Shown here: positions 1 through 62,540 of the stretch, piece by piece
Numbering within the stretch: position 1 is the stretch's first letter
Layout of the letters: every line of letters begins with the position of its first letter
Source: an uncultured Victivallales bacterium
GTDB lineage: Bacteria > Verrucomicrobiota > Kiritimatiellia > UBA8416
NCBI GenBank assembly: GCA_964598575.1
Contig: CAZRCN010000001.1
Location: forward strand, 1 to 62,540
DNA: 62,540 nucleotides
Direction of reading: 5' to 3'
Translations under genes and position numbers: made by a program
Notes under the pieces: model-generated
The model's database searches: none
Told to the model about the DNA's origin: nothing
The model's input: only the letters and a program-made list of their open reading frames with translations

Positions 1-53
1 CCTAGCAAACTAATGCCTAATGCCTGAATTTCCGCTACAGCGGAAATTCCTCT
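1..53. repeat. Dispersed repeat, copy 1 (left side cut by the window edge), ending in a 10-bp-stem hairpin
   Basis: 1..53 is base-for-base identical to 21370..21422 in the same orientation. Hairpin GAATTTCCGC (26-35) TACA GCGGAAATTC (40-49), preceded by CTAATGCCTAATGCC units. Confidence 0.9.
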
Positions 54-137
54 AATCATTCACGTTTTGACATGCACCGTGTTCCCTGTATAGTACTGCC
101 ATCAATATTGGTAATTCCCAAAACATGGAGAGGTAAC

Positions 138-959
138 ATGAACAATCGTTTGAGTGCATTTGCAGATGAAGTCAGCCAGGACCTTGATGAACAGATCGCC
201 ATTATGCAAAAAGAAGGTGTCGGGAATATCGAACTTCGTGCAGTCGACGGCAAAAATGTGCTGAAGCTCACCCCCCAAGAGGTCAAAACCGTAAAGCGCA
301 CCTGCTCCGCGGCCGGTATCGGCTTTAGTGCCGTTGGCTCCCCCTTGGGCAAATTCCCGCTCGATGGCGATTTCAAGCAGCAGTTGGATGATACCAAGCG
401 GGCCGTCGAGTATGCCCACATCCTGAAAGCGCCCTATATTCGCATGTTCAGTTTTCATATTCCCAAGGGAGACAATCCGGCCGACCATCGGAGCCAGGTT
501 ATGGATTGGCTCTCCGCCATGATCGCCGAGGCAGAAGCCGGCAATGTCATCATGGCCCACGAGAACGAAAAAGGCATTTATGGGGATACCGGGGCACGCT
601 GCCTTGATTTGATGCAGTCGCTCAAGAGCCCTGCCTTTACCGGCATTTTTGACTTTGCCAATTTTGTCCAGTGTGGCGAGCAGCCCTACCAGGACTGCTG
701 GCAACAGCTAAAGCCCTATATCACGTACTTCCACATCAAGGATGCCCTACTCGAAAGCGGGAAAGTAACGCCCGCCGGACAGGGTGACGGGGATATTGAA
801 AAAATCCTGGGCGAAGCCTATGCCGACGGATTCGAAAATTTCCTCACACTGGAACCACACCTATCTGTAGCCGAGGCCAATTACGGGCGCACGAGCACGG
901 AACTCTTCCATACGGCCGTTGCCGCGCTCAACGGGATCCTGTCGCGCGTCCAGAGCTAG
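138..959 (+). CDS. Sugar phosphate isomerase/epimerase (xylose-isomerase-like TIM barrel family)
   Basis: ORF 72..959. The internal ATG at 138 is preceded by GGAGAGG (127-133). Family-like stretches: NIELRAVDGKN, MAHENEKGIYGD, YFHIKDA, LTLEPHL. Confidence 0.7.
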   Translation: MNNRLSAFADEVSQDLDEQIAIMQKEGVGNIELRAVDGKNVLKLTPQEVKTVKRTCSAAGIGFSAVGSPLGKFPLDGDFKQQLDDTKRAVEYAHILKAPYIRMFSFHIPKGDNPADHRSQVMDWLSAMIAEAEAGNVIMAHENEKGIYGDTGARCLDLMQSLKSPAFTGIFDFANFVQCGEQPYQDCWQQLKPYITYFHIKDALLESGKVTPAGQGDGDIEKILGEAYADGFENFLTLEPHLSVAEANYGRTSTELFHTAVAALNGILSRVQS

Positions 960-997
960 CCTGTACCTTCATTGTTATCCGACAGTTTTCGGCATGC

Positions 998-1131
998 ACT
1001 GGAGTCGCGGCGCCCTCGTCGCGCAAGCCCGTGCTGTGCGCATAGAATGGTCATACCAAGCCCTCTGGACACACTATGATCTTGGCAGGCACTGCCTATG
1101 CACAGCGCGACGAGGGCGTCGCGGCTCCAGT
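998..1131 (+). repeat. Long imperfect inverted repeat / structured element (27-bp outer stem enclosing ~80 nt with inner helices)
   Basis: 998-1024 (ACTGGAGTCGCGGCGCCCTCGTCGCGC) pairs with 1105-1131 (GCGCGACGAGGGCGTCGCGGCTCCAGT). That gives 25 Watson-Crick pairs plus 2 pairs (1005/1124, 1010/1119) that are G-U only in a plus-strand transcript. Inner helices: CTGTGCGCATAG/CTATGCACAG and GGCAG-GCA-CTGCC (1085-1097). The element starts 39 nt after the stop at 959. Confidence 0.6.
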
Positions 1132-1289
1132 CAGTTCGAGACTACGAAGTTTCAACCTGGCATGATCCGAGCACCCTCGGGGGTAGCGTGCCCCCTTCAC
1201 CGGGAACCACGGGGATGTTTATTGTGGGTATGTGGGGGCATTCGTTCCTCTCACAACCCCACACATAGTCCCCCTGGGCTTCTCACCCG

Positions 1290-1463
1290 TCATTCGGAAA
1301 AGCCGGGAACATAGGGGCTCCCTTCCCACGTTTGCGGCGAGTTCCACGGAATATCTGAATCTTCCGGCACCGAAACACATCCGCTTAGGGCAAGCAAAAG
1401 GACCCCAGCCAAGGTAGCCAGCAACAGAAACCCATATATGTGCCTACTGATAGTACACCACAT
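1290..1463 (-). CDS. Small predicted lipoprotein (57-aa precursor, 29-aa mature peptide)
   Basis: Internal ATG (1463) of ORF 1290..1517. MWCTISRH + IYGFLLLATLAGVLLLA + lipobox LSGC, then CVSVPEDSDIPWNSPQTWEGSPYVPGFSE. It overlaps the 3' end of the upstream same-strand gene by 20 nt. Only a weak AGGG lies upstream. Confidence 0.45.
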   Translation of the reverse strand: MWCTISRHIYGFLLLATLAGVLLLALSGCVSVPEDSDIPWNSPQTWEGSPYVPGFSE

Positions 1464-2616
1464 CGCCAACCCTGATCTCTCCTTGCTGCCAGTCTGACAG
1501 AATGTCGCCGATGGCAAGGTTCTGATCCTTCTTGAGCTGTGTCATGCGAATCTTGGTGACAAATGTCAGCTCGTCTCCTTCCGGACGCATCACCATCATC
1601 TCCAGCATGGGCAGCCGATTATCATTCTCTGCCGCAATGGCGAGCAATGCCTCGACAAATGTCTCATCCAGTTCCATTACCAGGAACAAATGCGTCTGGT
1701 CAACCGATACAACCGAACCCTTCGCACCAGGATCCAGGTCAACGCGGGCCATGCCGGTTGCAACACCATCTTCACCGGTGACAACCGTCTCACCACGACC
1801 TCCATCAAGGCGCCGCAAATCTTTAACCTGAGCCCGCAAATCGGCTACCGTATCCACTAATTCCTGGTTGCGGATTTCCAACGTGTCTTTCTCTTCGATC
1901 AAGACCAGTTGCTCTTGCTCCAAATCCCCAATTCGCTGTTCCAGCCCTTCGATGCGCTCGTTGGCAAAGGCCAGGTCACGGCGCGTACTCTCAAGCTGCC
2001 GCTCCAGCTCGGCCTTTTCAGCCTCCAAGCGCGCTATGGTTGCCCTGTCTTGGCGCAGCTCATCCTTGAGTGCATTGTGCTCTTCTATGGTCGTAACCAG
2101 CTCCTCGCGCAACTCACGCATTTGCTGCCGCGACGCCGTCAGCAGATTGTACTGCGCACTGGCACGGTCGAGCAAATCCCCCAGAACACCTCGCATCGTC
2201 CCGGGTCCATCCATGATCGGCGCACCCGTATCCGGATCCAGAACAACTTTTCCCGTCACCGGATCCGTCCGGTAATAACTCATCAAAGCCCTTCGCCGTT
2301 CAGAAAGATCCATCAAGGGATTATCCAGTTCTTCCAGCTCCGGACGATAATCCGCCCAGAAATCCGTGCGACGTGGATTCGGCTCGGCCTCTGCCGTTGC
2401 CGGCGAAATATCTTTTTCCGGATAGGTGGGAGGAACCGCGGGCGGCTCGGGCGGCTCACTTTCAATGGACCGCGACATGCTGATCACATTTCGCTCCAGC
2501 GTCAGAATCCGTCCCTTGAGTAACTCCCTGCGCGAGAAAAGGATATGCGCCATAACCAAGGCACCGATTGAAACCAGCAGCAGCAACACCACCAGCACTC
2601 GTAATAGCTTTCCCAT
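1444..2616 (-). CDS. Membrane-anchored coiled-coil protein, function unknown
   Basis: ATG at 2616 lies 5 nt after GGAGG; the GTG at 2628 in the ORF track sits inside that RBS. N-terminal TM LLRVLVVLLLLVSIGALVMAHILF, followed by a long E/R/L/Q-rich heptad-like region (ELREELVTTIEEHNALKDELRQDRATIARLEAEKAELERQLE...). Confidence 0.6.
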   Translation of the reverse strand: MGKLLRVLVVLLLLVSIGALVMAHILFSRRELLKGRILTLERNVISMSRSIESEPPEPPAVPPTYPEKDISPATAEAEPNPRRTDFWADYRPELEELDNPLMDLSERRRALMSYYRTDPVTGKVVLDPDTGAPIMDGPGTMRGVLGDLLDRASAQYNLLTASRQQMRELREELVTTIEEHNALKDELRQDRATIARLEAEKAELERQLESTRRDLAFANERIEGLEQRIGDLEQEQLVLIEEKDTLEIRNQELVDTVADLRAQVKDLRRLDGGRGETVVTGEDGVATGMARVDLDPGAKGSVVSVDQTHLFLVMELDETFVEALLAIAAENDNRLPMLEMMVMRPEGDELTFVTKIRMTQLKKDQNLAIGDILSDWQQGEIRVGDVVYYQ

Positions 2617-2779
2617 CGTCGCCTCCACTCCTCACGTCTCTCGCCTACGGTGAAAGTAATAGGCGAACGTTATTAGCAATATAGATGTGCTAGATTGTCT
2701 GATTTCAGCTCTGCTGTCAATCCTTTTAGCCGTATTTTTCCTATGCGGTCGAATCCTCTACACACCTTCATCCCTGTAC

Positions 2780-4906
2780 CTACAGCAAATGACCGCGGTG
2801 CGGATCTGCCTCGTCATCCCACCAGCGGGGCTTACTCGTGGCAATCCGCGCAATCTTCTTGGCCGTCATCTGGTTGCCACGCGCCTTCGCCCCCTTGACC
2901 GGTACGTCCGCCGGCTGGAAGACTTGCTGGTGAATCCGTTGCCCCTTGGATGGCTTATACTTGAGGTATATCGCTTCAGGCACACCTTTTTCCAGCAAAA
3001 GCACCTTTGCCGCATCCGTCGTGCAGCGATACTCCTTCGCGAGTATTGTGCCACCTGTGGCAAACCGCTTCATGTACGTGAAGCCGGTTTCCTGATCCGT
3101 GTAGACAATCGTATACTCCTGCTTGCGATCGGCCTTGTCGGACAGTTGCAAGCCTCCCGTCACAAAAAAACGTTCCGGGGGCGACATCACCCAATAACGC
3201 CCATCCTGCGAAAACACGATGATTTTGTCATACGATGAACAGGAAAAAAGTGCATCCCCGTTCACACCATACCCGATATACCCGCGCTCTGCGTCGTACT
3301 GGATTTTCAACTCCGTCGCGGTAAGCTCCCGCACCTCAATGGTTCCAAAGGTCGTAATCTCCGTCTGGCGCGGATAGTCCTTCCCATAACGCTTGAGTAA
3401 ATCCCGCAAATAGCGAATCACATAGCGCTTCAATTGCTTCAAGTGCTTCGCCACTTGTTCCAATTCTGCCAGAATCCCATCAATTTCCTTCTGGTGCTTC
3501 TCAATATCAAACAGCGAGATCCTGCGAATCCGCACCCCGAGCAACATTTCGATATCGGCATCCGTCACGGCCCGCTGCAACCGGTCCCGAAACGGCTCTA
3601 GCCCCGCGTATATCGCCTTTGAAACGGCTTCCGCCGTCTTGCAACTCTCGATCCGCTTGTAGATCCGCTTTTCAATAAAAATCTGCACCAGCGTTTTCTG
3701 TTGCAATGCCTCGGTTAAATTGTGCTGGCGCAGTTCGAGCTCGCGCTTGATAACCTCGACCGTTTGTTCCGTGTTCGCCCGCAAAATGTCCGAAACGTTG
3801 CTGTCGATCGGCCGGTCCTTGCTAATGACAACCGCCCGGGTCGATATACTCACCTCACAGTGTGTGAACGCATATAATGCCTTGATCGCCGTCTCTGGCT
3901 TCGTGCCCGGACTCAATAACAGCTCGATTTCCACTTCTTCCGAGGTGAAATCGTTGATAGCGCGAACCGGCACCTTCTTCTTGCGCACCGCATCCTCAAT
4001 CGAATGAATGATCGACTCCGTGGTCGTCCCATACGGAACCTCCCGAATCACAACCCGCCCCTTGCGATCGATATCGAACCGCGCCCGCACCTTTACCTTG
4101 CCGTTGCCATCCTCGTACTCGGATACATCCATCATGCCGCCCTGGAAAAAATCCGGAAAAAGCTGGAACGGCTTTTTTTGCAGGATGCCGATTTGGGCCT
4201 CGATCAATTCGCAGAAATTATGCGGCAGGACACGCGTTGACATCCCGACCGCAATGCCATCCGCCCCAAGCATCAGCAGCAAGGGCAATTTAGTGGGCAA
4301 GGTCACGGGCTCCTTACGGCGCCCATCGTAATTCGGAACATACGCGGTCAGATCATCATGAAACACTTCATCACGGGCAAGCTTCGTTAATCGGCACTCA
4401 ATATACCGGCTCGCGGCTGCCGGGTCCCCCGTGAGCGGATTCCCGAAATTCCCCTGCCCCTCGATCAGGTAACTCCGGTTCGTCAATGTCACCAAAGCAT
4501 CTGCAATCGATGCATCCCCATGTGGGTGGTACTGCATGCAATGCCCCACAATATTGGCCACCTTCGTGAAACGACCATCATCATTCTCATGCAGCGACCA
4601 GAGTATCCGACGCTGTACCGGCTTGAGACCGTCTTCCATCGCGGGAATCGCCCGGTCACAAATCACATACGAGGCATACTCCAGAAAATTGCGATCCATC
4701 ATCTTCCGCAACGGACCCGGCCCATGATGTCCCATTGTGTGGCTCCCACCGCCGGGTACAGTTCCATCAGGCGGCGTGCCTTTCCCGCCAGCAGAAGCAT
4801 CAACATCCTCTTTCCGCGCTGCTTCCGCCTCCGGGGCCGTCTCATCCTGCGGATCCGCCCACGCATCAAAATGAAATTCCGGCTGGGGTACTTTTTTCTT
4901 TTTCAT
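2780..4906 (-). CDS. parC: Type IIA topoisomerase subunit A (ParC/GyrA family, topoisomerase IV-like)
   Basis: LKPVQRRILW, QYHPHGDASI, IEGQGNFGN, and the active-site Tyr region AAASRYIECRL. The ATG overlaps the parE-like stop as ATGA (4903-4906). A ~70-aa acidic/Pro/Gly-rich N-terminal extension precedes the conserved core. Confidence 0.8.
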   Translation of the reverse strand: MKKKKVPQPEFHFDAWADPQDETAPEAEAARKEDVDASAGGKGTPPDGTVPGGGSHTMGHHGPGPLRKMMDRNFLEYASYVICDRAIPAMEDGLKPVQRRILWSLHENDDGRFTKVANIVGHCMQYHPHGDASIADALVTLTNRSYLIEGQGNFGNPLTGDPAAASRYIECRLTKLARDEVFHDDLTAYVPNYDGRRKEPVTLPTKLPLLLMLGADGIAVGMSTRVLPHNFCELIEAQIGILQKKPFQLFPDFFQGGMMDVSEYEDGNGKVKVRARFDIDRKGRVVIREVPYGTTTESIIHSIEDAVRKKKVPVRAINDFTSEEVEIELLLSPGTKPETAIKALYAFTHCEVSISTRAVVISKDRPIDSNVSDILRANTEQTVEVIKRELELRQHNLTEALQQKTLVQIFIEKRIYKRIESCKTAEAVSKAIYAGLEPFRDRLQRAVTDADIEMLLGVRIRRISLFDIEKHQKEIDGILAELEQVAKHLKQLKRYVIRYLRDLLKRYGKDYPRQTEITTFGTIEVRELTATELKIQYDAERGYIGYGVNGDALFSCSSYDKIIVFSQDGRYWVMSPPERFFVTGGLQLSDKADRKQEYTIVYTDQETGFTYMKRFATGGTILAKEYRCTTDAAKVLLLEKGVPEAIYLKYKPSKGQRIHQQVFQPADVPVKGAKARGNQMTAKKIARIATSKPRWWDDEADPHRGHLL

Positions 4907-6717
4907 ACGGCCACCACCAGATTTTCCATAATGTAGGAACGTCGATCCGGCGTATTCTTACCCATATAGAAAGACAGGATTTCATCAATCGCATGTTCCC
5001 CGTGAATACTCACAGTCCGCAACCGGATGTCATCCCCGATAAACTGCTTGAACTCACCCGGCGAAATTTCCCCCAGCCCCTTGAACCGCGTTACTTCCGC
5101 CTTGCTGCCCAACCGCTTCGTGGCAGCATCCCGCTCGGCTTCGGAATAACAATACGTGGTCTCTTTGCGGGTACGTACACGAAATAGCGGCGTTTCAAAA
5201 ATCTTCAAGTGCCCCCGCTCTACCAGGGTTTCAAAAAAACGCAGGAAAAAGGTAATCATCAGGTTGCGGATATGCAAACCGTCCACATCCGCATCCGTTG
5301 CCAGAATGATCTGCCCGTAACGCAGGCGATCACAATTCTCCTCCACGTCCAGACTGCGCATCAAATTGTAGATCTCCACGTTTTTATAGAGGGCATCCCG
5401 CTTCAAGTCGCACACATTCAGCGGTTTCCCCTTTAAAGTAAAGATGGCCTGGGTCTTGACATCGCGACAGCTTACGAGCGAGCCAGCCGCCGATTGTCCC
5501 TCCGTAATGAAAATCTGGGACTCTTCCCCCTTGCCCTTCACATGGTCATAATGGATTTTGCAGTCTTTCAGTTGCGGTACACGGATCGATACCGCCTTCG
5601 CTCGTTCACGCGCCACCTTCTTCACCGCTTGCAGCTCTTTGCGTAGCTTCTTGGTATCCTCGATTTTCCCGATCAGCCGATCAGCGGCCGTCTTATCGCG
5701 GTGCAGCAAATCCACCACGCAATCCCGAATGTGTGCCACCAACCCGGCCCGAATATCCGTGTTGCCCAGCTTGTTCTTGGTTTGCGACTCAAAGATCGGA
5801 TCCTTGATCCGGATGGCAATCGCCCCCAGGATGCCCTCGCGCACATCATCCCCATCATATTTACCGCGGCTGTACTCATTAATGCCCTTGAGCAACCCCT
5901 CACGAAACGCACTCAAGTGCGTACCGCCATCATTCGTATACTGGCCATTGACAAACGAATAGTACTCTTCGCTGAACCGGTTCGTGTGGGTGAACGCAAA
6001 CTCCAGTGTCGCATCCCGGAAATGCATGGGCGTGTAGATCTTTTCGTAAAGCCCCTCTTCCGTAATCAGATCCAACAACCCACCATCCGAGACAAACACT
6101 TGCCCATTACAATCAATCCGCAGCCCGGCATTCAGGTACGAATAAAACCGCAGTCGCCGCTCCACATGCTCGGGGTCAAAGGTATACGTCCCGAAAATCT
6201 CCGGATCAGGCAGGAACTCGACATGTGTGCCGTCGCGGTCACTGGATTTGCCCTTGCGTTCCGCAACCAGTTTGCCGCGTTCAAATGCAGCCTCCACGTA
6301 TTTTCCATCCCGGTGGCTGCGCACCAGAAACGAGGCAGACAGCGCATTGACCGCTTTTGTGCCCACCCCGTTGAGGCCGACGCTGAACTGGAACACATCA
6401 TCATTGTACTTGGCCCCCGTATTAATCTCGGAGACACAATCCACCACTTTGCCCAAGGGGATACCACGTCCAAAATCGCGCACACAAATCCGCTGATCAT
6501 CGATCTTGATGGCAATCCGCTTGCCATGTCCCATGATGAACTCATCAATCCCGTTGTCGACGACTTCCTTGAGCAGAATATAGATACCATCCTCATAGTG
6601 CGTACCATCACCCGTTCGGCCAATGTACATACCCGTCCGGAGCCGGATGTGCTCCAGGGATGACAAGGTCTTGACCTTGCTCTCGTCGTACTGGTGTTTT
6701 GCTTTTGCTGTTGCCAT
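4903..6717 (-). CDS. parE: Type IIA topoisomerase subunit B (ParE/GyrB family, topoisomerase IV-like)
   Basis: LEHIRLRTGMYIG, LLKEVVDNGIDE, GLNGVG, TEGQSAAGS, LKGKPLNV, ATDADVDGLHI. At 604 aa the length fits ParE better than GyrB. Confidence 0.85.
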   Translation of the reverse strand: MATAKAKHQYDESKVKTLSSLEHIRLRTGMYIGRTGDGTHYEDGIYILLKEVVDNGIDEFIMGHGKRIAIKIDDQRICVRDFGRGIPLGKVVDCVSEINTGAKYNDDVFQFSVGLNGVGTKAVNALSASFLVRSHRDGKYVEAAFERGKLVAERKGKSSDRDGTHVEFLPDPEIFGTYTFDPEHVERRLRFYSYLNAGLRIDCNGQVFVSDGGLLDLITEEGLYEKIYTPMHFRDATLEFAFTHTNRFSEEYYSFVNGQYTNDGGTHLSAFREGLLKGINEYSRGKYDGDDVREGILGAIAIRIKDPIFESQTKNKLGNTDIRAGLVAHIRDCVVDLLHRDKTAADRLIGKIEDTKKLRKELQAVKKVARERAKAVSIRVPQLKDCKIHYDHVKGKGEESQIFITEGQSAAGSLVSCRDVKTQAIFTLKGKPLNVCDLKRDALYKNVEIYNLMRSLDVEENCDRLRYGQIILATDADVDGLHIRNLMITFFLRFFETLVERGHLKIFETPLFRVRTRKETTYCYSEAERDAATKRLGSKAEVTRFKGLGEISPGEFKQFIGDDIRLRTVSIHGEHAIDEILSFYMGKNTPDRRSYIMENLVVAV

Positions 6718-6938
6718 GCGTGCCTAGCCCCCCACGTTTGTGTTACCCATGTTGCCCGAGCCGGGCACACTAGGTATGGACGCGGACCCTAGCAACAAAT
6801 CCTGCCACCATGCAAGCCAAAGCAGCACGGTCAACATGCCCAATCGGGTCATTCCGTTCTATTACGTCCATACCGGTGAGCCTGTATAGCAGTATCTGGG
6901 TATTTCGAGCTTCGTCATGCCGCATCCGCATATACGAA

Positions 6939-7775
6939 TCAGTCCTGCTGCTCCCCTTCCCCTAACGCACGATTCATTTTTCCTGATACCAGCCCTTCTT
7001 CATCAATCTCGCAGGTTTCGAACCCAAGCGCCTGTATGGCAGATGCAACCTGCGGTTGGATCGCATACAAAGTTGGCAGCTCATCCCGGGGCACCTCAAT
7101 GCGCGCGATCTTCCCATAGTGTCGAACACGCGCATTCGAGAACCCCGCCTCAAACAACCATTCTTCCGCCGCCTCCACTTGCTGTAGCTTTTCAGCCGTA
7201 ACGGCTTGCTCATACGGGATACGTGAACTCAAACAGGGACTGGCCGGCTTATCCCAATTCGGCAAACCAACATACCGTGCCAAGGCACGAATATCTCCCT
7301 TGCTGACCTTGCAGTCCACAAAGGGTGCCTGAACATCAAGTTGCCGCGCAGCCTCCATGCCCGGACGAAAATCCCCCAGATCATCATGATTCGCTCCACT
7401 TAATACCGCAAAGCCCGGATACGATGTTGCTATGGCGGCAATGTCTGTGAACAAATGTTGCTTACAAAAGTAACAACGATTGGCAGGATTCTTCGCATAC
7501 CGCGCATCCTGCAATTCCTTCGTGCGGATCACTTCCAACAGTATATCGAATGTCTGACAAAAATTCCGGGCAAACGCAAAATCACGAGCCTTGAGGCTCT
7601 CCGAACGCGATATCACACCGATAGCCTTGTCTTTGCCTTGAAATCTGCGTGCCAGGAAAAGCGCCAGGGTCGAATCAATGCCCCCCGAGAATGCCACAAT
7701 CGACCCGTTTCTCGCTTTGTACCAGCGCTCTAGCGCATCCAGTTTTTGCTGTATATCGACGGACAACGTTGTCAT
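6939..7775 (-). CDS. larE: ATP-dependent sacrificial sulfur transferase LarE (PP-loop ATP pyrophosphatase)
   Basis: PP-loop AFSGGIDS and conserved Cys in KPASPCLSSRIPY, with typical length (278 aa). Divergently transcribed from the kinase/LarA-like/larB genes. Confidence 0.75.
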   Translation of the reverse strand: MTTLSVDIQQKLDALERWYKARNGSIVAFSGGIDSTLALFLARRFQGKDKAIGVISRSESLKARDFAFARNFCQTFDILLEVIRTKELQDARYAKNPANRCYFCKQHLFTDIAAIATSYPGFAVLSGANHDDLGDFRPGMEAARQLDVQAPFVDCKVSKGDIRALARYVGLPNWDKPASPCLSSRIPYEQAVTAEKLQQVEAAEEWLFEAGFSNARVRHYGKIARIEVPRDELPTLYAIQPQVASAIQALGFETCEIDEEGLVSGKMNRALGEGEQQD

Positions 7776-7986
7776 CCTTTCACCTTTCTGTTATGTAGAC
7801 GTATTGACACGCGGGTTCATATAGGACAGTTGTAGGCAATATGCAAACCGTTCTGCCAAAACCGATATAGCTATAACGGTGATGGTACACCCAAACATAC
7901 ACGTAAACGGCAACAAGGATTGACGTACCTACCCGAAAACAGATAAAACCTGAACCTACATGATAGACGACAAAAGGAGAAGCACG

Positions 7987-9060
7987 ATGACCGAATCCGC
8001 TGCAAAAAAATATGCCTTGATCATTCCCACCAGTATGGGTATCCGACTGACACCTGAACATGCGCAGCCCTTCCATTGCAGCGATACCTTCAAAATGCAG
8101 GCGACCAGCGCAGAAAGCAATGTTGCCAGCGTGGTCTCCTATCTGGGATTACCCGTCAAGGTGCTTACCGCATTCGTCAAGGACAGCCCGATTTCCCATT
8201 TTATCAAGGACAATATCCGCAGCCGCCGCATGGACTTCGAAGGCCCCGAATTCCTACAGGATGACCCCTGGGGCTTCCGGCACCAGATCAATATGGCCGA
8301 TAGCGGCTTCGGTTCACGCGGACCACGCGTACAGAATGACCGCGCCGGCGAAGTCGGTCGCGAACTCAGCGCCGAACATTTCAACCTCGAACGCATTTTT
8401 GCCGACGAGGGCGCACGCATTGTACATATCTCGGGGCTGATTGCCGCACTTTCCCCGAAAACCAGTGCCTTCTGCCTCGATGTCGCCCGTATTGCCAAGG
8501 AAAACGGATCGCTCATTGCCTTTGATTTGAACCACCGGGCCAGCTTCTGGAAGGGGCGGGAGCAAGAACTCTCGGAAGCCTTTGCCGAAATTGCCTCCCG
8601 CAGCGATATCCTGATCGGCAATGAGGAGGACTTCCAGCTTTGTCTCGGCATCCAAGGTCCCGATGCTGGCGGCAAGGGGCTGGATGAAAAAATCGATGGG
8701 TTCAAGGACATGATCGGCCGCGTCAAATCGGCGTATCCGCATACCCGTTGGTTTGCCACGACACTGCGCGAAGTGGTTTCGGCCAATGCCCACCTTTGGG
8801 GGGCGCTTGTGACCGACAGCCAGGCGTGGGAGGTCATCAAGCCGCGCGAAATCGGGGTGCTGGATCGTATCGGCGGTGGAGACGGGTTTGTGGGCGGCTT
8901 GCTCTACGGCATCCTCAATGACTGGGATGTGCAAAAGTGCGCCCGCTTCGGTTGGGCCAGTGGTGCCCTTGCAGCAACCATGCTGACAGACTATGGGCAA
9001 CCCGCCGATGAAGAGCAGATCTGGAGTATCTGGGAAGGAAATGCCCGCGTAAAACGATAG
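7987..9060 (+). CDS. PfkB-family sugar kinase, 2-dehydro-3-deoxygluconokinase-like
   Basis: ATG at 7987 follows AAAAGGAGAAG. PfkB C-terminal motif VLDRIGGGDGFVGGLLYG, and N-terminal MGIRLTP... typical of KDG kinases. Confidence 0.6.
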   Translation: MTESAAKKYALIIPTSMGIRLTPEHAQPFHCSDTFKMQATSAESNVASVVSYLGLPVKVLTAFVKDSPISHFIKDNIRSRRMDFEGPEFLQDDPWGFRHQINMADSGFGSRGPRVQNDRAGEVGRELSAEHFNLERIFADEGARIVHISGLIAALSPKTSAFCLDVARIAKENGSLIAFDLNHRASFWKGREQELSEAFAEIASRSDILIGNEEDFQLCLGIQGPDAGGKGLDEKIDGFKDMIGRVKSAYPHTRWFATTLREVVSANAHLWGALVTDSQAWEVIKPREIGVLDRIGGGDGFVGGLLYGILNDWDVQKCARFGWASGALAATMLTDYGQPADEEQIWSIWEGNARVKR

Positions 9061-9166
9061 GTTTCTAGCCCCAAAACGATATAGAGGACAAACAAAGAGC
9101 GGTTTGATCGGTACCGAAAGCTAGACAGGTATCAGGATATACCAAACACCAAAGAAGGAGTACGCC

Positions 9167-10453
9167 ATGCCTTGGTTTTACGAGCAAAAAGATTCCATCC
9201 GTCGCGACGAAATCGAACAAATGTGCCAACGGCTTCTGGACGAGGCACGCGAACGCATGCAATGCAAATTGCGCCGGGTGCTGTTGCTGCCGCCCGATAT
9301 TACGCGAGCACACAGTGGCGCAGGCTGGATCACCGAAACGTTCTACAAGCTACTCGGTCCATCCTGCGAAGTGCACGTCATTCCTACGCTCGGCCAGCAT
9401 GTTGCCCATACCGAAGCCGACAACAAATGGATGTTCGGCTCCGTACCCGAAGCCTGCATCCATGCACACGACTGGCGCAACGGCTGCACGCGGCTGGGCG
9501 TGATTCCAGCTTCCATGGTCAAGGAAAGCACGAAAGGCAAAGCTGACTGGGATATCCCGGTCGATCTCAACACCATGGCCGTCACCGAAAAATGGGATCT
9601 CATCATCAACATCGGGCACGTCGTACCACACGAAGTGCTCGGGTTTGCCAACCACAACAAGAACTACTTCATCGGGCTGGGGGGCAAAGACACCATCTGC
9701 ACCTCGCATCTCGCGGCTGGTGTATACGGCATTGAAAACAACCTCGGCAACCTCATCACACCTCTGCGCGCCTGCTACAACTGGGCCGAAAACGCGTTTC
9801 TGGGCGATCTGCCGCACGTTTACATGCAGGTGACCATGCAGCGCGACGCAGAAAACCAGCTGGTACACAGCGGGGTGTATGTTGGTGACGACCTGGACAC
9901 GTACCTGCTGGCAGCCAAACGGAGCCGCGAACAGAACATTACGCTTTTCGACAAACCCATCAAGAAAATCGTGGCCGTCATGCAGGCCGATGAATTCCGT
10001 GCCACGTGGGTGGCGAACAAGGCCGTGTATCGTACCCGTATGGCCATGGCGGACGGTGGTGAGCTACTCATCATCGCCCCCGGGGTAGAGCGCTTCGGCG
10101 AACAAAAGGAAGTTGATACCCTCATCCGCAAATACGGCTATTGCGGCACACCGAACGTGCTGGAACTGTACCGCAAGGAAGCGGATCTACAGGAATTGGC
10201 GCACGGAGCCGCCCACCTGATGCACGGCTCATCCGAAGGCCGCTTCACCATCCGATATGCCCCCGGCGCACTCTCCCGCGAGGACATAGAAGGCGTGCAC
10301 TATGCCTACGCCGATCTGCAGGAAACCCTCCAGCGCTACAACCCGGACACCATGCAGGAAGGGTTCAATACGATGCCCGATGGCGAAGAAGTCTTCTTCA
10401 TTAGCACACCATCGGCCGGACTCTGGGCCAGCCGCGATACATTTTCGGAATAA
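9167..10453 (+). CDS. LarA-like nickel-pincer (NPN)-dependent racemase/epimerase family protein
   Basis: RBS GAAGGAG. PH(155)EVLGFANHNK(165) followed by TSH(181) reproduces the His-10-Lys-16-His spacing of the Lactobacillus plantarum LarA active site (His174/Lys184/His200, as I recall it). PTLGQH(78)VAH(81) is a candidate for the first catalytic His. Confidence 0.7.
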   Translation: MPWFYEQKDSIRRDEIEQMCQRLLDEARERMQCKLRRVLLLPPDITRAHSGAGWITETFYKLLGPSCEVHVIPTLGQHVAHTEADNKWMFGSVPEACIHAHDWRNGCTRLGVIPASMVKESTKGKADWDIPVDLNTMAVTEKWDLIINIGHVVPHEVLGFANHNKNYFIGLGGKDTICTSHLAAGVYGIENNLGNLITPLRACYNWAENAFLGDLPHVYMQVTMQRDAENQLVHSGVYVGDDLDTYLLAAKRSREQNITLFDKPIKKIVAVMQADEFRATWVANKAVYRTRMAMADGGELLIIAPGVERFGEQKEVDTLIRKYGYCGTPNVLELYRKEADLQELAHGAAHLMHGSSEGRFTIRYAPGALSREDIEGVHYAYADLQETLQRYNPDTMQEGFNTMPDGEEVFFISTPSAGLWASRDTFSE

Positions 10454-10490
10454 CGCGGCCCCGAATATTACCGGAACGGGGAGCGTCTCC

Positions 10491-11156
10491 ATGCCGTTTG
10501 AAGATATGGGCTTTGCCAAAATTGATACCGGACGCACCGAGCGCTGCGGTGCTCCGGAAGCTGTATTCTGTAAGGGCAAAACGCCTGAACAGGTGGCGCT
10601 GATTGTCAAGAAAATGAACGAAGGCTCCACGCCCGTTCTGGCAACCCGCGCCGACACTGCCGTCTATGCCGCCGTACATGAGCTTGTGCCTGAAGCCGAA
10701 TATCACGAATCCGCCCAGCTTGTTTTTATTCGCAAAGGCGTGACACAACCTGATCCCGATCGGTTTATTCTCGTTATGACGGCCGGCACAACAGATATCC
10801 CGGTTGCCGAGGAAGCCGCCTTGACCGCTGAGCTCATGGGGAACCGCGTCGAACGCGTCTTTGATGTTGGCGTGGCTGGCATCCACCGCCTCTTTGCCCA
10901 GATGGAAATCATCGGCCAAGCCAATGTGATCATTGTTGCTGCCGGCATGGAGGGGGCTCTTGCCAGCGTGGTCGGGGGCCTCGTCAGCAAACCGGTCGTC
11001 GCCCTGCCCACCAGTATCGGTTATGGCGCAAGCTTCCAGGGCCTCGCCGCCCTGCTCGGTATGCTCAATAGCTGCTCCGCTGGCATTGCCGTTGTCAATA
11101 TCGACAACGGATTCGGGGCTGGCCGCCTAGCTGGCATGATCAACGCCATGCGCTAA
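10491..11156 (+). CDS. larB: Nickel-pincer cofactor biosynthesis protein LarB (PurE-like NaAD carboxylase/hydrolase)
   Basis: ATG at 10491 follows GGGGAG. MGFAKIDTGRTERCGAPEAVFCKGKT N-terminus plus a PurE-like Rossmann core (MTAGTTDIPVAEEA..., AAGMEGALASVVGG). Confidence 0.8.
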   Translation: MPFEDMGFAKIDTGRTERCGAPEAVFCKGKTPEQVALIVKKMNEGSTPVLATRADTAVYAAVHELVPEAEYHESAQLVFIRKGVTQPDPDRFILVMTAGTTDIPVAEEAALTAELMGNRVERVFDVGVAGIHRLFAQMEIIGQANVIIVAAGMEGALASVVGGLVSKPVVALPTSIGYGASFQGLAALLGMLNSCSAGIAVVNIDNGFGAGRLAGMINAMR

Positions 11157-11158
11157 CC

Positions 11159-12256
11159 TCATAGCATGTCGCAAGCCTTCGCCAGTGCTTGAAGCTGCCT
11201 GAGCCCATGTAACATGCTTTCCGCATCAGCCCCGCAGATCGTGGCATGCCCGACCTTGCGCCCCGGACGCCCCGTCTTGCCATAGGCATGCAGGTGTGCA
11301 CCGGCGATGGACAAAACCGCATCATGCTCCGGCATCGTACCAATGAAATTGACCATTGCCACCGCAGGATAACACAGCGCACACAAGCCCAGCGGTAGCC
11401 CCGCAACTGCCCGCACATGATTCTCAAACTGGCTTGTAACCGCCCCATCCAGCGTCCAATGCCCACTGTTGTGCACCCGCGGGGCCATCTCATTCGCCAG
11501 CAAACCATCACCCGTGTCGAACAACTCCAGCGCCAGGACACCCACATAATCCAGACGCTCCAGCAAAAGACGCGCATAGGTCTCGGCTTGCACCTGCATC
11601 GGATCATCAGCCCGGGGAACCGATACCCGCAAAATCCCGCGTTCGTGCGTATTCTCGGTAACCGGATAAAAGGCCGTGTCCCCCTTCCGTCCGCGCACCG
11701 CCAGTGCCGAGATCTCACGCACAAAAGGGACAAACGACTCCAGGATGCAGGGCACCCCGCGCGTCTCTTGCCATACTGCCGCCAGATCCACGCCTTCACG
11801 CAGCACATATTGCCCCTTGCCGTCATAGCCCAGCGTTCGTGTCTTCAAGACCGATGGAACCCCGATCCGTGCCACCGCCGCCTCTAGATCAGAAAGACTG
11901 TCGACCGCCGCAAAGTCCGGCGTACCAATCCCAAGCTCCCGAAACAGGGTTTTCTCTTGCAACCGGTCACGCGCCACCGCCAAGGCCGCGGCCGAAGGAT
12001 ACACCGGAAGCTGTTCGGCAAGATGCGAAACACTCTCCGCCGGCGGATTCTCAAACTCATAGGTTATGACATCGGCCTGCGCGGCAAGCTGATCCAACCC
12101 CTCCGTATCCGCATAGGCCCCCAAGACCTGCCCCGCCACAACATGCGAGCAGGCATCAGCCGCCGGATCCAGCACAACACACGAAACGCCCAGCGGATGA
12201 CCGGCCAAAGCCAACATCCGCGCCAGTTGACCACCCCCCAGAATGCCTACCTTCAT
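11159..12256 (-). CDS. purK: N5-carboxyaminoimidazole ribonucleotide synthase
   Basis: [15 protein letters not shown]..., ATP-grasp body, typical length. The ATG overlaps the purE stop (ATGA at 12253-12256). Confidence 0.9.
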
Positions 12257-12747
12257 GCCGCCTCGCTTGGATCAGGATGTTCCAGAACCGTCTCGGTTTG
12301 CCGCGTACGATAGGTTTCCAGCGCATCGCGAACCCCGGCATCTGTAACGCCCAGAATGGCTGCGGCCAGCAACGCCGCATTCACCGCACCCGACCGACCA
12401 ATCGCCATAGTCCCGACCGGCACACCAGCCGGCATCTGCACAATCGAAAGCAAGGAATCCATCCCGTTCAGCGCTTTGGATTGTACCGGCACCCCCAGGA
12501 CAGGCAACGAGGTTTTTGCCGCCGTCATGCCCGGCAAATGCGCGGCCCCACCAGCACCCGCGATGATCACCGCAATCCCCCGCTCGCGCGCTGCCTCGGC
12601 ATACGCAAACAACTTGTCCGGCGTCCGGTGGGCCGACACCACCTCGGTTTCGTAGGCAATGCCCAGATCCTCCAGCGTTTGTACAGCATGCCGCATCGTC
12701 TCCCAATCCGACTTCGATCCCATGATCACGCCAACCTTTGGTTCCAT
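12253..12747 (-). CDS. purE: N5-carboxyaminoimidazole ribonucleotide mutase
   Basis: [40 protein letters not shown]; GGAGG RBS. Confidence 0.9.
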
Positions 12748-12954
12748 ATCGCGCCTCCTCTTCTCTGCTTCAAGCCTCCCCGGAACGCCACCCTACGCCC
12801 CCTGACGCCTTGCACACAGTACGAACCCTCCACCACTTTTGCAACCAGAACCACAAAAACGCGGGAATGCCTGCCGCTGAATGAGCGTGACAGCCCCGCC
12901 GGTCTTTTGCTACATACGTCTCGTTGTATACGCAAACAAGCAGGATATGCGCGC

Positions 12955-13983
12955 ATGATGATTCGACAACAAGCTTATGCCCGTGGTGGACTTATCGGGA
13001 ATCCCTCCGATGGCTATTTCGGCAAAACCATTGCCCTCACCTTTACAAATTTCCGGGCTGATGTGGTCCTCTACCAGACACCCGACCTGGAAATCCTTCC
13101 CAACCGGCGCGATCATTCACGCTTTACCGGTATCCAGCAATTAGCCAATGACGTGAGCCTCTTTGGCTATTATGGCGGTATCCGCCTCCTGAAGGCCTCC
13201 GTCAAAAAGTTTTATGATTATGCGCAGGAGCAGGGGCACGCATTACATGACAAGAACTTCACCCTGCATTACACCTCGGACATCCCCCACCAGGTGGGCC
13301 TCGCCGGGTCCAGTGCCATTATCACCGCCTGCATGCGCTGCCTGATGGAATGCTACGAACTTTCTATCCCCCAGCCCCAGCTCGCTAACCTCATCCTCTC
13401 CGTCGAAACCGAAGAACTCGGCATTTCTGCCGGGCTCCAGGACCGGGTTGCGCAAACCTACGGCGGACTCGTCTACATGAATTTCGACCAGGCCGGCATG
13501 CAACAAAACGGGTATGGACAATACGAACCACTCGATCCCGCTGCACTGCCGCCCCTCTACATTGCCTATCGTACGGATCTTTCCCAAGGCTCCGACGTCG
13601 TGCATAACAACCTGCGACAGCGCTTCAACAACCAGGACCCCGAAGTGCTTGACGCCATCCGGTTCTGGGCCGATCTCACCGAACAGGCCCGCCATTGCCT
13701 GCTACAAGGCGAAGGCCACAAACTCGGCGAACTTCTCAACGCCAACTTCGATCGACGCACCGAACTCTACGACGTCGGCAAAGGAAATCGTGACATGGTT
13801 GCCGCCGCTCGCAGCACCGGGGCCAGTGCCAAATTCACAGGCTCCGGCGGCGCCATCATCGGAACCTACGAAAACGACAACATGCTCAAGGCCCTCAAAC
13901 AGGAACTCGGCAACCTCGCATGCGAAGTCCTGCTGCCCGAGATTTCCCCCGCCATCCCCCCTGCCACCCAATCCGAATCGTAA
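12955..13983 (+). CDS. GHMP kinase, glucuronokinase-like
   Basis: The real start is inside ORF 12277..13983, at ATGATG 12955. GNPSDGYFG, GYYGGIRLL, GLAGSSAI, GLQDRVAQTYGGLVYM and ASAKFTGSGGA match, motif for motif, my recollection of plant glucuronokinase (GlcAK). Confidence 0.6.
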   Translation: MMIRQQAYARGGLIGNPSDGYFGKTIALTFTNFRADVVLYQTPDLEILPNRRDHSRFTGIQQLANDVSLFGYYGGIRLLKASVKKFYDYAQEQGHALHDKNFTLHYTSDIPHQVGLAGSSAIITACMRCLMECYELSIPQPQLANLILSVETEELGISAGLQDRVAQTYGGLVYMNFDQAGMQQNGYGQYEPLDPAALPPLYIAYRTDLSQGSDVVHNNLRQRFNNQDPEVLDAIRFWADLTEQARHCLLQGEGHKLGELLNANFDRRTELYDVGKGNRDMVAAARSTGASAKFTGSGGAIIGTYENDNMLKALKQELGNLACEVLLPEISPAIPPATQSES

Positions 13984-14014
13984 TCCTAATCGTCCCAACC
14001 CAAGGAGCCCCACC

Positions 14015-14887
14015 ATGATACGCAAAGCCGTCATTCCCGCCGCAGGATTTGGCACCCGGTTTCTACCGGCAACCAAAGCGCAACCCAAGGAAATGCTGCC
14101 CGTCGTCGATACCCCGGTCATCCAGTACGTCGTGGCAGAAGCCGTGCAGTCAGGCATTACTGATATTATCATCGTGATCGGACGCGGGAAGCGCGCCATC
14201 GAGGAGCACTTCGATCGCACGCTCGAACTGGAAGCACAGCTCGAACGACGCGGCAAAACCGATATGCTCGCATACGTACGCAGCATCTCCGAGATGGCCG
14301 ATGTTCACTTTGTCTGGCAAAAGGAAATGCGGGGACTCGGCGATGCCGTATACTGCGCCCGGCACCACGTCGGCGACGAACCCTTTGCCGTCCTGCTGGG
14401 CGATACCATCATCGAAACCACAACCCAGTCACCCCTGACGCGCCAACTCTCCGATATCCATGACCAGTACGAAGCACCCGTCATCGCCCTGCAGGAGGTG
14501 CCCCTCGAGCATGTCAGCCGTTACGGCATCGCCAAAGGCAACAACATCACAGCAGGCCTCCTCGAAATCCAGGATCTCGTCGAAAAACCCTCCCCCGCAG
14601 AAGCCCCCACTAATCTCGCCGTTTCCGCCCGCTATATCCTGACACCAGAAATTTTTGGGTTTATTGCCGATACCCAGCGGGGCAAAAACGACGAAATCCA
14701 GCTCACGGATGCCCTCCGGCGGCAGTTACAAACGCGGCATGCCTACGGGCTTTGCTTCGAAGGCACCCGCTATGATGTGGGCAACAAGGCTGACTTCATC
14801 AAAACCAACATCGACTTTGCCTTGCGCGACCCAGACCTGCGCGACGAACTCACTGCTTACCTTCAACAAATCACAGCCACCTTGTAA
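14015..14887 (+). CDS. galU: UTP--glucose-1-phosphate uridylyltransferase family (GalU-type sugar-1-P uridylyltransferase)
   Basis: ATG at 14015 follows AAGGAG. KAVIPAAGFGTRFLPATKAQPKEMLPVVD, VWQKEMRGLGDAV, ARYILTPEIF. Confidence 0.85.
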   Translation: MIRKAVIPAAGFGTRFLPATKAQPKEMLPVVDTPVIQYVVAEAVQSGITDIIIVIGRGKRAIEEHFDRTLELEAQLERRGKTDMLAYVRSISEMADVHFVWQKEMRGLGDAVYCARHHVGDEPFAVLLGDTIIETTTQSPLTRQLSDIHDQYEAPVIALQEVPLEHVSRYGIAKGNNITAGLLEIQDLVEKPSPAEAPTNLAVSARYILTPEIFGFIADTQRGKNDEIQLTDALRRQLQTRHAYGLCFEGTRYDVGNKADFIKTNIDFALRDPDLRDELTAYLQQITATL

Positions 14888-14954
14888 GCATGCATCCCCA
14901 GCCCTCGCCGCAAACCCAATCGACAACAAACAGGTGGTTGAAGCGTTTTTGCTG

Positions 14955-16850
14955 TCAACCTGCCATCTGTGGTACATCAGGCCTTACGCGGCAGCGGGAC
15001 AACACGCGGGCAAGCGTCGGACAGGTATTGGTTTGCGCCAGAAGCATCTGCAACGTTTCGCATGCAACTGGTATATAAGCGGCAAAACGATCCGTTCCCG
15101 GCTGTGCGCTGAGCCGCCCGAAAGCCCCCAACGCCTGCACGAGCCGCTGAATCCCCCCCCACGGCAGCATGGCCCGGATGCGATCCGCAGCCTCCATATC
15201 CACCCCGCGTAGGTAAACGGACAGATAGTCCGCACGCTCGCTGGGCGAAAGTGCGACATACGGATCATAGAGCAAAGACGCGAGATCATATACGGCCGGT
15301 CCCGCACGCATGCCCTGAAAATCGATTATGACGGGTTTATCCCGGTGCAGTAGGATGTTGCTGGACTGCAAATCGCGATGTAGCAGTACACGTGGCTCGT
15401 GTGTCAGTCGCCGCGCTACCTCCTCCAGCTCTCGTGCAATGTCGCCGGTGCATCGGCCCAACAGTGTGTCGTACTTCGCAAGGAAATGCTCCGCAAACAG
15501 GTTGTGCTCCCAGGCCAAGAGGTCGGCATCAAAGCCGCGCTCCAGGGGGGGACATGTCCCCAATGGGATGGCATGCAGCCGCGCCACCATGCGCATGACC
15601 CGCCGGTACCAGACCGCACGTCGGTCAGCGGGAACATCCTGCAGCGCCTCTTGCCCGGCATCTTCCAGCACGAGGGTGCCGCGCGAGACATCCTCCCGCA
15701 GTACCCGCGGCACCCGGATGCCCTGTTCCAGCAAAAAACGGGCATGCCCTGCATAGCGGGCATTCTCCGGCCTCTGGTCAGAGCGTGAACGAATCAGGAT
15801 GACAGAGCGCCGCTTGCCTGCCAGCCGCACAAACGAACGGTCTGACCCCCGTCGTGGAAGCTGAATATACAACGTATGGGCAGGGGACATGCGCAAGGCC
15901 TGCAAGGTTTCGCGGACATACGGATCGATACCCGGAAGATCAGCACGCACCACACAGCTATCCTGTACGGGAACATGCACCTGCACCCCGCGCCCGACGA
16001 TGGAACGAACCACGGAACCACCCGCCGCAATCCGAGATCCTTCCCACAGCACCGAACCCATGCCGCATCCCCCGCTGCTACCGAAGGTCCCACCGGCAGC
16101 CCGTTCGCGCAAAACCGCAGGAACCTCGCCGTGCGCTTGCAGGTAGCGTGCCGGGGTACCCAGATCCGCCCAGTAGCTCCCCGGCGAACAGCACCCATGC
16201 ACGGGACGCCCTTGCGCTCCCAAGCTGCGGCAAGCCTCTATCACGGAGCTAAACGGTTTCCTGGGCAGGGCATCCAGTAAACGCGGATGAAAGATCTGGA
16301 TACCGCAATAAGTATAGGTGCCGGGCCTGCCGGGATGTTGTACGGCAAAATCCTCAATGACCCCCTGCTTATTGCACGCCACCGTTCGTGGGCCGCGCCT
16401 CGCATCCAGCCACAATACCGCGGGCGGCTGCTTTTGCCGGAATTGACGCACCAGCGGTACCGGATCCAGCACAAAGGCAATATCTGTATTTACCAGCCAG
16501 CAAGGGTCCTGCCCCACAAAGAAGGCTGCCCGACGCAGCGCGCCCCCCGTCCCCAGTATATCCGGCTCGTACGAGAAAACGATGCGCGGGGTGCCCCTCG
16601 GCTTTTGCGCCCGGAACCATGACAGGATTTCCTGCGGGGCATGATGCAAATTGATCAGGACCTCCTGCACGCCCCACGCCTCAAGGGACAGCAAGGCATG
16701 CTCCAGCAACGGAACCCCGCATAGCGGCATCATCGGCTTGGGCAAATCCCATGATAATGGCTCCATACGCGTGCCGAAGCCTGCTGCCAGCAATATGGCT
16801 TTACGCGGCATCTTGAGCCGATGTTGTATGGCGTACGGTTGTGCTTTCAT
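14955..16850 (-). CDS. Fused sugar-1-phosphate nucleotidyltransferase (MurU-like) + anomeric sugar kinase (AmgK-like, APH fold)
   Basis: The start at 16850 overlaps the upstream stop as ATGA; the 17354 start in the ORF track runs through the upstream gene. N-terminal part: ILLAAGFGTRMEPLSWDLPKPMMPL. Central part: a short hexapeptide-repeat-like stretch. C-terminal part: LLHRDLQSSNILL and VIIDFQGM (HxDxxxxN / DFx kinase motifs). Confidence 0.7.
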   Translation of the reverse strand: MKAQPYAIQHRLKMPRKAILLAAGFGTRMEPLSWDLPKPMMPLCGVPLLEHALLSLEAWGVQEVLINLHHAPQEILSWFRAQKPRGTPRIVFSYEPDILGTGGALRRAAFFVGQDPCWLVNTDIAFVLDPVPLVRQFRQKQPPAVLWLDARRGPRTVACNKQGVIEDFAVQHPGRPGTYTYCGIQIFHPRLLDALPRKPFSSVIEACRSLGAQGRPVHGCCSPGSYWADLGTPARYLQAHGEVPAVLRERAAGGTFGSSGGCGMGSVLWEGSRIAAGGSVVRSIVGRGVQVHVPVQDSCVVRADLPGIDPYVRETLQALRMSPAHTLYIQLPRRGSDRSFVRLAGKRRSVILIRSRSDQRPENARYAGHARFLLEQGIRVPRVLREDVSRGTLVLEDAGQEALQDVPADRRAVWYRRVMRMVARLHAIPLGTCPPLERGFDADLLAWEHNLFAEHFLAKYDTLLGRCTGDIARELEEVARRLTHEPRVLLHRDLQSSNILLHRDKPVIIDFQGMRAGPAVYDLASLLYDPYVALSPSERADYLSVYLRGVDMEAADRIRAMLPWGGIQRLVQALGAFGRLSAQPGTDRFAAYIPVACETLQMLLAQTNTCPTLARVLSRCRVRPDVPQMAG

Positions 16851-18052
16851 CGATACAGAAGTGCCGCCTCTCTCTGTCGCAAAAAATCCGGATAGGTCCA
16901 TGTCGGGAGAATATCGGAGGGTGTCCGCCCGCGCAACAGGGCAGTCCGGACTGAATCGGTGCCCATCAATTGATCGAAAAAGGCGGGGCGCGCGCGTGGA
17001 TGCTGCCAGACGCGACGGCGTCCGTACTGGGTGGTTAGCGTATATAAAAGGTGCACCAGGGTCTCGGACGGACGAAATGCCTTCGGATCCGTCACGGTGC
17101 ACCGAATGCCCGGCAGTTGCTTTGCCTGGGCATCGGGCACGTATACATGGGGATGAAACCGAACCCCCGGCAGCTTGCAGGCCATAAGCGCCGCAGATAA
17201 CGCCTGCGGTTCCATCCAGGGAGCGCCGATGAGCTGGAAGGGCATGGTCGTATGTCGACCATGGTCGATATGTGGCAGCCCCTCGAATCCTACCATGGCC
17301 GGATATGCAACCGCCGTGTCCGCATTGCGGATGGCTGGCGAAGGCGATACCCACGGATGATGATACCAGAATCCTGCCTGGTGACGGCCAAACCCTGACA
17401 TGGGCAGAACGGTCAGCGACACGTCCGGCAACAGGTTTTGCTGCATCCAGCGGGCGATCTCGGCCGGTGTCATCCCATAGCAGAAAGGCACCGGGATCTT
17501 CCCGACAAAGCTCTCAAACCCAGGATCCAGCATAGGGCCATCTACGGTGTCCGGCAAAGGGATGGGGCGATCAGCCACCACCACGGGCAGACCTTGCCGA
17601 CCCGCCGCCTCTAATGCCAGATACAGCGTCGAGACATAGGTGTAGGGCCGGTATCCCAGATCCTGCAAATCCACCAGCAGGACATCTGCATTCCGTAACC
17701 AGTTAGATCGGGGAGCACGTGTTTGACCATACAGGGAATAGACGGGTACCTGCCAGACCGGATGCCGAAAGCTACGGCAAGCCTTCCCTGCCCCAGCATG
17801 CCCCAGAAATCCATGCTCCGGCCCCATCACGGCTATCAGTTTGCCGTGGCCGCTTTCCAATACCCAATCCACCGAACTGGCTCCATCCGGTGTCAGGGCC
17901 GCCGTATGACTCAGCATCAGGACGCGTGGCCGGCGCAAACCTACGGACCCTTTTCCCCACTGCACAATCCCCGGCACAACCGGCTCTCCGGCTGCCCCCC
18001 CCGCTGCGTCCTTGCTCCCCGCCTTTTGCATCAGGACAACCTTTCTTTCCAT
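16847..18052 (-). CDS. DUF1343 / NamZ-like exo-beta-N-acetylmuramidase
   Basis: DUF1343-like layout (..RVLMLSHTAALTPDG.., LVDLQDLGYRPYTY, GMTPAEIARW). The start is uncertain: GTG 18064, ATG 18052 or ATG 18031. No signal peptide from any of these starts. Confidence 0.65.
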   Translation of the reverse strand: MERKVVLMQKAGSKDAAGGAAGEPVVPGIVQWGKGSVGLRRPRVLMLSHTAALTPDGASSVDWVLESGHGKLIAVMGPEHGFLGHAGAGKACRSFRHPVWQVPVYSLYGQTRAPRSNWLRNADVLLVDLQDLGYRPYTYVSTLYLALEAAGRQGLPVVVADRPIPLPDTVDGPMLDPGFESFVGKIPVPFCYGMTPAEIARWMQQNLLPDVSLTVLPMSGFGRHQAGFWYHHPWVSPSPAIRNADTAVAYPAMVGFEGLPHIDHGRHTTMPFQLIGAPWMEPQALSAALMACKLPGVRFHPHVYVPDAQAKQLPGIRCTVTDPKAFRPSETLVHLLYTLTTQYGRRRVWQHPRARPAFFDQLMGTDSVRTALLRGRTPSDILPTWTYPDFLRQREAALLYR

Positions 18053-18076
18053 AACGCCATACACGCTGAAATCGCT

Positions 18077-18151
18077 TGTTCACAACCTGTTCATAACTTT
18101 TGCATAGCTGTGCACAACTCCAGAACCACTATATATTGCGGTGTCCACAAC
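18077..18151. promoter_or_regulatory. Three phased direct repeats TGTNCACAAC upstream of the NamZ-like operon (candidate operator array)
   Basis: TGTTCACAAC 18077-18086, TGTGCACAAC 18109-18118, TGTCCACAAC 18142-18151, spaced 32 and 33 bp. Two weaker copies: TGTTTACAAC 18344-18353 and TATGCACAAG 18360-18369. Confidence 0.4.
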
Positions 18152-18398
18152 GCAGACCACAAGGGTTGCTACCCTAACACCCTCCTAACAGGACGTTAAT
18201 TTGTATATTCCTATACATAAATGACTTACAAAAACAACCGTGTTGCAGTGGCGGTTTTTGTTCGCTTATGTACTATATTCGTAAATCTATTGGAAACCAA
18301 CAAGTTACGGCATTTCAGACCATAAATCACACCATTCGGGGGGTGTTTACAACAAGCACTATGCACAAGGTAAAACGATGGCGCCTCTCAGCCTGCCA

Positions 18399-21083
18399 CT
18401 ATCGCAATACAGTCCGTTGTTCTTGCAATTTTGTCAGCTTGTCGGTGAGTTCCTGATGCGTTTTGCGAACATTCGCTACCACATCCGCCGGGGCTTTCTC
18501 GATAAATCCCTTATTTTCGAGTTTTCGGCTGGCGCCGGTCAAAAAACCTTCCACCTTGTGGATTTCCTCGTCGATGCGCTTACGCTCAGCTTCGAGGTCT
18601 ATCACGCCTTCCAATGGCAGATAGATCATGCCTAGCGGACTCAGCAACCCAGCCCGCGTCTGCTCCGGCGGCGGCTGCGAATCCACCCTGATCTTGCCCG
18701 CCCGCAAGGCGGCGCGCAACGCAGCCTCATCCGCCTGCAGGCGCTCGGCTGTCGCCACGTCGTCCGGCTTGATCACAAAGGAAATCGGCTGGTGCGGGGC
18801 AATCCCGTAATCAGCCCGCAATTGCCGCCCCAACCGGATCAGCTCGTGGCGGGCATCCACATACTCACCATCCGCCGCCTTCACTCCACACGCCTCCAGA
18901 TCCGCTTCCGCCTCAAGCTCTGGCCAGGGGGCCAGCAAAATGGGGTCGGACGCATCCCGGGCATACCCCATGGTATGCCAGAGTTCCTCTGTAACAAACG
19001 GCATCATCGGATGCAGCAACCGTAGTGCTCCCGCAAAACAATAATGCATGATTCGTAGCGTCTGCGTCCGTTCGGGGCTATCCGCGCCACTCAGGACCGT
19101 TTTGGCAAACTCGACATACCAATCACAGAACTGATGCCAGATAAACTCATAGAGCACTGCCGCCGCATCATTAAACCGGTAGCGGGACAAGTTCTGCGTA
19201 CAATCCCGAACCGCATCCTGATATCGCAGAAGAATGTGTGCATCATCCGGCGCAATCGCATCCGCTTCCAACACCAGTTCCCGCGCCCAATCGCCACAGG
19301 GTTGTCCCTCACTATGCAATTGTATGAAGCGCGCCGCATTCCAGATCTTGGTTCCGAAATTCCGCCCAATCTCAAATGTATCGCGCGACACATATACGTC
19401 CTGCCCCGTCGCCGTCAACATGATCAAGCTGAAGCGCAGGGCATCGGCACTCGTATCCGCAATAATCGAGAGCGGATCAATCGAATTGCCGAGACTCTTG
19501 CTCATTTTTCGTCCCTGATTATCCCGGACGGTCCCATGGATATACACCGTACGGAACGGTACCTCTCCCATGAATTCGATGCCGGCCATGACCATGCGAG
19601 CTACCCAGAAAAAGATAATCTCCGAGGCCGTCACCAGATCATGCGTCGGATAATAGGTTTGCAGGGCAGATGTCTGTTCCGGCCATCCCAGCGTGCTGAA
19701 GGGCCAGAGCCACGAGGAAAACCACGTATCCAGCACATCGGTTTCCTGCGACAGGTTCGCGCCCTTACAGGCCGGACACCTGTCCGGCTGCCCCTTGGCC
19801 GCCCACTCGTGCTGGCAATCCCCGCAGGTAAAGACCGGTATCCGGTGTCCCCACCAGATCTGCCGCGATATGCACCAGTCACGAATATTGACCATCCACT
19901 CCTGATACACTTTCGTCCACCGATTCGGCACAAACTCGACCCGGCCATCCTGTACGGCCGCCAGGGCTGGTTCCGCCAAGGGCTTCATCTTCACAAACCA
20001 TTGGGGCGACAGACGCGGCTCCACCACAGCATCACAGCGATAGCAATGCCCAACCGCATGGCTGTGCGGCTCAATCTTCTCAACCTGGCCTGCCGCCTCC
20101 AGATCAGCCATCAACTTCTTGCGACACGCAAACCGGTCCAGGCCGGCATAGGGACCAGCCACCTCATTCATACAGCCATCCCCATGCATTACATTGATAG
20201 GCTCCAGAGCATGCCGCTGGCCAATCTCAAAATCGTTTGGATCGTGGGCCGGGGTTACCTTCACAATGCCTGTGCCAAACTGCGGATCCACAAAATCGTC
20301 CTGCACGACCTGTAAGGCACGGCCCAATATGGGTAGCTCCACGACACACGACGCCAGGCCCTGATACCGCGGATCCTCCGGATGTACCGCCACTGCCACA
20401 TCGCCCAACAGCGTCTCCGGGCGCGTTGTGGCAACCGTTACATAATCCTTCCCGTCGGCCGTGGTCCCTTCCCGCAGCTTGTAGCGCAGGTAATACAAAT
20501 GCCCATCCGCATCCTGGTGCTCACTTTCCTCATCTGAGAGAGCCGTATGACAGCGCGGGCACCAGTTGATAATGTAGTTGGCCCGGTAGATCAGACCCTT
20601 CTCATAGAGCCGGACGAAAACCTCTGCCACCGCATCGCTCAGCCCCTCATCCATCGTGAAACGCTCATGCTCCCAATCACACGACGCCCCCAGCCGCTTC
20701 AACTGGCGGTTAATCGTGCCACCGTATTGCTCGCGCCAGGACCAGACCCGCTCCAGAAACGCCTCGCGTCCCAGATCCTCGCGCCCGATCCCTTCTTTCG
20801 CCAGCTCACGCTCCACCACATTCTGTGTGGCAATCCCCGCATGATCCGTGCCGTACACCCATAAGGCATTGCGTCCCTGCATCCGACGCCACCGCACCAG
20901 AATATCCTGAATCGTGTCATTCAGCGCATGTCCCATATGTAAGATCCCCGTCACATTCGGCGGCGGAATCATGACACAATACGGCTCTTTGTCGCTTTCC
21001 GGGGTTTGGGAAAAATACCCGTGCTCCATCCAGTGCCGCATCCACTTCTCTTCGATGGCATGCGGATCGTAATGCTTATCCAT
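18399..21083 (-). CDS. valS: Valine--tRNA ligase
   Basis: ATG at 21083 follows GGAGAT. HIGH-type PPNVTGILHMGHALN, KMSKS (GRKMSKSLGN), C-terminal coiled coil, 894 aa. Confidence 0.95.
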   Translation of the reverse strand: MDKHYDPHAIEEKWMRHWMEHGYFSQTPESDKEPYCVMIPPPNVTGILHMGHALNDTIQDILVRWRRMQGRNALWVYGTDHAGIATQNVVERELAKEGIGREDLGREAFLERVWSWREQYGGTINRQLKRLGASCDWEHERFTMDEGLSDAVAEVFVRLYEKGLIYRANYIINWCPRCHTALSDEESEHQDADGHLYYLRYKLREGTTADGKDYVTVATTRPETLLGDVAVAVHPEDPRYQGLASCVVELPILGRALQVVQDDFVDPQFGTGIVKVTPAHDPNDFEIGQRHALEPINVMHGDGCMNEVAGPYAGLDRFACRKKLMADLEAAGQVEKIEPHSHAVGHCYRCDAVVEPRLSPQWFVKMKPLAEPALAAVQDGRVEFVPNRWTKVYQEWMVNIRDWCISRQIWWGHRIPVFTCGDCQHEWAAKGQPDRCPACKGANLSQETDVLDTWFSSWLWPFSTLGWPEQTSALQTYYPTHDLVTASEIIFFWVARMVMAGIEFMGEVPFRTVYIHGTVRDNQGRKMSKSLGNSIDPLSIIADTSADALRFSLIMLTATGQDVYVSRDTFEIGRNFGTKIWNAARFIQLHSEGQPCGDWARELVLEADAIAPDDAHILLRYQDAVRDCTQNLSRYRFNDAAAVLYEFIWHQFCDWYVEFAKTVLSGADSPERTQTLRIMHYCFAGALRLLHPMMPFVTEELWHTMGYARDASDPILLAPWPELEAEADLEACGVKAADGEYVDARHELIRLGRQLRADYGIAPHQPISFVIKPDDVATAERLQADEAALRAALRAGKIRVDSQPPPEQTRAGLLSPLGMIYLPLEGVIDLEAERKRIDEEIHKVEGFLTGASRKLENKGFIEKAPADVVANVRKTHQELTDKLTKLQEQRTVLR

Positions 21084-21214
21084 GTCTCGTATCTCCCCGT
21101 CTAACATCCAAAAGCTGCATCTTGCCGATGTTCGCTGCCCTTGACAAGCCTAACCCTGGCCCAGGAGTTTCCGCAGTAAAAAAAATCAAAAATATCAGCG
21201 TATATTTGACGTCG

Positions 21215-21250
21215 AAAAAAGCCTTTACCCCAAAAAGGGAGGGGTTAGGC
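21215..21250 (-). terminator. Candidate intrinsic terminator ending the cimA/PHP transcription unit before valS
   Basis: Minus-strand RNA GCCUAACCCC-UCCCUUUUUG-GGGUAAAGGC forms ~9 bp with a small internal loop, followed by UUUUUU (plus-strand A6 at 21215-21220). Confidence 0.5.
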
Positions 21251-21396
21251 GTTAGGCTCTAGGCGTTAGCAACACGGTCCCGTACGTTTCATAAAGTTGC
21301 TTACCCCAGTGGTTTGTTAAGGATTGGAGACTTTTCAATGAGCGAAGGGATGTCAATTAGTAGCTAACGCCTAGCAAACTAATGCCTAATGCCTGA
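21245..21396. repeat. MITE-like imperfect inverted repeat built from AGGC(G/A)TTAG units around a 92-bp core
   Basis: Left arm TTAGGCGTTAGGCTCTAGGCGTTAGC (21245-21270). Right arm, read on the minus strand, TCAGGCATTAGGCATTAGTTTGCTAGGCGTTAGC (21363-21396). Perfect 12-bp core match between 21259-21270 and 21363-21374. Confidence 0.55.
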
Positions 21397-21422
21397 ATTT
21401 CCGCTACAGCGGAAATTCCTCT
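21370..21422. repeat. Dispersed repeat, copy 2 (identical to 1..53)
   Basis: 53/53 identity with 1..53. Hairpin arms at 21395-21404 and 21409-21418. It lies 22 nt downstream of the PHP-gene stop on the minus strand. Confidence 0.9.
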
Positions 21423-21443
21423 GGCCAATCCCGCCGCGCCAAG

Positions 21444-22748
21444 CTACAGCAGGTGCGTGACCCTCTCGGGGCAGGTGTTGTCGATCCTACGCCCGATACC
21501 CGCATAGTATGCCACCCGGTCCTGCAGCGTGCCAAACGTCATGCTGTTCTCCGGATGAAACATTCCGAGTTCCGGCGATACTGCCGCCAACTTCTCGTGC
21601 GCAATCAGAGCCCAGGCCGCATCCGTAAGATGACGGAATGCCGGCTCCAGCAGAATCGGACAATTGAAGCTCTGGCGCGAGCTGTTGATATCCACACCGC
21701 TGATCTCCATCAGCGCATGATCCCGGCATAATCGCTGCAAGCGCATTAATTGCGCCTGGGTGTTGCGCGGCGGCATGTACGTTATGGCTTTAAATCCCAT
21801 ACGCTTGAGCTCAGGCACAAACATATCCAGAAAATCGTCCTCGAATTTTTCGGCTTTCTTATCCCCCGTCGGCGATTCGCCGACATCCCCCAGATAGGCA
21901 TACGCGGGAATGGCGCCAACCGCATTGCCAAAATCAACGGCCGTGCGAACATTCACGCACTCAGCCTTGCTCGATTTGATAAAGAAAAGCGGCACCAACG
22001 CCGACTTGAAAACCCCCAGCAGATCATACGCATAATGCGGATTATCCACATCCTGCAGCATCTCCTTGAGCTTTGTGGGAATGGGGATACGCATTTGTTG
22101 TTCAACAAATCGAAGCAAGTCCGGCCCTTTACCGTGAGCTGCCATAAGTTTACGAGCCAGGGCATAGAGAATATGGCGTTCCGTAATGGAGCCGCCCTGT
22201 TCCGCATGCGAAATCGCCATGACGTCTGCATCGAAATCCAGCGTGGGGGCATGCAAGCCCTCCAGCACAGTGTTGAGTTGCTCCACTTCCTGCCGGTCAC
22301 GGGCAATCCGCGCCTCGTGAATCGGTTGCAGGAAGGCGGCAACATCCGCGAACCGGTCACGGGGAATGCCATGCAAGGCAATATAACTGACATTCGGCTC
22401 ATCCGGATTGTTCGTCTTGCGGCCCGCAACCTGCGTGCCATCCATATTCACCCGGATCTCGCAGCCCGCCGTGCAGGCTATATCGACCGCCTTCGCCGCC
22501 TCCAGCATTTCCTCGCAGCCGGCAACCGAATCATGATCCATGATACCAACCGTTTGCAAACCGGCCTGCGCCGCCTTGACCGCAACCATGGTGGGACTAT
22601 AGGGACTGAACGAATAGATCGTGTGGACATGGTTGTTCACCTCATCGGTAGCCACCACCCCATCCTTAACAGATGTACCCAGCGCACGCACCGCGTCTAA
22701 ACGTTCCTCAACCGACCCCGCATCTAGATCTCGATGTATCACAAACAC
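21444..22748 (-). CDS. PHP (polymerase/histidinol-phosphatase) domain metal-dependent phosphoesterase, function unknown
   Basis: NNHVHTIYSFS...GIMDHDSVAG N-terminal His-rich PHP motifs. GTG start 7 nt after the cimA stop. Confidence 0.55.
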   Translation of the reverse strand: MFVIHRDLDAGSVEERLDAVRALGTSVKDGVVATDEVNNHVHTIYSFSPYSPTMVAVKAAQAGLQTVGIMDHDSVAGCEEMLEAAKAVDIACTAGCEIRVNMDGTQVAGRKTNNPDEPNVSYIALHGIPRDRFADVAAFLQPIHEARIARDRQEVEQLNTVLEGLHAPTLDFDADVMAISHAEQGGSITERHILYALARKLMAAHGKGPDLLRFVEQQMRIPIPTKLKEMLQDVDNPHYAYDLLGVFKSALVPLFFIKSSKAECVNVRTAVDFGNAVGAIPAYAYLGDVGESPTGDKKAEKFEDDFLDMFVPELKRMGFKAITYMPPRNTQAQLMRLQRLCRDHALMEISGVDINSSRQSFNCPILLEPAFRHLTDAAWALIAHEKLAAVSPELGMFHPENSMTFGTLQDRVAYYAGIGRRIDNTCPERVTHLL

Positions 22749-22754
22749 CTCTCT

Positions 22755-24359
22755 TTACGTACGGCCTACTCGCGACCGTCCGTTCTGCTGCTGTTCTTGC
22801 TGGAAGATCTTGTACTCGACGCTGTCGAGCAGGGCCTGCCAGGAGGCTTCGATAATGTTTTCCGATACGCCGACGGTGCCCCAGGTGTGCTTGCCATCGC
22901 CAGACTCGATCTGTACGCGGGTCGTGGCGGCGGTTGCCTCCTGCGGATCGAGAATGCGTACCCGGAAGTCCACAAGCTGCACTTTCGCAATTTCCGGGAA
23001 AAACGGGCTCAGCGCCTTTCGCAGGGCACCGTCCAGGGCATTGACGGGGCCATCCCCTTCGGCCACGGTATGCGCAACCGTATCCTTGACCCGCACTTTT
23101 ACGGTTGCTTCCGAAATGCAGGGCTCATTTGCACCGCGTTTTTCCACAACAACCCGGAAGCCTTCCAGCTCAAAGAAGGGCTTGTGCTTCTTGAGGACCT
23201 TTTGCACAAGAATCCGGAACGAGGCATCAGCAGATTCAAAGGCATACCCTTTGTGTTCCAGTGCTTTCAGCTCCTTCAGAATGGCGGCGGTCTCCTCCTT
23301 GCTGGCAGCCCCACCACCAACTTCCTGGGCCTTGAGTAAGATGCTGCTGCCACCCGAAACCTCGGATACCAGCACATGCCGCTCGTTTCCAACCTGCTCG
23401 GGCTTGATATGCTCGAAGGTTTCCGGGTTCTTCTGTACGGCATTCACATGCGCCCCACCCTTGTGACTGAAGGCGGCATGCCCCACAAAGGGCGAGCGGA
23501 TATCGGGGCGTATATTGACAAGATCATCCACAAAGAGCGATAAATCACGCAGGTGTCGCAGCTTACGGCCATCCACGCAAGACAGGCCCATCTTGAGCTG
23601 CAGCGCCGGCATGATCGTTGTCAGGTTTGCATTTCCACAACGCTCACCGTATCCATTCATGGTCCCCTGCACGTGGGAGGCACCCGCACGGACCGCCTCC
23701 AGGGCATTGGCTACACCGGTTCCGCCATCATTATGCGTGTGAATCCCTATCTCAGCCTGTATCGTGCCTTGCATCTTTTCCATGATACCAGCAATTTCGT
23801 GCGGCAGGCATCCGCCATTCGTGTCGCAGAGCACCAGCACATCCGCACCGGCACGCTCGGCCGCCCGCAGTACAGCTACCGCATAGTCCGGATCGTGCTT
23901 GTAGCCGTCAAAAAAGTGCTCGGCATCAAAAATAACCTCTTTCCCCTTTTCTTTCAAAAAGGCTACGGTATCCGATACCATGGCAAGATTTTCCGCAGGG
24001 CTTGTGCGCAGGACATCTTTGACATGCAGCTTCCAGCTTTTGCCGTATATCGTCACCACCGGCGTCTCGGCCCGCAAGAGGCCCTGCACGATCGGGTCAG
24101 CTTTGACATGCGTCTTAACGCGCCGCGTACTGCCAAAAGCCGCAATTTTGGCATGCCGGAATTCTTCCTGGCGGGCTGCCTCGAAAAACGCCATGTCCTT
24201 GGGGTTTGACCCCGGGAAGCCACCTTCGATATAGTCCACCCCAAAGGCATCCAGGCGCCGCGCAAGCAACAGCTTGCCAACGGACGAAAAGGAGATGCCC
24301 TCGGCCTGTGCCCCATCGCGCAGCGTCGTATCGTATATCGCAATCTTGCGCTTTTTCAT
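22755..24359 (-). CDS. cimA: (R)-citramalate synthase (LeuA/CimA family, long form)
   Basis: IYDTTLRDGAQAEGISF, GGFPGSNPKD, IAAFGSTRR, HTHNDGGTGVAN, GERCGNANL, and a C-terminal regulatory domain ending ..WGTVGVSENIIEASWQALLDSVEYK. Close to my recollection of Geobacter CimA. Confidence 0.75.
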   Translation of the reverse strand: MKKRKIAIYDTTLRDGAQAEGISFSSVGKLLLARRLDAFGVDYIEGGFPGSNPKDMAFFEAARQEEFRHAKIAAFGSTRRVKTHVKADPIVQGLLRAETPVVTIYGKSWKLHVKDVLRTSPAENLAMVSDTVAFLKEKGKEVIFDAEHFFDGYKHDPDYAVAVLRAAERAGADVLVLCDTNGGCLPHEIAGIMEKMQGTIQAEIGIHTHNDGGTGVANALEAVRAGASHVQGTMNGYGERCGNANLTTIMPALQLKMGLSCVDGRKLRHLRDLSLFVDDLVNIRPDIRSPFVGHAAFSHKGGAHVNAVQKNPETFEHIKPEQVGNERHVLVSEVSGGSSILLKAQEVGGGAASKEETAAILKELKALEHKGYAFESADASFRILVQKVLKKHKPFFELEGFRVVVEKRGANEPCISEATVKVRVKDTVAHTVAEGDGPVNALDGALRKALSPFFPEIAKVQLVDFRVRILDPQEATAATTRVQIESGDGKHTWGTVGVSENIIEASWQALLDSVEYKIFQQEQQQNGRSRVGRT

Positions 24360-24371
24360 GTTTGCTCCTAC

Positions 24372-25757
24372 TCAGTCCGCGATGCCATGCTGGAACATGG
24401 CCCCCTCCCCGAAAAACACGTGGTACAGTGCTCGCACGGCGCGCTCCACATCTGCGGCTTTCACCCCGAACATCATACTGATTTCGGAAGATCCCTGGTT
24501 GATCATCTCAATATTCACATCAGCATCCGCAAAGGCCTTGGTGGCTTCCTCGGCAATACCTACCGTGTAGCGCATGCCTTCGCCTACCACCATGATCAGC
24601 GCTTCGCCCCGCACTACGCCCAGGGTATCGACATCCAGCTCCGCCTCGATCCGCCGGCATACGGCCTTCTCGATCTCTGGCGAAAACGACTCCTCGCTGA
24701 CGATAACAGACATATTATCAATGCCGGACGGTGTATGCTCGTACGAGACACCCTCCTCCTCGAAAATCTGTAGCAGCCGGCGCCCAAACCCGACTTCACG
24801 GTTCATCAGGAACTTACTGATGTGAACCGTACAGAAGCCCGAGCTCGCAGCAATGCCCACAACCCGGCTGCAGTCCGCGCTCAGGTGCTGGGGCACAATC
24901 CTTGTGCCGGGTGCTTCCGGCGCATTCGTGTTCTTGATGCAAATCGGAATGCCTGCTCGCACCGCCGGCACAATCGCCTCATCATGCAGCACATTGAAAC
25001 CCGCATACGCTAACTCCCGCATCTCGCGAAACGTGATCTCGCACACGGCCAGGGGGGATTCCACCACGCGCGGGTCAGCGCAAAACACGGCATCCACATC
25101 CGTAAAATTCTCGTAGCATTCGGCACCGACGGCTGCCGCCAGAATGGCCCCGGTTATATCGGATCCGCCGCGCGAGAAGGTAACGATCTCGCCATCGGGC
25201 GTACACCCGAAAAACCCGGGGACGACCATGATGCCAGGCTGATCGCGCAAGCGGCCCAGCTTGTCCATCGCACCCGGCAGCAAACGTGCATGCCCATACT
25301 CGGCCGTAACCTCTAGACCGGCAGCCCCCGGATTTACATAGGCGGCATCCAGCCCCATCTTGCGCAAGGCACCGGCCACAACCCGCGCACAATTATCTTC
25401 CCCGGCCGCCTTCACGGCATCCAGATAACGCCCCGCATGTTCCGTTGAGCCTCCTACAACGTCGCGCAGCGCCTGCGCAATGTCACGGATGACCCCCTCT
25501 TCGATCTCCAGCTCCGCACAAATGCCTTCATAGCGAACGATGACCGGATCGAGCAGCGTTTCCCAGGCCACACCCGCCAAACGTGCCTCCGCACACTTGA
25601 TCAGCATGTCCGTGACTTTCTCGTCCTCCGCCACCCGACGGCCCGGCGCGGATACCACCACAATCTTACGATCGGGATCCGCATGCACGATTTCACAGAC
25701 TTTTTGGATCTGCGCACTGGAAGCAACCGAGCTGCCGCCAAACTTACATACTTTCAT
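24372..25757 (-). CDS. lysC: Aspartate kinase
   Basis: ATG at 25757 lies directly after the hom stop (TAG 25759-25761), with GGAGGAG upstream. MKVCKFGGSSVAS, VVVSAPG, C-terminal ACT-like repeats. Confidence 0.85.
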   Translation of the reverse strand: MKVCKFGGSSVASSAQIQKVCEIVHADPDRKIVVVSAPGRRVAEDEKVTDMLIKCAEARLAGVAWETLLDPVIVRYEGICAELEIEEGVIRDIAQALRDVVGGSTEHAGRYLDAVKAAGEDNCARVVAGALRKMGLDAAYVNPGAAGLEVTAEYGHARLLPGAMDKLGRLRDQPGIMVVPGFFGCTPDGEIVTFSRGGSDITGAILAAAVGAECYENFTDVDAVFCADPRVVESPLAVCEITFREMRELAYAGFNVLHDEAIVPAVRAGIPICIKNTNAPEAPGTRIVPQHLSADCSRVVGIAASSGFCTVHISKFLMNREVGFGRRLLQIFEEEGVSYEHTPSGIDNMSVIVSEESFSPEIEKAVCRRIEAELDVDTLGVVRGEALIMVVGEGMRYTVGIAEEATKAFADADVNIEMINQGSSEISMMFGVKAADVERAVRALYHVFFGEGAMFQHGIAD

Positions 25758-25758
25758 G

Positions 25759-27075
25759 CTAACACTCCTCCTGGATTTCCTTGCGGGACGCAATACGCAG
25801 CCGTACCGTTTCACCCTGTACGGATGGCAGCTCATCCATAGCCGCCAAGGCTGCATTCATATCTGCTTCGCGGGCCTCATGTGTCGTAATCACCACCCGG
25901 GATAACCCGCTTGCATCAGCCCGGTCCTGCAGGACCGAGGCAATACTGATGCCCTGCTCCCCCAACGCGCCGGTAATTTGTGCCAGCACCCCCGGACGAT
26001 CCTCGGCCGCCAAGCGTATATAGTAGCTGGTCCGCACTTCGTCCATCGGTTTAATGCCCGGATTCTCGCCCGTCGGCGGCAAGGCCGGCACCCGCTGCCG
26101 CACGCCCAAAGCCAGATTTCGTACGGCATCGGCAATATCCGCCAGCACCGTGCTGGCGGTTGGCCTCTGGCCCGCCCCACGTCCGTAATACAGGGTACGA
26201 TCCGCCAGATCCGACTCCACGAGTACAGCATTAAAAACCCCGCTCACGGATGCCAGCATGGAATCTTTCGGCACCAGGGCCGGGCTCACCCGGACTTCCA
26301 CCGACGCATCGCTACGTGCAATCACCGCCAGCAACTTGATCCGGTAGCCCAGTTCGGCGGCACATTCCACATCTGTACGCGCCAGATCCCGAATGCCCTC
26401 GACGCTCACCTGCCCCAGATCCAACGCCACCCCATAGGCCAGGGAGGCCAGAATCACAGCTTTATGTGCCGTGTCCAGCCCATCGACGTCCAGCGAGGGA
26501 TCGGCTTCGGCAAACCCCTGCATCTGGGCTTCGGCCAGTGCCGTTTCAAACGGCAAGTCTTCCGCCTCCATCCGGGTCAGGATATAGTTGCAGGTCCCAT
26601 TCAATATGCCCTGCATCCGTGTAATGCGGTTGCCAACCAATCCTTCGCGCACAGCCCGGATGATCGGAATCCCGCCTCCCACACTCGCGCCAAAGTATAA
26701 ATCCGTCCCCGTCTCGCGCGCTAGGGCATAGAGCTCAGGCCCGTGTTCTGCCAACAGCTTCTTGTTGGCTGTGACAACCGGCTTACCGGCCTTCAAGGCA
26801 TCTTTAACCAGCGCAAAAGCAATGCCGGTCCCCCCGATTAACTCTACAATCACCTGTATGTCCGGAGAGGCAATCAGGCTATGCGCATCCGTCGTCAAGC
26901 GCTCCGCGGGCAGTTCCACGCCGCGATCTGTCTCAATATCCAGATCTGCCACGGCACGCAGCTCGGCCTGCACGCCCAGACGCTGACTCAGGAGCCAGCC
27001 GTTCTGCAACAACCCCTGCACGACCCCGGTGCCAACGGTACCAAACCCTAATACACCAATGCCTACACTCTGCAT
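25759..27075 (-). CDS. hom: Homoserine dehydrogenase
   Basis: IGVLGFGTVGTGV, VVTANKKLLA, C-terminal ACT domain (YYIRLAAEDRPGVLAQITGALGEQGISI). Confidence 0.9.
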   Translation of the reverse strand: MQSVGIGVLGFGTVGTGVVQGLLQNGWLLSQRLGVQAELRAVADLDIETDRGVELPAERLTTDAHSLIASPDIQVIVELIGGTGIAFALVKDALKAGKPVVTANKKLLAEHGPELYALARETGTDLYFGASVGGGIPIIRAVREGLVGNRITRMQGILNGTCNYILTRMEAEDLPFETALAEAQMQGFAEADPSLDVDGLDTAHKAVILASLAYGVALDLGQVSVEGIRDLARTDVECAAELGYRIKLLAVIARSDASVEVRVSPALVPKDSMLASVSGVFNAVLVESDLADRTLYYGRGAGQRPTASTVLADIADAVRNLALGVRQRVPALPPTGENPGIKPMDEVRTSYYIRLAAEDRPGVLAQITGALGEQGISIASVLQDRADASGLSRVVITTHEAREADMNAALAAMDELPSVQGETVRLRIASRKEIQEEC

Positions 27076-28017
27076 CTACCTATCCTTCCAAGCTTCCCAC
27101 CAGGTGCGGAACAAACGCCACTGTGCTTCAAGAAACGCACGCTGGCTCGAGGTCAGTGTATCGGTCGGCTCAATCGGATAAGCATATTCCGGATGCCCCT
27201 CTAGCACCATCAAGTGCTTGTAGTAGAGTACCAGATCCGGACCGACATCAAAGCGGGTCAGGACGGCAAGGGCATCCCGCAGCTCTGCGGCCCGCACACG
27301 GGCTTGCGCATCTCCAGCGGCAGCACGCTTACACAAATCAATCAAATGGAGTACTTCGTGCGGCAACGCATTCCCTACCCCCGTAATGGCACCCGAAGCA
27401 CCACAATGGATGTAACCGTGATATACTTGTGTATCCAGCCCCACAACCAATGGCAGTTCCGGCTTATCCGACGTAATATATTCAGCCGCATAGGTAAGGG
27501 CCTCCGCACCGCCAAATTCCTTGAAACCGACCAGATTTGGATGCTTCTCGCACAGCGCAAAAAAGACATCGGCCTTGGTCTGGTAACCATACACGGGACT
27601 GTTATAGATGACAGCCGGCAGGTGAGGTGCCGCCTGCAGCAAGGCCGCGAAGTGCTGTAGCTGTGCATCCTTGCAGGGACCACGCGAGAGCACCCGCGGA
27701 ATAAGCATAAGCCCGGCCGCCCCCACCTTGGCAGCATGCTCTGCATGCGCTACCGCCTGCCGCGGGCTCTGGGCACCCGTACCGACCACAACCGGCACAC
27801 CGGCCTCTGTCAGCAAACGCACGCCCTCCATACGCTGTTCATCTGTAAGGAGCGGCCACTCCCCCATCGAACCACAATACACCACCGCCGACATGCCGGC
27901 ATCCATCAGTTCCTTGCCGGTACGCACCATGGTATCAAACTGCGGCTCTCCTTTAGCGGTACAAGGCGTCATCAACGCCGGCATACAACCAAAATATACC
28001 TCATTCTGTATCTTCAT
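27076..28017 (-). CDS. DHDPS/NAL-family (DapA-like) lyase or dehydratase; specificity not assignable
   Basis: ATG at 28017; the longer ORF-track start has no support. MPALMTPCT, GSMGEWPLLTDEQR, GFKEFGG (Schiff-base Lys region). The stop abuts the hom start with a 0-nt gap. Confidence 0.55.
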   Translation of the reverse strand: MKIQNEVYFGCMPALMTPCTAKGEPQFDTMVRTGKELMDAGMSAVVYCGSMGEWPLLTDEQRMEGVRLLTEAGVPVVVGTGAQSPRQAVAHAEHAAKVGAAGLMLIPRVLSRGPCKDAQLQHFAALLQAAPHLPAVIYNSPVYGYQTKADVFFALCEKHPNLVGFKEFGGAEALTYAAEYITSDKPELPLVVGLDTQVYHGYIHCGASGAITGVGNALPHEVLHLIDLCKRAAAGDAQARVRAAELRDALAVLTRFDVGPDLVLYYKHLMVLEGHPEYAYPIEPTDTLTSSQRAFLEAQWRLFRTWWEAWKDR

Positions 28018-28108
28018 ACTTTTCTCTTTCTTCTCGCATTCGCTTGCGCGGCCGTTGCGCCAATAAGCAACGGCCGCAATCCCGCCGGCCGGGTGGCCGC
28101 CTGTATCG

Positions 28109-29647
28109 CTATTGCATGGCCTCGCGCAACACAGCCGGCAGACGATTCGGACGCACCGCATCGTAGCAGGCCAGTCGCGTGAACCGACGCATCGAAGCCG
28201 GCAAACCCACAGCCGTGAAGTGCGGGTGTCCCGTTGCCGGGAACGGACCGCCATGATTCATGGCCGGACTCACCGCGACGCCCGTCGGCATCTTGTCGTT
28301 CAACAGACGCCCTACCAAGGGCCGCAGCACCTTGGCCACCGGGTCGTACTGCGCATCATCGCGACCATCCTTGGCCGAGTAGATGCAGCCCGTCAGATTG
28401 CCCTCGCACGCTCTAAGCAAGGCTGGTATATCTTCCACACACTTCACCACTACAGCCAGAATGGCATTGCCGAACGCCTCGGTCTGCAAGGCCTCAGCCG
28501 CTTTGGCAAACTGCGCCCCCTCTACTCGCAACAGGGTATTCGACCAGGCATAGCCTGCCCGATCTGCCGGCTTTGCGCCTGTCACCGCAACCGCACCGGC
28601 TGACAGTAACGTTTCGATCCCCTGGCACAAGCCCTGCTGGGTCCCCTTGCCCAGCAACGTCCCGCAGGGCGCCGCATCAAACTTGGCTGCCATCGCCTGC
28701 AGGAACGCCTCCGTATCTTCTCCCTGCACCAGAAACACCAACCCGGGATTTGTGCAGAACTGACCGGTTCCCATCAGGGCGCTCGTTACATACTCTTCCA
28801 CCACTTCTTCAGCACGCTCCGCCAGCGCCCCCGGTAGAATGACAACCGGATTCACGCTCGACATCTCCAGAAACACCGGCTTGCCCACCGCATCAGCCGC
28901 ACGCTTCAGTGCCATGCCTGCCGCTTTAGACCCCGTAAACGATGCAGATCCCAGCCGTGGATCGGCCACGAGCCGCTCGCCATCCGCACGCCGCATCCCG
29001 AACAGCAGTTGCACCGTGCTCGCGGGCATACCCGTTTCTTCCGCAGCCAGCCGCGCCTGCTCTGCCAGCATACGGCAAGTGCCCGGGTGGCTGGAATGCG
29101 CTTTGGCAATTACCGGACACCCGGCTGCTATTGCCGCCGCAAAATCGCCGCCGGATGCGCCATTGAAGGCCAGCGGAAAGTTATTCGGTCCGAAGACCGC
29201 CACCGGCCCCAAGGGTTCCAGGATCGAACAGATATCAGCATCCCGATCGATAGTCGGCAAACGCCATGCCGGGTCCCGTGTTGCCGCAGCGGCTTTACGA
29301 AGCTGGCCCGTGGTTCGCGGCATCTCGACGTCTTTCAGTCGCGGCGAAACCGGGTAGCCGGTTTCCATCGATGCCTGCTCGCAGATGGCATCAGAGGCAG
29401 CATCCAACCGATCCGCATACGCCTCCAGAAAAGCGGCTATCTTCTCGGTCGGCATCGATTGCATCGCATCAAATGCCTGTACCGCCGCATCCAATGCCGC
29501 ATCCAGGTCGGACCAATCACTTTTCGGATACTGCGCTTCCAGCGTTTCCCCCGTAGCGGGATTTTCCGCTTGAAACGAATCAAACGTTTGGGCCTGCCGC
29601 CATTCTCCCCCGATCAAAACCGGTGTTAACCTACCTGCTTCCATCAT
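28109..29647 (-). CDS. NADP-dependent aldehyde dehydrogenase, alpha-ketoglutarate semialdehyde dehydrogenase-like
   Basis: ALDH fold with FGPNNFPLAF, AKAHSSHPGT, LEMSSVNP, GQFCTNPG. The length and N-terminus (LIGGEW..) resemble KGSADH-type enzymes. Confidence 0.6.
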   Translation of the reverse strand: MMEAGRLTPVLIGGEWRQAQTFDSFQAENPATGETLEAQYPKSDWSDLDAALDAAVQAFDAMQSMPTEKIAAFLEAYADRLDAASDAICEQASMETGYPVSPRLKDVEMPRTTGQLRKAAAATRDPAWRLPTIDRDADICSILEPLGPVAVFGPNNFPLAFNGASGGDFAAAIAAGCPVIAKAHSSHPGTCRMLAEQARLAAEETGMPASTVQLLFGMRRADGERLVADPRLGSASFTGSKAAGMALKRAADAVGKPVFLEMSSVNPVVILPGALAERAEEVVEEYVTSALMGTGQFCTNPGLVFLVQGEDTEAFLQAMAAKFDAAPCGTLLGKGTQQGLCQGIETLLSAGAVAVTGAKPADRAGYAWSNTLLRVEGAQFAKAAEALQTEAFGNAILAVVVKCVEDIPALLRACEGNLTGCIYSAKDGRDDAQYDPVAKVLRPLVGRLLNDKMPTGVAVSPAMNHGGPFPATGHPHFTAVGLPASMRRFTRLACYDAVRPNRLPAVLREAMQ

Positions 29648-29819
29648 GTAACCTTTCTTTTCTGCCTAACCCCCATTCGCAACAACCGCGCAGCATTGCT
29701 AGCGATCACGCAAAGGGGCACAGCGATTCACAGCCTTTGGATGCTCGTCTGCCTACATCCCACACGAGCCCGACTACGGTAGCATAGCCGCTGCACGGAA
29801 ACAAACCCGTTATTCCATG

Positions 29820-31823
29820 CTACGTTGCGCCGGATCCCCCCAAGGACTTTTGCACCTGACTGCCTGCCCGCACAAAAACCGGGATGTGCTCCAAGGGCGC
29901 TTCCACCTCGACCCACTCACCCCCTGAATGCGTCGTGCCGCTCCAGGCTTCCCGCCAGGAAAGGCCCTTCGGCAGATACACGCGCCTCTGGCGCTGCCCC
30001 GCCTCTACCACCGGTGCCACCAATACATCCGGACCGAACAGATAGGCATCCTCTATGTCCCAGCAAACCGCATCTTGCGGGAAATCCACAAACAAGGGCC
30101 GCATGGGGGGGACACCTGTTTGAGTTGCCACCTCCATCTGCGCCATAATGTAAGGCTTTAAGCGCTCCCGTAGCCGGATCTGCTCGCTGAGAATGTCACA
30201 AACCTCTTCCCCATATGACCATACCTCATTGGGTACATTGGGGTGATTGGGATCTGCTTTCCCAGGATCCTCTGCGGGTTTGGTTGCCTGTTTTCGAACA
30301 CCATGCAACCGCATGATCGGGCAGAACACGCCATACTGGAACCAACGAATCAAGAGCTCATGGAAAGCAGGATCGTCAATATCGCCCCCATGAAAACCAC
30401 CAATATCGGTTGTCCAGTACGGGATCCCGCTCAGCCCGATATTCAGGCCACCCGCAATTTGCCGGCGGAGCGAATCGAAGGTTGAGGGGATATCGGCCGA
30501 CCAGACGGCCGAACCAAAGCGCTGGCTCCCAACCCAGGCGGAGCGCCCCAGTGTGAGGGGGGCCGTCTCCCCTTCCGCGATAAGCCCTTCATAAAAGGCC
30601 TGCTGATGGCAACGCGGATACAGTCCCGCAACTTCACGGCCATTCCCGAGATAGAACCGCGTGTTGTCGAATTCCAACGGAATCAGTTCCGGCTCCATCG
30701 TATCGAGCCAGAACAGGCGAATGCCATGCTCGACATAGCCCTTCCGGATCTGTTCCCACAGGAACGTCCGTGCTTCCGGGTGCGTAGCATCATAAAACGA
30801 TTGCACACTGGCACCGTTCTGCAGCGGCATCCCCCGCTCATTGCGCAGGAGCAAGCCTTGCTCTTGCATCTGGGAAAAGTTTGCACAGGACCAATCCACG
30901 GTAGGCCAAACCGAAACCATGCACGCCATACCCATTTGCTTGAGTTCACGTACCATCGCCGATGGATCAGGCCAGCAGGTCGGATCGAAAGACCAGTCCC
31001 CCATTTTTGACCAATGATGAAAATCGATGACCATGACAGAGACAGGCAACTTCCGGCGGTGGTATTCGCGGGCAACCTCAAGCAGTTCTTTCTGCGTCTT
31101 GTAGCGCAACTTGCACTGCCAGAAGCCTGCCGCCCACTCGGGGAACGCACTGGGGAACCCTGTCACCTCCGCGTAGCGCTGTAGCAGCTCAGCCGGGCTA
31201 TCTTCCTGCACAACATAATAATCCAGTTGGTGGGCGGCATCGGCAACCCAGCGCGTGTCATTACGCCCCAGCTCCACGCGTCCCAACCCCGGATGATTCC
31301 ACAAAAAACCATATCCCTTGTTCGATACCATGAACGGTATGGATACTTCCGTGTTCCGATGCATCAAGTCCAGCGCACAACCTTTCTGGTTGAGAAAGCC
31401 GTGCTGGCGTTGCCCCAACCCGTACAGCTTTTCGGCCTCATCAGCCAAGAATCGCTGTGCAATCCGCCAAGTGGCCCCCTCCGGCGCAAAGGTTCGGGCA
31501 TAATGCTCCGAAGTCCCCTTGAGCGGCTCCTGTAGCAGGACCCGTCCATCTGCCGTGCGCGTAAAGGTCAGTCGACCTTGTATCCGATCCAACGTCACCG
31601 TCAACGAGCCATGCACCAGCTTCGCCCCCCCTGACGGGAAGGTAACATCTGCTTCTCCGGCGGCTGGCGGTTCTGCCAACAGCCCCTGCGGCACATCCCG
31701 AAAATCGGCATTTCGCGTCACCCGTACCCGGACGCCATTATGCCCCCAGGGTATCACCCATACCTGCTCATGCCGTCGCTGCCATAAAAATCCGCCATCA
31801 CACGCTACGCTGAACTCTTTCAC
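29820..31823 (-). CDS. Glycoside hydrolase family 31 (alpha-xylosidase/alpha-glucosidase-like)
   Basis: GYGFLWNHPG, VMVIDFHHW, nucleophile region FWLDTMEPE, WSADI, RLHG. The GTG start overlaps the upstream stop as GTGA, with GGGGAGGAAAT upstream. Confidence 0.8.
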   Translation of the reverse strand: MKEFSVACDGGFLWQRRHEQVWVIPWGHNGVRVRVTRNADFRDVPQGLLAEPPAAGEADVTFPSGGAKLVHGSLTVTLDRIQGRLTFTRTADGRVLLQEPLKGTSEHYARTFAPEGATWRIAQRFLADEAEKLYGLGQRQHGFLNQKGCALDLMHRNTEVSIPFMVSNKGYGFLWNHPGLGRVELGRNDTRWVADAAHQLDYYVVQEDSPAELLQRYAEVTGFPSAFPEWAAGFWQCKLRYKTQKELLEVAREYHRRKLPVSVMVIDFHHWSKMGDWSFDPTCWPDPSAMVRELKQMGMACMVSVWPTVDWSCANFSQMQEQGLLLRNERGMPLQNGASVQSFYDATHPEARTFLWEQIRKGYVEHGIRLFWLDTMEPELIPLEFDNTRFYLGNGREVAGLYPRCHQQAFYEGLIAEGETAPLTLGRSAWVGSQRFGSAVWSADIPSTFDSLRRQIAGGLNIGLSGIPYWTTDIGGFHGGDIDDPAFHELLIRWFQYGVFCPIMRLHGVRKQATKPAEDPGKADPNHPNVPNEVWSYGEEVCDILSEQIRLRERLKPYIMAQMEVATQTGVPPMRPLFVDFPQDAVCWDIEDAYLFGPDVLVAPVVEAGQRQRRVYLPKGLSWREAWSGTTHSGGEWVEVEAPLEHIPVFVRAGSQVQKSLGGSGAT

Positions 31824-33274
31824 ATTTCCTCCCCTTCGACTGCCGTTGCCGGCTCCGTCTCCTGTTCACGTTCTTCCACAAAGATATATACGGTTCCATG
31901 CGTATCCATGGCCGGTCGCAGAAAGGCCAGCAACGACCCATACCGCATGTCAGGATCCGCCGAAACCAACAGCACCTTGGGGGCGGCGGACTTGCCTGCC
32001 GCTTCGCGCTGCTGCGCATGTATATCGAGCCGTTCCCGCACATCCGCAGGCGTTGCCACCGCATGCTGATGGACGTCAAAGCGCGGTCGCAGGGCATCCT
32101 CTTCCCAAATCTCTTCGTGCCAGACCATGTCCCCAGCCACGCCATCGTCGCCAGACCGCAAGTATAACTCCCACGGCTGGCTCGGTCGCTTCTCGCGTTC
32201 CGCCCAGGATGGATCCGGCAAAAAGGCGCGATAGTATAGCTGCCCCTCGGGCGGCGGCTCCACCTGAATCATACCCATCATCTCCAGCACCGCAAGCTGC
32301 CGACAAACCTCCGAGGCGGTTGCCAAGGGCACTTCCTTGCCCATATCCAATTGGAGATACCGCGCCACCCGATCCTCCTTTGCATCGAAAAACGGCTGCA
32401 TCACGGCCGCAAAGGCAGTCTGCCCCTCATCCAGCGGTTCACCCTTCTCATGTAGCTGGTACAGCAGATTCGTTCCCGTCGTAGCGGTGATGGCCAGGCG
32501 CAACTTCCGCGGCGGCGGGCGCCCCTGCTCTTCAGCCGGCTCCATCATGATGGAAACAAGTTCCCCGCCAGGCAGGGTTTCTTCCGGATTCACAATCTGG
32601 TTGCCAAACGCTTCTCCCTGGCTCACCTGGCGTGGCACATCCAGTACGGCACCTGGCTGGTTAAAGATCGAAGCTACCGAGCGCGGGTCATATTCGTCTG
32701 CCACATAGATCATATCGCCATCTGGCCCCTGCGTGCGAATGGAGCCCGTAAACACGTACCCATCTTCCGGCAAGGTATCTTCCGCCTCCACATCCCATAC
32801 CAGACGCTCAATCGGGAATGTTTCTTCGCTGCCTTCGGGCTGGACCTCCAGTAGCACACGATCCCCCGTTGGAAAAAAACGCAGCGCCTGCGGGTTGTAC
32901 GGGTCCCCGGGCTGCAAGCCAATAAATTCCAGTGCCTCGTGCACATGACTGGGTTTGGCATACGACCACAGCAACGCTTCATAACCGTGACTACTACCAG
33001 TATCAATCAACAGGAACTCAATCGCCTCGGAAGGGGAAAGCCCTGTACTCTCGGCACGGACTTCCACCCGGCGATCCGAACGATCCGCAACCAACCCCGG
33101 CAACAATAGAACGTCTGGGTTCTCGCCGTATTGCTTCTGGTTCTGCTCATCCCACGCGCGCACGTCCTCCTCGCGGGACGGACGCGGACCGTAGATTTCC
33201 TCTTCTTCCATGGCCCGGACCGCACCCACTGCCAGCAGTACCACACCCAAAGAAACACCTATGTACTTCATCAT
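31820..33274 (-). CDS. Secreted protein of unknown function
   Basis: ATGATG at 33274 follows AGGAAGGGTGA. Signal peptide MMKYIGVSLGVVLLAVGAVRA. Translationally coupled to the GH31 gene. No family recognised by eye. Confidence 0.55.
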   Translation of the reverse strand: MMKYIGVSLGVVLLAVGAVRAMEEEEIYGPRPSREEDVRAWDEQNQKQYGENPDVLLLPGLVADRSDRRVEVRAESTGLSPSEAIEFLLIDTGSSHGYEALLWSYAKPSHVHEALEFIGLQPGDPYNPQALRFFPTGDRVLLEVQPEGSEETFPIERLVWDVEAEDTLPEDGYVFTGSIRTQGPDGDMIYVADEYDPRSVASIFNQPGAVLDVPRQVSQGEAFGNQIVNPEETLPGGELVSIMMEPAEEQGRPPPRKLRLAITATTGTNLLYQLHEKGEPLDEGQTAFAAVMQPFFDAKEDRVARYLQLDMGKEVPLATASEVCRQLAVLEMMGMIQVEPPPEGQLYYRAFLPDPSWAEREKRPSQPWELYLRSGDDGVAGDMVWHEEIWEEDALRPRFDVHQHAVATPADVRERLDIHAQQREAAGKSAAPKVLLVSADPDMRYGSLLAFLRPAMDTHGTVYIFVEEREQETEPATAVEGEEM

Positions 33275-33381
33275 ATCATCACCCTTCCTGTCTAGGTATG
33301 TAAACCCTCTGCCGGTTGTTTCTCCCGGAAGGGCTTTGTCTCCGTATCCCTTTACCATGGCCCGCGGCAGGGTATGCCGTG

Positions 33382-35274
33382 CTAGGCCAATTTCAGGCGC
33401 GGCAGCAGCCGTATCTGCCGCCGGTAGTCCTTACCCCGTTGCACATCTATCAAATACCCGCGGTCGGCACGCCGCACACCAAGCTTCAGGGCCGAACGAC
33501 CCGGATGAAGCGCAGTAACATGCAGATTGTCCGGGGCCGATTCCTTGCCCATCCAACGAAAGATCGTTGTCCGAGGCACCTGCGGTTGCGACGGCATGCC
33601 AAGAGACGTCTGCAACATGCCGCCCCCGAGCGACGCAAAACGCATCTGCATGCGTTCTTTCCCTGCCGTCAGCGCAACACCATGGCGCTGGCAGCGACTC
33701 TCCGCCGATGTATGAAAACGCGACTCCAGCCAGTGGCGCTCCACCTCCCTTGCTGCCAGAACCTGGTCCACAACCAGCCAATAGCTGTTTTCCACCTGCA
33801 ACACGAGACGCCCGATAAAGACATCCTTCCAGCGCGGCAGGATCGTCCCCGTTGCGTCAATCCGCACCCCAAGCAGGCCATCCCCGCGAACGGCCTCGGT
33901 CTTCTTGCAGCTCACATTCTCCGCACAGCCCAGTCCATCCACAAAAATCGTACTCTTGGATGCGCTACTACGGCCATACAGATCAGAGCCACGCCTGGTA
34001 AAGGTACTGGGCATATACCCGCCGTCCTGCTGATCCGTAATCATGAGCGCTCCCTGGACCCGGCAGCGGATGCTAAGCAGGTCAATCATGCCATGACCGG
34101 CAACCTCGCTGGACCCGCCCCGTACGGCCATCCGCAGACGGGGCATGGCACTATCATCCGCCAATGCCGCCCAACCCATGTTACGGTAGATGCGAACTAC
34201 CGGATCCGGTTGCTTCGCATGTTGGGCACGCAGCCGCTGGATTTGCGCCTCCGTTGGAAGGGCATCGGCGGCATACAGCAGCCCACCATTTTCGCCACGC
34301 CGTCGCTTCTGTGGCTTGCGGGGCAACGGCTGATCCCCCGACAAATACAGCGAGGCATGCAAGGCCGCCTCCGGTACCTTCAAGCGCTTTGCCAGAAGAA
34401 AAAAGAAAGCCGTGGGCCCCCAGCCATCATTGTCCCCGAAGCTGATTCCCGTAAAATCCAGCGGGAACAGCAGGGACTTCTTAAGCTGGCGAATCTTCAA
34501 GGCCGGGTGACGTTTGCCGAGCGCATGTTCCGAGCTCAGTACGTAGCGCATCGCATAATTCATCCCGTAATTCCAGTATCCGGTTCCTTCCGGACAACCA
34601 CCATCATTCTCGACATACGACTGGAAATACGGGGCGAGCGATTGCTCCACAAACGGCAGCAGTTTCCGGGCTTCCGGCTTTTCGTCGCACACCGCCAATG
34701 CCAGTATGCCCATCCCGCCAGCGCATACGCCATTCCAATTCGACCAGGCCTTGTTGGCCCACCACGGCGGATGCTCCAGACAACGCAGCGCTGCCCGCAA
34801 CAAGAACCGATCCAGCACCGCAAAGAAAACCTTGCGCTCGTCTTCGGTCATGTCTGCATGAAAGATATCGTACAGGAATCCAACCGTTGCCGACAATTCC
34901 CCGTAGCTCAAGCAGAAGGGCAAAATCACATCCTCCGGGGTGGCACGGTTCGCCTCGCAACTGATTTGCTTCCATTGCGCCAATGCGGCCAAGTTGCGCA
35001 GCGCCGCCTTGCGGTACCGCATGTCTCCCGACAGGGACCAGGCCGCCGCCAGACACTGCAAGCGCTGGTCAATCTGGCGCGTAAAGGGCTGATAGGTTGC
35101 TGCTAGTGCCTGCGACTCCCGGATCGGAGCGCTACGCACCAGCCGATCCGCCTCCTGCAGCGCCCGCCCCGCCAGATCCTGCAAATACGGACTATGAAGC
35201 TTTTGCGACAAATGTTCTACCACATCGGTCGGCACATATAACCGCGGATGCTGCTGCTTTTCTACCTTGTTCAT
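33382..35274 (-). CDS. Heparinase II/III-like (polysaccharide lyase-like) protein
   Basis: ATG at 35274. N-terminal alpha/alpha-toroid-like region with WWANKAWSNWNGVCAGGMG, GGCPEGTGYWNYG. C-terminal beta-rich region. No signal peptide seen. Confidence 0.55.
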   Translation of the reverse strand: MNKVEKQQHPRLYVPTDVVEHLSQKLHSPYLQDLAGRALQEADRLVRSAPIRESQALAATYQPFTRQIDQRLQCLAAAWSLSGDMRYRKAALRNLAALAQWKQISCEANRATPEDVILPFCLSYGELSATVGFLYDIFHADMTEDERKVFFAVLDRFLLRAALRCLEHPPWWANKAWSNWNGVCAGGMGILALAVCDEKPEARKLLPFVEQSLAPYFQSYVENDGGCPEGTGYWNYGMNYAMRYVLSSEHALGKRHPALKIRQLKKSLLFPLDFTGISFGDNDGWGPTAFFFLLAKRLKVPEAALHASLYLSGDQPLPRKPQKRRRGENGGLLYAADALPTEAQIQRLRAQHAKQPDPVVRIYRNMGWAALADDSAMPRLRMAVRGGSSEVAGHGMIDLLSIRCRVQGALMITDQQDGGYMPSTFTRRGSDLYGRSSASKSTIFVDGLGCAENVSCKKTEAVRGDGLLGVRIDATGTILPRWKDVFIGRLVLQVENSYWLVVDQVLAAREVERHWLESRFHTSAESRCQRHGVALTAGKERMQMRFASLGGGMLQTSLGMPSQPQVPRTTIFRWMGKESAPDNLHVTALHPGRSALKLGVRRADRGYLIDVQRGKDYRRQIRLLPRLKLA

Positions 35275-35414
35275 CCTTTTACTCCTACCTTCACCGCACA
35301 ACGATTCCGAAACACCACCTGTTTCAGGTGTTCCGATGTGCACAATAGGGAATACTAGCAGCCCTGCAGCCTACCGAACAAGTGCATTCGTGCCTAATGA
35401 TGAGAAGCAGCATA

Positions 35415-36791
35415 TCAGAGCGGAAACGCGGAAGGCTGTTTCATCACGGCCTCGATTTCATCGATCTCGAATGGGGCGTCCCCCGTCAGGCGCTCACAGC
35501 CATCAGCCGTCACAACAATCGTATCCTCGACCCGGATATACTGATCCACATCCCGGCACCAGATCATGGGATCCAGCGCACAGACAAATCCCTCTCGCAG
35601 GGGCTCGGTTTTCCAATTGCGGTCCATGGCGTCATGCACGCTGAGGCCAACACCATGATTCAGATAACGGACCCCCGCCTCGATCATCTGCTCTAATCGT
35701 GGACGCATGTCCGCAAACGGGGCATTCTCCCCCTCGCAGAGCTTCCGCATACGGCGTGCAGCCTCCGCATAGATATCGGGGGCACACACACCGGGACGCA
35801 CAAGCGCAAGCAAGGTCTTATGATACGCCACAATGAACCCGTACATCCGACGATGCCAGGGACTGAACACCCCATTTACCGGCCATAAGCGCGCAATATC
35901 GCTGCTGTAATGCCGCAGATCCGGACCACAATCCATCAGTACGATCTCGTCCTCGCCCAGCAAGGCATTATTGAAGTGGTAATGTCCATCCATCGTGCGG
36001 GTTCCCCCGGCCACGATTACCCCGTACCCTGATCCACAATGCCCCTCGGCTCGAAAGATATACTCCGCAATCGCCTGCAACCGATTCTCGCACAGCCCCG
36101 GGCGTGTAGCCTTCATCGATTCGATCATGACCCGGGCCGACAACTGCCCCGCCTGGCGCATGACCGCAATCTCCGCCGGGCTCTTGATCGTTCGCATCGG
36201 GTTAATCAGCGGGCAGGCATCCTCGATGGTCATTGCAGGGTACCGCTCCTGCAACAACTGTATCAGCCGCTTGTGGCGCGGCTGCACCTGATCCCATTCA
36301 TCCGCGGCCCGCGTATTGGCACACGTGTTGGCCCCGAACTTGGTTGCACCGCCTCCCTCCACTTCCGCGTGCGGCATATAGGTGCAGCGCACTGCCGTTA
36401 ATGCTTCCCCCAATTGCGCCAGATCGCACACAGCATCAAACAATAGCCTCGAGCACAACAAGTCCGCATCCTCAAACCCCAAGCGACTGGAGGGCTCCCC
36501 ATCCATCGTATCACGGGATGGCAGGAACAGCGTACTGCGCCCTGTACCGCCCTCGATCAGGACAAACGCATGACAGCGAGTCAAACCACTGAAATAGTAA
36601 AAGTTGGCATCTTCCACCACCCGATCTTCCGGCACGGGCGGGGCTGACGGCAACAACACATGGGCATCCGGCCCGACTGCAGACGCAAGGCGCGCTCGCC
36701 GCTCCTGTAACTCTTCCCCCGAAAAATCCGGCGTGATACGTAAATCCCGTCCGCTTAGCCCGATCACTTTCTCCACTGGCAGCATATACAT
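35415..36791 (-). CDS. M24-family metallopeptidase (Xaa-Pro aminopeptidase/creatinase-like)
   Basis: ATG at 36791 follows GAGGAAGGGGGG. MDCGPDLRHYSSDIARLWPV, HGVGLSVHD, and an E..E metal-ligand region near the C-terminus. Confidence 0.7.
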   Translation of the reverse strand: MYMLPVEKVIGLSGRDLRITPDFSGEELQERRARLASAVGPDAHVLLPSAPPVPEDRVVEDANFYYFSGLTRCHAFVLIEGGTGRSTLFLPSRDTMDGEPSSRLGFEDADLLCSRLLFDAVCDLAQLGEALTAVRCTYMPHAEVEGGGATKFGANTCANTRAADEWDQVQPRHKRLIQLLQERYPAMTIEDACPLINPMRTIKSPAEIAVMRQAGQLSARVMIESMKATRPGLCENRLQAIAEYIFRAEGHCGSGYGVIVAGGTRTMDGHYHFNNALLGEDEIVLMDCGPDLRHYSSDIARLWPVNGVFSPWHRRMYGFIVAYHKTLLALVRPGVCAPDIYAEAARRMRKLCEGENAPFADMRPRLEQMIEAGVRYLNHGVGLSVHDAMDRNWKTEPLREGFVCALDPMIWCRDVDQYIRVEDTIVVTADGCERLTGDAPFEIDEIEAVMKQPSAFPL

Positions 36792-36861
36792 ACCCCCCTT
36801 CCTCGTCTGGTGTCCCCGGAACAATACCCCACTACTGCCTGATCGCAAAGCAAGGCCGGTG

Positions 36862-37599
36862 CTACTTCCGATCCGAGATTGTGCCCGTATCAATGTTCAA
36901 CTCGGACTTCAACTTGATATCGGTGATCTTTCCATCCACGAGATACACCACCCGGTCCGACGCTGCCAGCATTTTGTGGTCATGCGTCGCACTGATAATG
37001 GTCTTGCCCGCTTCGCGTTTGAAGCGGTCAAGCATCATGATAATCTCTTCCCCCGTCTTCAAGTCCAGATTGCCCGTGGGCTCGTCCGCCAGGATAATGT
37101 CCGGATCGTTGGCCATCGCACGCGCGATCGCTACCCGTTGCTGCTGTCCACCCGACAACTGCTCGGGGCGGTGATCATACCGTGCCCCCAGACCCACCAT
37201 ATCCAGCAACATACGCGCCCGTTTTGAGGCAACATCATCCTCTTCCCCCGCAAACGTCATCGGCAACATTACATTCTGCTCTGCCGTCATCACCTGGATC
37301 AGATTAAACGTCTGGAAAATAAATCCGACCTTGTGACAGCGAAGATACGCGATCTGGCGCGAATCCATCTGGCGCACATCGAATCCATCCATCAGGACCG
37401 CGCCTTCCGTTGGACGATCCAGCCCGCCAATCATGTTAAACAACGTACTTTTGCCAGAACCCGAGGGCCCCATGATGCTAAGATACTCCCCTCGCTTGAT
37501 GTCCAAGTCAACGCCGGCCAGGGCCCAGACCTCCTCTTCCCCCATCATATAGCGCCGCTTCACGCCCTTGGCTGATACAATCGTGTTGCTATCGGACAT
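36862..37599 (-). CDS. ABC transporter ATP-binding protein (MacB/LolD/FtsE-type), ATPase 2 of the operon
   Basis: ATG at 37599 follows GGAGGG and overlaps the upstream gene by 11 nt. GPSGSGKST, FQTFNL, LSGGQQQRVAIARA, ILADEPTGNLD, ATHD. Confidence 0.9.
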   Translation of the reverse strand: MSDSNTIVSAKGVKRRYMMGEEEVWALAGVDLDIKRGEYLSIMGPSGSGKSTLFNMIGGLDRPTEGAVLMDGFDVRQMDSRQIAYLRCHKVGFIFQTFNLIQVMTAEQNVMLPMTFAGEEDDVASKRARMLLDMVGLGARYDHRPEQLSGGQQQRVAIARAMANDPDIILADEPTGNLDLKTGEEIIMMLDRFKREAGKTIISATHDHKMLAASDRVVYLVDGKITDIKLKSELNIDTGTISDRK

Positions 37600-38395
37600 T
37601 GGTTTGTCCCTCCTGAATGTCAAGCTCATCGCGAGCCACATATCGCTCTATCATTCCATCTGTCAACCAGGCGATCCGGTCAGACACCGACAACATCTTG
37701 TAATCATGCGTGGCGCTGATCACCGTCACCCCTTCGTTTTTATTGATCTCCCGCAGCAGATCAATGATCTGACGCCCCGTGTGGCTGTCCAGATTCCCGG
37801 TCGGTTCATCCGCCAGGACAATGGCCGGATTATTCGCAAGTGCACGCGCTACCGCCACCCGCTGCTGCTGGCCCCCGGACATTTGCACCGGCTTATGCAG
37901 AATGCGTTCACCCAGCCCCACCTTCTTGAGCAGTGCCACAGCCCGGTCCTGCGCCTCGGTCTGGGCCACATCGGCAAACAGCATCGGCAACATCACGTTG
38001 TCCAGGGCTGTCGCCACCGGAATCAGATTGAACGTCTGGAAGATGTATCCGATCTTGTGGCAACGCAACCAAGCTAGCTCGAAGGTATTCAGCGCCGCTA
38101 TATCCACCTCATCAATAAAGACCTTGCCCGCATTCGGTTTATCCAGACCTCCAATGGCATTAAACAAGGTGCTTTTCCCGGAACCCGAAGGCCCCATGAT
38201 GGCCACATACTCGCCGCGTTGCACCTTGAAGTTTACCCCCTTCAGGGCATGCACGGTTTCATCGCCCATCTTGAAGGTACGCCGCACCCCCAATGCCCGC
38301 ACAATATTCGTGGCCATGAAGGACGCATTCTCATTCCCTTCGCGGGGAATGGCCACTTCCGCCCCGCCCGTCTGCTCTACTTCTTTTTCACTCAC
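37589..38395 (-). CDS. ABC transporter ATP-binding protein (MacB/LolD/FtsE-type), ATPase 1 of the operon
   Basis: GTG start 6 nt after GGGAGG. GPSGSGKST, FQTFNL, MSGGQQQRVAVARA, VLADEPTGNLD, ATHD. ~25-aa N-terminal extension. Confidence 0.9.
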   Translation of the reverse strand: MSEKEVEQTGGAEVAIPREGNENASFMATNIVRALGVRRTFKMGDETVHALKGVNFKVQRGEYVAIMGPSGSGKSTLFNAIGGLDKPNAGKVFIDEVDIAALNTFELAWLRCHKIGYIFQTFNLIPVATALDNVMLPMLFADVAQTEAQDRAVALLKKVGLGERILHKPVQMSGGQQQRVAVARALANNPAIVLADEPTGNLDSHTGRQIIDLLREINKNEGVTVISATHDYKMLSVSDRIAWLTDGMIERYVARDELDIQEGQTNVR

Positions 38396-38407
38396 CGGTG
38401 CCTCCCA

Positions 38408-39061
38408 TTACACTTCTGTCCGCATCGCATCCACAGGCTCCATCTTGGCCGCACGCCATGCCGGATATAATGCACCGCACACACTCAAAAACACGCCGGC
38501 CAGAAACGAGATGACCATGATCCTTAGCAGCGACAGCAGCGGGATCAAGGTCCAGACCTCCTGCCCGAAACGGCCCCACCCTTCCAGATAGGCCAGAAAT
38601 ACGCCCAGCAGCAAACCCAGAACCGTGCCCACCAAGCCCTGGAAGAGACTCTCCAGCAGATACAGCTTCACAATAAAGGAATCGAGCCCACCCAGGCATT
38701 TCATCGTCCCGATTTCACGGAAACGTTCGGTCACGCTGATCAACATCGCATTGACAATCCCCACAAAGCTGATCAGCATTGCAATGGCCAGCATCCAGGT
38801 CGTCTGCGCCTGCTGCTCCGGACTCAGCATCTGCTCCAAAAGCCCCTCCCGCGCCAACTCCTGCAGCAGCGACTCCGATACCCGATCCCCAATGTGCGAA
38901 ACCATCTCGTTCGAGCAACTGATATACGTCAGAAACGTCAGCGCCAGCGCAATACAGCAGGTCACCAGAAAGGTCTTTAACAACCGCACCCGCAGCCCGC
39001 GCCACGCCACTTGCAGCACCTTGCGGTAGGGTAATACAACAATTTTTTGCATTTCAGCCAT
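38408..39061 (-). CDS. Minimal FtsX-type ABC permease (4 TM, ~60-aa ectodomain)
   Basis: TM1 TFLVTCCIALALTFLTYI, then a short loop, then the FtsX block MLISVTERFREIGTMKCLGGLDSFIVKLYLLESLFQGLVG and two more TMs. Confidence 0.8.
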   Translation of the reverse strand: MAEMQKIVVLPYRKVLQVAWRGLRVRLLKTFLVTCCIALALTFLTYISCSNEMVSHIGDRVSESLLQELAREGLLEQMLSPEQQAQTTWMLAIAMLISFVGIVNAMLISVTERFREIGTMKCLGGLDSFIVKLYLLESLFQGLVGTVLGLLLGVFLAYLEGWGRFGQEVWTLIPLLSLLRIMVISFLAGVFLSVCGALYPAWRAAKMEPVDAMRTEV

Positions 39062-39066
39062 AACAA

Positions 39067-39438
39067 TTACTTCTCCATATCCATCACCACTAACCCTTTA
39101 GTCATCAGCGTTTGCATAAATTTTGTGACGGCTATCTCTGCCTCCGGAACACTCAGATGCTGATCGCGGGCAAAACGCTTGATCATCGCCTGCACCGTTC
39201 GTTTCCCATTACAACCTTCATACACATACCGCCCATAGGCATCCAGCCCAAATGTCCGTTCCGCCGTTTCAGCGGCCCCCAGCCAACGCTGCCAGCGCGG
39301 ACGCAAAAACCGGATCGTCACTAACAGTTTCTCTTGCTTTTCCTCCGTCCGCACCGGTGGAACCGGAAAGGGCCGTCCACGTAACGCCGCCCGGCGTGCC
39401 GCCGGGCTTGCCACATGCCTTTTTTTCCTACCAGCCAT
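39067..39438 (-). CDS. PqqD-family (peptide-binding, RRE-like) protein with a basic N-terminal tail
   Basis: AAGGAG RBS. LDAYGRYVYEGCNGKRTVQAMIKRFARDQHLSVPEAEIAVTKFMQTLMTKGLVVM fits the PqqD pattern (l.n..g..iw.l.dG.rTv.ei...l...y.v..e....dv..Fl..L...gLi). N-terminus MAGRKKRHVASPAARRAALRGRP. Confidence 0.6.
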   Translation of the reverse strand: MAGRKKRHVASPAARRAALRGRPFPVPPVRTEEKQEKLLVTIRFLRPRWQRWLGAAETAERTFGLDAYGRYVYEGCNGKRTVQAMIKRFARDQHLSVPEAEIAVTKFMQTLMTKGLVVMDMEK

Positions 39439-39474
39439 CCTGCTCCTTTGCTCCCTATCCCGCCACCTACGCGC

Positions 39475-40461
39475 TTACATCTGCGGGGCAGCCGGGAATC
39501 GATTCATTCCATCAATCAACGTGCAACACATGCTCTCCTGCGCCTGCCCACGGGCGGCATGTTCGGCAATCAACAAACGGTTCCGTTGCTGGTCGTGCAC
39601 CCCCAGTGCCGCCGTACTGCGGGGCGCATACCATCCCAACGGTGCCGGAATCCGTTTCCAACCGCGTCGTACCATACCGGACAAATCGGGCTTGCCAGGA
39701 TGACGCCACGTCCGTGCCTGCATCGAGCGCGGACGCAACCGGCGATGCTCCTTAAAGGGTGCCACATTCAACCATTTTTCCCACGAACGCCGCTTCAAAG
39801 CCAGATCCCCCGGATAGACCTGTCGGACCAGCAAGGTCTCCTGCCTCCCTTTGGCAAACAGCAATGCCACATCGCCAGCAAACAGGTGGCGTTGCATCAG
39901 CTCGAATCCGGCTGGAACCGTAAATTGCACCTCGTACATCGACCATAGTCGCTGCGTGTCCAAAGGGGTCGCCCGCAGCGTCGGCAAGATCGATGTAACC
40001 ACGATCCGCCGGATCTCTTTGTCCAAAACCCCGTTCAGGGTAATGCCGAGCAGCAGATCTGCCTTCTCGGAATAGCCATACCAGTAGGTCGTCTCCTTGC
40101 CTTCTTCCGTCTGTAGATCACGCGCCCATCCCACCGCGGTAAAATGCTCGGCGGCCGGTGGGTTCGGCTGCGGATGCGCTCCGTGCTGCCCTAACCGGGA
40201 ACGAACCCACTCGCACCCATCCGTGATCCGCGCGTTCTGCGGACGCGCCCATTTTACGCTGAAAATCGCAACATCGTGGTTACCCACAATCATCTGGCCC
40301 TTGTCGGTCGTCCCCAGCAATTTCAACGGTTGCCAGCTTTCCGGCATCCAAAACTGCCACCCCGCCCAGGCCAGTAAAGAAAAGGCATTCTCTCCCGCCT
40401 CGGAAACAGCCGGCTGTCCGGTCTGCTGCACCTCTTCCGGGTATGGTTCCTGTCCTATCAT
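39475..40461 (-). CDS. Soluble hypothetical protein (328 aa), possibly an internal tandem duplication
   Basis: No TM and no signal peptide. The two halves share a W..F..P..(W/F)....L..G.......(V)..W/Y.(R)P pattern (WQFWMPESWQPLKLLG...SVKWARP versus WSMYEVQFTVPAGFELMQ...VRQVYP). Confidence 0.5.
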   Translation of the reverse strand: MIGQEPYPEEVQQTGQPAVSEAGENAFSLLAWAGWQFWMPESWQPLKLLGTTDKGQMIVGNHDVAIFSVKWARPQNARITDGCEWVRSRLGQHGAHPQPNPPAAEHFTAVGWARDLQTEEGKETTYWYGYSEKADLLLGITLNGVLDKEIRRIVVTSILPTLRATPLDTQRLWSMYEVQFTVPAGFELMQRHLFAGDVALLFAKGRQETLLVRQVYPGDLALKRRSWEKWLNVAPFKEHRRLRPRSMQARTWRHPGKPDLSGMVRRGWKRIPAPLGWYAPRSTAALGVHDQQRNRLLIAEHAARGQAQESMCCTLIDGMNRFPAAPQM

Positions 40462-40574
40462 CTCTGTCGTCTCATTTCGGCTGTCTACCCTCTTGCCTCA
40501 GGCTGTATCGGCGTTCCGGCGGCATCACCCACAACGCCTACAAGCACAGTACCGATGGGGTGCTGCCCTTACCC

Positions 40575-42572
40575 TTATAGCGGCAACACCACATTTACGC
40601 TCTTCATCATAAAGACGACCCCCAGCGCCAGCATCGAGATAAGCCCTACGCCAGCCCCGAAACCTGCGGCAAACACAATACGATACTGGGGCCATCGATC
40701 ACCAAACCATTTGCGGCACCCGTAGCGGCCCAGCAAAGCCCCGATAATCGTGGGGATAATGGAATGCGGCAAGGACTGGTCGAGCCCACGCACCACACCA
40801 TAGACCAGGAACACCGGCAAATTGAAGTGGGCCAGAACCGCATAGAGGCACAATGCCCCCCCGAGACCGGCCCCGATATAATCAAGCCGGAATGCTTCCT
40901 GGAACGGACTCACACCTGCATCCGGCAAGGTCGACGTAGCTATCAGGCCCTGCTGATAGGCCTGCAGCTCCCAGAATTCATTTGCATACGGAAACATCTC
41001 GCTCGGAACCGGTCCCATCGACCAGATAAACTGCGCAAACAAGAGCGTACTGATAATCATCAGGGGGTAGGTAATCGCTTCCGCCTTGATCAACGCCGTG
41101 AATTTGGTGCCCGTTAATTCCATCGTCCGGAATTCGAGCACCTGCTGCGCATGATTATGCAGGGGAATCGGCGCGTACCAGATGGCCGCACCTTTATACC
41201 CGGACAACATGAAGGTTGCTTCCCGGACAAATGGGATCTGGAGCTGCATCCCGACCAAGCCCTCCATGCGTGCCGACATGTAACTCACAAAGGGCGTCCA
41301 CACAAATCCATAGAACATCAGCAACCACAACGGGAACGGATCCCCCGCAAGCGGCCCCGACTTGTGATTGATCAGGTAGTAGGCAATCGAGATATACGAG
41401 ATCGTCGATACAATATAAATGATCACGCCCAGCCAGATCGGGATATCCCCGCGCTCGGGGTTACGGTGCAGCAACCGCTTCCACTCCACCTTGGTCGCCC
41501 CCACATCATCCGCTTCCTCCTTGCGCTTCTTCAGCTTCGAGTACATATGCAGGAACCCGATAACGGCCACCGCAAACATCAACCCCAACCCGAAACTGAA
41601 ATAAAAGTCAAAGTGATTGGCACGCACTACCTCCATGGCATTAAGGCCGGGTTCCCAGCTCGTAAGAACGCCATAGTGATACAGGATCGGGTTGGCAATC
41701 ATCGTGAATAGCACCCCGAAGAGACTACCCATGATCGCCATGAAGGGCATCACCATACCCGTGACCATGAGGCCCAGATCAAAGGACATCATAATCGGCA
41801 TCGCCGGCAACACCCCCTCCGTATAGTGCGTTAAATCGGCAAAAGGTATAGGGATAATTCGCATCGGTCGCCCGAAGGCAGCCGCCGTGATACTCGGTAA
41901 ACCAATGTAGATGGCACCAAAGAAAATGCCGAGCGCACCGCCCATCGAGAAAACCTTGGTGCGCCAGGTTTCGCGCTCGTTCGAGGAATCCGCCAGTGCC
42001 GTCATACCGGCGGCACCCACTGGCGCCAGCGGGAACGGCAATTCCTCGACATCGGCGGTCAACCGGTACATGATGTATCCCAACCCGAAGTTGTCTACCC
42101 GCGTCAGGAACATCATCAAGGCCCCAATACCAACGGGCCACATCCACTCCCACATGAAGAAACTACGCTCGGCCAGCACCGCCGGATCCGTTGGCACATA
42201 CCACGACGGGAGGAACTCCGTCAGTCCCATCTTGCGAATTTCCTCGCTTTGCGCAAAAAACTGGCGCCAGAGCCAGCCCCGCCCCCCCGCAGCCATGGCC
42301 GCGCCGCTCATGTAGAACAGGATGAAAATCTGTGGCCGCTTGAGCTTCACCAGCGCCCGCCGCGCAATTTCAACGTATAGCAGTACGGTAACCCATTTGG
42401 CTGCACCACCCATATGCAGCCCTGCAACCAGATTCATGTACACATTCGCCGGTGCCATGATCAGGCCCACAAACAGCCCCATCAGTACTGTGCCCCAACT
42501 GATCCCCTCCTCAAACGTATCGGGAGCCGTCATCAGGTTTCGAAATTCCTGGAATTCTTTGTCTTCGCGCAT
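40575..42572 (-). CDS. Polytopic membrane protein (665 aa, ~14-16 TM), distantly OPT-transporter-like by eye
   Basis: N-terminus WGTVLMGLFVGLIMAPANVYMNLVAGLHMGG resembles the OPT-family start (..aaNaYlGLkvGlt..). Hydrophobic spans run throughout. Confidence 0.5.
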   Translation of the reverse strand: MREDKEFQEFRNLMTAPDTFEEGISWGTVLMGLFVGLIMAPANVYMNLVAGLHMGGAAKWVTVLLYVEIARRALVKLKRPQIFILFYMSGAAMAAGGRGWLWRQFFAQSEEIRKMGLTEFLPSWYVPTDPAVLAERSFFMWEWMWPVGIGALMMFLTRVDNFGLGYIMYRLTADVEELPFPLAPVGAAGMTALADSSNERETWRTKVFSMGGALGIFFGAIYIGLPSITAAAFGRPMRIIPIPFADLTHYTEGVLPAMPIMMSFDLGLMVTGMVMPFMAIMGSLFGVLFTMIANPILYHYGVLTSWEPGLNAMEVVRANHFDFYFSFGLGLMFAVAVIGFLHMYSKLKKRKEEADDVGATKVEWKRLLHRNPERGDIPIWLGVIIYIVSTISYISIAYYLINHKSGPLAGDPFPLWLLMFYGFVWTPFVSYMSARMEGLVGMQLQIPFVREATFMLSGYKGAAIWYAPIPLHNHAQQVLEFRTMELTGTKFTALIKAEAITYPLMIISTLLFAQFIWSMGPVPSEMFPYANEFWELQAYQQGLIATSTLPDAGVSPFQEAFRLDYIGAGLGGALCLYAVLAHFNLPVFLVYGVVRGLDQSLPHSIIPTIIGALLGRYGCRKWFGDRWPQYRIVFAAGFGAGVGLISMLALGVVFMMKSVNVVLPL

Positions 42573-42632
42573 GTTTCAGCTTTCCCTGTTCCGGTTTATT
42601 CCTCTTAACAGCAACGTGTCCGTGCCCATCCC

Positions 42633-45600
42633 CTACGCAGGTGGCCTGTCCTCGGTAACATGTTTTTCCAGCGTTTCCGCCTCCTCTAGATATGCGAGGA
42701 TTCGATCAGCACTCAGCTTCCGCCAGCCCAGCAATTGACGCCGCACATCGCTGAAAAAGGGCTTATTCAACCGCCACCAGACCTTTTCAGCACCCGCCTC
42801 ATGCACAATTTCGGCCGATATCGAGCAGGTTTCGTCCTCCGGTAGATTCACCAGAATCCGTAACTTTTGCCGCACGCCCATATCGTAGGGTTCGAGCCAG
42901 AGTCGTGCCTCCAACGCCGCAACCGATCCCTTCGTTCCCGGCGGGAGGACCTGGATCTGATCCACATCGAATCCGCCCAGAACCCCATCCCGGTGTGCAT
43001 CCAGATACTCACACAGGAATGCAATCAGTCCAGGCGCTGCCTGCTCATTCACCGTGAAGGGCAGCATATCGCGGATCACCCCGTCTTCCGGCGTCGGCAC
43101 CTTCCAGTCCATCTCCGTCGATGGTGCCGCAATGCGTCCCGCCACAACGGCTGGCACGATGGCCGACAATACCACAACCCCCTGCACCAGCAGCATCGTT
43201 TTGATGACAGCCGTACCAGAGTAGTTCAGCGTAATGCCTGTCATGAAATCAAAATGGGAAAGTACGGTAGCGGTTGCTTGCCCCGCGATATAGCCGAATA
43301 CCGCCCCCATCAGGCCATAAGTAAGTGCTTCCGCCACAAAGAGAACCCCGACATGCGTGGGCGCCAGGCCCAGACTGGTGTAGACATAGATTTCCTTCTT
43401 CCGCTCACTGACCGAGTTCAGCATTGTCGTAAAGATAATCAAGGCGGCAATCACGAGCGGGATAGCAAGATTCTTCGGTGGAATCGCCACCAGGGGCGTT
43501 GCGACCACCACGCTAACCCCGCCGTCCTTGTTGGTGTAATACGCCGGGTACACGATCGTCTTCATCAACTCGTTCGCAACGGCGACGGCTTGGTCGGTAT
43601 CCGCGCAGGCGATGCCGATGCTGCGTAGGGTCCCACCAAATTCCCGCGTTACTGCAGTCGGCAGAATGATCAACGAGCGGGCCGGCGTGAAGATTTCGGA
43701 CTCATCGCCGGTGGGCTGCATCGCTGCTGCCGAGGAGGTTTCCTGCTCGATTACATCCTGCGAATCCCGGTTGATCCAGTCCTGCGCCTGCTGCGTATAA
43801 TCATACGGTGTGATACGCTGACCATCGAGAAGGCGAATATCATCTTCGAGCACCAATGGGTCAAACACACCGCGTACAACGAACGCTACCCCCCGCAGAA
43901 CAATCGTATCGCCCGCTTGCACCTCCATCGCTTCCGCAACGACATCCGGCAGATAACAGCCCCCGTCCGCAGCAAACTGCTCCCAGTTCGGCAATACACG
44001 ATCGATCCCGCTTAACGCATCTTCCACGGGCGGAACCCCCAACGCGCCCTGCACCGGAAGCTGTTCACCCGTTTGCGGATTCAATAGATGCAACCGATAG
44101 GTGATCTCCCCCAGACCCCCTCCCAGCCAGGCGCGTTCCCCCACTTTCACATCATAATGTCCCAGTAGGTTGTGCACGGCTGCCGCCGCATGCCAGTTCA
44201 ATTCCCCGAAAGTCGGACGCCGGATCAGTACCGACGCGTTGGGTGCTGTCACCCCCTCCAGCTTGAAATCCTTCTTGTCGATATAACTGCTCGCCGAGGA
44301 AAAACACAACAGCGCAAACGTCACGAGCACAATGGTCGAGCCAGTCAGGAACGTGCGGACCTTGCGCTTACGCATGTTCGCAATCCCTAGAAACACTGCA
44401 CTGCCCAGGACGCCACCGCGCCCCATGTTCGCCCCGCTACCCTCCGCCAGCGAACTCTGGAACTCCTGCACGGACGCCTTGAAGCGCTTGAGTACCATAC
44501 TGATCACCACCAGACTCATCGCCAGGATGGCAAAGGACATCACGATCACCAGCGGCTGCGCACTGATCCGGAAAGCCGGATGGAAACTCCACAGCAACGC
44601 CGTCATCCCCGCGAAGATCGCCAAGGCACCAATGATCTGCCGCCCGACATGGGCCGCCGCAAACAGCAATCGCTCCATCGCAATCGAGAACGGCACCAGC
44701 ATCAGCATCAGGAATATGGCGCCCCGCGAAATGTCCATGCCCATCTCCTTGACGGCCTGATACGCCCGGATCTCGTTCGCCAGCGCCTTGGATGCGGCCC
44801 GCTTCAACCCGGCCCCGTCATCAGCCTCCCGATAGCCGTCTGCTACCTCCAACTCGGTGCGGGTCGCCTTCCGGATTTCATCAATCTTGCCACTTTCGAT
44901 TCCCGCTGATCGGTAGTCCGTCAACCGCCATTCATTCAGCGTGTACAAATCGCGTGCCGCAATATATTCCGGAATCGTCTCCAGGGTCTCCTCCACCGCA
45001 AAACCTCGCTGGAAGGTACCACGCAGATCAAGACCGAGCTCGCGACCGTTCTCCAAGGCATTGAGCAACGCCATCCGGATACGTGTAGCGCCTGCGCGCA
45101 GAATGATCTGCCAGCGAATATCAGGTTCGACCAGCCCCCACATCTGGCCATGCTCATCCATACTGAAGGTGGCTTGCTTCGGACTGCCCCCCCGGAGCGC
45201 ATCCAGCAGGGATGCCTCCTGCAGCGGCTCCAGGAACCGTACATCAAAAAAGGACGGTCCGTTCAGTTCTGTCGAACCGAAGGTAACCACCCGCGGAAGC
45301 TGATCACCGGGTTTATTCCCCAGGTTGAACGTGGTAGTCAGCCGGGTACTGACCATGGATTCGGTCGTGGACAGGGACTCCACCAGATTGCCCCATTCAT
45401 CCACCAGGACTGCCACTAGATCGAACGACTGGACGTAGCGGTTTATCTTCGCCGGCATCAACGGAATACGCAGGGCCCCATCAGCATCGGTCCAGCCAAA
45501 GTTATGCCGGCGAATGCCATCCATGCTTTGAGAGCTCCCACCCCCGACAAAGGTGCAGAGAAACCCCGGGCGCGGTACCCGCGGCACCGTCTCACCCGCC

Positions 45601-47753
45601 GACACGGCCACGACCCGCCCCATCCCGTGCCGCCAATTCGCCGTGGATTCCCCTACCGGGCGCACGTCCGGCTCGTAGTCGTCACTCGTGAACAACCATT
45701 GCAGAAAGGCCAATGATGGGGCCAGTTGCGGTGTGATTCGCGCCCAATCCAGTCGGTCAAATGTATCCAGTGGCGAATCCGGACGCAGGCGATCTGCATC
45801 ATCCGTCAACCACGTAATGCCCTGCAATCCGAAACTGAATACACTCGACGTCACCAAGGGGCGAGCCCCAATCCATCCCCCGCCGCTCGGACGGCCCGAA
45901 AGAGCCGGCAGGTTCACGGAACGGCGCATGTCGGACCCCTCCGGCCATATATCGCCCCGGCGAACCGCAAAGCGTAGCGCACGCTCCAGGCGTCGGTCGG
46001 TTCCTGGGATTCGGTTCATCGGGCACTCGAGTCCCGGCCCGACCATCAAACCACAGTCTGACAGATCCAACCCCACCACCAGCGCGGTGGCCGAGGTAAG
46101 CTCTGGATCCCCTTCCACCCCGAAATACGTCACGATCTGGCGTCGAATTGCATCCATAGGGGTAAAGAAGTTCAATCGATCCAGTTGCTCCGCATGCTGC
46201 TGCTCAATGCGATCCGCCATGCGGTTCCAGAGCATACGGGCAACCGGCACATCCTGCTCCTGCAGGGAACTCCCGTCCCGATAGACGGTTTCCAATACCC
46301 GATTCCGGATGCGAATCGGGTCGGTATAGATAGCCAGCATCTGCGCCGCATACTGCTTGCCCACCTCAAAGGCATCCCAGGCATCCGCCAGTACGTCTCC
46401 CGTCGGTTGCGCTACTTCCTCCTCTACCATCCGCAGCCGCTGCTCCTCCACAAACGCGGCCGCAGCCTCCAGCGTCACATGGTCTTCCTCTGTAAGCTCC
46501 TGGGCATGATGCTCCAGCAACCACGTGCGCCCTTCTTCCAGAATCCCGAGGATCTCCTCCCGCGTCACGAGGGTATTCTCTTCCGCCCGGCGCTGGGATG
46601 CCAATCGCAATTCGCCCTGGAGCTGTTTGAGGCGCAGGACCTCCGGCCCTACCGCATCCTTGTAGAGACGGCGAATGTGTTTGGCGCGGCTCCGGTCATG
46701 CATGATGGCCAGCCCCGCATCGGCACTTTCAAATGACTGGAACTCTTCTAATGCCGCCTGATACGCCTCCAGACGCTCTTGCTCAATCTCCGTATATGCT
46801 TTGCGGGTTCGGCCATCTGGTGTTACCGATAGCATGGCGGCCATGTAACGCATGCCCAGATGGTTCAGGTGATACGCATCCAGAAAACCGAACAGCAGGG
46901 AACGGGAGGGATCGGCCGCCTCATCCCGCAGGAGGTTCAGTACCGTAGCGGCATCCAGTGCAATATCAGCACCCGGCGCCACCCCGTAGACCTTGCTCAT
47001 CGAATCATATGGTGCCACCACCGCATACGGTTTGTCCCCTTGGGCACCCGAGCCCTTCACGCCTACATAGATGTTGCGCGCTTGCTTCTCCTGCCAACTG
47101 CCGCGACAGAGTATCCGCCCCTCCTTCAATGCGCCGGACCGTAGCGCATCCGCCAACGGCCCCTCCGGCACGTAGTACCGCGGCTTGTAGAGCGATTGCT
47201 TCCCGCTCATGAGGCTCCTGCCCGGTTCGTCCGATTCCAGCAGAATCACGGCAACCGCACCAAAATCAAATGCCCGGCGGTAGTTGCCATAGGCAGAAAG
47301 CTCCATCACGGCGATATTCCCGCGCAAGGACTGGGCCGGCATGTCGGCTAACTCGGCCTCCCCGATATACCGGAACCGACCACTAATCCCGTACCGGGGC
47401 GTTGTATTCAGACGGGCCACATCCGGCCAAATCGGATGGATCGTATGCTGCCCGGCCATCTCGCCACTGTCCAGTTCCAGATAGGTTTCTTCATACACCG
47501 GCACCACAACCGGGAACTCGTGCACCCAGACTTCCGTGCCGGGGATGGCCTTGACCTTCTCCAGCAGGGCATCCTGTACCGCACGGTGCTCCTCGGTGCC
47601 CACTTGCCGCGTCGCAAAGGAGGATAGCCATGCCGTATCTGCCTGTACACGCGCCGCAAACGAGTTTGTCTCGTCAGCCCTGGCAATCCCGGCTGAACCC
47701 AGCCCCAGCAGGATCACCGCCATCATTATGCTCGCTGTATGCCTGTCTCTCAT
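42633..47753 (-). CDS. Giant (1706 aa) envelope protein: signal/anchor + degenerate M28-like ectodomain with coiled-coil insert + two FtsX/MacB-type permease modules + cytoplasmic tail
   Basis: The start is set at ATG 47753; the ORF-track start 48194 overlaps the upstream gene by 388 nt, and 47726 is an alternative. Motifs: YAVVAPYDS, LLFGFLDAYHLNHLG, LRPDSPLDTFDRLD (M28-like), ANMRKRKVRTFLTGSTIVLVTFALLCF (MacB TM1), LNSVSERKKEIYVYTSLGLAP (FtsX block). Confidence 0.7.
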   Translation of the reverse strand: MRDRHTASIMMAVILLGLGSAGIARADETNSFAARVQADTAWLSSFATRQVGTEEHRAVQDALLEKVKAIPGTEVWVHEFPVVVPVYEETYLELDSGEMAGQHTIHPIWPDVARLNTTPRYGISGRFRYIGEAELADMPAQSLRGNIAVMELSAYGNYRRAFDFGAVAVILLESDEPGRSLMSGKQSLYKPRYYVPEGPLADALRSGALKEGRILCRGSWQEKQARNIYVGVKGSGAQGDKPYAVVAPYDSMSKVYGVAPGADIALDAATVLNLLRDEAADPSRSLLFGFLDAYHLNHLGMRYMAAMLSVTPDGRTRKAYTEIEQERLEAYQAALEEFQSFESADAGLAIMHDRSRAKHIRRLYKDAVGPEVLRLKQLQGELRLASQRRAEENTLVTREEILGILEEGRTWLLEHHAQELTEEDHVTLEAAAAFVEEQRLRMVEEEVAQPTGDVLADAWDAFEVGKQYAAQMLAIYTDPIRIRNRVLETVYRDGSSLQEQDVPVARMLWNRMADRIEQQHAEQLDRLNFFTPMDAIRRQIVTYFGVEGDPELTSATALVVGLDLSDCGLMVGPGLECPMNRIPGTDRRLERALRFAVRRGDIWPEGSDMRRSVNLPALSGRPSGGGWIGARPLVTSSVFSFGLQGITWLTDDADRLRPDSPLDTFDRLDWARITPQLAPSLAFLQWLFTSDDYEPDVRPVGESTANWRHGMGRVVAVSAGETVPRVPRPGFLCTFVGGGSSQSMDGIRRHNFGWTDADGALRIPLMPAKINRYVQSFDLVAVLVDEWGNLVESLSTTESMVSTRLTTTFNLGNKPGDQLPRVVTFGSTELNGPSFFDVRFLEPLQEASLLDALRGGSPKQATFSMDEHGQMWGLVEPDIRWQIILRAGATRIRMALLNALENGRELGLDLRGTFQRGFAVEETLETIPEYIAARDLYTLNEWRLTDYRSAGIESGKIDEIRKATRTELEVADGYREADDGAGLKRAASKALANEIRAYQAVKEMGMDISRGAIFLMLMLVPFSIAMERLLFAAAHVGRQIIGALAIFAGMTALLWSFHPAFRISAQPLVIVMSFAILAMSLVVISMVLKRFKASVQEFQSSLAEGSGANMGRGGVLGSAVFLGIANMRKRKVRTFLTGSTIVLVTFALLCFSSASSYIDKKDFKLEGVTAPNASVLIRRPTFGELNWHAAAAVHNLLGHYDVKVGERAWLGGGLGEITYRLHLLNPQTGEQLPVQGALGVPPVEDALSGIDRVLPNWEQFAADGGCYLPDVVAEAMEVQAGDTIVLRGVAFVVRGVFDPLVLEDDIRLLDGQRITPYDYTQQAQDWINRDSQDVIEQETSSAAAMQPTGDESEIFTPARSLIILPTAVTREFGGTLRSIGIACADTDQAVAVANELMKTIVYPAYYTNKDGGVSVVVATPLVAIPPKNLAIPLVIAALIIFTTMLNSVSERKKEIYVYTSLGLAPTHVGVLFVAEALTYGLMGAVFGYIAGQATATVLSHFDFMTGITLNYSGTAVIKTMLLVQGVVVLSAIVPAVVAGRIAAPSTEMDWKVPTPEDGVIRDMLPFTVNEQAAPGLIAFLCEYLDAHRDGVLGGFDVDQIQVLPPGTKGSVAALEARLWLEPYDMGVRQKLRILVNLPEDETCSISAEIVHEAGAEKVWWRLNKPFFSDVRRQLLGWRKLSADRILAYLEEAETLEKHVTEDRPPA

Positions 47754-47806
47754 CGTACGCCGCCTGCAAATGGTTTGTCTCGCACTCTTCTCTCCAATTT
47801 CGTCCG

Positions 47807-49822
47807 TTAGGGATACTGCATCAGGATGTAGCGTGGCACCGTCTCCGGGTCGGCCCCCGTCAGGAGCACGATGCCTACCGGCACCAACGTCCATGTAATG
47901 ATGGCCAGCAACTCCCCGATGATGAGCCCCAGAAACAGCGGTCGCGCCTTGCGGTATACGCCGCCCCCGAACAAGCGCGTAATAAAGGTCTTGAGTAGCC
48001 ACCCCAGGAATACGCTGAACCAAAGGAGACTGCCAATGGAGATGCGCGCCAGGATGATGCCGACCGGATGAATGGGCCAGGCCGGGAACCGCGAGCACAA
48101 CCACAGCAACCCGGACCCCATCCCAACGCCAATCACCTGATGCATCCGCCCCGAATCCCAGAATTGGAAGTTCGTTCGATCTACACGCATCCACTCATTC
48201 ATGGCCGTGGAGCTCATCTTTGCATTTGTGCTGACCGCAAAATTCTCATAATGCATAAAGATATGTACGGCCCCGCAGATCACAAATCCCATCAACAGGA
48301 CAACCAATCCCCCGAGCAACAAGCGCCGCTGATGCTTGGGCCCCGCTTCACGGTCGGCCCCCAATGCCAGCGTCGTCATGACGGAGACGCTCACAGCCGT
48401 TGCACGGGTGATCAAGGCATAAAAGACATTCGTAAAGAGCAGGATGGTGGGAGACAGCCACGTGAGCGGGAAAAAGCCCGTTATATGTGCAATAGACAAC
48501 CGTCCCACCCATAAGCTGGGCAAACCGGTTTCCGCAATAATGCGCGCCATCAAGAGGGCAACCATGGCGCAACCGAGCATGGCCACCACACTCCACCAGA
48601 GCGGACACCCGGCCCAGTGCAACCAGAAGACAATGCCTGCACACCCCAGCACAAACATCCAGCCCGCAAACGAGTTGCGCCGGGCCTCGGCATCCGAGCC
48701 CGCTTTGCCAAACATCGCCTTGCCCACCTTGCACCAATGGGCACGCCCCAGAAACAAGACCCAGCCCACAATGGCCAGCAGCACCCCGAAGGATTGGTCA
48801 CCCACCTGGCCTTCCTTAAACGCGGGAATATACGCTTTTCCCAACGTCAGGTACCACGAATAGCCAAAGACCCAGCCCCAGATCGAAATGGCATAACGGC
48901 TCGGGATAAAGTAGGCCACCCCTACCACCGAAAAGAAGATGACCTGCCAATTAAAGGCCTGCGGGGCATACCGCAGGATATTATCCGTATAATACTGCCG
49001 CATCTCCCAGCGCAGCGGAATCGACGGAAACGCCCCCGTAAACTCATGCAAGCCACGTAACAGGTGGATCCCGAACACGACCCCGCACCCAATCCAGAAG
49101 GCACGGCTATAGAAAATGCCCGGCAGGAGCCGCTTGTGTTCCGCATCGGTTTCATCCCCGATAAAGGCATGATATACATGTAGCAAGGGGAACGGCAGCC
49201 GCTCATTATGCCGCCACTGGGGATACACGACCCCGCCCAACCCGATCATCATTGCCCAGAGGGCTAGCAGCAACATCCCCCAGGAGGCCATCGGCACCAG
49301 CCAATCTCCCCACGGGATCCCTTCCCCCTCATATAACTCCTCCAAAAACTGGTCAGAAACCGGCGTTTGATACCGGACGACGTTACCTTCCTCATCCAGC
49401 GTTGGCACCGGATCCGGGAATAACGACTGCCGCAAATCCGTCTCTGCCGCAATCTGCGAGGTCGTCAGGTTGCTGTTCATGTCCCGGCTCATCTGGGCAA
49501 CCATGCGCGGGAACATCCGCATCAACCCATTACTCGGAATAATCGCCGCAAACAACATCATCCCGGTTATCAGCGCAATTTGATGCCGATTGAGCATCCA
49601 GCGGCGGTTCCGCAACCCCAGCAGCGGATTCACCAGCAGGACCAGCAACATCAGGAAACCAACCACCACTTCAGGCAGGTAGTTGTCTGCCAGATACGTG
49701 TTTTTCAGGACAAAGTTGTTGTACGGAACCAGAACCCATGCCAGTACAGAACCAACCAGCCCCAGCAAGGCTGCAATCACAGCCCGCTTGGTAGATAACA
49801 CTTCTCGCATAATGCTCCTCAT
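47807..49822 (-). CDS. Polytopic membrane protein (671 aa, ~14 TM), function unknown; first gene of the operon
   Basis: ATG at 49822. An alternative ATG at 49810 lies 4 nt after GAGGAG. Hydrophobic spans throughout (VIAALLGLVGSVLAWVLVPY..., WMFVLGCAGIVFWLHWAGCPLWWSVVAMLGCAMVALLMARI...). Confidence 0.55.
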   Translation of the reverse strand: MRSIMREVLSTKRAVIAALLGLVGSVLAWVLVPYNNFVLKNTYLADNYLPEVVVGFLMLLVLLVNPLLGLRNRRWMLNRHQIALITGMMLFAAIIPSNGLMRMFPRMVAQMSRDMNSNLTTSQIAAETDLRQSLFPDPVPTLDEEGNVVRYQTPVSDQFLEELYEGEGIPWGDWLVPMASWGMLLLALWAMMIGLGGVVYPQWRHNERLPFPLLHVYHAFIGDETDAEHKRLLPGIFYSRAFWIGCGVVFGIHLLRGLHEFTGAFPSIPLRWEMRQYYTDNILRYAPQAFNWQVIFFSVVGVAYFIPSRYAISIWGWVFGYSWYLTLGKAYIPAFKEGQVGDQSFGVLLAIVGWVLFLGRAHWCKVGKAMFGKAGSDAEARRNSFAGWMFVLGCAGIVFWLHWAGCPLWWSVVAMLGCAMVALLMARIIAETGLPSLWVGRLSIAHITGFFPLTWLSPTILLFTNVFYALITRATAVSVSVMTTLALGADREAGPKHQRRLLLGGLVVLLMGFVICGAVHIFMHYENFAVSTNAKMSSTAMNEWMRVDRTNFQFWDSGRMHQVIGVGMGSGLLWLCSRFPAWPIHPVGIILARISIGSLLWFSVFLGWLLKTFITRLFGGGVYRKARPLFLGLIIGELLAIITWTLVPVGIVLLTGADPETVPRYILMQYP

Positions 49823-50000
49823 CTACAATCCGGTCACGATCCTGTTTTCGCCCCAAACCGAACCGGAAAGGCATAACCAACTCGTACCCTGCACCATCCG
49901 TGCCACAATAAAAAGGCAAAATATCCGGTGCGCCGAGACAAGGCATCTTATCGAACCACCCCGCCAAAAGCAAGGCCACTGCCTCAAAAATGCCAAAATC

Positions 50001-50043
50001 AAAGAAAAAAGCCGCGCAGAGCCCTCATCGGGTCCCCGCGCGG
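50001..50043 (-). terminator. Intrinsic terminator after the aldo/keto reductase gene
   Basis: Minus-strand RNA GCCGCGC-(20 nt)-GCGCGGC followed by UUUUUUCUU. It starts 16 nt after the stop at 50059. Confidence 0.55.
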
Positions 50044-50058
50044 CACACAACACATAGT

Positions 50059-51240
50059 CTACAGCCCGGGATCCACCCGTGTTGCCTGCCGCACGGCATC
50101 ATACGAATTGTAGGCCGCCTTGAAGCGCTGATAGGCCTCGCGTGTCTCAAAAACCTGGCTGTCGCTCCATAGCACCCGCCAATCCCCATCCGCTTCCGGC
50201 CACAGGAATACCTGGCCCCAGATCAGCCGGTTGTTCGCATCAATGCCAGGATGCGCGTCTGTATCATCTCCGGATATCCGCAGAACCTGGTCAGCCGTCA
50301 ACACGCCACCGGTTGCCGCATCCAGGTTATCGCGAATCCAGTCCGAGCGCGTCGCCATCGCCACAAAGCCACCGCTGCCGTTCATGCGCTGCGTGGCCCA
50401 GGCCAGCGAGACCTTGGCCGGAGATATACCGGCCTCTTTCGCTATGGCCTGAATCACCGGATCCATCATATCGGCCCGCTGCTCCTTGAAGGTGTCGCGG
50501 GCGGGACGGTTGGGAGACCCCAACGCCATGTATCCGGTACATACGATGCCTTCCGACTCGAAGTACGCCCGCAAATCCGTCTGCTGCATCAGCGGATGCA
50601 TTTCCATCTGGTTTACCACCGGTCGATCCGACTGCGCCACGTCCCGCATGAGCAGCTTCATCGTCAGCTCAGTGTGATTCGAAGTACCGATATCCACCAC
50701 CTTGCCAGCCTGCTTGAGTTTGACCAATTCCGCCCAAGTCTCCAGGAATTGCTCATGAATATAGGGCACTGCATCCGGATTGCGGTGCTCCCCACTGCAT
50801 CCCGGCGTATGCACATTCGGCCACGGCCAGTGATTCAGATACAGATCAATCTTCTCTACCCCCAGCGCACGCAACGTTTCGTCACAGGCCGGAGCCACAT
50901 CCTTCGGGGACATGTGCCCATTCCATAACTTGCCCGTAATGAACAGCTCATCTGCCGAAGCAATATACCCCTTCTGGATGGCACCGCGAATGGCTTCGCC
51001 CACCACATCCTCATTCTCATACGCCCGGGCCGTATCCAGATGACGCCACCCCAGCCGGATCGCCTCCATCGTGGCATCTTTCATGTAATCCTGTGCCCAG
51101 TCGGAATGAAACGTCCCGAAGGCACCTGCCGGCATGTCCACCCCGCTCGACAAGCGCAAGGATCGTACCTCCGACGGATCCAAAGGTTCTATGCTCGTAT
51201 CAAAACATACTGGTTCTATTCGCGGTTGCTCTGCTTTCAT
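50059..51240 (-). CDS. Aldo/keto reductase with N- and C-terminal extensions
   Basis: AAGGAG RBS. LDTARAYENE, GKLWN, LNHWPW (AKR catalytic D/Y/K/H positions). Confidence 0.8.
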   Translation of the reverse strand: MKAEQPRIEPVCFDTSIEPLDPSEVRSLRLSSGVDMPAGAFGTFHSDWAQDYMKDATMEAIRLGWRHLDTARAYENEDVVGEAIRGAIQKGYIASADELFITGKLWNGHMSPKDVAPACDETLRALGVEKIDLYLNHWPWPNVHTPGCSGEHRNPDAVPYIHEQFLETWAELVKLKQAGKVVDIGTSNHTELTMKLLMRDVAQSDRPVVNQMEMHPLMQQTDLRAYFESEGIVCTGYMALGSPNRPARDTFKEQRADMMDPVIQAIAKEAGISPAKVSLAWATQRMNGSGGFVAMATRSDWIRDNLDAATGGVLTADQVLRISGDDTDAHPGIDANNRLIWGQVFLWPEADGDWRVLWSDSQVFETREAYQRFKAAYNSYDAVRQATRVDPGL

Positions 51241-51273
51241 CTCATCTCCTTTAACATATAAATCCAGATCCCT

Positions 51274-52293
51274 TTACAGATCGATCATGACTTTCATCGA
51301 ACGCGCCCCTTCGCGGGCAATATAGCTGTAGGCCTCCGGAAACTGCTCGAACGAAAAATGTTTTGAAACCAGCGGCTCGGTACGGATGTCCCCGGCCGCC
51401 ACCCACTGGACAGCCTCCACCCAGTCCTCATGCCGATACATCATCGAACCTTTTACATCCAGCTCGTGCTCACACACAACCGACATATCCACCACGGGTT
51501 TATCTTCGAATACCCCAACAATCAAGAGGGTTCCACCTTTGTTAACGCCGGCCACCAGAGACGTCAGGCTTGCCTCCACACCACTGACTTCGATCGCCAA
51601 GTCATACCCGTCAGGACCAAATACCCTGACCGCTGCATCTTCCAGCGGTTCCTTTGCGACATTGCAGGTATTGGTCATGCCCACTTGCCGGGCTACTTCC
51701 AGCCGGAAATCACTGACATCCGTAATCAGAACCTTGGCCGCCCCGCGGTTCCGGCATGCCTGGGCCACAAGATTCCCGATCGTACCCGCACCAGCAACCA
51801 CCACATTCTTGCCCTGCATATCTCCGGCACGCCCCGTCGAATGCACTGCCACGGCCACCGGCTCGATAAACGCCCCTTGCTCCGGCGTGAAATCCGCCGG
51901 CAGTCGCACCAGCTTTTCCGCCTCTGTCACAAACAGATCCTGCCCGCAACCGGGGGCCTGGAAGCCGCGGACTTTCAGTTCCTCGCAAGCATTGTACTGG
52001 CCACGCCGACAAGCCGGGCAGGTACCGCACACTTCCTGCGGAGTCGCCGTCACCTTGTCTCCAACCGATATATCCGTCACACCGGAACCAACCGATTCCA
52101 CAACACCCGCAAACTCGTGCCCCTGGATCAACGGATACGTCACAAATGGGTGCTTTCCCTTGAATACATGGATGTCCGAACCACATACCCCGATCCGCTC
52201 CACGCGAATCCGGACCTGACCATCGCCCACCACCGGCTCCGCAACATCCTGGAAAACAATCGTGCCCGGCTTCTCCATCACTGCTTGTCTCAT
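51274..52293 (-). CDS. Zn-dependent medium-chain dehydrogenase (sorbitol / L-idonate / threonine dehydrogenase-like)
   Basis: ATG at 52293 follows GAGGAAG. GVCGSDIHVFKG, QGHEFAGVV, structural-Zn Cys cluster CGTCPACRRGQYNAC, GAGTIGNL. Confidence 0.8.
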   Translation of the reverse strand: MRQAVMEKPGTIVFQDVAEPVVGDGQVRIRVERIGVCGSDIHVFKGKHPFVTYPLIQGHEFAGVVESVGSGVTDISVGDKVTATPQEVCGTCPACRRGQYNACEELKVRGFQAPGCGQDLFVTEAEKLVRLPADFTPEQGAFIEPVAVAVHSTGRAGDMQGKNVVVAGAGTIGNLVAQACRNRGAAKVLITDVSDFRLEVARQVGMTNTCNVAKEPLEDAAVRVFGPDGYDLAIEVSGVEASLTSLVAGVNKGGTLLIVGVFEDKPVVDMSVVCEHELDVKGSMMYRHEDWVEAVQWVAAGDIRTEPLVSKHFSFEQFPEAYSYIAREGARSMKVMIDL

Positions 52294-52533
52294 ATGCTTC
52301 CTCATCTCTCTTTCCCGTTCGCACGGCTTCGTATACATGCCAGGCGCATCGGCACACATGCCGATACACAGGATCAACAACGCGCGGTACCCTACCAGCT
52401 ACAGCCCCGCATGTCGACCCGCAACCATTGTCCGTTGCAATTTACAGTTTCCTTTCCGGTCGTTTTGACCTACATTTACCCGGCATCGGAGAAAAACGTA
52501 AGGAGTAAGTACGACCAACACAAAGGAAACATC

Positions 52534-53565
52534 ATGGACCAAGCACTACTCGAACGCATCTGCAACGCCCCCGGCATTCCCGGCTTCGAGGGAGACGCAC
52601 AACAAGTGGCCCGCGAGGTTCTGTCTGCCTGCAGCGACGAAGTCAAACGCGATGCCCTTGGGAATGTCATTGCCTACAAGAAAGCCACCCGCACGCCCGA
52701 GAAGGGCACCTCACCGCTGCGCGTCATGATCGAAGCCCATGTCGACGAAATCGGTATGATGGTCAAGCACATCAACAAGAACGGCTATATTCATTTCATT
52801 CAGCTAGGCGGTTTGAACACCGCCGTCCTGCAGTCCCAGCGCGTCATCATTCACGGTAAGACCTCCACGCGCGGGGTCATTGTGCCCAAGGGCGCCAAGG
52901 AAACCCCTGATCTAACCGATTTGCTGATCGATACCGGCCTGCCGAAAGATGAACTCGAAAAACGCATCCGCCCCGGCGACACCATTACCTTCGAAGACGA
53001 TGTATCCCGTTTGAACGACAAAATGTGGGTCGGACGCAATTTTGACAACCGGATCGGCTCCTACTGCCTACTGGATGCCATGCGCAAGCTCGACAACACC
53101 CAGGTCGATGTCATTGCCGTAAGCACCACTCAGGAAGAAGTTGGCCTGCGGGGTGCCCGTGCGGCTGCCTTCTCCGTTGCACCCGATATCGCCATTGCCA
53201 TCGACGGCAGTATGGCGCGCGGCTCCTATGTCGCCGATCATAACAACCTGTGCGACCCCGGCAAGGGCACCGGTATCTATGTTGCCGATAAGCTTACCAT
53301 CGGACATCCCGCACTGGTCCAATACCTCTGCGACGTATGCGATGAGCACAAGATTGCCTACCAACGCAACATTGGCGGTGGGACCAACGCCGCTGCCATC
53401 CAACAATCCGTTGGCGGCATTGTCACCACCACCATCGGTGCACCCGTACGCTACATGCATTCCACCGTCCAACTTTGCCATGCCGACGATATGGACGCCA
53501 CCGTCGACCTTCTGGTCCGGTTCCTCGAAACGGCACATATCTTCTGGCAGAATCTGCCGTCCTGA
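52534..53565 (+). CDS. M42-family metallopeptidase (glutamyl aminopeptidase / FrvX-like)
   Basis: The real start is ATG 52534, inside ORF 51430..53565, after AAAGGAAAC. APGIPGFEGD, MIEAHVDEIGMMV, GRNFDNRIG, TTQEEVGLRGA, PVRYMHS. Confidence 0.8.
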   Translation: MDQALLERICNAPGIPGFEGDAQQVAREVLSACSDEVKRDALGNVIAYKKATRTPEKGTSPLRVMIEAHVDEIGMMVKHINKNGYIHFIQLGGLNTAVLQSQRVIIHGKTSTRGVIVPKGAKETPDLTDLLIDTGLPKDELEKRIRPGDTITFEDDVSRLNDKMWVGRNFDNRIGSYCLLDAMRKLDNTQVDVIAVSTTQEEVGLRGARAAAFSVAPDIAIAIDGSMARGSYVADHNNLCDPGKGTGIYVADKLTIGHPALVQYLCDVCDEHKIAYQRNIGGGTNAAAIQQSVGGIVTTTIGAPVRYMHSTVQLCHADDMDATVDLLVRFLETAHIFWQNLPS

Positions 53566-53646
53566 TACTGCTCGGATCACACAATAACACTGTCCGCTAT
53601 TGACAACCATATGGGCTGCCCAGCAGCCCGCATGCCAGGGAGTCCC

Positions 53647-54819
53647 ATGATAATAACACGCGTCACCGCCACCCCCATCCGCATTCCGCTAGCCGCATTC
53701 TTCTATAATTCCGAAAATGCCGGCACCAAGCGCGAATGGGGGGGGCGCCTGAGCCGCGTGACCCCCAAACGCCCCGATCCGATCCTGGAATATGTACTCG
53801 TACATATTGAAACCGATGAAGGTGCCGTGGGCGTCGGGGAAGCACCGGCCGATATCGGGTTCTTTGGCCAGACCCTCGAAAGTGTGCAATTTGCCATCGA
53901 AGACTATCTGGGCCCCCAGTTGGTCGGGAAAGAGCCGTTTGATATCGCCTACCTCATGGATCTGATCGACTACCGCGAGAACTCCAGCGCCAAGTCCGGC
54001 ATCGACATCGCCCTGCACGACCTCGTCGCCCGCCACCAGGGCATATCCATATCCGAACTGCTCGGCGGGACCAGACGCCAGCGCATTCCTGTTGCCATCG
54101 AGATTCCCGGCGGAAGCCCCGACGACATGGCCAATGAATGCCGAAAATACTTGAAACAAAACGTGCGTGCCTTCAAACCGAAAATCGGCAGCTACCCGAA
54201 AAAGGATGCCGAGCGGCTGCAGGCCATTCGGGAGGCGGTGGGCCCCGACATCTCTATCCGTGCAGATGCAAACCGGGGCTATTCACCCGAGGAAGCCATT
54301 GCACTCTGCCAGTGGGCCGAATCCTATAACGTGGGGCTCGAGCTTCTGGAACAACCCTGCGAAGCATGGGACCTGCCCGGCATGGCGCATGTGCGCCAAC
54401 ACGTTGCCACCCTGATCGAGGCCGACGAAAGCTGCTTCGGCCCCCGCGACGCCGAAGCCGTTGTCCGCGCTGGCGCTGCGGATGTGCTGAATATCAAGAT
54501 TGCCAAGGCAGGCGGCCTCTACCATGCCATGAAAATTGCCGCCATTGCCGAAGAGGCCGGCCTCCAGTGCGTCCTGGGAACCGCATTCGGTACAGGCATT
54601 AAAATTGCTGCCAAGCTGCAGCTTGCTGCCGCACTCCCTCGCTTTACCGGTGCCGTCGAATTCACCGAGCTCGGCCAGCACGGCCCCCTGCTGCAAGGCG
54701 TAGCCGATACACAACTATCCTTGCCACTGGATGCCGATGGTTGCCTGCCTGTGCCCCAGACGGCTGGCCTCGGCGTCGAACTCGACCCGCAAAAAGTGGC
54801 AGCCGTCACCTCCCGCTAG
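53647..54819 (+). CDS. Enolase-superfamily enzyme, MLE subgroup (dipeptide epimerase / N-acylamino-acid racemase-like)
   Basis: ATG at 53647 follows AGGGAG. KxK (FKPKIG), DANRGY, LEQP, ADES, second Lys in NIKIAKAGG. Confidence 0.75.
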   Translation: MIITRVTATPIRIPLAAFFYNSENAGTKREWGGRLSRVTPKRPDPILEYVLVHIETDEGAVGVGEAPADIGFFGQTLESVQFAIEDYLGPQLVGKEPFDIAYLMDLIDYRENSSAKSGIDIALHDLVARHQGISISELLGGTRRQRIPVAIEIPGGSPDDMANECRKYLKQNVRAFKPKIGSYPKKDAERLQAIREAVGPDISIRADANRGYSPEEAIALCQWAESYNVGLELLEQPCEAWDLPGMAHVRQHVATLIEADESCFGPRDAEAVVRAGAADVLNIKIAKAGGLYHAMKIAAIAEEAGLQCVLGTAFGTGIKIAAKLQLAAALPRFTGAVEFTELGQHGPLLQGVADTQLSLPLDADGCLPVPQTAGLGVELDPQKVAAVTSR

Positions 54820-54863
54820 CTGCTCCCCTCCGGGAAGGACCGAAGACTTCTCTATACCTTCAC

Positions 54864-54897
54864 GCAAAACCACAAGATATAGTGGTTTTGCTTTCCT
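54864..54897 (+). terminator. Intrinsic terminator after the enolase-superfamily gene
   Basis: GCAAAACCAC-AAGATATA-GTGGTTTTGC (10-bp stem) followed by TTTCCT, 45 nt after the stop. Confidence 0.55.
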
Positions 54898-54988
54898 GTG
54901 GACACGAGTTTGACTTCCTTTTCCGGACGACGCGAACGCTCGGGGCTGGGGCTAGGTTGTACCTGCATACGCGATACCGTGTCAGTCC

Positions 54989-55999
54989 CTATTCCTGTTT
55001 CCGCAAGATCTTCGAGACCCGGCTAAGCTGTTGAAGGGATGCTTGCGCCAGCGAACCGTCTTGAAAAGACACGACGTTGAAGCCCATGGGAACATGGTGC
55101 TTGCGGCATGTAGAAACAAATTGCGCGATGTGCGCGTCGGAATAGATAGGTGGATGAGGAGGATGACTGTTGTCCAGATATACCCATCTATGATCGTCTA
55201 AAAATGTCCAGCCATGCCATAGCAATCCGCTTTCCAAAAACTGCCGCGTAGGAGGTGCATCCAGATTTGTGATTTCCCCGGCCTGATAGTCCTGATGTTC
55301 CGTATAGAGGTGCGTATGCCCTGCGCCAGGATTGTATGTCACCAAACGGTCTTTGCCCCCACTCTTTGCTGCAACCGTAAAGTCTTCCCACGGAAACTGA
55401 AACCCGCGCAGATCGGTGGTTACAGAATGATAGGGCCCGGATGCATCCAGGGAAAATGCACTGTCGAACCACCAGGCCCGGATACGTTCACCATATCGAT
55501 CCCCCATCCACCTTACAATGGCACAAAGATTTTCTGCTAACCGGGCTTTGTCTTGGTCATGATACCCAACCGCCTGCTCCCAGGGCGGATCATCGCCTTG
55601 GTTACAAGAATGATTATAGTATACAATCAGCTTCTTACCAAGACCCGCGAGTCCATCACTGATTTCTCCAAGTACATCACGCGCGCTGGTTCGTCCCGGA
55701 AGAATCATATCAACAACAGGATGCGGACATGGCAACATCTGCAGTGCATGTGTTACCGTAAAAATCACATAATCCACATCACTTGCTTCGACATCCGCCA
55801 AGAAAGCATCTAGGCGAAAGCGGTCGACAGCATCCTCAAAAGAGCACGCCGATCCACTGCGCGGCATCGTCTGTGCCGTCCAATGGACCCCCATGCCAAG
55901 CGAACAAGACGCCAACCAATGCATATCTGGCCGATGATAGACCCTCCTGTCGGACGGATCACGTCCCCCTAATCGATCCTTGTTTCTTGCACTGCTCAT
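54989..55999 (-). CDS. GH29 (alpha-L-fucosidase)-like fold protein, divergent; assignment tentative
   Basis: ATG at 55999. LGMGVHWTAQT, DYVIFTVTH, KLIVYYNH and RAWWFD are loosely like the GH29 motifs (GxFxHWG, TxKHHDG, YYS, WfD). No signal peptide. Confidence 0.35.
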   Translation of the reverse strand: MSSARNKDRLGGRDPSDRRVYHRPDMHWLASCSLGMGVHWTAQTMPRSGSACSFEDAVDRFRLDAFLADVEASDVDYVIFTVTHALQMLPCPHPVVDMILPGRTSARDVLGEISDGLAGLGKKLIVYYNHSCNQGDDPPWEQAVGYHDQDKARLAENLCAIVRWMGDRYGERIRAWWFDSAFSLDASGPYHSVTTDLRGFQFPWEDFTVAAKSGGKDRLVTYNPGAGHTHLYTEHQDYQAGEITNLDAPPTRQFLESGLLWHGWTFLDDHRWVYLDNSHPPHPPIYSDAHIAQFVSTCRKHHVPMGFNVVSFQDGSLAQASLQQLSRVSKILRKQE

Positions 56000-56039
56000 G
56001 AAACCCTTACCTCTCTGCACCCTTGTAACCGCCCCCCCC

Positions 56040-57047
56040 TTACCGGTCCCGCGCCAGCGCATCACGAATGGCTTGCCCTTGCTGTACAATATCATGGATT
56101 TCGGTTTGCCAGAACCGCTCGGTGCCCCAGTCCGGCGACAGGTGCGAGAAGCCGCCATCCTCTTCCTGACGACCGCACCAGGCCAGATAGTGGATCATGC
56201 GCATGAACCGCAAGGGTTCAATCAAACGCAGTTCAGCACGCCGGAAAGAACGAAACGTCTCGTAGCCTTCGAGCAGGAATTCCAGTTCCCGCCTTGCATC
56301 GGCCACACGGCCGGGCAGCAGCATCCACAGGTCCTGCACAGCGGGCCCTTCGGCCATGTCGTCGAAATCAATCAGCGCCAACGGCTCCCCTGGTCGCCAC
56401 AGCATATTGTTCCGGTGCAGGTCACCGTGGATGCGCAGGATTTCGATATCCTCGAAGAGGGGGTCGATCCTATCAAGCACCTCGTCAACGGCGGCTTCAA
56501 AACGATCGTGCAGGTCGGGGCGGGTGAGGTGTACATCAAGCAGATACTGGATGTGGGTTTCCGTGGATGCATCGGGACGCATCACGATGCGGTCGCGCGT
56601 CCGTTGACGCGAGCCGACAACGTGAACGCGCCCGAGCAGGCGTCCGGTCTCGCGCCACTGCTGCTCGTCCGGCTCATCGAGTGCCCGACCCCCGCGTTTC
56701 GGGAAGATGGAGAAATAGTTGCCGTTGTGGCAGTGCAACGTCTTCCCCTCCATACCGGCAAGCGGCATGATCACCGGTAATTCGTCGGCCGCAAGTTCGG
56801 CTAGGAAATCCTGTTCATCCTGAAGCGCATCGGCACTCCACCGGCCCGGCCGGTAAAACTTGGCAACAATCCGACGACCGTCATCCAGCTCCAGCTCGTA
56901 GACGCGATTGATATAGCTGGTCAAGGGGCGGCACAGACCCGTACAACGCTGCCCCAGTGCTGCCTCAACCCAGTCAAGGACGTGGTCCGGCGTCAAATGC
57001 CCAAAATTAGCTTGCGGCTCCCCGGAGCATTCGTTATGCATCTTCAT
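56040..57047 (-). CDS. srkA: SrkA/RdoA (YihE)-like protein kinase
   Basis: INRVYELELDDGRRIVAKFYRPGRW, IHGDLHRNNMLW, LIDFDD. The ATG overlaps the upstream stop as ATGA (57044-57047). Confidence 0.7.
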   Translation of the reverse strand: MKMHNECSGEPQANFGHLTPDHVLDWVEAALGQRCTGLCRPLTSYINRVYELELDDGRRIVAKFYRPGRWSADALQDEQDFLAELAADELPVIMPLAGMEGKTLHCHNGNYFSIFPKRGGRALDEPDEQQWRETGRLLGRVHVVGSRQRTRDRIVMRPDASTETHIQYLLDVHLTRPDLHDRFEAAVDEVLDRIDPLFEDIEILRIHGDLHRNNMLWRPGEPLALIDFDDMAEGPAVQDLWMLLPGRVADARRELEFLLEGYETFRSFRRAELRLIEPLRFMRMIHYLAWCGRQEEDGGFSHLSPDWGTERFWQTEIHDIVQQGQAIRDALARDR

Positions 57048-59476
57048 GTGACACCACGCCAGAACGGAATGAAGAGAAAGTCAATTTTCTTGCCGCGCTC
57101 CGGGTCAGACTCATACCGTATCGCACGCCAGAAAAATGAAAATTTACGGAATCCATTAGGTTTACTGTCATATGTAATAAAAGGGACACTATCGATACTT
57201 ACCTGCCCCTGTAGTTTTTCGTAGTGCCATACACGCCAGAGAATGCGATGTCGGACATAGTCGTGCGGTTGATCTTCGGTGCCTACTTCTTGCTGGTAAT
57301 CATACAGTCTCCAAAGGATTGATGCTTCTTTTTTCACCGGGCCAGAATGTTGCCCAAACGTTTCCTTGCGATATTGCCACAGCGGGAAAAAGCGATTGGT
57401 CTCCAGCTCTCGTTGCAAATACCGCGTTCCCTCCACAACCGGACCATTTCGTGGTCCATATTGTGTGACTTCATAACGATGTCGATATAGCAACAGTAGC
57501 GAAAGGACGTCATGCTGAAGTTGCCGATATATATATTCACGATTCTGATCTGTTTCATCCTCCTGTAACGCCCACGGTTCTCGCTCTTGCTTTGAACGAG
57601 AAAACACAGGAAAGAAACCAGAGCGACTATACGTCTCTCCTTTTTTGTGATAGCCCCAAAGAAGAAAACTCGCGTTCTGGTGTCCGGTTTTCCTGTTACG
57701 TTGATATGTGTAAAAAGGCCACACCCACGAACCAGCAAACCGATTGCGATACGACCCAATCAAGGGCGTGAACCAGTACCTGAACTTTCCATCCTCAGGC
57801 GCATCTTGCCCTAAAAGTGGCGTATAGAAATACTGATTGCGCTTGTAGGCATACAATGGAACAAGATGACTTTGCGACAGCTCGTCGTCGGGAGTGCGCG
57901 TGTGTCCGTACAAGCCAGCCATAACGCGCGTCGTGCGGTTGGATCTCGCATCTATATGTTGCCACGATAAGAGCGGCGGAACCGCCTTCCATTTTTCTGA
58001 ACCTTTAGTCCACGTGGACCATAGTGGCGTCAGTGTCGTATTCTTTTCAGGATTCCGGTAATAGATAGGAATGAGATGCGACGGCAATTGGTTCTCGCCA
58101 AGACCAAAACGCCCCAATCCCAAAGCGAACCAATAGTCTCGAATGGCATCATCACGTAGTTGCCAGGAAAGCAAGGGCGGAATGGCAAAGAATGATGTGT
58201 CATCGCCTTCATCCAAATGTACATACAAGGGCGTTATTGTTCTGTGTCTACCATCTGCATAACGTGTTACTGCACCCAAAGGGGTGATCCAGGCCGAGGA
58301 TTCTGGTGACGTCCTTCGCAGATAAAGCGGTATCACAGAATGCCAAACAGCTTCGCCTTCCCGCCCGCCTTTTTGAAAAAATGGTGTCAACAGGGTTCCT
58401 GATGCCGCATCACTATACACAAGCGGAAACAAATAGCTTGCGCTGCGCCCCTCGCCTTGACTGAGTCGGCCAAGCGGCCCCAAAACATGCCAGTTCGTGA
58501 CCGCTGGTTTTCGAGACCGCCAGGACAAAAGAGGAGGCACCGCATCAAATCCGTACCCATCGCCATCTTTCTTTCGCATGTATAACGGACTTGTAAAGGT
58601 ACTGGCACCACTATTTTGGCGCGAACCGCCGCCTAATAACGTGTAAAACCCGAATCCCGACGAAGCGCTCCAGCGATAATACAAAGGGAAAATCATATTC
58701 CACTTTTTGTCATCTGCGCCAGCAGAGCCATGCTGGTAAATGGGCGTGATGAGCAAAGACCGATCAACATCTTTGCTGTATACATACAGCGGAAATAGCC
58801 AGCCATACTTTTCACCATCCTTGCCCTCCCGCGACCACCCAAAAGGAAGTGATATAAAGTATTGCCGTTTCCCTTCATACGTGCGCGTCGCATACAGGGG
58901 GAACACACGCCCTGCGCTAACATTGGGACCATAGGCAAATCGTGCCAAGGGCCAAGCAAGATGCAGGATATGCCGCGAAGCTTCATTTTTCCTGGATGCC
59001 TTATCATAGATCCATAACGGGAAGAGTGCATTACTGCCATCCTCACCCAAAAATGGGTCATCAAAGTGCCAATAGAGTGGAAATAGTACAAAATGGTTCT
59101 TTCCGCTGAATATGGGGAAGAAATAATATTGGTCTCGCTGGAAGTCAAAGCGTCCAAACGGCCACAAGACATGATGCACGGGGTGATGACGCTCTAACCC
59201 TCGAACCGTGTAAAGCGGCCGTATGGCAAGATGATCAGGTGATTTCTCAAATATCGGCCATAAAACAGAGAGGGCAGGTTTACGGTAATAGGCGAGTGGC
59301 CATAATGCCACCCGATCTTCTACATTACCTTCTCGTTCTGTCCACTCCCCGGTATAGAATGGCGTTCCTTTCATCGCCTGCGTGGCACACCCAGTTTGAA
59401 AGATCAACCCCGAGAACAAAGCCACGAATACCATCAACCGGAATACCAAGCCCGCCCTACCTATACCATGTTTCAT
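57044..59476 (-). CDS. Large repeat protein (810 aa), probable lipoprotein, with more than 30 copies of an x-P-[LIF]-aromatic motif
   Basis: GAAAGGTG RBS. Signal peptide plus Cys (LFSGLIFQTGC). Repeats every ~20-25 aa: WPLAYY, FPLYWH, FPLWIY, FPLYAT, FPLYVY, FPLYYR, PPLLSW (three times), IPIYYR, VPLYAY, WPFYTY, FPLWQY, IPFWRG. GC is ~40-48% by line counts. Confidence 0.6.
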   Translation of the reverse strand: MKHGIGRAGLVFRLMVFVALFSGLIFQTGCATQAMKGTPFYTGEWTEREGNVEDRVALWPLAYYRKPALSVLWPIFEKSPDHLAIRPLYTVRGLERHHPVHHVLWPFGRFDFQRDQYYFFPIFSGKNHFVLFPLYWHFDDPFLGEDGSNALFPLWIYDKASRKNEASRHILHLAWPLARFAYGPNVSAGRVFPLYATRTYEGKRQYFISLPFGWSREGKDGEKYGWLFPLYVYSKDVDRSLLITPIYQHGSAGADDKKWNMIFPLYYRWSASSGFGFYTLLGGGSRQNSGASTFTSPLYMRKKDGDGYGFDAVPPLLSWRSRKPAVTNWHVLGPLGRLSQGEGRSASYLFPLVYSDAASGTLLTPFFQKGGREGEAVWHSVIPLYLRRTSPESSAWITPLGAVTRYADGRHRTITPLYVHLDEGDDTSFFAIPPLLSWQLRDDAIRDYWFALGLGRFGLGENQLPSHLIPIYYRNPEKNTTLTPLWSTWTKGSEKWKAVPPLLSWQHIDARSNRTTRVMAGLYGHTRTPDDELSQSHLVPLYAYKRNQYFYTPLLGQDAPEDGKFRYWFTPLIGSYRNRFAGSWVWPFYTYQRNRKTGHQNASFLLWGYHKKGETYSRSGFFPVFSRSKQEREPWALQEDETDQNREYIYRQLQHDVLSLLLLYRHRYEVTQYGPRNGPVVEGTRYLQRELETNRFFPLWQYRKETFGQHSGPVKKEASILWRLYDYQQEVGTEDQPHDYVRHRILWRVWHYEKLQGQVSIDSVPFITYDSKPNGFRKFSFFWRAIRYESDPERGKKIDFLFIPFWRGVT

Positions 59477-59765
59477 CTTCGCACCTTTCTCGTTCAGGCA
59501 TGCATGCTGCTGTCCCTATGGCACACGTTTTCATATTCTTCTCGCGCTATCTTGTCTTGATCTGTCCAGAACTCTGCCCCGACAGTCGGGTTAATCAATG
59601 TTGTATAACCTACGTGCAGCGGATGGGTTATTCTTCCCTGCAACCTGAAACCGGCGGTCATTCCTTGTCGCTGACAGCAACTTTCCGCAATAGGAATCAG
59701 TATAAATTCGTGCTATCGTTATGCAATGCAAATGCGTGTAGTTTCAAAACAAGGTATAAGGAGAG

Positions 59766-60001
59766 ATGGAAGCATGGATACAGCAACTTGGCACCACGTA
59801 TGCTAGAGGGCGACTTTGCGCCCGGTTTCTATGTGAAGCACTTTATCAAGGATATGTCGATAGCAGCAGATTTCGCAAAAAAAGATGGGACTGGATGCGG
59901 CCGGCTTGTCTCTCGCCTTGTCGCTGTATCAAGCATTGGCTGAGCAAGGCCATGATGACGACGGAACCCAGGCATTATACCGCCTATATGCAGAGAAATA
60001 G
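59766..60001 (+). pseudogene. 3' remnant of a 3-hydroxyisobutyrate / tartronate-semialdehyde reductase-family gene, 5'-truncated and frameshifted
   Basis: First frame: W..SNLAPRMLEGDFAPGFYVKHFIKDMSIAADFAKK. After an A7 run (59877-59883) the match continues in the next frame: MGLDAAGLSLALSLYQALAEQGHDDDGTQALYRLYAEK, then a stop at 59999-60001. The ~215 N-terminal codons are missing, because the space is occupied by the opposite-strand gene ending at 59476. Confidence 0.6.
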
Positions 60002-60104
60002 GGTAGGCAGAACGCACCTGCCGGAAATACTCCTGGCCGATTATGCAGCTATGAACGAACTGAAGCTAGGGCCGGGATAGACATTGCTGCCAGAGATCGA
60101 AAAG

Positions 60105-60902
60105 CTATTCTCGATCCTCGAGATGCGTCCCACTAAACGGGTTGGATGACAGGACCTGGCTGATGGCCTTGTTGATCGTCGCGATCTCTGCGTTTGTGAG
60201 AGTAGTCGGGGGTGACACAGATGCAAGGTCGACATGTACAAGCGCACGAAGGAAGGTGGCGGCGATCAAGTAGGATCCCTTTTCAGAGGCGTGCGATCCA
60301 TCTCGCGCATGGAGCGCGCGGCCAAGTTCGATATCGCGGTGGCGTACAGCCTGCCACACCTGCCCCACCGGGATAACGCTGGCACCCGCCTCATGGCCTG
60401 CATCCGCGTAGGCGCGCGTCAGATGCGCCTGCATGGCATCAAAGTCGGGACTTCGCTTTAGCGCCGCACGGTCTCCGTCACGTCGTCCCCACGTTTCATA
60501 CAGCACCGGGGTTGCTCCGGCCGACCGAATCCACCGAACCAGCGTCATGATCGACCGACGGTGTTCCCGGTACATCGCGCTGCCGGCGTCAAACGTTGGT
60601 AGCCGGCTCTGCTCCTGGAGCACAACGTAGTCCCACTTGCGCGATGCAATCAAACGTTCGACGGCGGGATCCGCCACATGGCGGCTCAGCGTCCAGCCGC
60701 CAGCAGTCCGGTATGCAAGGTGTGCATCCGGCGCGACCTCTGCCATGAAGCCGTTGAACGTGTTGCGCAAGTTTTCCGTATAGCTGTTACCGATGAACAG
60801 AATATTCAATGTTCCTGTCTCCCGTGACGCGGCAGTTTCTGCTGCCGCGACTGTCAATACAAGGACCGCACGCAGGATGCGGCTGCTCACTGTTGTTGTC
60901 AT
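60105..60902 (-). CDS. Secreted SGNH/GDSL-like hydrolase-fold protein (DUF4886-like)
   Basis: Signal peptide ILRAVLVLTVAAAETAA. ILFIGNSYT block I, DYVVLQEQS. GC is ~67% in a spot count, higher than its neighbours. Confidence 0.55.
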   Translation of the reverse strand: MTTTVSSRILRAVLVLTVAAAETAASRETGTLNILFIGNSYTENLRNTFNGFMAEVAPDAHLAYRTAGGWTLSRHVADPAVERLIASRKWDYVVLQEQSRLPTFDAGSAMYREHRRSIMTLVRWIRSAGATPVLYETWGRRDGDRAALKRSPDFDAMQAHLTRAYADAGHEAGASVIPVGQVWQAVRHRDIELGRALHARDGSHASEKGSYLIAATFLRALVHVDLASVSPPTTLTNAEIATINKAISQVLSSNPFSGTHLEDRE

Positions 60903-61195
60903 AAAATCATCATGCGCAATCCGACCGCCGCGTCAAGGCATTAGTCATTCAAGGTCTATCGCCGATTCCATCTCTTAGACTCCGTCCATCTCTTGCGCCT
61001 GCTCGCTCTGGCTCATTGCGGCAATCCAACGGATGCAGTCGTCTATAGGTTGGGCTCAAGAGATTCGGGATCTTGAGGGAAAGGAGTTGGTCCGGGCAAC
61101 ATGCCTTGGAGAAGTCAAGATGTTGGGTGACATCTTCGCCTGAATCAAGCGCCTTGTCGAAGTCGATTCCGTGCTTGCGCTTGTTGGCAGTCCCG

Positions 61196-61597
61196 CTATG
61201 GATTGAATACCTTCAGCTTCAGATCCTTGATAGGTTTGAAGTGTTTTGCGTTGCTCGAACATAACACCATATTATTCTCTGCCGCAGTCGCCGCGATGAG
61301 CGCATCCCCCGCTCTGATTCCATGCGACAATGAATACGCTTCGATGTAGACCGTGGCACGGTGGCCGATATTGCCGGAAAGCGGGAGAGTCCGGAAGCCG
61401 AAGTCCTGCAGGAATTGCTTGGTATATTCATGCTGTTGCTTGTTAGCCGCCCCCTGAAGCAGTTCCAGATAGGTCTGTACTGAAAGGAAACGAGCTTCTT
61501 CTCGCTCGACCAAGCGGGCTGCTTTGCGGTTGCCTTTCTGAATCCAAATAAAGATATCAGTATCAAAGATCACGATAGCGGCCTCCGCGAAGTGCAT
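61196..61597 (-). CDS. vapC: PIN-domain toxin (VapC family)
   Basis: IVIFDTDIFIW (first acidic residue), TYLELLQG, GDALIAATA, SSNAKHF. The start is ATG 61597, or GTG 61573, which lies 9 nt after GGAGG and overlaps the antitoxin stop by 11 nt. Confidence 0.75.
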   Translation of the reverse strand: MHFAEAAIVIFDTDIFIWIQKGNRKAARLVEREEARFLSVQTYLELLQGAANKQQHEYTKQFLQDFGFRTLPLSGNIGHRATVYIEAYSLSHGIRAGDALIAATAAENNMVLCSSNAKHFKPIKDLKLKVFNP

Positions 61598-61799
61598 CCA
61601 TTTCCGCCTCAACGGATTGCCGTGACGATCGCATATTAAAAAAAGGGTGCTCAGACACCTTTGTATGGGTACATTTCGCATTTGCCATCAAGACGCCCTT
61701 GGTTTTGCCCCGGTAGAGAATGTCTACATTTTCGTTACGGTCCAAGGCTTTCAGGACATCATGCATGTGGTACCTGAGATCGACTACTGTTGCCTGCAT
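61563..61799 (-). CDS. Phd/YefM-family antitoxin
   Basis: MQATVVDLRYHMHDVLKALDRNENVDILYRGKTKGVL is the Phd/YefM N-terminal pattern. It lies immediately upstream of, and overlapping, the PIN gene. Confidence 0.7.
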   Translation of the reverse strand: MQATVVDLRYHMHDVLKALDRNENVDILYRGKTKGVLMANAKCTHTKVSEHPFFNMRSSRQSVEAEMDALRGGRYRDL

Positions 61800-62108
61800 G
61801 GAAATTTCTCCTCATGTATATTGATACTATGCAGGATGCTATTGTCTTTGTCAAGTCGACAACGTTGTGAATCGGCCTTGACACGCGAGCGGCAATAACC
61901 TGCATTCATCTTGTTTAGCCTCTTTCAGGAATCCACTGGAAAATACATACATGCAAGGCACCTCTTGGAAGAGGTTCGTGCGTGGGTTTTTGGCAGTTTG
62001 TGTTTAGCGTGCCCGCCATAGCCCTGAGCTTGTCGAATGGGCGCGTCTGCGTCTGGGCGCCCATTCGTACTCAGATTGCGTAGGGGCATACCGGTTGTGG
62101 TGAAACAC

Positions 62109-62351
62109 TTACCGATGGAAATGGGTGTCCGCACCAGCATGGAAGAGATATTCAAGTCCATTGGTTTTGATTGTGTGAACGGTGTCAAGCATTCTACCGA
62201 GTTCGCCGTTCGGCAATCCCTTCTGCTTGAACCATACAACGTACGCCTCTGGCAGATCCACCAGCCGCCGCCCCGCATATTTCCCAAAGGGCATGACGGC
62301 CTTCGACAGCTTGACAAAGGCTTCCGGATCGGGTTGGACTTCCTCACTCAT
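62109..62351 (-). CDS. DUF3820-family small protein
   Basis: ATG at 62351. MPFGKYAGRRLVDLPEAYVVWFKQKGLPNGELGRMLDTVHTIKTNGL matches the DUF3820 pattern (MPFGKYKG..l.DLP..Yl.Wf...GfP.G.LG..L). Confidence 0.6.
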   Translation of the reverse strand: MSEEVQPDPEAFVKLSKAVMPFGKYAGRRLVDLPEAYVVWFKQKGLPNGELGRMLDTVHTIKTNGLEYLFHAGADTHFHR

Positions 62352-62540
62352 GCACACAATCTTTCACGATAACCAAGCTGTTGGCAATAGCGGAATTTCT
62401 GCAGGTAATCATTTCTGCGCTCCATTCGCGCCATGCGTGTAGGCTTGCTGGCCTGGGGTATGCTCGTTTGGTGCGGTTCCCTTCACGTAGCGCCGGTGCA
62501 ATGGCGTGCCCTGGGGACGGAGAGTGGCCGTTATACCCTT

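What the first reader, a model, noticed from the sequence alone, without database searches (positions are those of the whole stretch)
36862..49822. Eight-gene, ~13-kb operon built from MacB/FtsX-type ABC parts plus unusual partners, matching no system I can name
These are same-strand genes with gaps of 5-113 nt, or overlap (37589-37599).

Gene order:
- 671-aa polytopic protein (47807..49822)
- 1706-aa ectodomain-plus-double-permease protein (42633..47753)
- 665-aa polytopic protein (40575..42572)
- 328-aa soluble protein (39475..40461)
- 123-aa PqqD-like protein (39067..39438)
- 217-aa minimal FtsX permease (38408..39061)
- two different ABC ATPases (37589..38395 and 36862..37599)

Both ATPases have intact Walker A (GPSGSGKST), signature (SGGQQQR), Walker B (ADEPTGNLD) and H-loop (ATHD) motifs. 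A terminator at 50001..50043 closes the upstream gene, so the unit starts at ~49.8 kb. An M24 aminopeptidase gene follows 70 nt downstream.

The characterised type VII ABC systems I know are LolCDE, FtsEX, MacAB-TolC, BceAB, HrtAB and DevCA. None fits. There is no membrane-fusion or outer-membrane partner, no two-component system and no twin LolC/E-like permeases. Three FtsX-type modules for two ATPases implies either two separate pumps or an asymmetric assembly.

Several parts point to peptides: a PqqD-type peptide-binding fold, an M28-like ectodomain, an OPT-like polytopic protein and the adjacent M24 peptidase. That suggests an envelope peptide- or protein-handling machine, but this last step is inference.
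Basis: partly seen in the sequence, partly recalled or inferred. Interest (0 to 1): 0.85.

Follow-up and report, generated by a model that had tools for sequence, protein, structure and literature searches.

The report
Uncharacterised ABC-powered envelope machine of PVC bacteria
This is a real, widely conserved gene cluster that joins an ATP-driven MacB/Lol-type membrane motor, carrying a huge dead-peptidase domain outside the cell membrane, to peptide-transporter-like membrane proteins and two cytoplasmic adaptor proteins; no database or paper searched here assigns it a function.

Summary
The eight minus-strand genes are at the stated coordinates, with the stated gaps, ATPase motifs and upstream terminator. 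The set is not chance. The core of giant permease G, OPT-like O, soluble S, PqqD-like P, small FtsX x and an ATPase recurs in about 40 of 48 complete loci. These span Kiritimatiellota, Verrucomicrobiota, Lentisphaerota, Phycisphaerae and Sumerlaeota. The core survives three different gene orders and natural S-P fusions.

- Only two FtsX modules are detectable, G's C-terminal module and x. They fit a LolC/LolE-like heterodimer served by the two paralogous ATPases.
- The M28/PA ectodomain lacks the canonical zinc ligands, so it is probably a binding module of the nicastrin or transferrin-receptor kind.

S is a tandem PsbP/Eag-chaperone-like fold. O is as conserved as the ATPases. The DUF6785/6784 protein D is variable and sometimes multi-copy. 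The M24 gene is linked only in the closest clade.

No Pfam, NCBIfam, PDB or literature search places the set in a characterised system. PADLOC only matches G's membrane part to a computational "CARF_m8 LolE_TM" profile.

Best reading: a type VII ABC mechanotransducer coupled to OPT-superfamily permeases that handles envelope peptides or proteins. Substrate and direction are inferred.

The parts
50011..50044 (-). Intrinsic terminator of the upstream aldo/keto-reductase gene. It marks the 5' boundary of the unit.
   Evidence: GC-rich hairpin plus U-run, -29.4 kcal/mol, z = -3.1. The upstream gene is Aldo_ket_red.
49823..50010 (-). Non-coding leader and presumed promoter region of the operon.
   Evidence: About 190 nt with no ORF lie between the terminator and the first gene. 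No Rfam family matches. The sigma-70 pattern scan is at chance level.
47807..49822 (-). D: 671-aa polytopic DUF6785 + DUF6784 protein, weakly related to O. It is the variable, sometimes multi-copy component.
   Evidence: Pfam DUF6785 scores 231.5 bits and DUF6784 71.8 bits. My hydropathy scan finds at least 11 hydrophobic segments. hhalign against the O family gives E = 2e-4 and probability 46% over the N-terminal 220 aa, including the E-x-LPFP motif. D is the fastest-evolving part. L021 has four full-length tandem paralogues plus an upstream fragment.
42633..47753 (-). G: 1706-aa giant permease, made of a signal peptide, an ectodomain, a 3-TM cluster, an FtsX module and a cytoplasmic C-terminal domain.
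   Evidence: Pfam FtsX matches residues 1433-1538. A PDB profile matches MacB, LolC and YtrF. There are 54 full-length homologue clusters, 214 species genomes and 1094 clusters at 50% identity with E < 1e-30 for the C-terminal 707 aa.
44733..47678 (-). G ectodomain (residues 26-1007). It holds a PA + M28-like core split by a long helical-hairpin insertion, then beta-rich domain(s) and a helical stalk leading into the membrane.
   Evidence: AF2 model with pLDDT 91.4 and pTM 0.90. Foldseek matches PA-M28 aminopeptidases (3e-13), transferrin receptor and GCPII. The sequence profile matches 2ek8 at 5e-12 and nicastrin at 4e-5. The canonical ligands are lost: AHxDS becomes APYDS and EE becomes DA.
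44484..44732 (-). G extra 3-TM cluster (residues 1008-1090) with the family's most conserved motif, PF..AMERL.
   Evidence: Hydropathy scan. There is no FtsX similarity by hhalign. The cluster matches positions 74-207 of PADLOC profile PDLC01991. Its motif served as the scan pattern.
43134..44435 (-). G type VII ABC permease module (residues about 1107-1540): a basic coupling segment, TM1, a periplasmic domain of about 260 aa, and TM2-4.
   Evidence: Pfam FtsX. MacB (2e-9), YtrF (3e-10) and LolC/LolF matches. It is 38% identical to x over TM2-3.
42636..43133 (-). G cytoplasmic C-terminal domain (residues 1541-1706), an orphan conserved domain.
   Evidence: It is conserved across the whole superfamily, with matches running to the C-terminus and invariant P, F, D, G, W and R positions. 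It has no Pfam, PDB or PADLOC match.
40575..42572 (-). O: 665-aa polytopic OPT-superfamily protein, the most conserved membrane component. It has a nearly invariant N-terminal tail of about 25 aa, presumed cytoplasmic.
   Evidence: 14 of 32 orthologues hit Pfam OPT, best E = 6e-12. Identity to orthologues is 83/71/53% across three clades, like the ATPases. The N-terminal invariants are listed. O lies next to G, D, S or P in nearly all of the 80 metagenome loci; the few loci where it is alone are short contigs.
39475..40461 (-). S: 328-aa soluble protein without a signal peptide, made of two tandem PsbP/Mog1/Eag-chaperone-like alpha/beta domains.
   Evidence: AF2 pLDDT 92.9. Foldseek matches PsbP (2e-4), SciW Eag chaperone, Tsi3 and Mog1. 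No Pfam or NCBIfam hit. Natural fusions to P exist.
39067..39438 (-). P: 123-aa PqqD/RRE-like protein with a basic N-terminal tail.
   Evidence: Pfam PqqD 30.0 bits against a cut-off of 23.4, residues 61-117. It falls below the NCBIfam equivalog cut-offs. It always lies next to S and is fused to S in P0122 and L037.
38408..39061 (-). x: 217-aa minimal FtsX permease with 4 TM segments and an extracytoplasmic loop of about 45 aa. It is the presumed heterodimer partner of G's FtsX module.
   Evidence: Pfam FtsX 71.4 bits. Four TM segments. Phycisphaerae use longer versions of 330-460 aa.
37589..38395 (-). A: MacB/LolD/FtsE-type ABC ATPase with all motifs intact.
   Evidence: ABC_tran 119 bits. 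The best NCBIfam hits are LolD and the MacB NBD, all below equivalog cut-offs. Motifs are visible.
36862..37599 (-). B: second ABC ATPase, 56% identical to A. It is present only in the clades with a small x.
35415..36791 (-). M24 (AMP_N + Peptidase_M24) Xaa-Pro-aminopeptidase-like gene. It is a clade-specific neighbour, not part of the conserved core.
   Evidence: Called gene of 458 aa, 70 nt downstream. It is adjacent in most complete loci of the 55-67% identity clade (not L018) and unlinked in nearly all more distant loci.

Best explanation
The locus encodes one multi-subunit inner-membrane machine built around a heteromeric type VII (MacB/LolCDE/FtsEX-class) ABC mechanotransducer.

Shown:
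- G's C-terminal 4-TM FtsX module and the minimal FtsX protein x are the only two FtsX modules.
- A and B are two intact paralogous MacB/LolD-type ATPases.
- G carries a 1000-aa ectodomain with a PA+M28 fold that lacks the canonical zinc ligands. It also carries an extra conserved 3-TM cluster and an orphan cytoplasmic C-terminal domain.
- O is an OPT-superfamily polytopic protein as conserved as the ATPases.
- D is a distantly related, fast-evolving, sometimes multi-copy polytopic protein.
- S (tandem PsbP/Eag-like) and P (PqqD/RRE-like) lack signal peptides and occur as natural fusions.
- The G-O-S-P-x-ATPase core is inherited together across phyla and rearrangements.

Inferred:
- G and x form a LolC/LolE-like heterodimer driven by an A/B heterodimer. 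In the lineages that have a single ATPase gene, an A homodimer would serve.
- As in other type VII systems, ATP hydrolysis in the cytoplasm does mechanical work outside the membrane. Here the work falls on G's own stalked pseudo-peptidase ectodomain.
- That ectodomain acts as a gated receptor for a peptide-bearing envelope ligand. The ligand could be a free oligopeptide, a polypeptide terminus, or a peptide on an envelope polymer.
- The ligand is handed to the OPT-type permease O, with D as an exchangeable specificity partner, for passage across the inner membrane.
- The S-P pair is a cytoplasmic adaptor that binds a short peptide segment. That segment could be cargo or a tail of a subunit, for example O's invariant N-terminal tail or G's C-terminal domain.

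The architecture is well supported. The substrate and direction of transport are not.
For: Architecture.
- FtsX and ABC_tran assignments, with MacB, LolC and YtrF structures as nearest solved relatives.
- No FtsX signal in the first TM cluster.
- x and G's FtsX module are related but distinct.
- A and B are 56% identical with all motifs.
- Lineages with one ATPase keep G and x.

Functional linkage.
- The same families recur in order D-G-O-S-P-x-A-B.
- They recur in order G-O-x-A-B-D with P and S on the other strand.
- They recur in order x-A-G-D-O-(Y)-S-P.
- In an O-centred metagenome scan, nearly every one of the 80 loci has O beside G, D, S or P; the exceptions are short contigs.
- No recurrent outside partner appears.
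- S-P fusions exist.

Ectodomain as a binding module.
- High-confidence model.
- Fold matches aminopeptidases but equally the non-catalytic transferrin receptor, and by sequence profile nicastrin.
- Ligand residues are missing family-wide.

Peptide or protein cargo.
- OPT hits in O orthologues.
- P passes the PqqD cut-off.
- S resembles Eag/PsbP-type binding scaffolds.
- Paralogous giants add a parvulin PPIase, TPR, or LysM plus NMB0315 domain I to the ectodomain.
- Rce1-like CPBP proteases lie next to two stand-alone D homologues.
- An M24 peptidase neighbour occurs in the closest clade.

Central role of O. Its conservation of 83/71/53% equals that of the ATPases.
Against: - No subunit contact was modelled or measured.
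- OPT transporters are normally proton-driven and need no ABC partner.
- Type VII ABC systems are not known to import anything.
- The window's own O protein has no Pfam OPT hit at E <= 0.1, and O has no solved relative.
- Three of five stand-alone D homologues lie beside GH2, GH28 or sugar-acid dehydratase genes.
- The window itself is embedded in sugar-catabolism genes, so the cargo could be a glycan.
- GT-C glycosyltransferase genes (PMT_2, DUF2079, YfhO) lie in or next to two variants.
- Some loci lack S and P (L047, L039, L172) or lack D (many Phycisphaerae).
- The M24 link is clade-specific.
Confidence: 0.4

Rival explanations
1. An FtsEX-like regulator of cell-wall remodelling. The ABC engine would move a coiled-coil or hairpin plus degenerate-hydrolase ectodomain (as FtsEX moves EnvC or PcsB) to control a peptidoglycan hydrolase. 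The OPT-like proteins would then take up the released stem peptides.
For: - The system has a type VII ABC core.
- Long helical hairpins are inserted in a catalytically degenerate hydrolase fold.
- A distant giant (P0331) carries LysM and the domain I of the NMB0315 LytM protein.
- OPT-type permeases carry oligopeptides (family knowledge).
Against: - No hydrolase partner gene is conserved in or beside the cluster.
- The system is accessory: 214 of about 185,000 species genomes carry it.
- FtsE and FtsX equivalog cut-offs are missed by a wide margin.
- LysM was seen in one of five distant members only.
Confidence: 0.15
2. A glycan or oligosaccharide capture-and-uptake machine of polysaccharide-degrading PVC bacteria. 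The ectodomain would bind a carbohydrate ligand, and D and O would be sugar or oligosaccharide permeases.
For: - Stand-alone D homologues lie in XylR/AraC - D - GH28, GH2 and MR_MLE contexts.
- The window is flanked by heparinase II/III-like, GH31, ALDH, DHDPS-like, AKR, ADH and MR_MLE genes.
- Sulfatases, GH95, GH31, GH29, GH130, RhaA and AraA lie near relatives.
- D paralogues are multiplied in L021, as specificity subunits would be.
Against: - These genomes are rich in carbohydrate-active enzymes anyway.
- In a random sample of 129 flanking ORFs no carbohydrate family recurs more than twice, and housekeeping genes are as frequent.
- The recognisable folds (PA/M28, OPT, PqqD, and the PPIase and TPR of paralogues) point to peptides.
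Confidence: 0.15
3. A Lol-like extractor or exporter. The G/x heterodimer would pull a lipid-anchored or membrane-embedded envelope component (lipoprotein, glycolipid, or polyprenyl-linked intermediate) out of the inner membrane and pass it to the ectodomain or a periplasmic carrier. O and D would act as flippase-like partners.
For: - The arrangement is a LolC/LolE-like heterodimer, and LolC, LolE and LolF are among the nearest solved relatives.
- One clade adds one or two copies of a secreted protein of about 205 aa (Y) inside the cluster, a position that would suit a periplasmic carrier.
- GT-C glycosyltransferase genes (PMT_2, DUF2079, YfhO) lie in or beside two variants.
- YbbAP-TesA shows that type VII systems extract hydrophobic compounds (PMC12646458).
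Against: - Lol equivalog cut-offs are not met.
- Y has no detectable similarity to anything and is clade-restricted.
- This reading gives no role to the cytoplasmic S-P pair.
- The glycosyltransferase neighbours are anecdotal.
Confidence: 0.15
4. Not one machine. An ABC efflux pump (G, x, A, B) and independent secondary transporters (O, D) with unrelated small proteins would be merely co-located or co-regulated.
For: - Each family can in principle work alone.
- D homologues do occur alone.
- A few loci lack S and P, or O.
Against: - The core set stays together through three rearrangements and across at least five phyla.
- O was never found away from the other components where context was visible.
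- O is as constrained as the ATPases.
Confidence: 0.07
5. A CARF-type signalling or defence effector. G's cytoplasmic C-terminal domain would be a cyclic-oligonucleotide sensor that gates a membrane effector.
For: G residues 1001-1591 match the PADLOC profile 'CARF_m8--CARF_LolE_TM' (E = 6e-48).
Against: - The match covers only the membrane part, profile positions 67-602 of 810.
- G's C-terminal domain alone gives no PADLOC, Pfam or PDB hit.
- No CRISPR, CBASS or other defence genes appear in the flanks.
- O is absent from the plasmid and phage collections.
- The label comes from a computational census that I could not read here.
Confidence: 0.03

Closest known systems
LolCDE (lipoprotein-release type VII ABC transporter)
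   Same: Two different FtsX-type permeases with one NBD dimer. LolC, LolE and LolF are among the nearest solved or curated relatives of G's C-terminal module and of x. The ATPases score best to LolD and the MacB NBD.
   Different: - All Lol equivalog cut-offs are missed (LolD 231 against 308 bits; lolCE 50 against 362).
- One 'permease' is a 1706-aa giant with a 1000-aa ectodomain, three extra TM segments and a cytoplasmic domain, while the other is minimal.
- The NBDs are two paralogues.
- There is no LolA or LolB.
- OPT-like, PqqD-like and PsbP-like partners are obligatory.
FtsEX with EnvC / PcsB / CwlO (mechanotransmission to a coiled-coil plus degenerate or regulated hydrolase)
   Same: The logic is the same: an ABC engine coupled to an extracytoplasmic helical hairpin plus a hydrolase-fold domain that is catalytically degenerate. 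A distant member carries LysM and an NMB0315-type domain.
   Different: - The hydrolase-fold domain here is M28/PA, not LytM or CHAP, and it is fused to the permease rather than being a separate protein.
- FtsE and FtsX cut-offs are not met.
- The system is not universal or division-linked.
- It has extra polytopic and cytoplasmic subunits.
MacAB-TolC and YbbAP-TesA (other type VII ABC systems; PMC5985334, PMC12646458)
   Same: FtsX fold with a periplasmic domain between TM1 and TM2. MacB is a top structural-sequence relative. YbbAP-TesA shows that a type VII engine can be paired with a hydrolase-fold partner.
   Different: - There is no membrane-fusion protein or outer-membrane duct in any locus.
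- The NBDs are separate polypeptides.
- The MacB equivalog scores 228 against a cut-off of 966 bits.
- The peptidase-fold domain is fused and lacks catalytic ligands.
Nicastrin, transferrin receptor and GCPII (PA + M28-fold ectodomains on membrane proteins)
   Same: The PA + M28 fold sits on a membrane anchor, and helical elements are also present. As in nicastrin and the transferrin receptor, the catalytic metal site is not conserved, which suggests a receptor or gatekeeper role.
   Different: - The similarity is at fold level only (12-22% identity).
- Here the fold is split by a helical insertion of about 230 aa and is followed by beta-domains and an ABC permease.
- There is no relation to gamma-secretase or to iron uptake.
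OPT oligopeptide transporter family (PF03169) and DUF6785/DUF6784
   Same: O orthologues hit OPT, 14 of 32 with best E = 6e-12. D is a bona fide DUF6785/6784 member. O and D share a weak N-terminal similarity with an E-x-LPFP motif.
   Different: - Characterised OPT proteins are autonomous proton symporters.
- O is found only inside this cluster and is conserved like an enzyme core.
- The window's O itself falls below Pfam detection.
PqqD/RRE peptide-binding domains with partner proteins (PqqD-PqqE, lasso-peptide B1-B2), and Eag/DUF1795 chaperones
   Same: P passes the PqqD Pfam cut-off. It is paired, and sometimes fused, with a partner protein S, as RREs are with their enzymes. S has the PsbP/Mog1/Eag fold used by T6SS chaperones to hold hydrophobic segments.
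   Different: - The cluster has no precursor peptide, radical-SAM enzyme, protease or cyclase.
- S shows no catalytic signature.
- NCBIfam PqqD-type equivalogs are not met.
- The fold match of S is modest (TM-score 0.4-0.5).

Membership tests
Type VII ABC transporter superfamily (MacB/FtsX fold) | FtsX-type 4-TM permease with an extracytoplasmic domain between TM1 and TM2. | tested here: met
   Pfam FtsX scores 45 bits in G (residues 1433-1538) and 71 bits in x. The G profile matches MacB, LolC, LolF and YtrF chains.
Type VII ABC transporter superfamily (MacB/FtsX fold) | Cognate MacB/LolD/FtsE-class nucleotide-binding subunits with intact motifs. | tested here: met
   The best NCBIfam hits for both ATPases are LolD, the MacB NBD, YbbA and FtsE. 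Walker A, signature, Walker B and H-loop are present.
Type VII ABC transporter superfamily (MacB/FtsX fold) | Assembly of two TMDs and two NBDs; mechanotransmission rather than transmembrane transport. | not testable with these tools
The stoichiometry is inferred from gene content.
LolCDE | Equivalog-level similarity to LolC, LolE and LolD. | tested here: not met
   TIGR02211 LolD scores 231 and 220 bits against a cut-off of 307.75. TIGR02212 lolCE scores 49.8 (x) and 17.5 (G) against 362.45.
LolCDE | Works with a periplasmic carrier, LolA. | tested here: inconclusive
   The window cluster has no such gene. One distant clade has a secreted protein Y of about 205 aa with no detectable homology.
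FtsEX | Equivalog-level similarity to FtsE and FtsX. | tested here: not met
   FtsE scores 207.7 and 197.1 bits against 264.85. FtsX models score 30 bits or less against 225-255.
MacAB-TolC | Fused NBD-permease MacB plus a membrane-fusion protein and an outer-membrane duct. | tested here: not met
   NF007826 scores 228 bits against a cut-off of 966 and matches the NBD part only. No MFP or OMF family was found in 53 sets of flanks.
Peptidase family M28 (active aminopeptidase) | M28 (with PA insert) fold. | tested here: met
   Foldseek matches 2ek8 at 3e-13 and BSAP at 1e-12. The sequence profile matches 2ek8 at 5e-12. Pfam M28 hits occur in several family members.
Peptidase family M28 (active aminopeptidase) | Co-catalytic zinc ligands and catalytic Glu (H-x-D, D, E-E, D/E, H). 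| tested here: not met
   The alignment to 2ek8 shows HHDS replaced by PYDS and EE replaced by DA. The first His is absent in all 46 aligned family members and in nearly all of the wider superfamily.
OPT oligopeptide transporter family (PF03169) | Significant match to the OPT profile. | tested here: inconclusive
   The window protein has no hit at E <= 0.1. 14 of 32 orthologues match, best E = 6e-12. Precomputed OPT hits are on record for orthologues.
DUF6785 / DUF6784 (PF20581 / PF20580) | Match above the Pfam gathering score. | tested here: met
   231.5 bits against 25, and 71.8 bits against 26.4. The family has no described function and no paper mentions it.
PqqD / RiPP recognition element | Match to the PqqD domain profile. 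| tested here: met
   30.0 bits against a cut-off of 23.4. The NCBIfam PqqD, ScmD and lasso equivalogs are not met.
RiPP biosynthetic gene cluster | Precursor peptide plus modifying enzyme(s) beside the RRE. | tested here: not met
   No radical-SAM, YcaO, protease or cyclase family occurs among the eight proteins. The intergenic gaps of 113 nt or less leave no room for a precursor gene.
PsbP / Mog1 / DUF1795 (Eag chaperone) fold | Alpha-beta-alpha sandwich fold similarity. | tested here: inconclusive
   Foldseek E = 2e-4 to 1e-2 and target-normalised TM-score 0.4-0.55 to PsbP, SciW, Tsi3 and Mog1, with each hit covering about half of S. There is no sequence-family hit.
CARF_m8 'CARF_LolE_TM' (PADLOC-DB profile PDLC01991) | Match including the putative CARF sensor part, plus a defence-system context. 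| tested here: not met
   Only profile positions 67-602 of 810 (the membrane part) match. The C-terminal domain alone gives no hit. The flanks show no defence context.

The most novel reading that the evidence does not exclude
This is a previously undescribed class of envelope machine. A heterodimeric type VII ABC mechanotransducer, with its own nicastrin/transferrin-receptor-like pseudo-peptidase receptor domain, is obligatorily coupled to OPT-superfamily permeases and to a cytoplasmic RRE-chaperone adaptor. ATP-driven capture outside the membrane would thereby be linked to permease-mediated passage across it. That coupling mode is not known for either ABC type VII systems or OPT transporters.
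Probability: 0.4. Interest if true: 0.85.

Novelty: new variant of a known kind. Interest (0 to 1): 0.7.

Why it matters
Type VII ABC systems (MacAB, LolCDE, FtsEX, YbbAP) are the standard examples of cytoplasmic ATP doing mechanical work in the bacterial envelope, and only a handful of partner types are known. Here a large family pairs that engine with partners never described for it: OPT-like permeases, a fused dead-peptidase receptor, and an RRE plus a PsbP-like adaptor.

It is concentrated in PVC bacteria and Sumerlaeota. These are abundant glycan and protein degraders in sediments, guts and oceans, and their envelope biology and nutrient uptake are poorly understood.

Solving its function would add a new working mode to the ABC field. 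It would assign roles to DUF6785/DUF6784 and three orphan domains. It might also explain a lineage-specific uptake or envelope-maintenance route.

Tried and rejected
- Second FtsX module in G. hhalign of the first TM cluster (residues 995-1100) against the FtsX TM2-4 region gave no similarity, so the 'double permease' description is rejected.
- RiPP cluster. There is no modifying enzyme and no room for a precursor.
- Defence system. The PADLOC hit is confined to the membrane part, the flanks show no defence context, and O is absent from plasmids and phages.
- Recurrent extra partners. Clustering 558 flanking ORFs gave only antisense shadow ORFs as 'conserved'. A Pfam census of 129 flanking ORFs found no family in more than 3 loci.
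- Prepilin-type N_methyl neighbours, seen in L002 and L005. The motif was found in only 1 of 558 flanking ORFs.
- Regulatory RNA or riboswitch. Rfam found nothing.
- Promoter and terminator pattern scans inside the operon were at chance level.
- Solved-structure relatives by sequence for O, D, Y and G's C-terminal domain: none. Pfam found nothing for the C-terminal domain.
- Literature. No paper mentions DUF6785, DUF6784, PF20581, PF20580 or DUF7408, or the domain combination.
- The CARF census paper behind the PADLOC label (PMC7498327) is not held and could not be read.
- Cultured hosts.

Full report
**1. What is in the sequence**

Their starts equal independent public gene calls on a 14.6-kb contig. 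The gaps are 53, 60, 113, 36, 5 and 12 nt, followed by an 11-nt overlap.

The ORF holding the 1706-aa gene extends to a GTG at 48194. That extension overlaps the upstream gene, and the ATG at 47753 is the database start. A strong hairpin plus U-run at about 50011-50044 closes the upstream aldo/keto-reductase gene. No internal terminator or promoter pattern exceeds chance, and no Rfam family matches.

I name the genes D, G, O, S, P, x, A and B in transcription order.

**2. What the parts are**

*D (671 aa).* It matches DUF6785 and DUF6784 far above the Pfam cut-offs.

*G (1706 aa).* It has a signal peptide followed by a 1000-aa ectodomain.
- The AF2 model of residues 26-1010 is confident (pLDDT 91.4, pTM 0.90).
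- The model shows a PA+M28 core split by about 230 residues of helical hairpins, then beta-rich domain(s), then a helical stalk.
- Foldseek and a sequence profile match PA-M28 aminopeptidases. They match equally the non-catalytic transferrin receptor and nicastrin.
- The canonical zinc ligands are missing. AHxDS is APYDS here and EE is DA. The first His is absent in all 46 aligned relatives and in nearly all of the wider superfamily.
- I therefore read the ectodomain as a binding module, not a canonical peptidase.

After the stalk comes a conserved 3-TM cluster with the motif PF..AMERL. It has no FtsX similarity. Next is a basic coupling segment and one complete FtsX module with a periplasmic domain of about 260 aa. 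MacB, LolC, LolF and YtrF are its nearest solved relatives. Last is an orphan cytoplasmic domain of about 165 aa, with no Pfam, PDB or PADLOC match.

*O (665 aa).* It has no Pfam hit itself, but 14 of 32 orthologues hit OPT, best E = 6e-12. O and D share a weak N-terminal similarity.

*S (328 aa).* It has no sequence family, but it models at pLDDT 92.9 as two tandem PsbP/Mog1/Eag-chaperone-like domains.

*P (123 aa).* It passes the PqqD cut-off.

*x (217 aa).* It is a minimal 4-TM FtsX protein, 38% identical to G's module over TM2-3.

*A and B.* They are intact MacB/LolD/FtsE-class ATPases, 56% identical to each other.

**3. Is it one system?**

A scan with G of one genome per species found 214 species with relatives. 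The best 78 loci are all MAGs of Kiritimatiellia, Verrucomicrobiota, Lentisphaerota/Victivallales, Planctomycetota (mainly Phycisphaerae and Tepidisphaerales) and Sumerlaeota, with single Anaerolineales and Desulfobacterales bins.

Using HMMs built from the window proteins, the core G-O-S-P-x-ATPase is present in about 40 of 48 loci with enough flanking DNA.

The same families recur in three different orders:
- D-G-O-S-P-x-A-B;
- G-O-x-A-B-D, with P and S on the opposite strand;
- x-A-G-D-O-(Y)-S-P.

Further points:
In nearly all of the 80 loci inspected O lies with G, D, S or P; the exceptions are short contigs.
- S and P occur as natural fusions.
- No outside family recurs in the flanks.
- The second ATPase is restricted to clades with a small x. 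Phycisphaerae have one ATPase and an x of 330-460 aa.
- D is often missing there. Elsewhere it can be multiplied: L021 has four full-length tandem paralogues plus an upstream fragment.
- The M24 gene is adjacent in most complete loci of the closest clade and unlinked in nearly all others.
- Conservation ranks O with the ATPases (83/71/53% against 85/72/65% in three clades). D and S evolve fastest.
- The C-terminal 707 residues of G have 1094 relatives at E < 1e-30 among 50%-identity representatives. Most are giants of 1450-1800 aa.
- Of five sampled distant members, four keep M28 plus FtsX. Accessory ectodomain modules seen in distant members are LysM with NMB0315 domain I, and Big_5. Other relatives add a parvulin PPIase or TPR repeats.

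**4. How it most likely works**

*Shown.* There are two FtsX modules and two paralogous ATPases. There is a fused pseudo-peptidase ectodomain on a helical stalk. An OPT-superfamily protein is under ATPase-like constraint. There is a variable related permease. A signal-peptide-less RRE plus PsbP-like pair also exists as a fusion. All are inherited together.

*Inferred.*
- G and x form a LolC/LolE-like heterodimer on an A/B heterodimer.
- ATP-driven movements are transmitted to G's own ectodomain, which captures a peptide-bearing ligand.
- O, with D as an exchangeable partner, provides the membrane passage.
- S-P is a cytoplasmic adaptor that binds a short peptide. That peptide may be cargo, or a subunit tail such as O's nearly invariant N-terminal 25 residues.

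*Evidence favouring peptide or protein cargo.* The OPT and PqqD assignments, the PA/M28 fold, the PPIase, TPR and LysM modules in paralogues, the Rce1-like proteases beside two stand-alone D homologues, and the M24 neighbour.

*Evidence against that reading.*
- Three stand-alone D homologues lie with GH2, GH28 or sugar-acid dehydratase genes.
- The window lies in a sugar-catabolism neighbourhood.
- GT-C glycosyltransferase genes occur in or beside two variants.

I put about 0.8 on the architecture and about 0.3 on the peptide-uptake function. The combined confidence is 0.4.

Five rival readings are scored separately:
- FtsEX-like wall regulator.
- Glycan uptake machine.
- Lol-like extractor.
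- Mere co-location of unrelated transporters.
- CARF effector.

**5. Comparison with what is known**

The engine belongs to the type VII ABC superfamily, and the defining sequence features are met. It is not a member of LolCDE, FtsEX or MacAB:
- every equivalog cut-off is missed by a wide margin;
- there is no MFP, OMF or LolA.

The M28 fold is present but the catalytic feature is not. There is no RiPP cluster.

PADLOC's 'CARF_m8--CARF_LolE_TM' profile matches G's membrane part (E = 6e-48) but not its C-terminal domain. The membrane module was therefore catalogued computationally before. I could not read that census, and no defence context exists here. No paper in the library mentions the DUFs or the combination.

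**6. Verdict**

The system is genuinely uncharacterised and conserved, but it has two rather than three FtsX modules. A Lol-like permease pair does exist. The peptidase domain is degenerate. The M24 link is local. The peptide reading is plausible but unproven.

Novelty: a new variant of a known kind, namely a type VII ABC mechanotransducer with unprecedented partners. Interest 0.7.

Noticed in passing
L131-L170 (for example L145:11069-11704, L170:4632-5255, and two copies each in L134 and L140): In the clade whose O is about 45% identical to the window's, the cluster order is x-A-G-D-O-Y-S-P. Y is an extra conserved secreted protein of about 205 aa. There are 23 copies, sometimes in tandem, with no Pfam or PDB relative. 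It could be a periplasmic partner or carrier.
   Followed up: partly
L170:5231-7717; L005:23385-26534: GT-C-type glycosyltransferase genes lie inside or directly after variant clusters. A YfhO-like gene sits between O and S in L170, and PMT_2 plus DUF2079 follow the cluster in L005. PMT_2 genes also lie near two stand-alone DUF6785 genes (L088, L089).
   Followed up: no
L021:1-9820: Four full-length diverged DUF6785/6784 paralogues (52-68% identical to each other), plus a fifth fragment cut by the contig end, lie directly upstream of the giant permease gene in a Kiritimatiellae MAG.
   Followed up: partly
L086, L087, L088, L089, L090: Stand-alone distant DUF6785/6784 genes lie next to GH2, GH28 or MR_MLE sugar-acid genes and a XylR/AraC regulator (3 loci), or next to an Rce1-like CPBP intramembrane protease (2 loci). 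This hints that the DUF family is itself a nutrient permease.
   Followed up: partly
window 42633-44756 (G residues 1001-1591): PADLOC-DB holds profiles named 'CARF_m8--CARF_LolE_TM' and 'CARF_Beta-galactosidase_LolE_TM' (the latter 1791 positions). Both match G's membrane module. This implies a sister family of giant permeases with a different, beta-galactosidase-like ectodomain.
   Followed up: partly
window 51430-53565 (+) against 51274-52380 (-): A 711-aa plus-strand ORF has an M42 peptidase/cellulase-like domain only in residues 411-694. Its 5' part overlaps a minus-strand zinc-ADH gene, so the real M42 gene probably starts near 52.6 kb.
   Followed up: no
window 27076-35343 and 50059-54819: The cluster is embedded in sugar and sugar-acid catabolism genes. 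Downstream are heparinase II/III-like, GH31, aldehyde dehydrogenase and DHDPS-family aldolase-like genes. Upstream are aldo/keto reductase, Zn-ADH and MR_MLE dehydratase-like genes. A 512-aa ORF at 31820-33358 has no Pfam hit.
   Followed up: partly
window 14955-17354 (-) and 56040-57047 (-): There are two APH-type phosphotransferase-domain proteins. One is fused to a nucleotidyltransferase domain (799 aa), an architecture typical of sugar-1-kinase/nucleotidyltransferase salvage enzymes.
   Followed up: no
P0331, P0364, P0052, P0053 (distant giant permeases): Ectodomain accessory modules vary. P0331 has LysM plus NMB0315 domain I, P0364 (3053 aa) has Big_5, P0052 has a parvulin PPIase, and P0053 (2177 aa) has TPR repeats. 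The M28-like and FtsX parts are kept throughout.
   Followed up: partly

What the first reader, a model, noticed from the sequence alone, without database searches (positions are those of the whole stretch)
42633..47753. 1706-aa protein: a degenerate M28-like peptidase domain split by a coiled coil and fused to a tandem FtsX/MacB permease (an FtsEX-EnvC-like logic in one chain)
Topology read from the sequence:
- N-terminal hydrophobic segment (IMMAVILLGLGSAGIA)
- ~1000 aa of predicted periplasmic sequence
- three hydrophobic spans (FLMLMLVPFSIAM, IIGALAIFAGMTALLWSF, LVIVMSFAILAMSLVVISMVL)
- a basic cytoplasmic linker leading into a MacB-type TM1 (ANMRKRKVRTFLTGSTIVLVTFALLCF)
- a second ~330-aa ectodomain
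- a canonical FtsX block (LNSVSERKKEIYVYTSLGLAP...)
- a ~215-aa cytoplasmic tail

The in/out alternation is self-consistent.

By eye, the first ectodomain aligns with M28 aminopeptidase motifs, but the ligand positions are changed. YAVVAPYDS stands where the family has HxDS. LLFGFLDAYHLNHLG stands where the family has EExGLxGS, so Glu-Glu becomes Tyr-His. About 330 aa of E/Q/R/L-rich, probable coiled coil then intervene. After that come ALVVGLDLS and LRPDSPLDTFDRLD, where the family has YHTxxDTxDxLD, so His becomes Asp.

In FtsEX-EnvC, an inactive metallopeptidase domain plus a coiled coil is driven by an FtsX-type mechanotransmitter. There the domain is a degenerate LytM/M23 on a separate protein. 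Here the equivalent parts are covalently fused and use a different peptidase fold.
Basis: partly seen in the sequence, partly recalled or inferred. Interest (0 to 1): 0.75.

Follow-up and report, generated by a model that had tools for sequence, protein, structure and literature searches.

The report
Dead peptidase fused to FtsX permease
This gene encodes a 1706-residue envelope protein in which a catalytically dead aminopeptidase-like domain is fused to one MacB/FtsX-type ABC permease unit; it belongs to a large, unstudied gene cassette found in hundreds of mostly uncultured bacteria.

Summary
The ORF is real: window 42633-47753, minus strand, 1706 aa. Relatives occur in at least 591 species genomes and 925 protein clusters.

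- A family profile matches PA-domain M28 aminopeptidases (2ek8, E=2.4e-13) and nicastrin.
- An AlphaFold model of aa 28-1005 (pLDDT 91) matches the same enzymes, the transferrin receptor and GCPII.
- Both zinc-binding His residues, the zinc-binding Glu and the catalytic Glu are replaced (Y249, D659, H295, Y294).
- No canonical His was seen at either position in about 270 homologue sequences. The whole family is a pseudo-peptidase that keeps a conserved Asp cluster.
- The M28 fold is split by a helical insert.

Corrections:
- The insert is about 230 aa and consists of eight helices of at most 29 residues, not one long coiled coil.
- There is only one FtsX unit. The N-terminal hydrophobic segment looks like a cleavable signal peptide, and the first 3-TM block shows no FtsX similarity.

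The gene sits in a conserved cassette: an OPT-like DUF6785 protein, this gene, a second OPT-like permease, a 328-aa protein, a PqqD-like protein, a small FtsX without an ectodomain, and LolD/MacB-type ATPases.

Best reading: a new variant of a type VII ABC mechanotransmission machine with a non-catalytic binding head. Its substrate is unknown.

The parts
42633..47753 (-). Whole gene, 1706 aa plus the stop codon.
   Evidence: ORF and translation. Full-length homologues at 36-68% identity.
47673..47753 (-). aa 1-27: probable cleavable Sec signal peptide (MRDRH, hydrophobic core, ARA|DE).
   Evidence: Hydropathy. The N-termini of 18 homologues have unconserved signal-peptide-like sequences. Region identity is 0.19. 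Cleavage is inferred.
47124..47453 (-). About aa 101-210: PA (protease-associated) domain nested in the M28 fold.
   Evidence: The profile alignment to 2ek8 residues 87-189 and to BSAP covers their PA domains. Foldseek also matches.
46812..47123 (-). About aa 211-314: N-terminal half of the M28-like domain. Y249 replaces the first zinc His. D250 and D263 are kept. Y294 and H295 replace the Glu-Glu pair.
   Evidence: alignment; Pfam M28 in homologues; column tallies.
46122..46811 (-). aa 315-544: helical insert of eight helices of at most 29 residues. It is rich in E, R and L and is the least conserved region.
   Evidence: DSSP on the AlphaFold model. Composition. Identity 0.41/0.17/0.10 in close, middle and distant homologues.
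45678..46121 (-). aa 545-692: C-terminal half of the M28-like domain. D563 sits at the end of a strand (GLDLSD). D659 replaces the second zinc His (RPDSPLD663).
   Evidence: Secondary-structure order in the model. Foldseek alignments of 290-390 columns. A sub-threshold collinear match to BSAP WYHTPED. The region gives no sequence hit on its own.
45054..45677 (-). aa 693-900: beta-rich periplasmic domain of unassigned fold.
   Evidence: AlphaFold strands at model residues 680-869, pLDDT about 90. No PDB sequence hit in this region.
44733..45053 (-). aa 901-1007: three long stalk helices leading into the membrane.
44484..44732 (-). aa 1008-1090: accessory block of three TM helices. It is highly conserved and not FtsX-like by sequence.
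   Evidence: Hydropathy. hhalign negative. Identity 0.77. It falls inside the PADLOC PDLC01991 match.
44295..44483 (-). aa 1091-1153: basic cytoplasmic linker, elbow helix (NMRKRKVRT) and MacB-type TM1.
   Evidence: Aligns to the YtrF N-terminus NMKKNRLRVF.
43479..44294 (-). aa 1154-1425: second ectodomain, MacB/LolC-like periplasmic core.
   Evidence: AlphaFold pLDDT about 90-97. Foldseek to MacB, LolC/E and HrtB. Pfam MacB_PCD is detected in homologue L075.
43119..43478 (-). aa 1426-1545: FtsX domain (TM2-TM4 with the coupling helix SERKKEIYVYTSLG).
   Evidence: Pfam PF02687 at 45.1 bits. PDB hits to YtrF, MacB and LolC/E/F.
42636..43118 (-). aa 1546-1706: cytoplasmic alpha/beta tail domain of uncertain fold.
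   Evidence: AlphaFold order is beta-alpha-beta4-alpha2. Weak Foldseek hits to Bet v1/START-like proteins, E=0.02. No PADLOC CARF match.
47807..49822 (-). Upstream gene: DUF6785+DUF6784 multi-TM protein, 671 aa, remotely OPT-like.
   Evidence: Pfam. hhalign against m665: probability 86%, E=5e-6. Found upstream in 24/62 loci.
40575..42572 (-). Downstream gene 'm665': divergent OPT-family permease. It is the most conserved cassette member.
   Evidence: 6/17 orthologues hit Pfam OPT, best E=1.7e-11. Present directly downstream in 62/73 loci, at up to 92% identity.
39475..40461 (-). 328-aa soluble protein with no known family.
   Evidence: No Pfam or PDB hit. Syntenic in 47/68 loci.
39067..39438 (-). 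123-aa PqqD-like protein.
   Evidence: Pfam PF05402, E=6.4e-7. Syntenic in 47/68 loci.
38408..39061 (-). 217-aa FtsX protein with four TMs and almost no ectodomain. It is the likely second permease unit.
   Evidence: Pfam FtsX, E=8.7e-20. TM map. 38% identical to the giant's FtsX block, E=9e-8. Syntenic in 44/64 loci.
36862..38395 (-). Two adjacent LolD/MacB-type ABC ATPase genes (268 and 259 aa).
   Evidence: Pfam ABC_tran, E of about 1e-34 each. Walker A, signature, Walker B-Glu and H-loop motifs are readable. An ATPase is syntenic in 49/63 loci.

Best explanation
The gene encodes the large subunit of a conserved type VII (MacB/FtsX/LolCE-type) ABC envelope machine.

**Architecture (shown)**
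- A Sec signal peptide comes first.
- A periplasmic head of about 980 aa follows. It is built on an M28 aminopeptidase fold with a nested PA domain. It has lost both zinc-binding His residues, the zinc-binding Glu and the catalytic Glu. It keeps an invariant cluster of Asp residues at the former metal site.
- The head carries a variable helical insert, a beta-rich domain and a helical stalk.
- An accessory 3-TM block follows.
- One complete MacB-type unit comes next: elbow helix, TM1, a Porter/Sabre-like ectodomain, and TM2-4 with a coupling helix.
- A cytoplasmic tail domain ends the chain.

**Mechanism (inferred)**
- The single FtsX unit pairs with the small FtsX protein that lacks an ectodomain. 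This resembles LolC/LolE.
- The pair docks the one or two LolD-like ATPases encoded in the operon.
- ATP binding and hydrolysis move the stalk helices and the MacB-like ectodomain (mechanotransmission).
- That movement repositions the dead-peptidase head. The head acts as a ligand- or partner-binding module, not as an enzyme. Nicastrin, nicalin and the transferrin receptor use the same fold this way.

**Ligand (most speculative step)**
- The acidic pocket, the peptidase ancestry and the strictly co-conserved OPT-like permeases and PqqD-like protein favour a peptide-like or amine-bearing envelope or nutrient ligand.
- That ligand would be captured or released at the membrane surface next to those permeases.
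For: **Fold and homology of the head**
- Family profile against PDB: 2ek8 2.4e-13, BSAP 8.5e-9, nicastrin 2.8e-6, nicalin 0.008.
- AlphaFold pLDDT 91.3.
- Foldseek to M28+PA enzymes, TfR and GCPII.
- Pfam M28 in distant homologues.

**Loss of catalysis across the family**
- Residue alignment.
- 0 His at position 249, 0 His at position 659 and only two Glu in total at positions 294/295 in about 190 cluster representatives. None of these in 80 genomic homologues.
- D250, D563, D659 and D663 are 93-100% conserved although the surrounding identity is 15-50%.

**MacB-type unit**
- Pfam FtsX.
- PDB hits to YtrF, MacB and LolC/E/F.
- Foldseek to MacB 1e-9, LolE, HrtB and YbbP.

**Partners**
- The small FtsX is a paralogue and the ATPases lie in the operon.
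- The cassette is conserved across PVC phyla, Sumerlaeota, Poribacteria and Armatimonadota.
- The TM parts are the most conserved regions, which fits a tightly packed membrane complex.
Against: - No experiment or complex model links the head to the FtsX unit's movement.
- The C-terminal model has only moderate confidence (pLDDT 77.9, pTM 0.59), so domain packing is unknown.
- The C-terminal half of the M28 fold has no significant sequence match on its own. The coil-excised chimera reaches only 19 bits, E=1.2e-3. The equivalences of D563 and D659 therefore rest on fold, collinearity and a sub-threshold alignment.
- I could not inspect the model coordinates to confirm that the Asp residues cluster in space.
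- The substrate and the role of the OPT-like, 328-aa and PqqD-like proteins are guesses from gene neighbourhood.
- Some distant homologues (L060-L077) lack the adjacent cassette.
Confidence: 0.55

Rival explanations
1. The protein is a single-chain FtsEX-EnvC analogue, in which the dead peptidase plus helical insert is an ATP-gated activator of a peptidoglycan hydrolase.
For: - It combines an FtsX-type unit with a degenerate metallopeptidase domain and a helical element in the periplasm.
- A Poribacteria homologue carries a weak LysM match at its N-terminus, and another carries a PPIase domain.
- FtsX of V. cholerae appears among the Foldseek hits, weakly (E=0.035).
Against: - No amidase or other cell-wall hydrolase was found in the cassette in the loci whose neighbouring genes were annotated.
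- The insert is eight short helices and is the least conserved region. It is unlike EnvC's long conserved coiled coil, which FtsX clamps.
- NCBIfam FtsX models score 12-14 bits against cut-offs of 250-255. LolC/E and MacB match better.
- The fold is M28, not M23/LytM.
- The conserved partners are OPT-like permeases and a PqqD-like protein.
Confidence: 0.12
2. The protein is a substrate extractor or exporter like LolCDE, HrtBA, MacB or YbbAP-TesA. The MacB-like unit expels or extracts a lipid-anchored or hydrophobic molecule from the inner membrane. The M28-like head is only a scaffold, spacer or acceptor.
For: - The best structural matches of the C-terminal half are MacB, LolE/LolC, HrtB and YbbP.
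- The ATPases are of the LolD/MacB type.
- The heterodimeric permease arrangement resembles LolC/LolE.
- YbbAP-TesA shows that type VII systems can hand substrates to an associated hydrolase-fold protein (abstract of PMC12646458, listed).
Against: - No membrane-fusion adaptor or outer-membrane factor gene is in the cassette.
- An invariant Asp cluster at the former active site argues that the head binds something specific.
- The model does not explain the OPT-like permeases.
Confidence: 0.2
3. The head is an active peptidase or another hydrolase that uses a non-canonical, all-carboxylate metal site.
For: D250, D263, D563, D659 and D663 are conserved. Cytoplasmic M24 and M42 peptidase genes lie nearby in the window.
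Against: - The general-base position (294) and the neighbouring ligand position (295) vary freely: Y/H/D/F/Q/N and H/G/F/S/A/T.
- Both His ligands are absent in every homologue examined.
- No known M28 enzyme works without them (established knowledge of the AAP, SGAP and GCPII active sites).
Confidence: 0.03
4. The protein is a cyclic-oligonucleotide (CARF)-controlled membrane effector of an antiviral defence system, as the PADLOC model name suggests.
For: aa 1001-1591 match PADLOC PDLC01991 'CARF_m8--CARF_LolE_TM' at E=6e-48.
Against: - The match covers only the TM/LolE-like core (profile positions 67-602 of 810).
- The cytoplasmic tail alone has no PADLOC hit at E<=1. Its predicted beta-alpha-beta4-alpha2 order is not Rossmann-like.
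- No CRISPR, cyclase or other defence genes are in the cassette.
- The cassette is chromosomal, vertically conserved and syntenic across phyla.
Confidence: 0.03

Closest known systems
Type VII ABC transporters: MacB, LolCDE, HrtBA, YtrEF, YbbAP-TesA, FtsEX
   Same: - FtsX domain with a coupling helix.
- Elbow helix plus TM1, and an ectodomain between TM1 and TM2.
- LolD/MacB-type ATPases.
- A second, different FtsX subunit in the operon, as in LolC/LolE.
   Different: - An extra periplasmic head of about 980 aa and an extra, conserved 3-TM block are fused upstream of the unit.
- The partner FtsX has almost no ectodomain.
- There is no adaptor or outer-membrane factor.
- The cassette includes two OPT-like permeases, a PqqD-like protein and a 328-aa protein of no known family.
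PA-domain M28 aminopeptidases (Aneurinibacillus AM-1 aminopeptidase 2ek8, B. subtilis BSAP/YwaD 6hc6, P. aeruginosa PaAP)
   Same: The fold and domain order are the same, with a PA domain nested in M28. The motifs GA-D, the D of HxD, and DTxDxLD are recognisable.
   Different: - His, Glu-Glu and His are replaced by Tyr, Tyr-His and Asp.
- A 230-aa helical insert follows the former Glu-Glu helix.
- The protein alone is below Pfam's M28 threshold.
Non-catalytic M28-fold proteins: nicastrin, nicalin, transferrin receptor 1
   Same: The M28/PA fold has lost its metal ligands and is used as a membrane-tethered binding or gating module. The family profile hits nicastrin (2.8e-6) and nicalin (0.008), and Foldseek hits TfR1.
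   Different: Those proteins are eukaryotic, have a single TM anchor and have no ABC coupling. The helical domain of TfR and GCPII is C-terminal, not inserted in the peptidase fold. The similarity is a parallel loss of catalysis, not orthology.
FtsEX-EnvC
   Same: The concept is the same: an FtsX-type motor together with a degenerate metallopeptidase domain and helices in the periplasm.
   Different: - EnvC is a separate protein with an M23/LytM fold and a long coiled coil that FtsX grips.
- Here the fold is M28, the helices are short and poorly conserved, the parts are fused, and no hydrolase partner is encoded.
PADLOC PDLC01991/PDLC01990 'CARF_m8--CARF_LolE_TM' and 'CARF_Beta-galactosidase_LolE_TM' families
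   Same: They share the 3-TM block plus LolE-like unit (E=6e-48 over aa 1001-1591). The second model's name suggests relatives with a different large ectodomain.
   Different: The part of the profile beyond position 603, presumably the CARF region, is not matched by the tail. The paper that defines the family (PMC7498327) could not be read here.

Membership tests
Type VII ABC permease (MacB/FtsX superfamily) | C-terminal FtsX domain (PF02687) above the gathering score. | tested here: met
   45.1 bits against 25.5, aa 1433-1538.
Type VII ABC permease (MacB/FtsX superfamily) | Four-TM unit with a large ectodomain between TM1 and TM2 and a cytoplasmic coupling helix between TM2 and TM3. | tested here: met
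   Hydropathy. AlphaFold helices and strands. Foldseek to MacB, LolC/E and HrtB over 450-530 columns, probability 1.0.
Type VII ABC permease (MacB/FtsX superfamily) | Cognate MacB/LolD-type ATPase. | tested here: met
   Two ABC_tran genes lie in the same operon. An ATPase is syntenic in 49/63 loci. Physical association was not tested.
Type VII ABC permease (MacB/FtsX superfamily) | ATP-driven mechanotransmission. | not testable with these tools
   This needs biochemistry or structures in different nucleotide states.
Tandem-FtsX permeases (YbbP-like) | Two FtsX domains in one chain. | tested here: not met
   Only one PF02687 hit. hhalign of aa 1000-1100 against aa 1425-1545 gives probability 0.3%. 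The N-terminus looks like a signal peptide. The YbbP Foldseek hit is weak (E=1e-4, TM-score 0.16).
Peptidase family M28 (active enzymes) | M28 alpha/beta fold. | tested here: met
Peptidase family M28 (active enzymes) | Co-catalytic zinc ligands His, Asp, Glu, Asp, His. | tested here: not met
   The five positions read Y249, D263, H295, D563 and D659. His is absent at both positions in all homologues examined.
Peptidase family M28 (active enzymes) | Catalytic general-base Glu (the first Glu of the Glu-Glu pair). | tested here: not met
   Y294. The column is variable across the family.
Peptidase family M28 (active enzymes) | Pfam PF04389 gathering score. | tested here: not met
   No hit at E<=0.1 for the native protein. 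The coil-excised chimera scores 19 bits against 21.3. Distant homologues do pass.
FtsEX-EnvC system | FtsX equivalog. | tested here: not met
   NCBIfam FtsX models score 12-14 bits against cut-offs of 250-255.
FtsEX-EnvC system | Long antiparallel coiled coil plus LytM (M23) domain. | tested here: not met
   The helices are at most 29 residues. The fold is M28, not M23.
FtsEX-EnvC system | Regulated amidase partner. | tested here: not met
   No such gene is encoded in the cassette. A partner encoded elsewhere in the genome is not excluded.
CARF_m8-LolE_TM (PADLOC PDLC01991) | LolE-like TM core. | tested here: met
   E=6.3e-48 over profile positions 67-602.
CARF_m8-LolE_TM (PADLOC PDLC01991) | CARF sensor domain. 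| tested here: not met
   The tail alone gives no hit at E<=1. Its predicted topology is not Rossmann-like.

The most novel reading that the evidence does not exclude
The cassette is a previously unrecognised class of type VII ABC machine. It is widespread in PVC-group and other uncultured diderm bacteria.

In this reading, an ATP-actuated, catalytically dead aminopeptidase head captures a peptide-like or amine-bearing ligand in the periplasm. It works together with two dedicated OPT-superfamily permeases. That would be a mechanical link between an ABC motor and secondary transporters, which has no described precedent.
Probability: 0.25. Interest if true: 0.8.

Novelty: new variant of a known kind. 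Interest (0 to 1): 0.6.

Why it matters
Type VII ABC systems (MacB, LolCDE, FtsEX, HrtBA, BceAB, YbbAP) each revealed a different use of mechanotransmission.

This family adds a large, phylogenetically broad group: at least 591 species genomes and 925 clusters at 50% identity. Its motor is fused to a pseudo-enzyme head and is always accompanied by OPT-like permeases.

It is also a clear bacterial example of an M28 fold turned into a non-catalytic module, in parallel with nicastrin, nicalin and the transferrin receptor.

Working out its ligand could explain an envelope or nutrient-acquisition process specific to Planctomycetota, Verrucomicrobiota, Lentisphaerota and their relatives.

No paper in the searchable library mentions DUF6785 or combines M28 with FtsX/MacB terms in a relevant way.

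Tried and rejected
- **Plus strand.** Translating the plus strand of the given coordinates gives only stop-rich sequence. The gene is on the minus strand.
- **Tandem FtsX.** Rejected by hhalign of the first 3-TM block against the FtsX block and by the signal-peptide-like N-termini.
- **C-terminal half of the M28 domain.** Searched alone against PDB sequences, it gave no M28 hit. A coil-excised chimera against Pfam reached only 19 bits. Sequence evidence for that half is therefore weak, and I rely on the fold match.
- **Homologues that keep the ligands.** None were found among 199 representatives and 80 genomic loci.
- **Partner proteins.** PDB profile searches for the 665-aa and 328-aa proteins found nothing. 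Pfam finds nothing for these two in the window copy. Orthologues of the 665-aa protein do hit OPT.
- **Defence-system reading.** The PADLOC label was considered and rejected.
- **Shorter homologues.** The 700-1100 aa hits looked like versions without the head. They are mostly fragments, or genes split in long-read assemblies.
- **Literature.** Searches for DUF6785, M28 with FtsX or MacB, and the operon's components found nothing relevant. The CARF classification paper is not held.
- **Model coordinates.** They are not exposed, so I could not superpose the model on 2ek8 or measure distances between the conserved Asp residues.


Full report
**1. Observation**

The coordinates hold a single ORF on the minus strand. 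The ATG is at 47753 and the stop codon ends at 42633, giving 1706 aa. A longer in-frame GTG start at 48194 would overlap the upstream gene, which ends at 47807, and homologues align from Met1.

Pfam finds one FtsX domain at aa 1433-1538 (45.1 bits). It finds no M28 match in this protein alone.

The gene is clearly real:
- 53 full-length or near-full-length relatives came from the word-indexed search.
- 925 clusters at 50% identity match the ectodomain at E<=1e-3, and 478 match at E<=1e-10.
- At least 591 species genomes carry a relative.

These genomes are mainly Victivallales (best match, 67% identity), Kiritimatiellia, Verrucomicrobiota, Lentisphaeria and Planctomycetota (Phycisphaerae, Tepidisphaerales, Pirellulales, Brocadiia). 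Sumerlaeota, Poribacteria, Armatimonadota, Latescibacterota and Gemmatimonadota also appear. Nearly all are metagenome-assembled genomes.

**2. The M28-like head**

Three lines of evidence support M28 homology.
- A profile of 38 family members hits the PA-domain M28 aminopeptidase 2ek8 (E=2.4e-13), B. subtilis BSAP/YwaD (8.5e-9), nicastrin (2.8e-6), leucyl aminopeptidase 2anp (0.006) and nicalin (0.008).
- Five distant homologues, plus homologues in Latescibacterota and Poribacteria, pass Pfam's own M28 threshold. They always match profile positions from 1 (or 10) up to 72-127 only, which means the domain is interrupted.
- An AlphaFold model of aa 28-1005 is confident (pLDDT 91.3, pTM 0.90). 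Its best Foldseek matches are 2ek8, BSAP, the M28 protein 3iib, PaAP, transferrin receptor 1 and GCPII, at E from 2e-13 to 1e-9.

| Canonical M28 element | 2ek8 or BSAP | This protein |
|---|---|---|
| First zinc His (HxD motif) | HHDS | PY249D250S |
| Bridging Asp | GAnDDASG | GAD263 |
| Catalytic Glu and zinc Glu | GAEENGLIGS | DAY294H295LNHLG |
| Zinc Asp at a strand end | not aligned | D563 in GLDLSD |
| Second zinc His | WYHTPED (BSAP) | RPD659SPLD663 |

The last two rows are less secure. D563 lies at the end of a predicted beta strand, where M28 enzymes place their Asp ligand. The RPDSPLD alignment to BSAP is collinear but below threshold. That His is the second zinc ligand in GCPII and AAP; this point rests on my own knowledge of those active sites. 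The C-terminal half has no significant sequence hit alone. A coil-excised chimera reaches only 19 bits. These two equivalences therefore rest mainly on the fold match.

The loss of catalytic residues is family-wide.
- In about 190 cluster representatives, position 249 is Y, F, L, M, V or I and never His.
- Position 659 is Asp in 141 of 152 sequences and never His.
- Positions 294 and 295 vary freely, and Glu appears only twice in total.
- The same holds in 80 genomic homologues from all the phyla.

In contrast, D250, D563, D659 and D663 are 93-100% conserved, although the surrounding identity is only 15-50%. D263 is kept as Asp or Glu in most sequences (133 of 175). The head is therefore a pseudo-peptidase that keeps a selected acidic site.

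**3. The insert and the rest of the head**

The insert spans aa 315-544, about 230 aa and not 330. It is predicted as eight helices of 7-29 residues, so it is a helical bundle and not a single long coiled coil. It is the least conserved region, with identity of 0.41, 0.17 and 0.10 in close, middle and distant homologues.

After the M28 C-terminal half come two further parts:
- a beta-rich domain (aa 693-900) with no assigned fold
- three stalk helices (aa 901-1007) that run into the membrane

Distant homologues add N-terminal accessory domains:
- a PPIase domain in P0052
- TPR at the N-terminus of P0053, plus a mid-protein Baseplate_J match
- a weak LysM match in Poribacteria

**4. The membrane part**

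The N-termini of homologues are unconserved and look like cleavable Sec signal peptides. Here the sequence is MRDRH, a hydrophobic core, then ARA|DE. The mature protein probably has seven TM helices, arranged 3 + 4.

The first 3-TM block has these properties:
- It shows no profile similarity to the FtsX block.
- It has only an 8-residue cytoplasmic loop where a coupling helix would be.
- It is highly conserved, at 0.77 identity.
- It is part of the module recognised by PADLOC model PDLC01991 'CARF_m8--CARF_LolE_TM' (E=6e-48 over aa 1001-1591).

The C-terminal model (pLDDT 77.9) shows an elbow helix, TM1, a confident ectodomain of about 270 aa, and TM2-4 with a coupling helix. Foldseek matches it to MacB (1e-9), LolE/LolC, HrtB, Spr0694-0695 and, weakly, YbbP, BceB and FtsX.

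'Tandem FtsX' is therefore not supported. There is one MacB-type unit plus an accessory TM bundle.

The 160-aa cytoplasmic tail is an alpha/beta domain with only weak Bet v1-like matches. It has no detectable CARF similarity.

**5. Context**

The gene lies in a minus-strand cassette:
- DUF6785+DUF6784 protein (671 aa)
- this gene
- a 665-aa multi-TM protein
- a 328-aa soluble protein
- a PqqD-like protein (123 aa)
- a 217-aa FtsX protein with four TMs and almost no ectodomain
- two LolD/MacB-type ATPases with intact motifs
- an M24 peptidase

The order is conserved across phyla. The counts below are for loci with enough flanking sequence.

| Cassette member | Loci with the gene in place |
|---|---|
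| 665-aa protein, directly downstream | 62 of 73 |
| 328-aa protein | 47 of 68 |
| PqqD-like protein | 47 of 68 |
| Small FtsX | 44 of 64 |
| ATPase | 49 of 63 |
| DUF6785 protein, upstream | 24 of 62 |

The 665-aa protein is a divergent OPT-family permease. Six of 17 orthologues hit PF03169, with best E=1.7e-11. The DUF6785 family is remotely related to it (hhalign probability 86%, E=5e-6).

The small FtsX is a paralogue of the giant protein's FtsX block (38% identity, E=9e-8).

No adaptor, outer-membrane factor, cell-wall hydrolase or defence gene belongs to the cassette.

**6. Mechanism**

The parts listed above are shown. The following steps are inferred.
- The giant protein's single FtsX unit pairs with the small FtsX, as LolC pairs with LolE, and binds the ATPases.
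- ATP-driven movement of the stalk helices and the MacB-like ectodomain is relayed to the adjacent pseudo-peptidase head.
- The head binds a ligand or partner through the conserved acidic pocket.

The identity of the ligand is the weakest step. A peptide-like or amine-bearing molecule handled together with the OPT-like permeases is my preferred guess. I put about 0.55 on the overall architecture-and-mechanism statement. I put much less, about 0.2-0.25, on the peptide/OPT coupling.

Rival readings are an FtsEX-EnvC-like regulator of a hydrolase (0.12), a Lol/Hrt/MacB-like extractor with a passive head (0.2), an active non-canonical peptidase (0.03) and a CARF-linked defence effector (0.03).

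**7. Comparison and novelty**

By tested criteria the protein belongs to the MacB/FtsX permease superfamily. It is a homologue of M28 peptidases but not an active member of that family. It is not an FtsX equivalog, not a tandem-FtsX protein, and not demonstrably a CARF protein.

It works most like other type VII ABC mechanotransmitters. The closest analogies for the head are nicastrin, nicalin and the transferrin receptor.

Searches of the paper library found nothing relevant on DUF6785, on M28 together with FtsX or MacB, or on the operon's components.

I rate it a new variant of a known kind, with interest 0.6. The family is large and the architecture is unusual, but the function is still unknown.

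Noticed in passing
window 40575-42572 (-): The 665-aa membrane protein downstream is more conserved than the giant gene: up to 92% identity where the giant gene is at 61%. The window copy has no Pfam hit, yet 6/17 orthologues hit the OPT oligopeptide transporter family (best E=1.7e-11).
   Followed up: partly
window 47807-49822 (-): The DUF6785+DUF6784 protein is remotely homologous to the 665-aa OPT-like protein (hhalign probability 86%, E=5e-6; shared E-x-LPFPL motif). These two Pfam DUFs are therefore probably divergent OPT-superfamily permeases.
   Followed up: partly
window 36862-38395 (-): Two paralogous LolD/MacB-type ATPase genes lie side by side, and their ORFs overlap by about 50 nt. 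In many other lineages both ATPase queries hit a single locus, which suggests only one ATPase gene there. The second copy would then be a lineage-specific duplication, perhaps giving a heterodimeric ATPase.
   Followed up: no
window 42636-43118 (-), aa 1546-1706: The cytoplasmic tail is predicted as a beta-alpha-beta4-alpha2 domain. It gives weak Foldseek hits to Bet v1/START-like ligand-binding proteins (E=0.02, probability 0.95). The PADLOC model name implies a CARF domain here, but none is detectable.
   Followed up: partly
L062 8852-16309 (+); P0052; P0053: Distant homologues carry extra domains. Poribacteria proteins of about 2485 aa have a weak LysM match at the N-terminus. P0052 has an N-terminal PPIC-type rotamase domain. 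P0053 has N-terminal TPR repeats and a mid-protein Baseplate_J-like stretch. These may hint at envelope or peptidoglycan association.
   Followed up: no
window 39067-39438 (-) and 39475-40461 (-): A PqqD-like (peptide-chaperone fold) protein and a Trp-rich 328-aa protein with no known family are conserved cassette members. Both lack signal peptides and TM segments, so they are probably cytoplasmic. Their role is unexplained.
   Followed up: partly
window 51430-53565 (+) versus 51274-52380 (-): The 711-aa plus-strand ORF matches the M42 aminopeptidase family only in its C-terminal about 300 aa. Its N-terminal part overlaps, antisense, a well-supported Zn-dependent alcohol/threonine dehydrogenase gene. 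The real M42 gene is probably much shorter.
   Followed up: no
window 29820-35343 and 50059-54819: The neighbouring genes are carbohydrate- and sugar-acid-related: GH31, a heparinase II/III-like protein, an aldo/keto reductase and an MR/MLE enolase-superfamily protein. GC skew is negative across almost the whole window, and most genes in the region examined are on the minus strand. This fits a polysaccharide-degrading PVC-group genome.
   Followed up: no
L086 6610-11482; L087 8479-13366: In some long-read assemblies the giant gene appears split into two adjacent ORFs (841+745 aa and 491+1121 aa). These are probably frameshift errors, not genuine two-gene versions.
   Followed up: no
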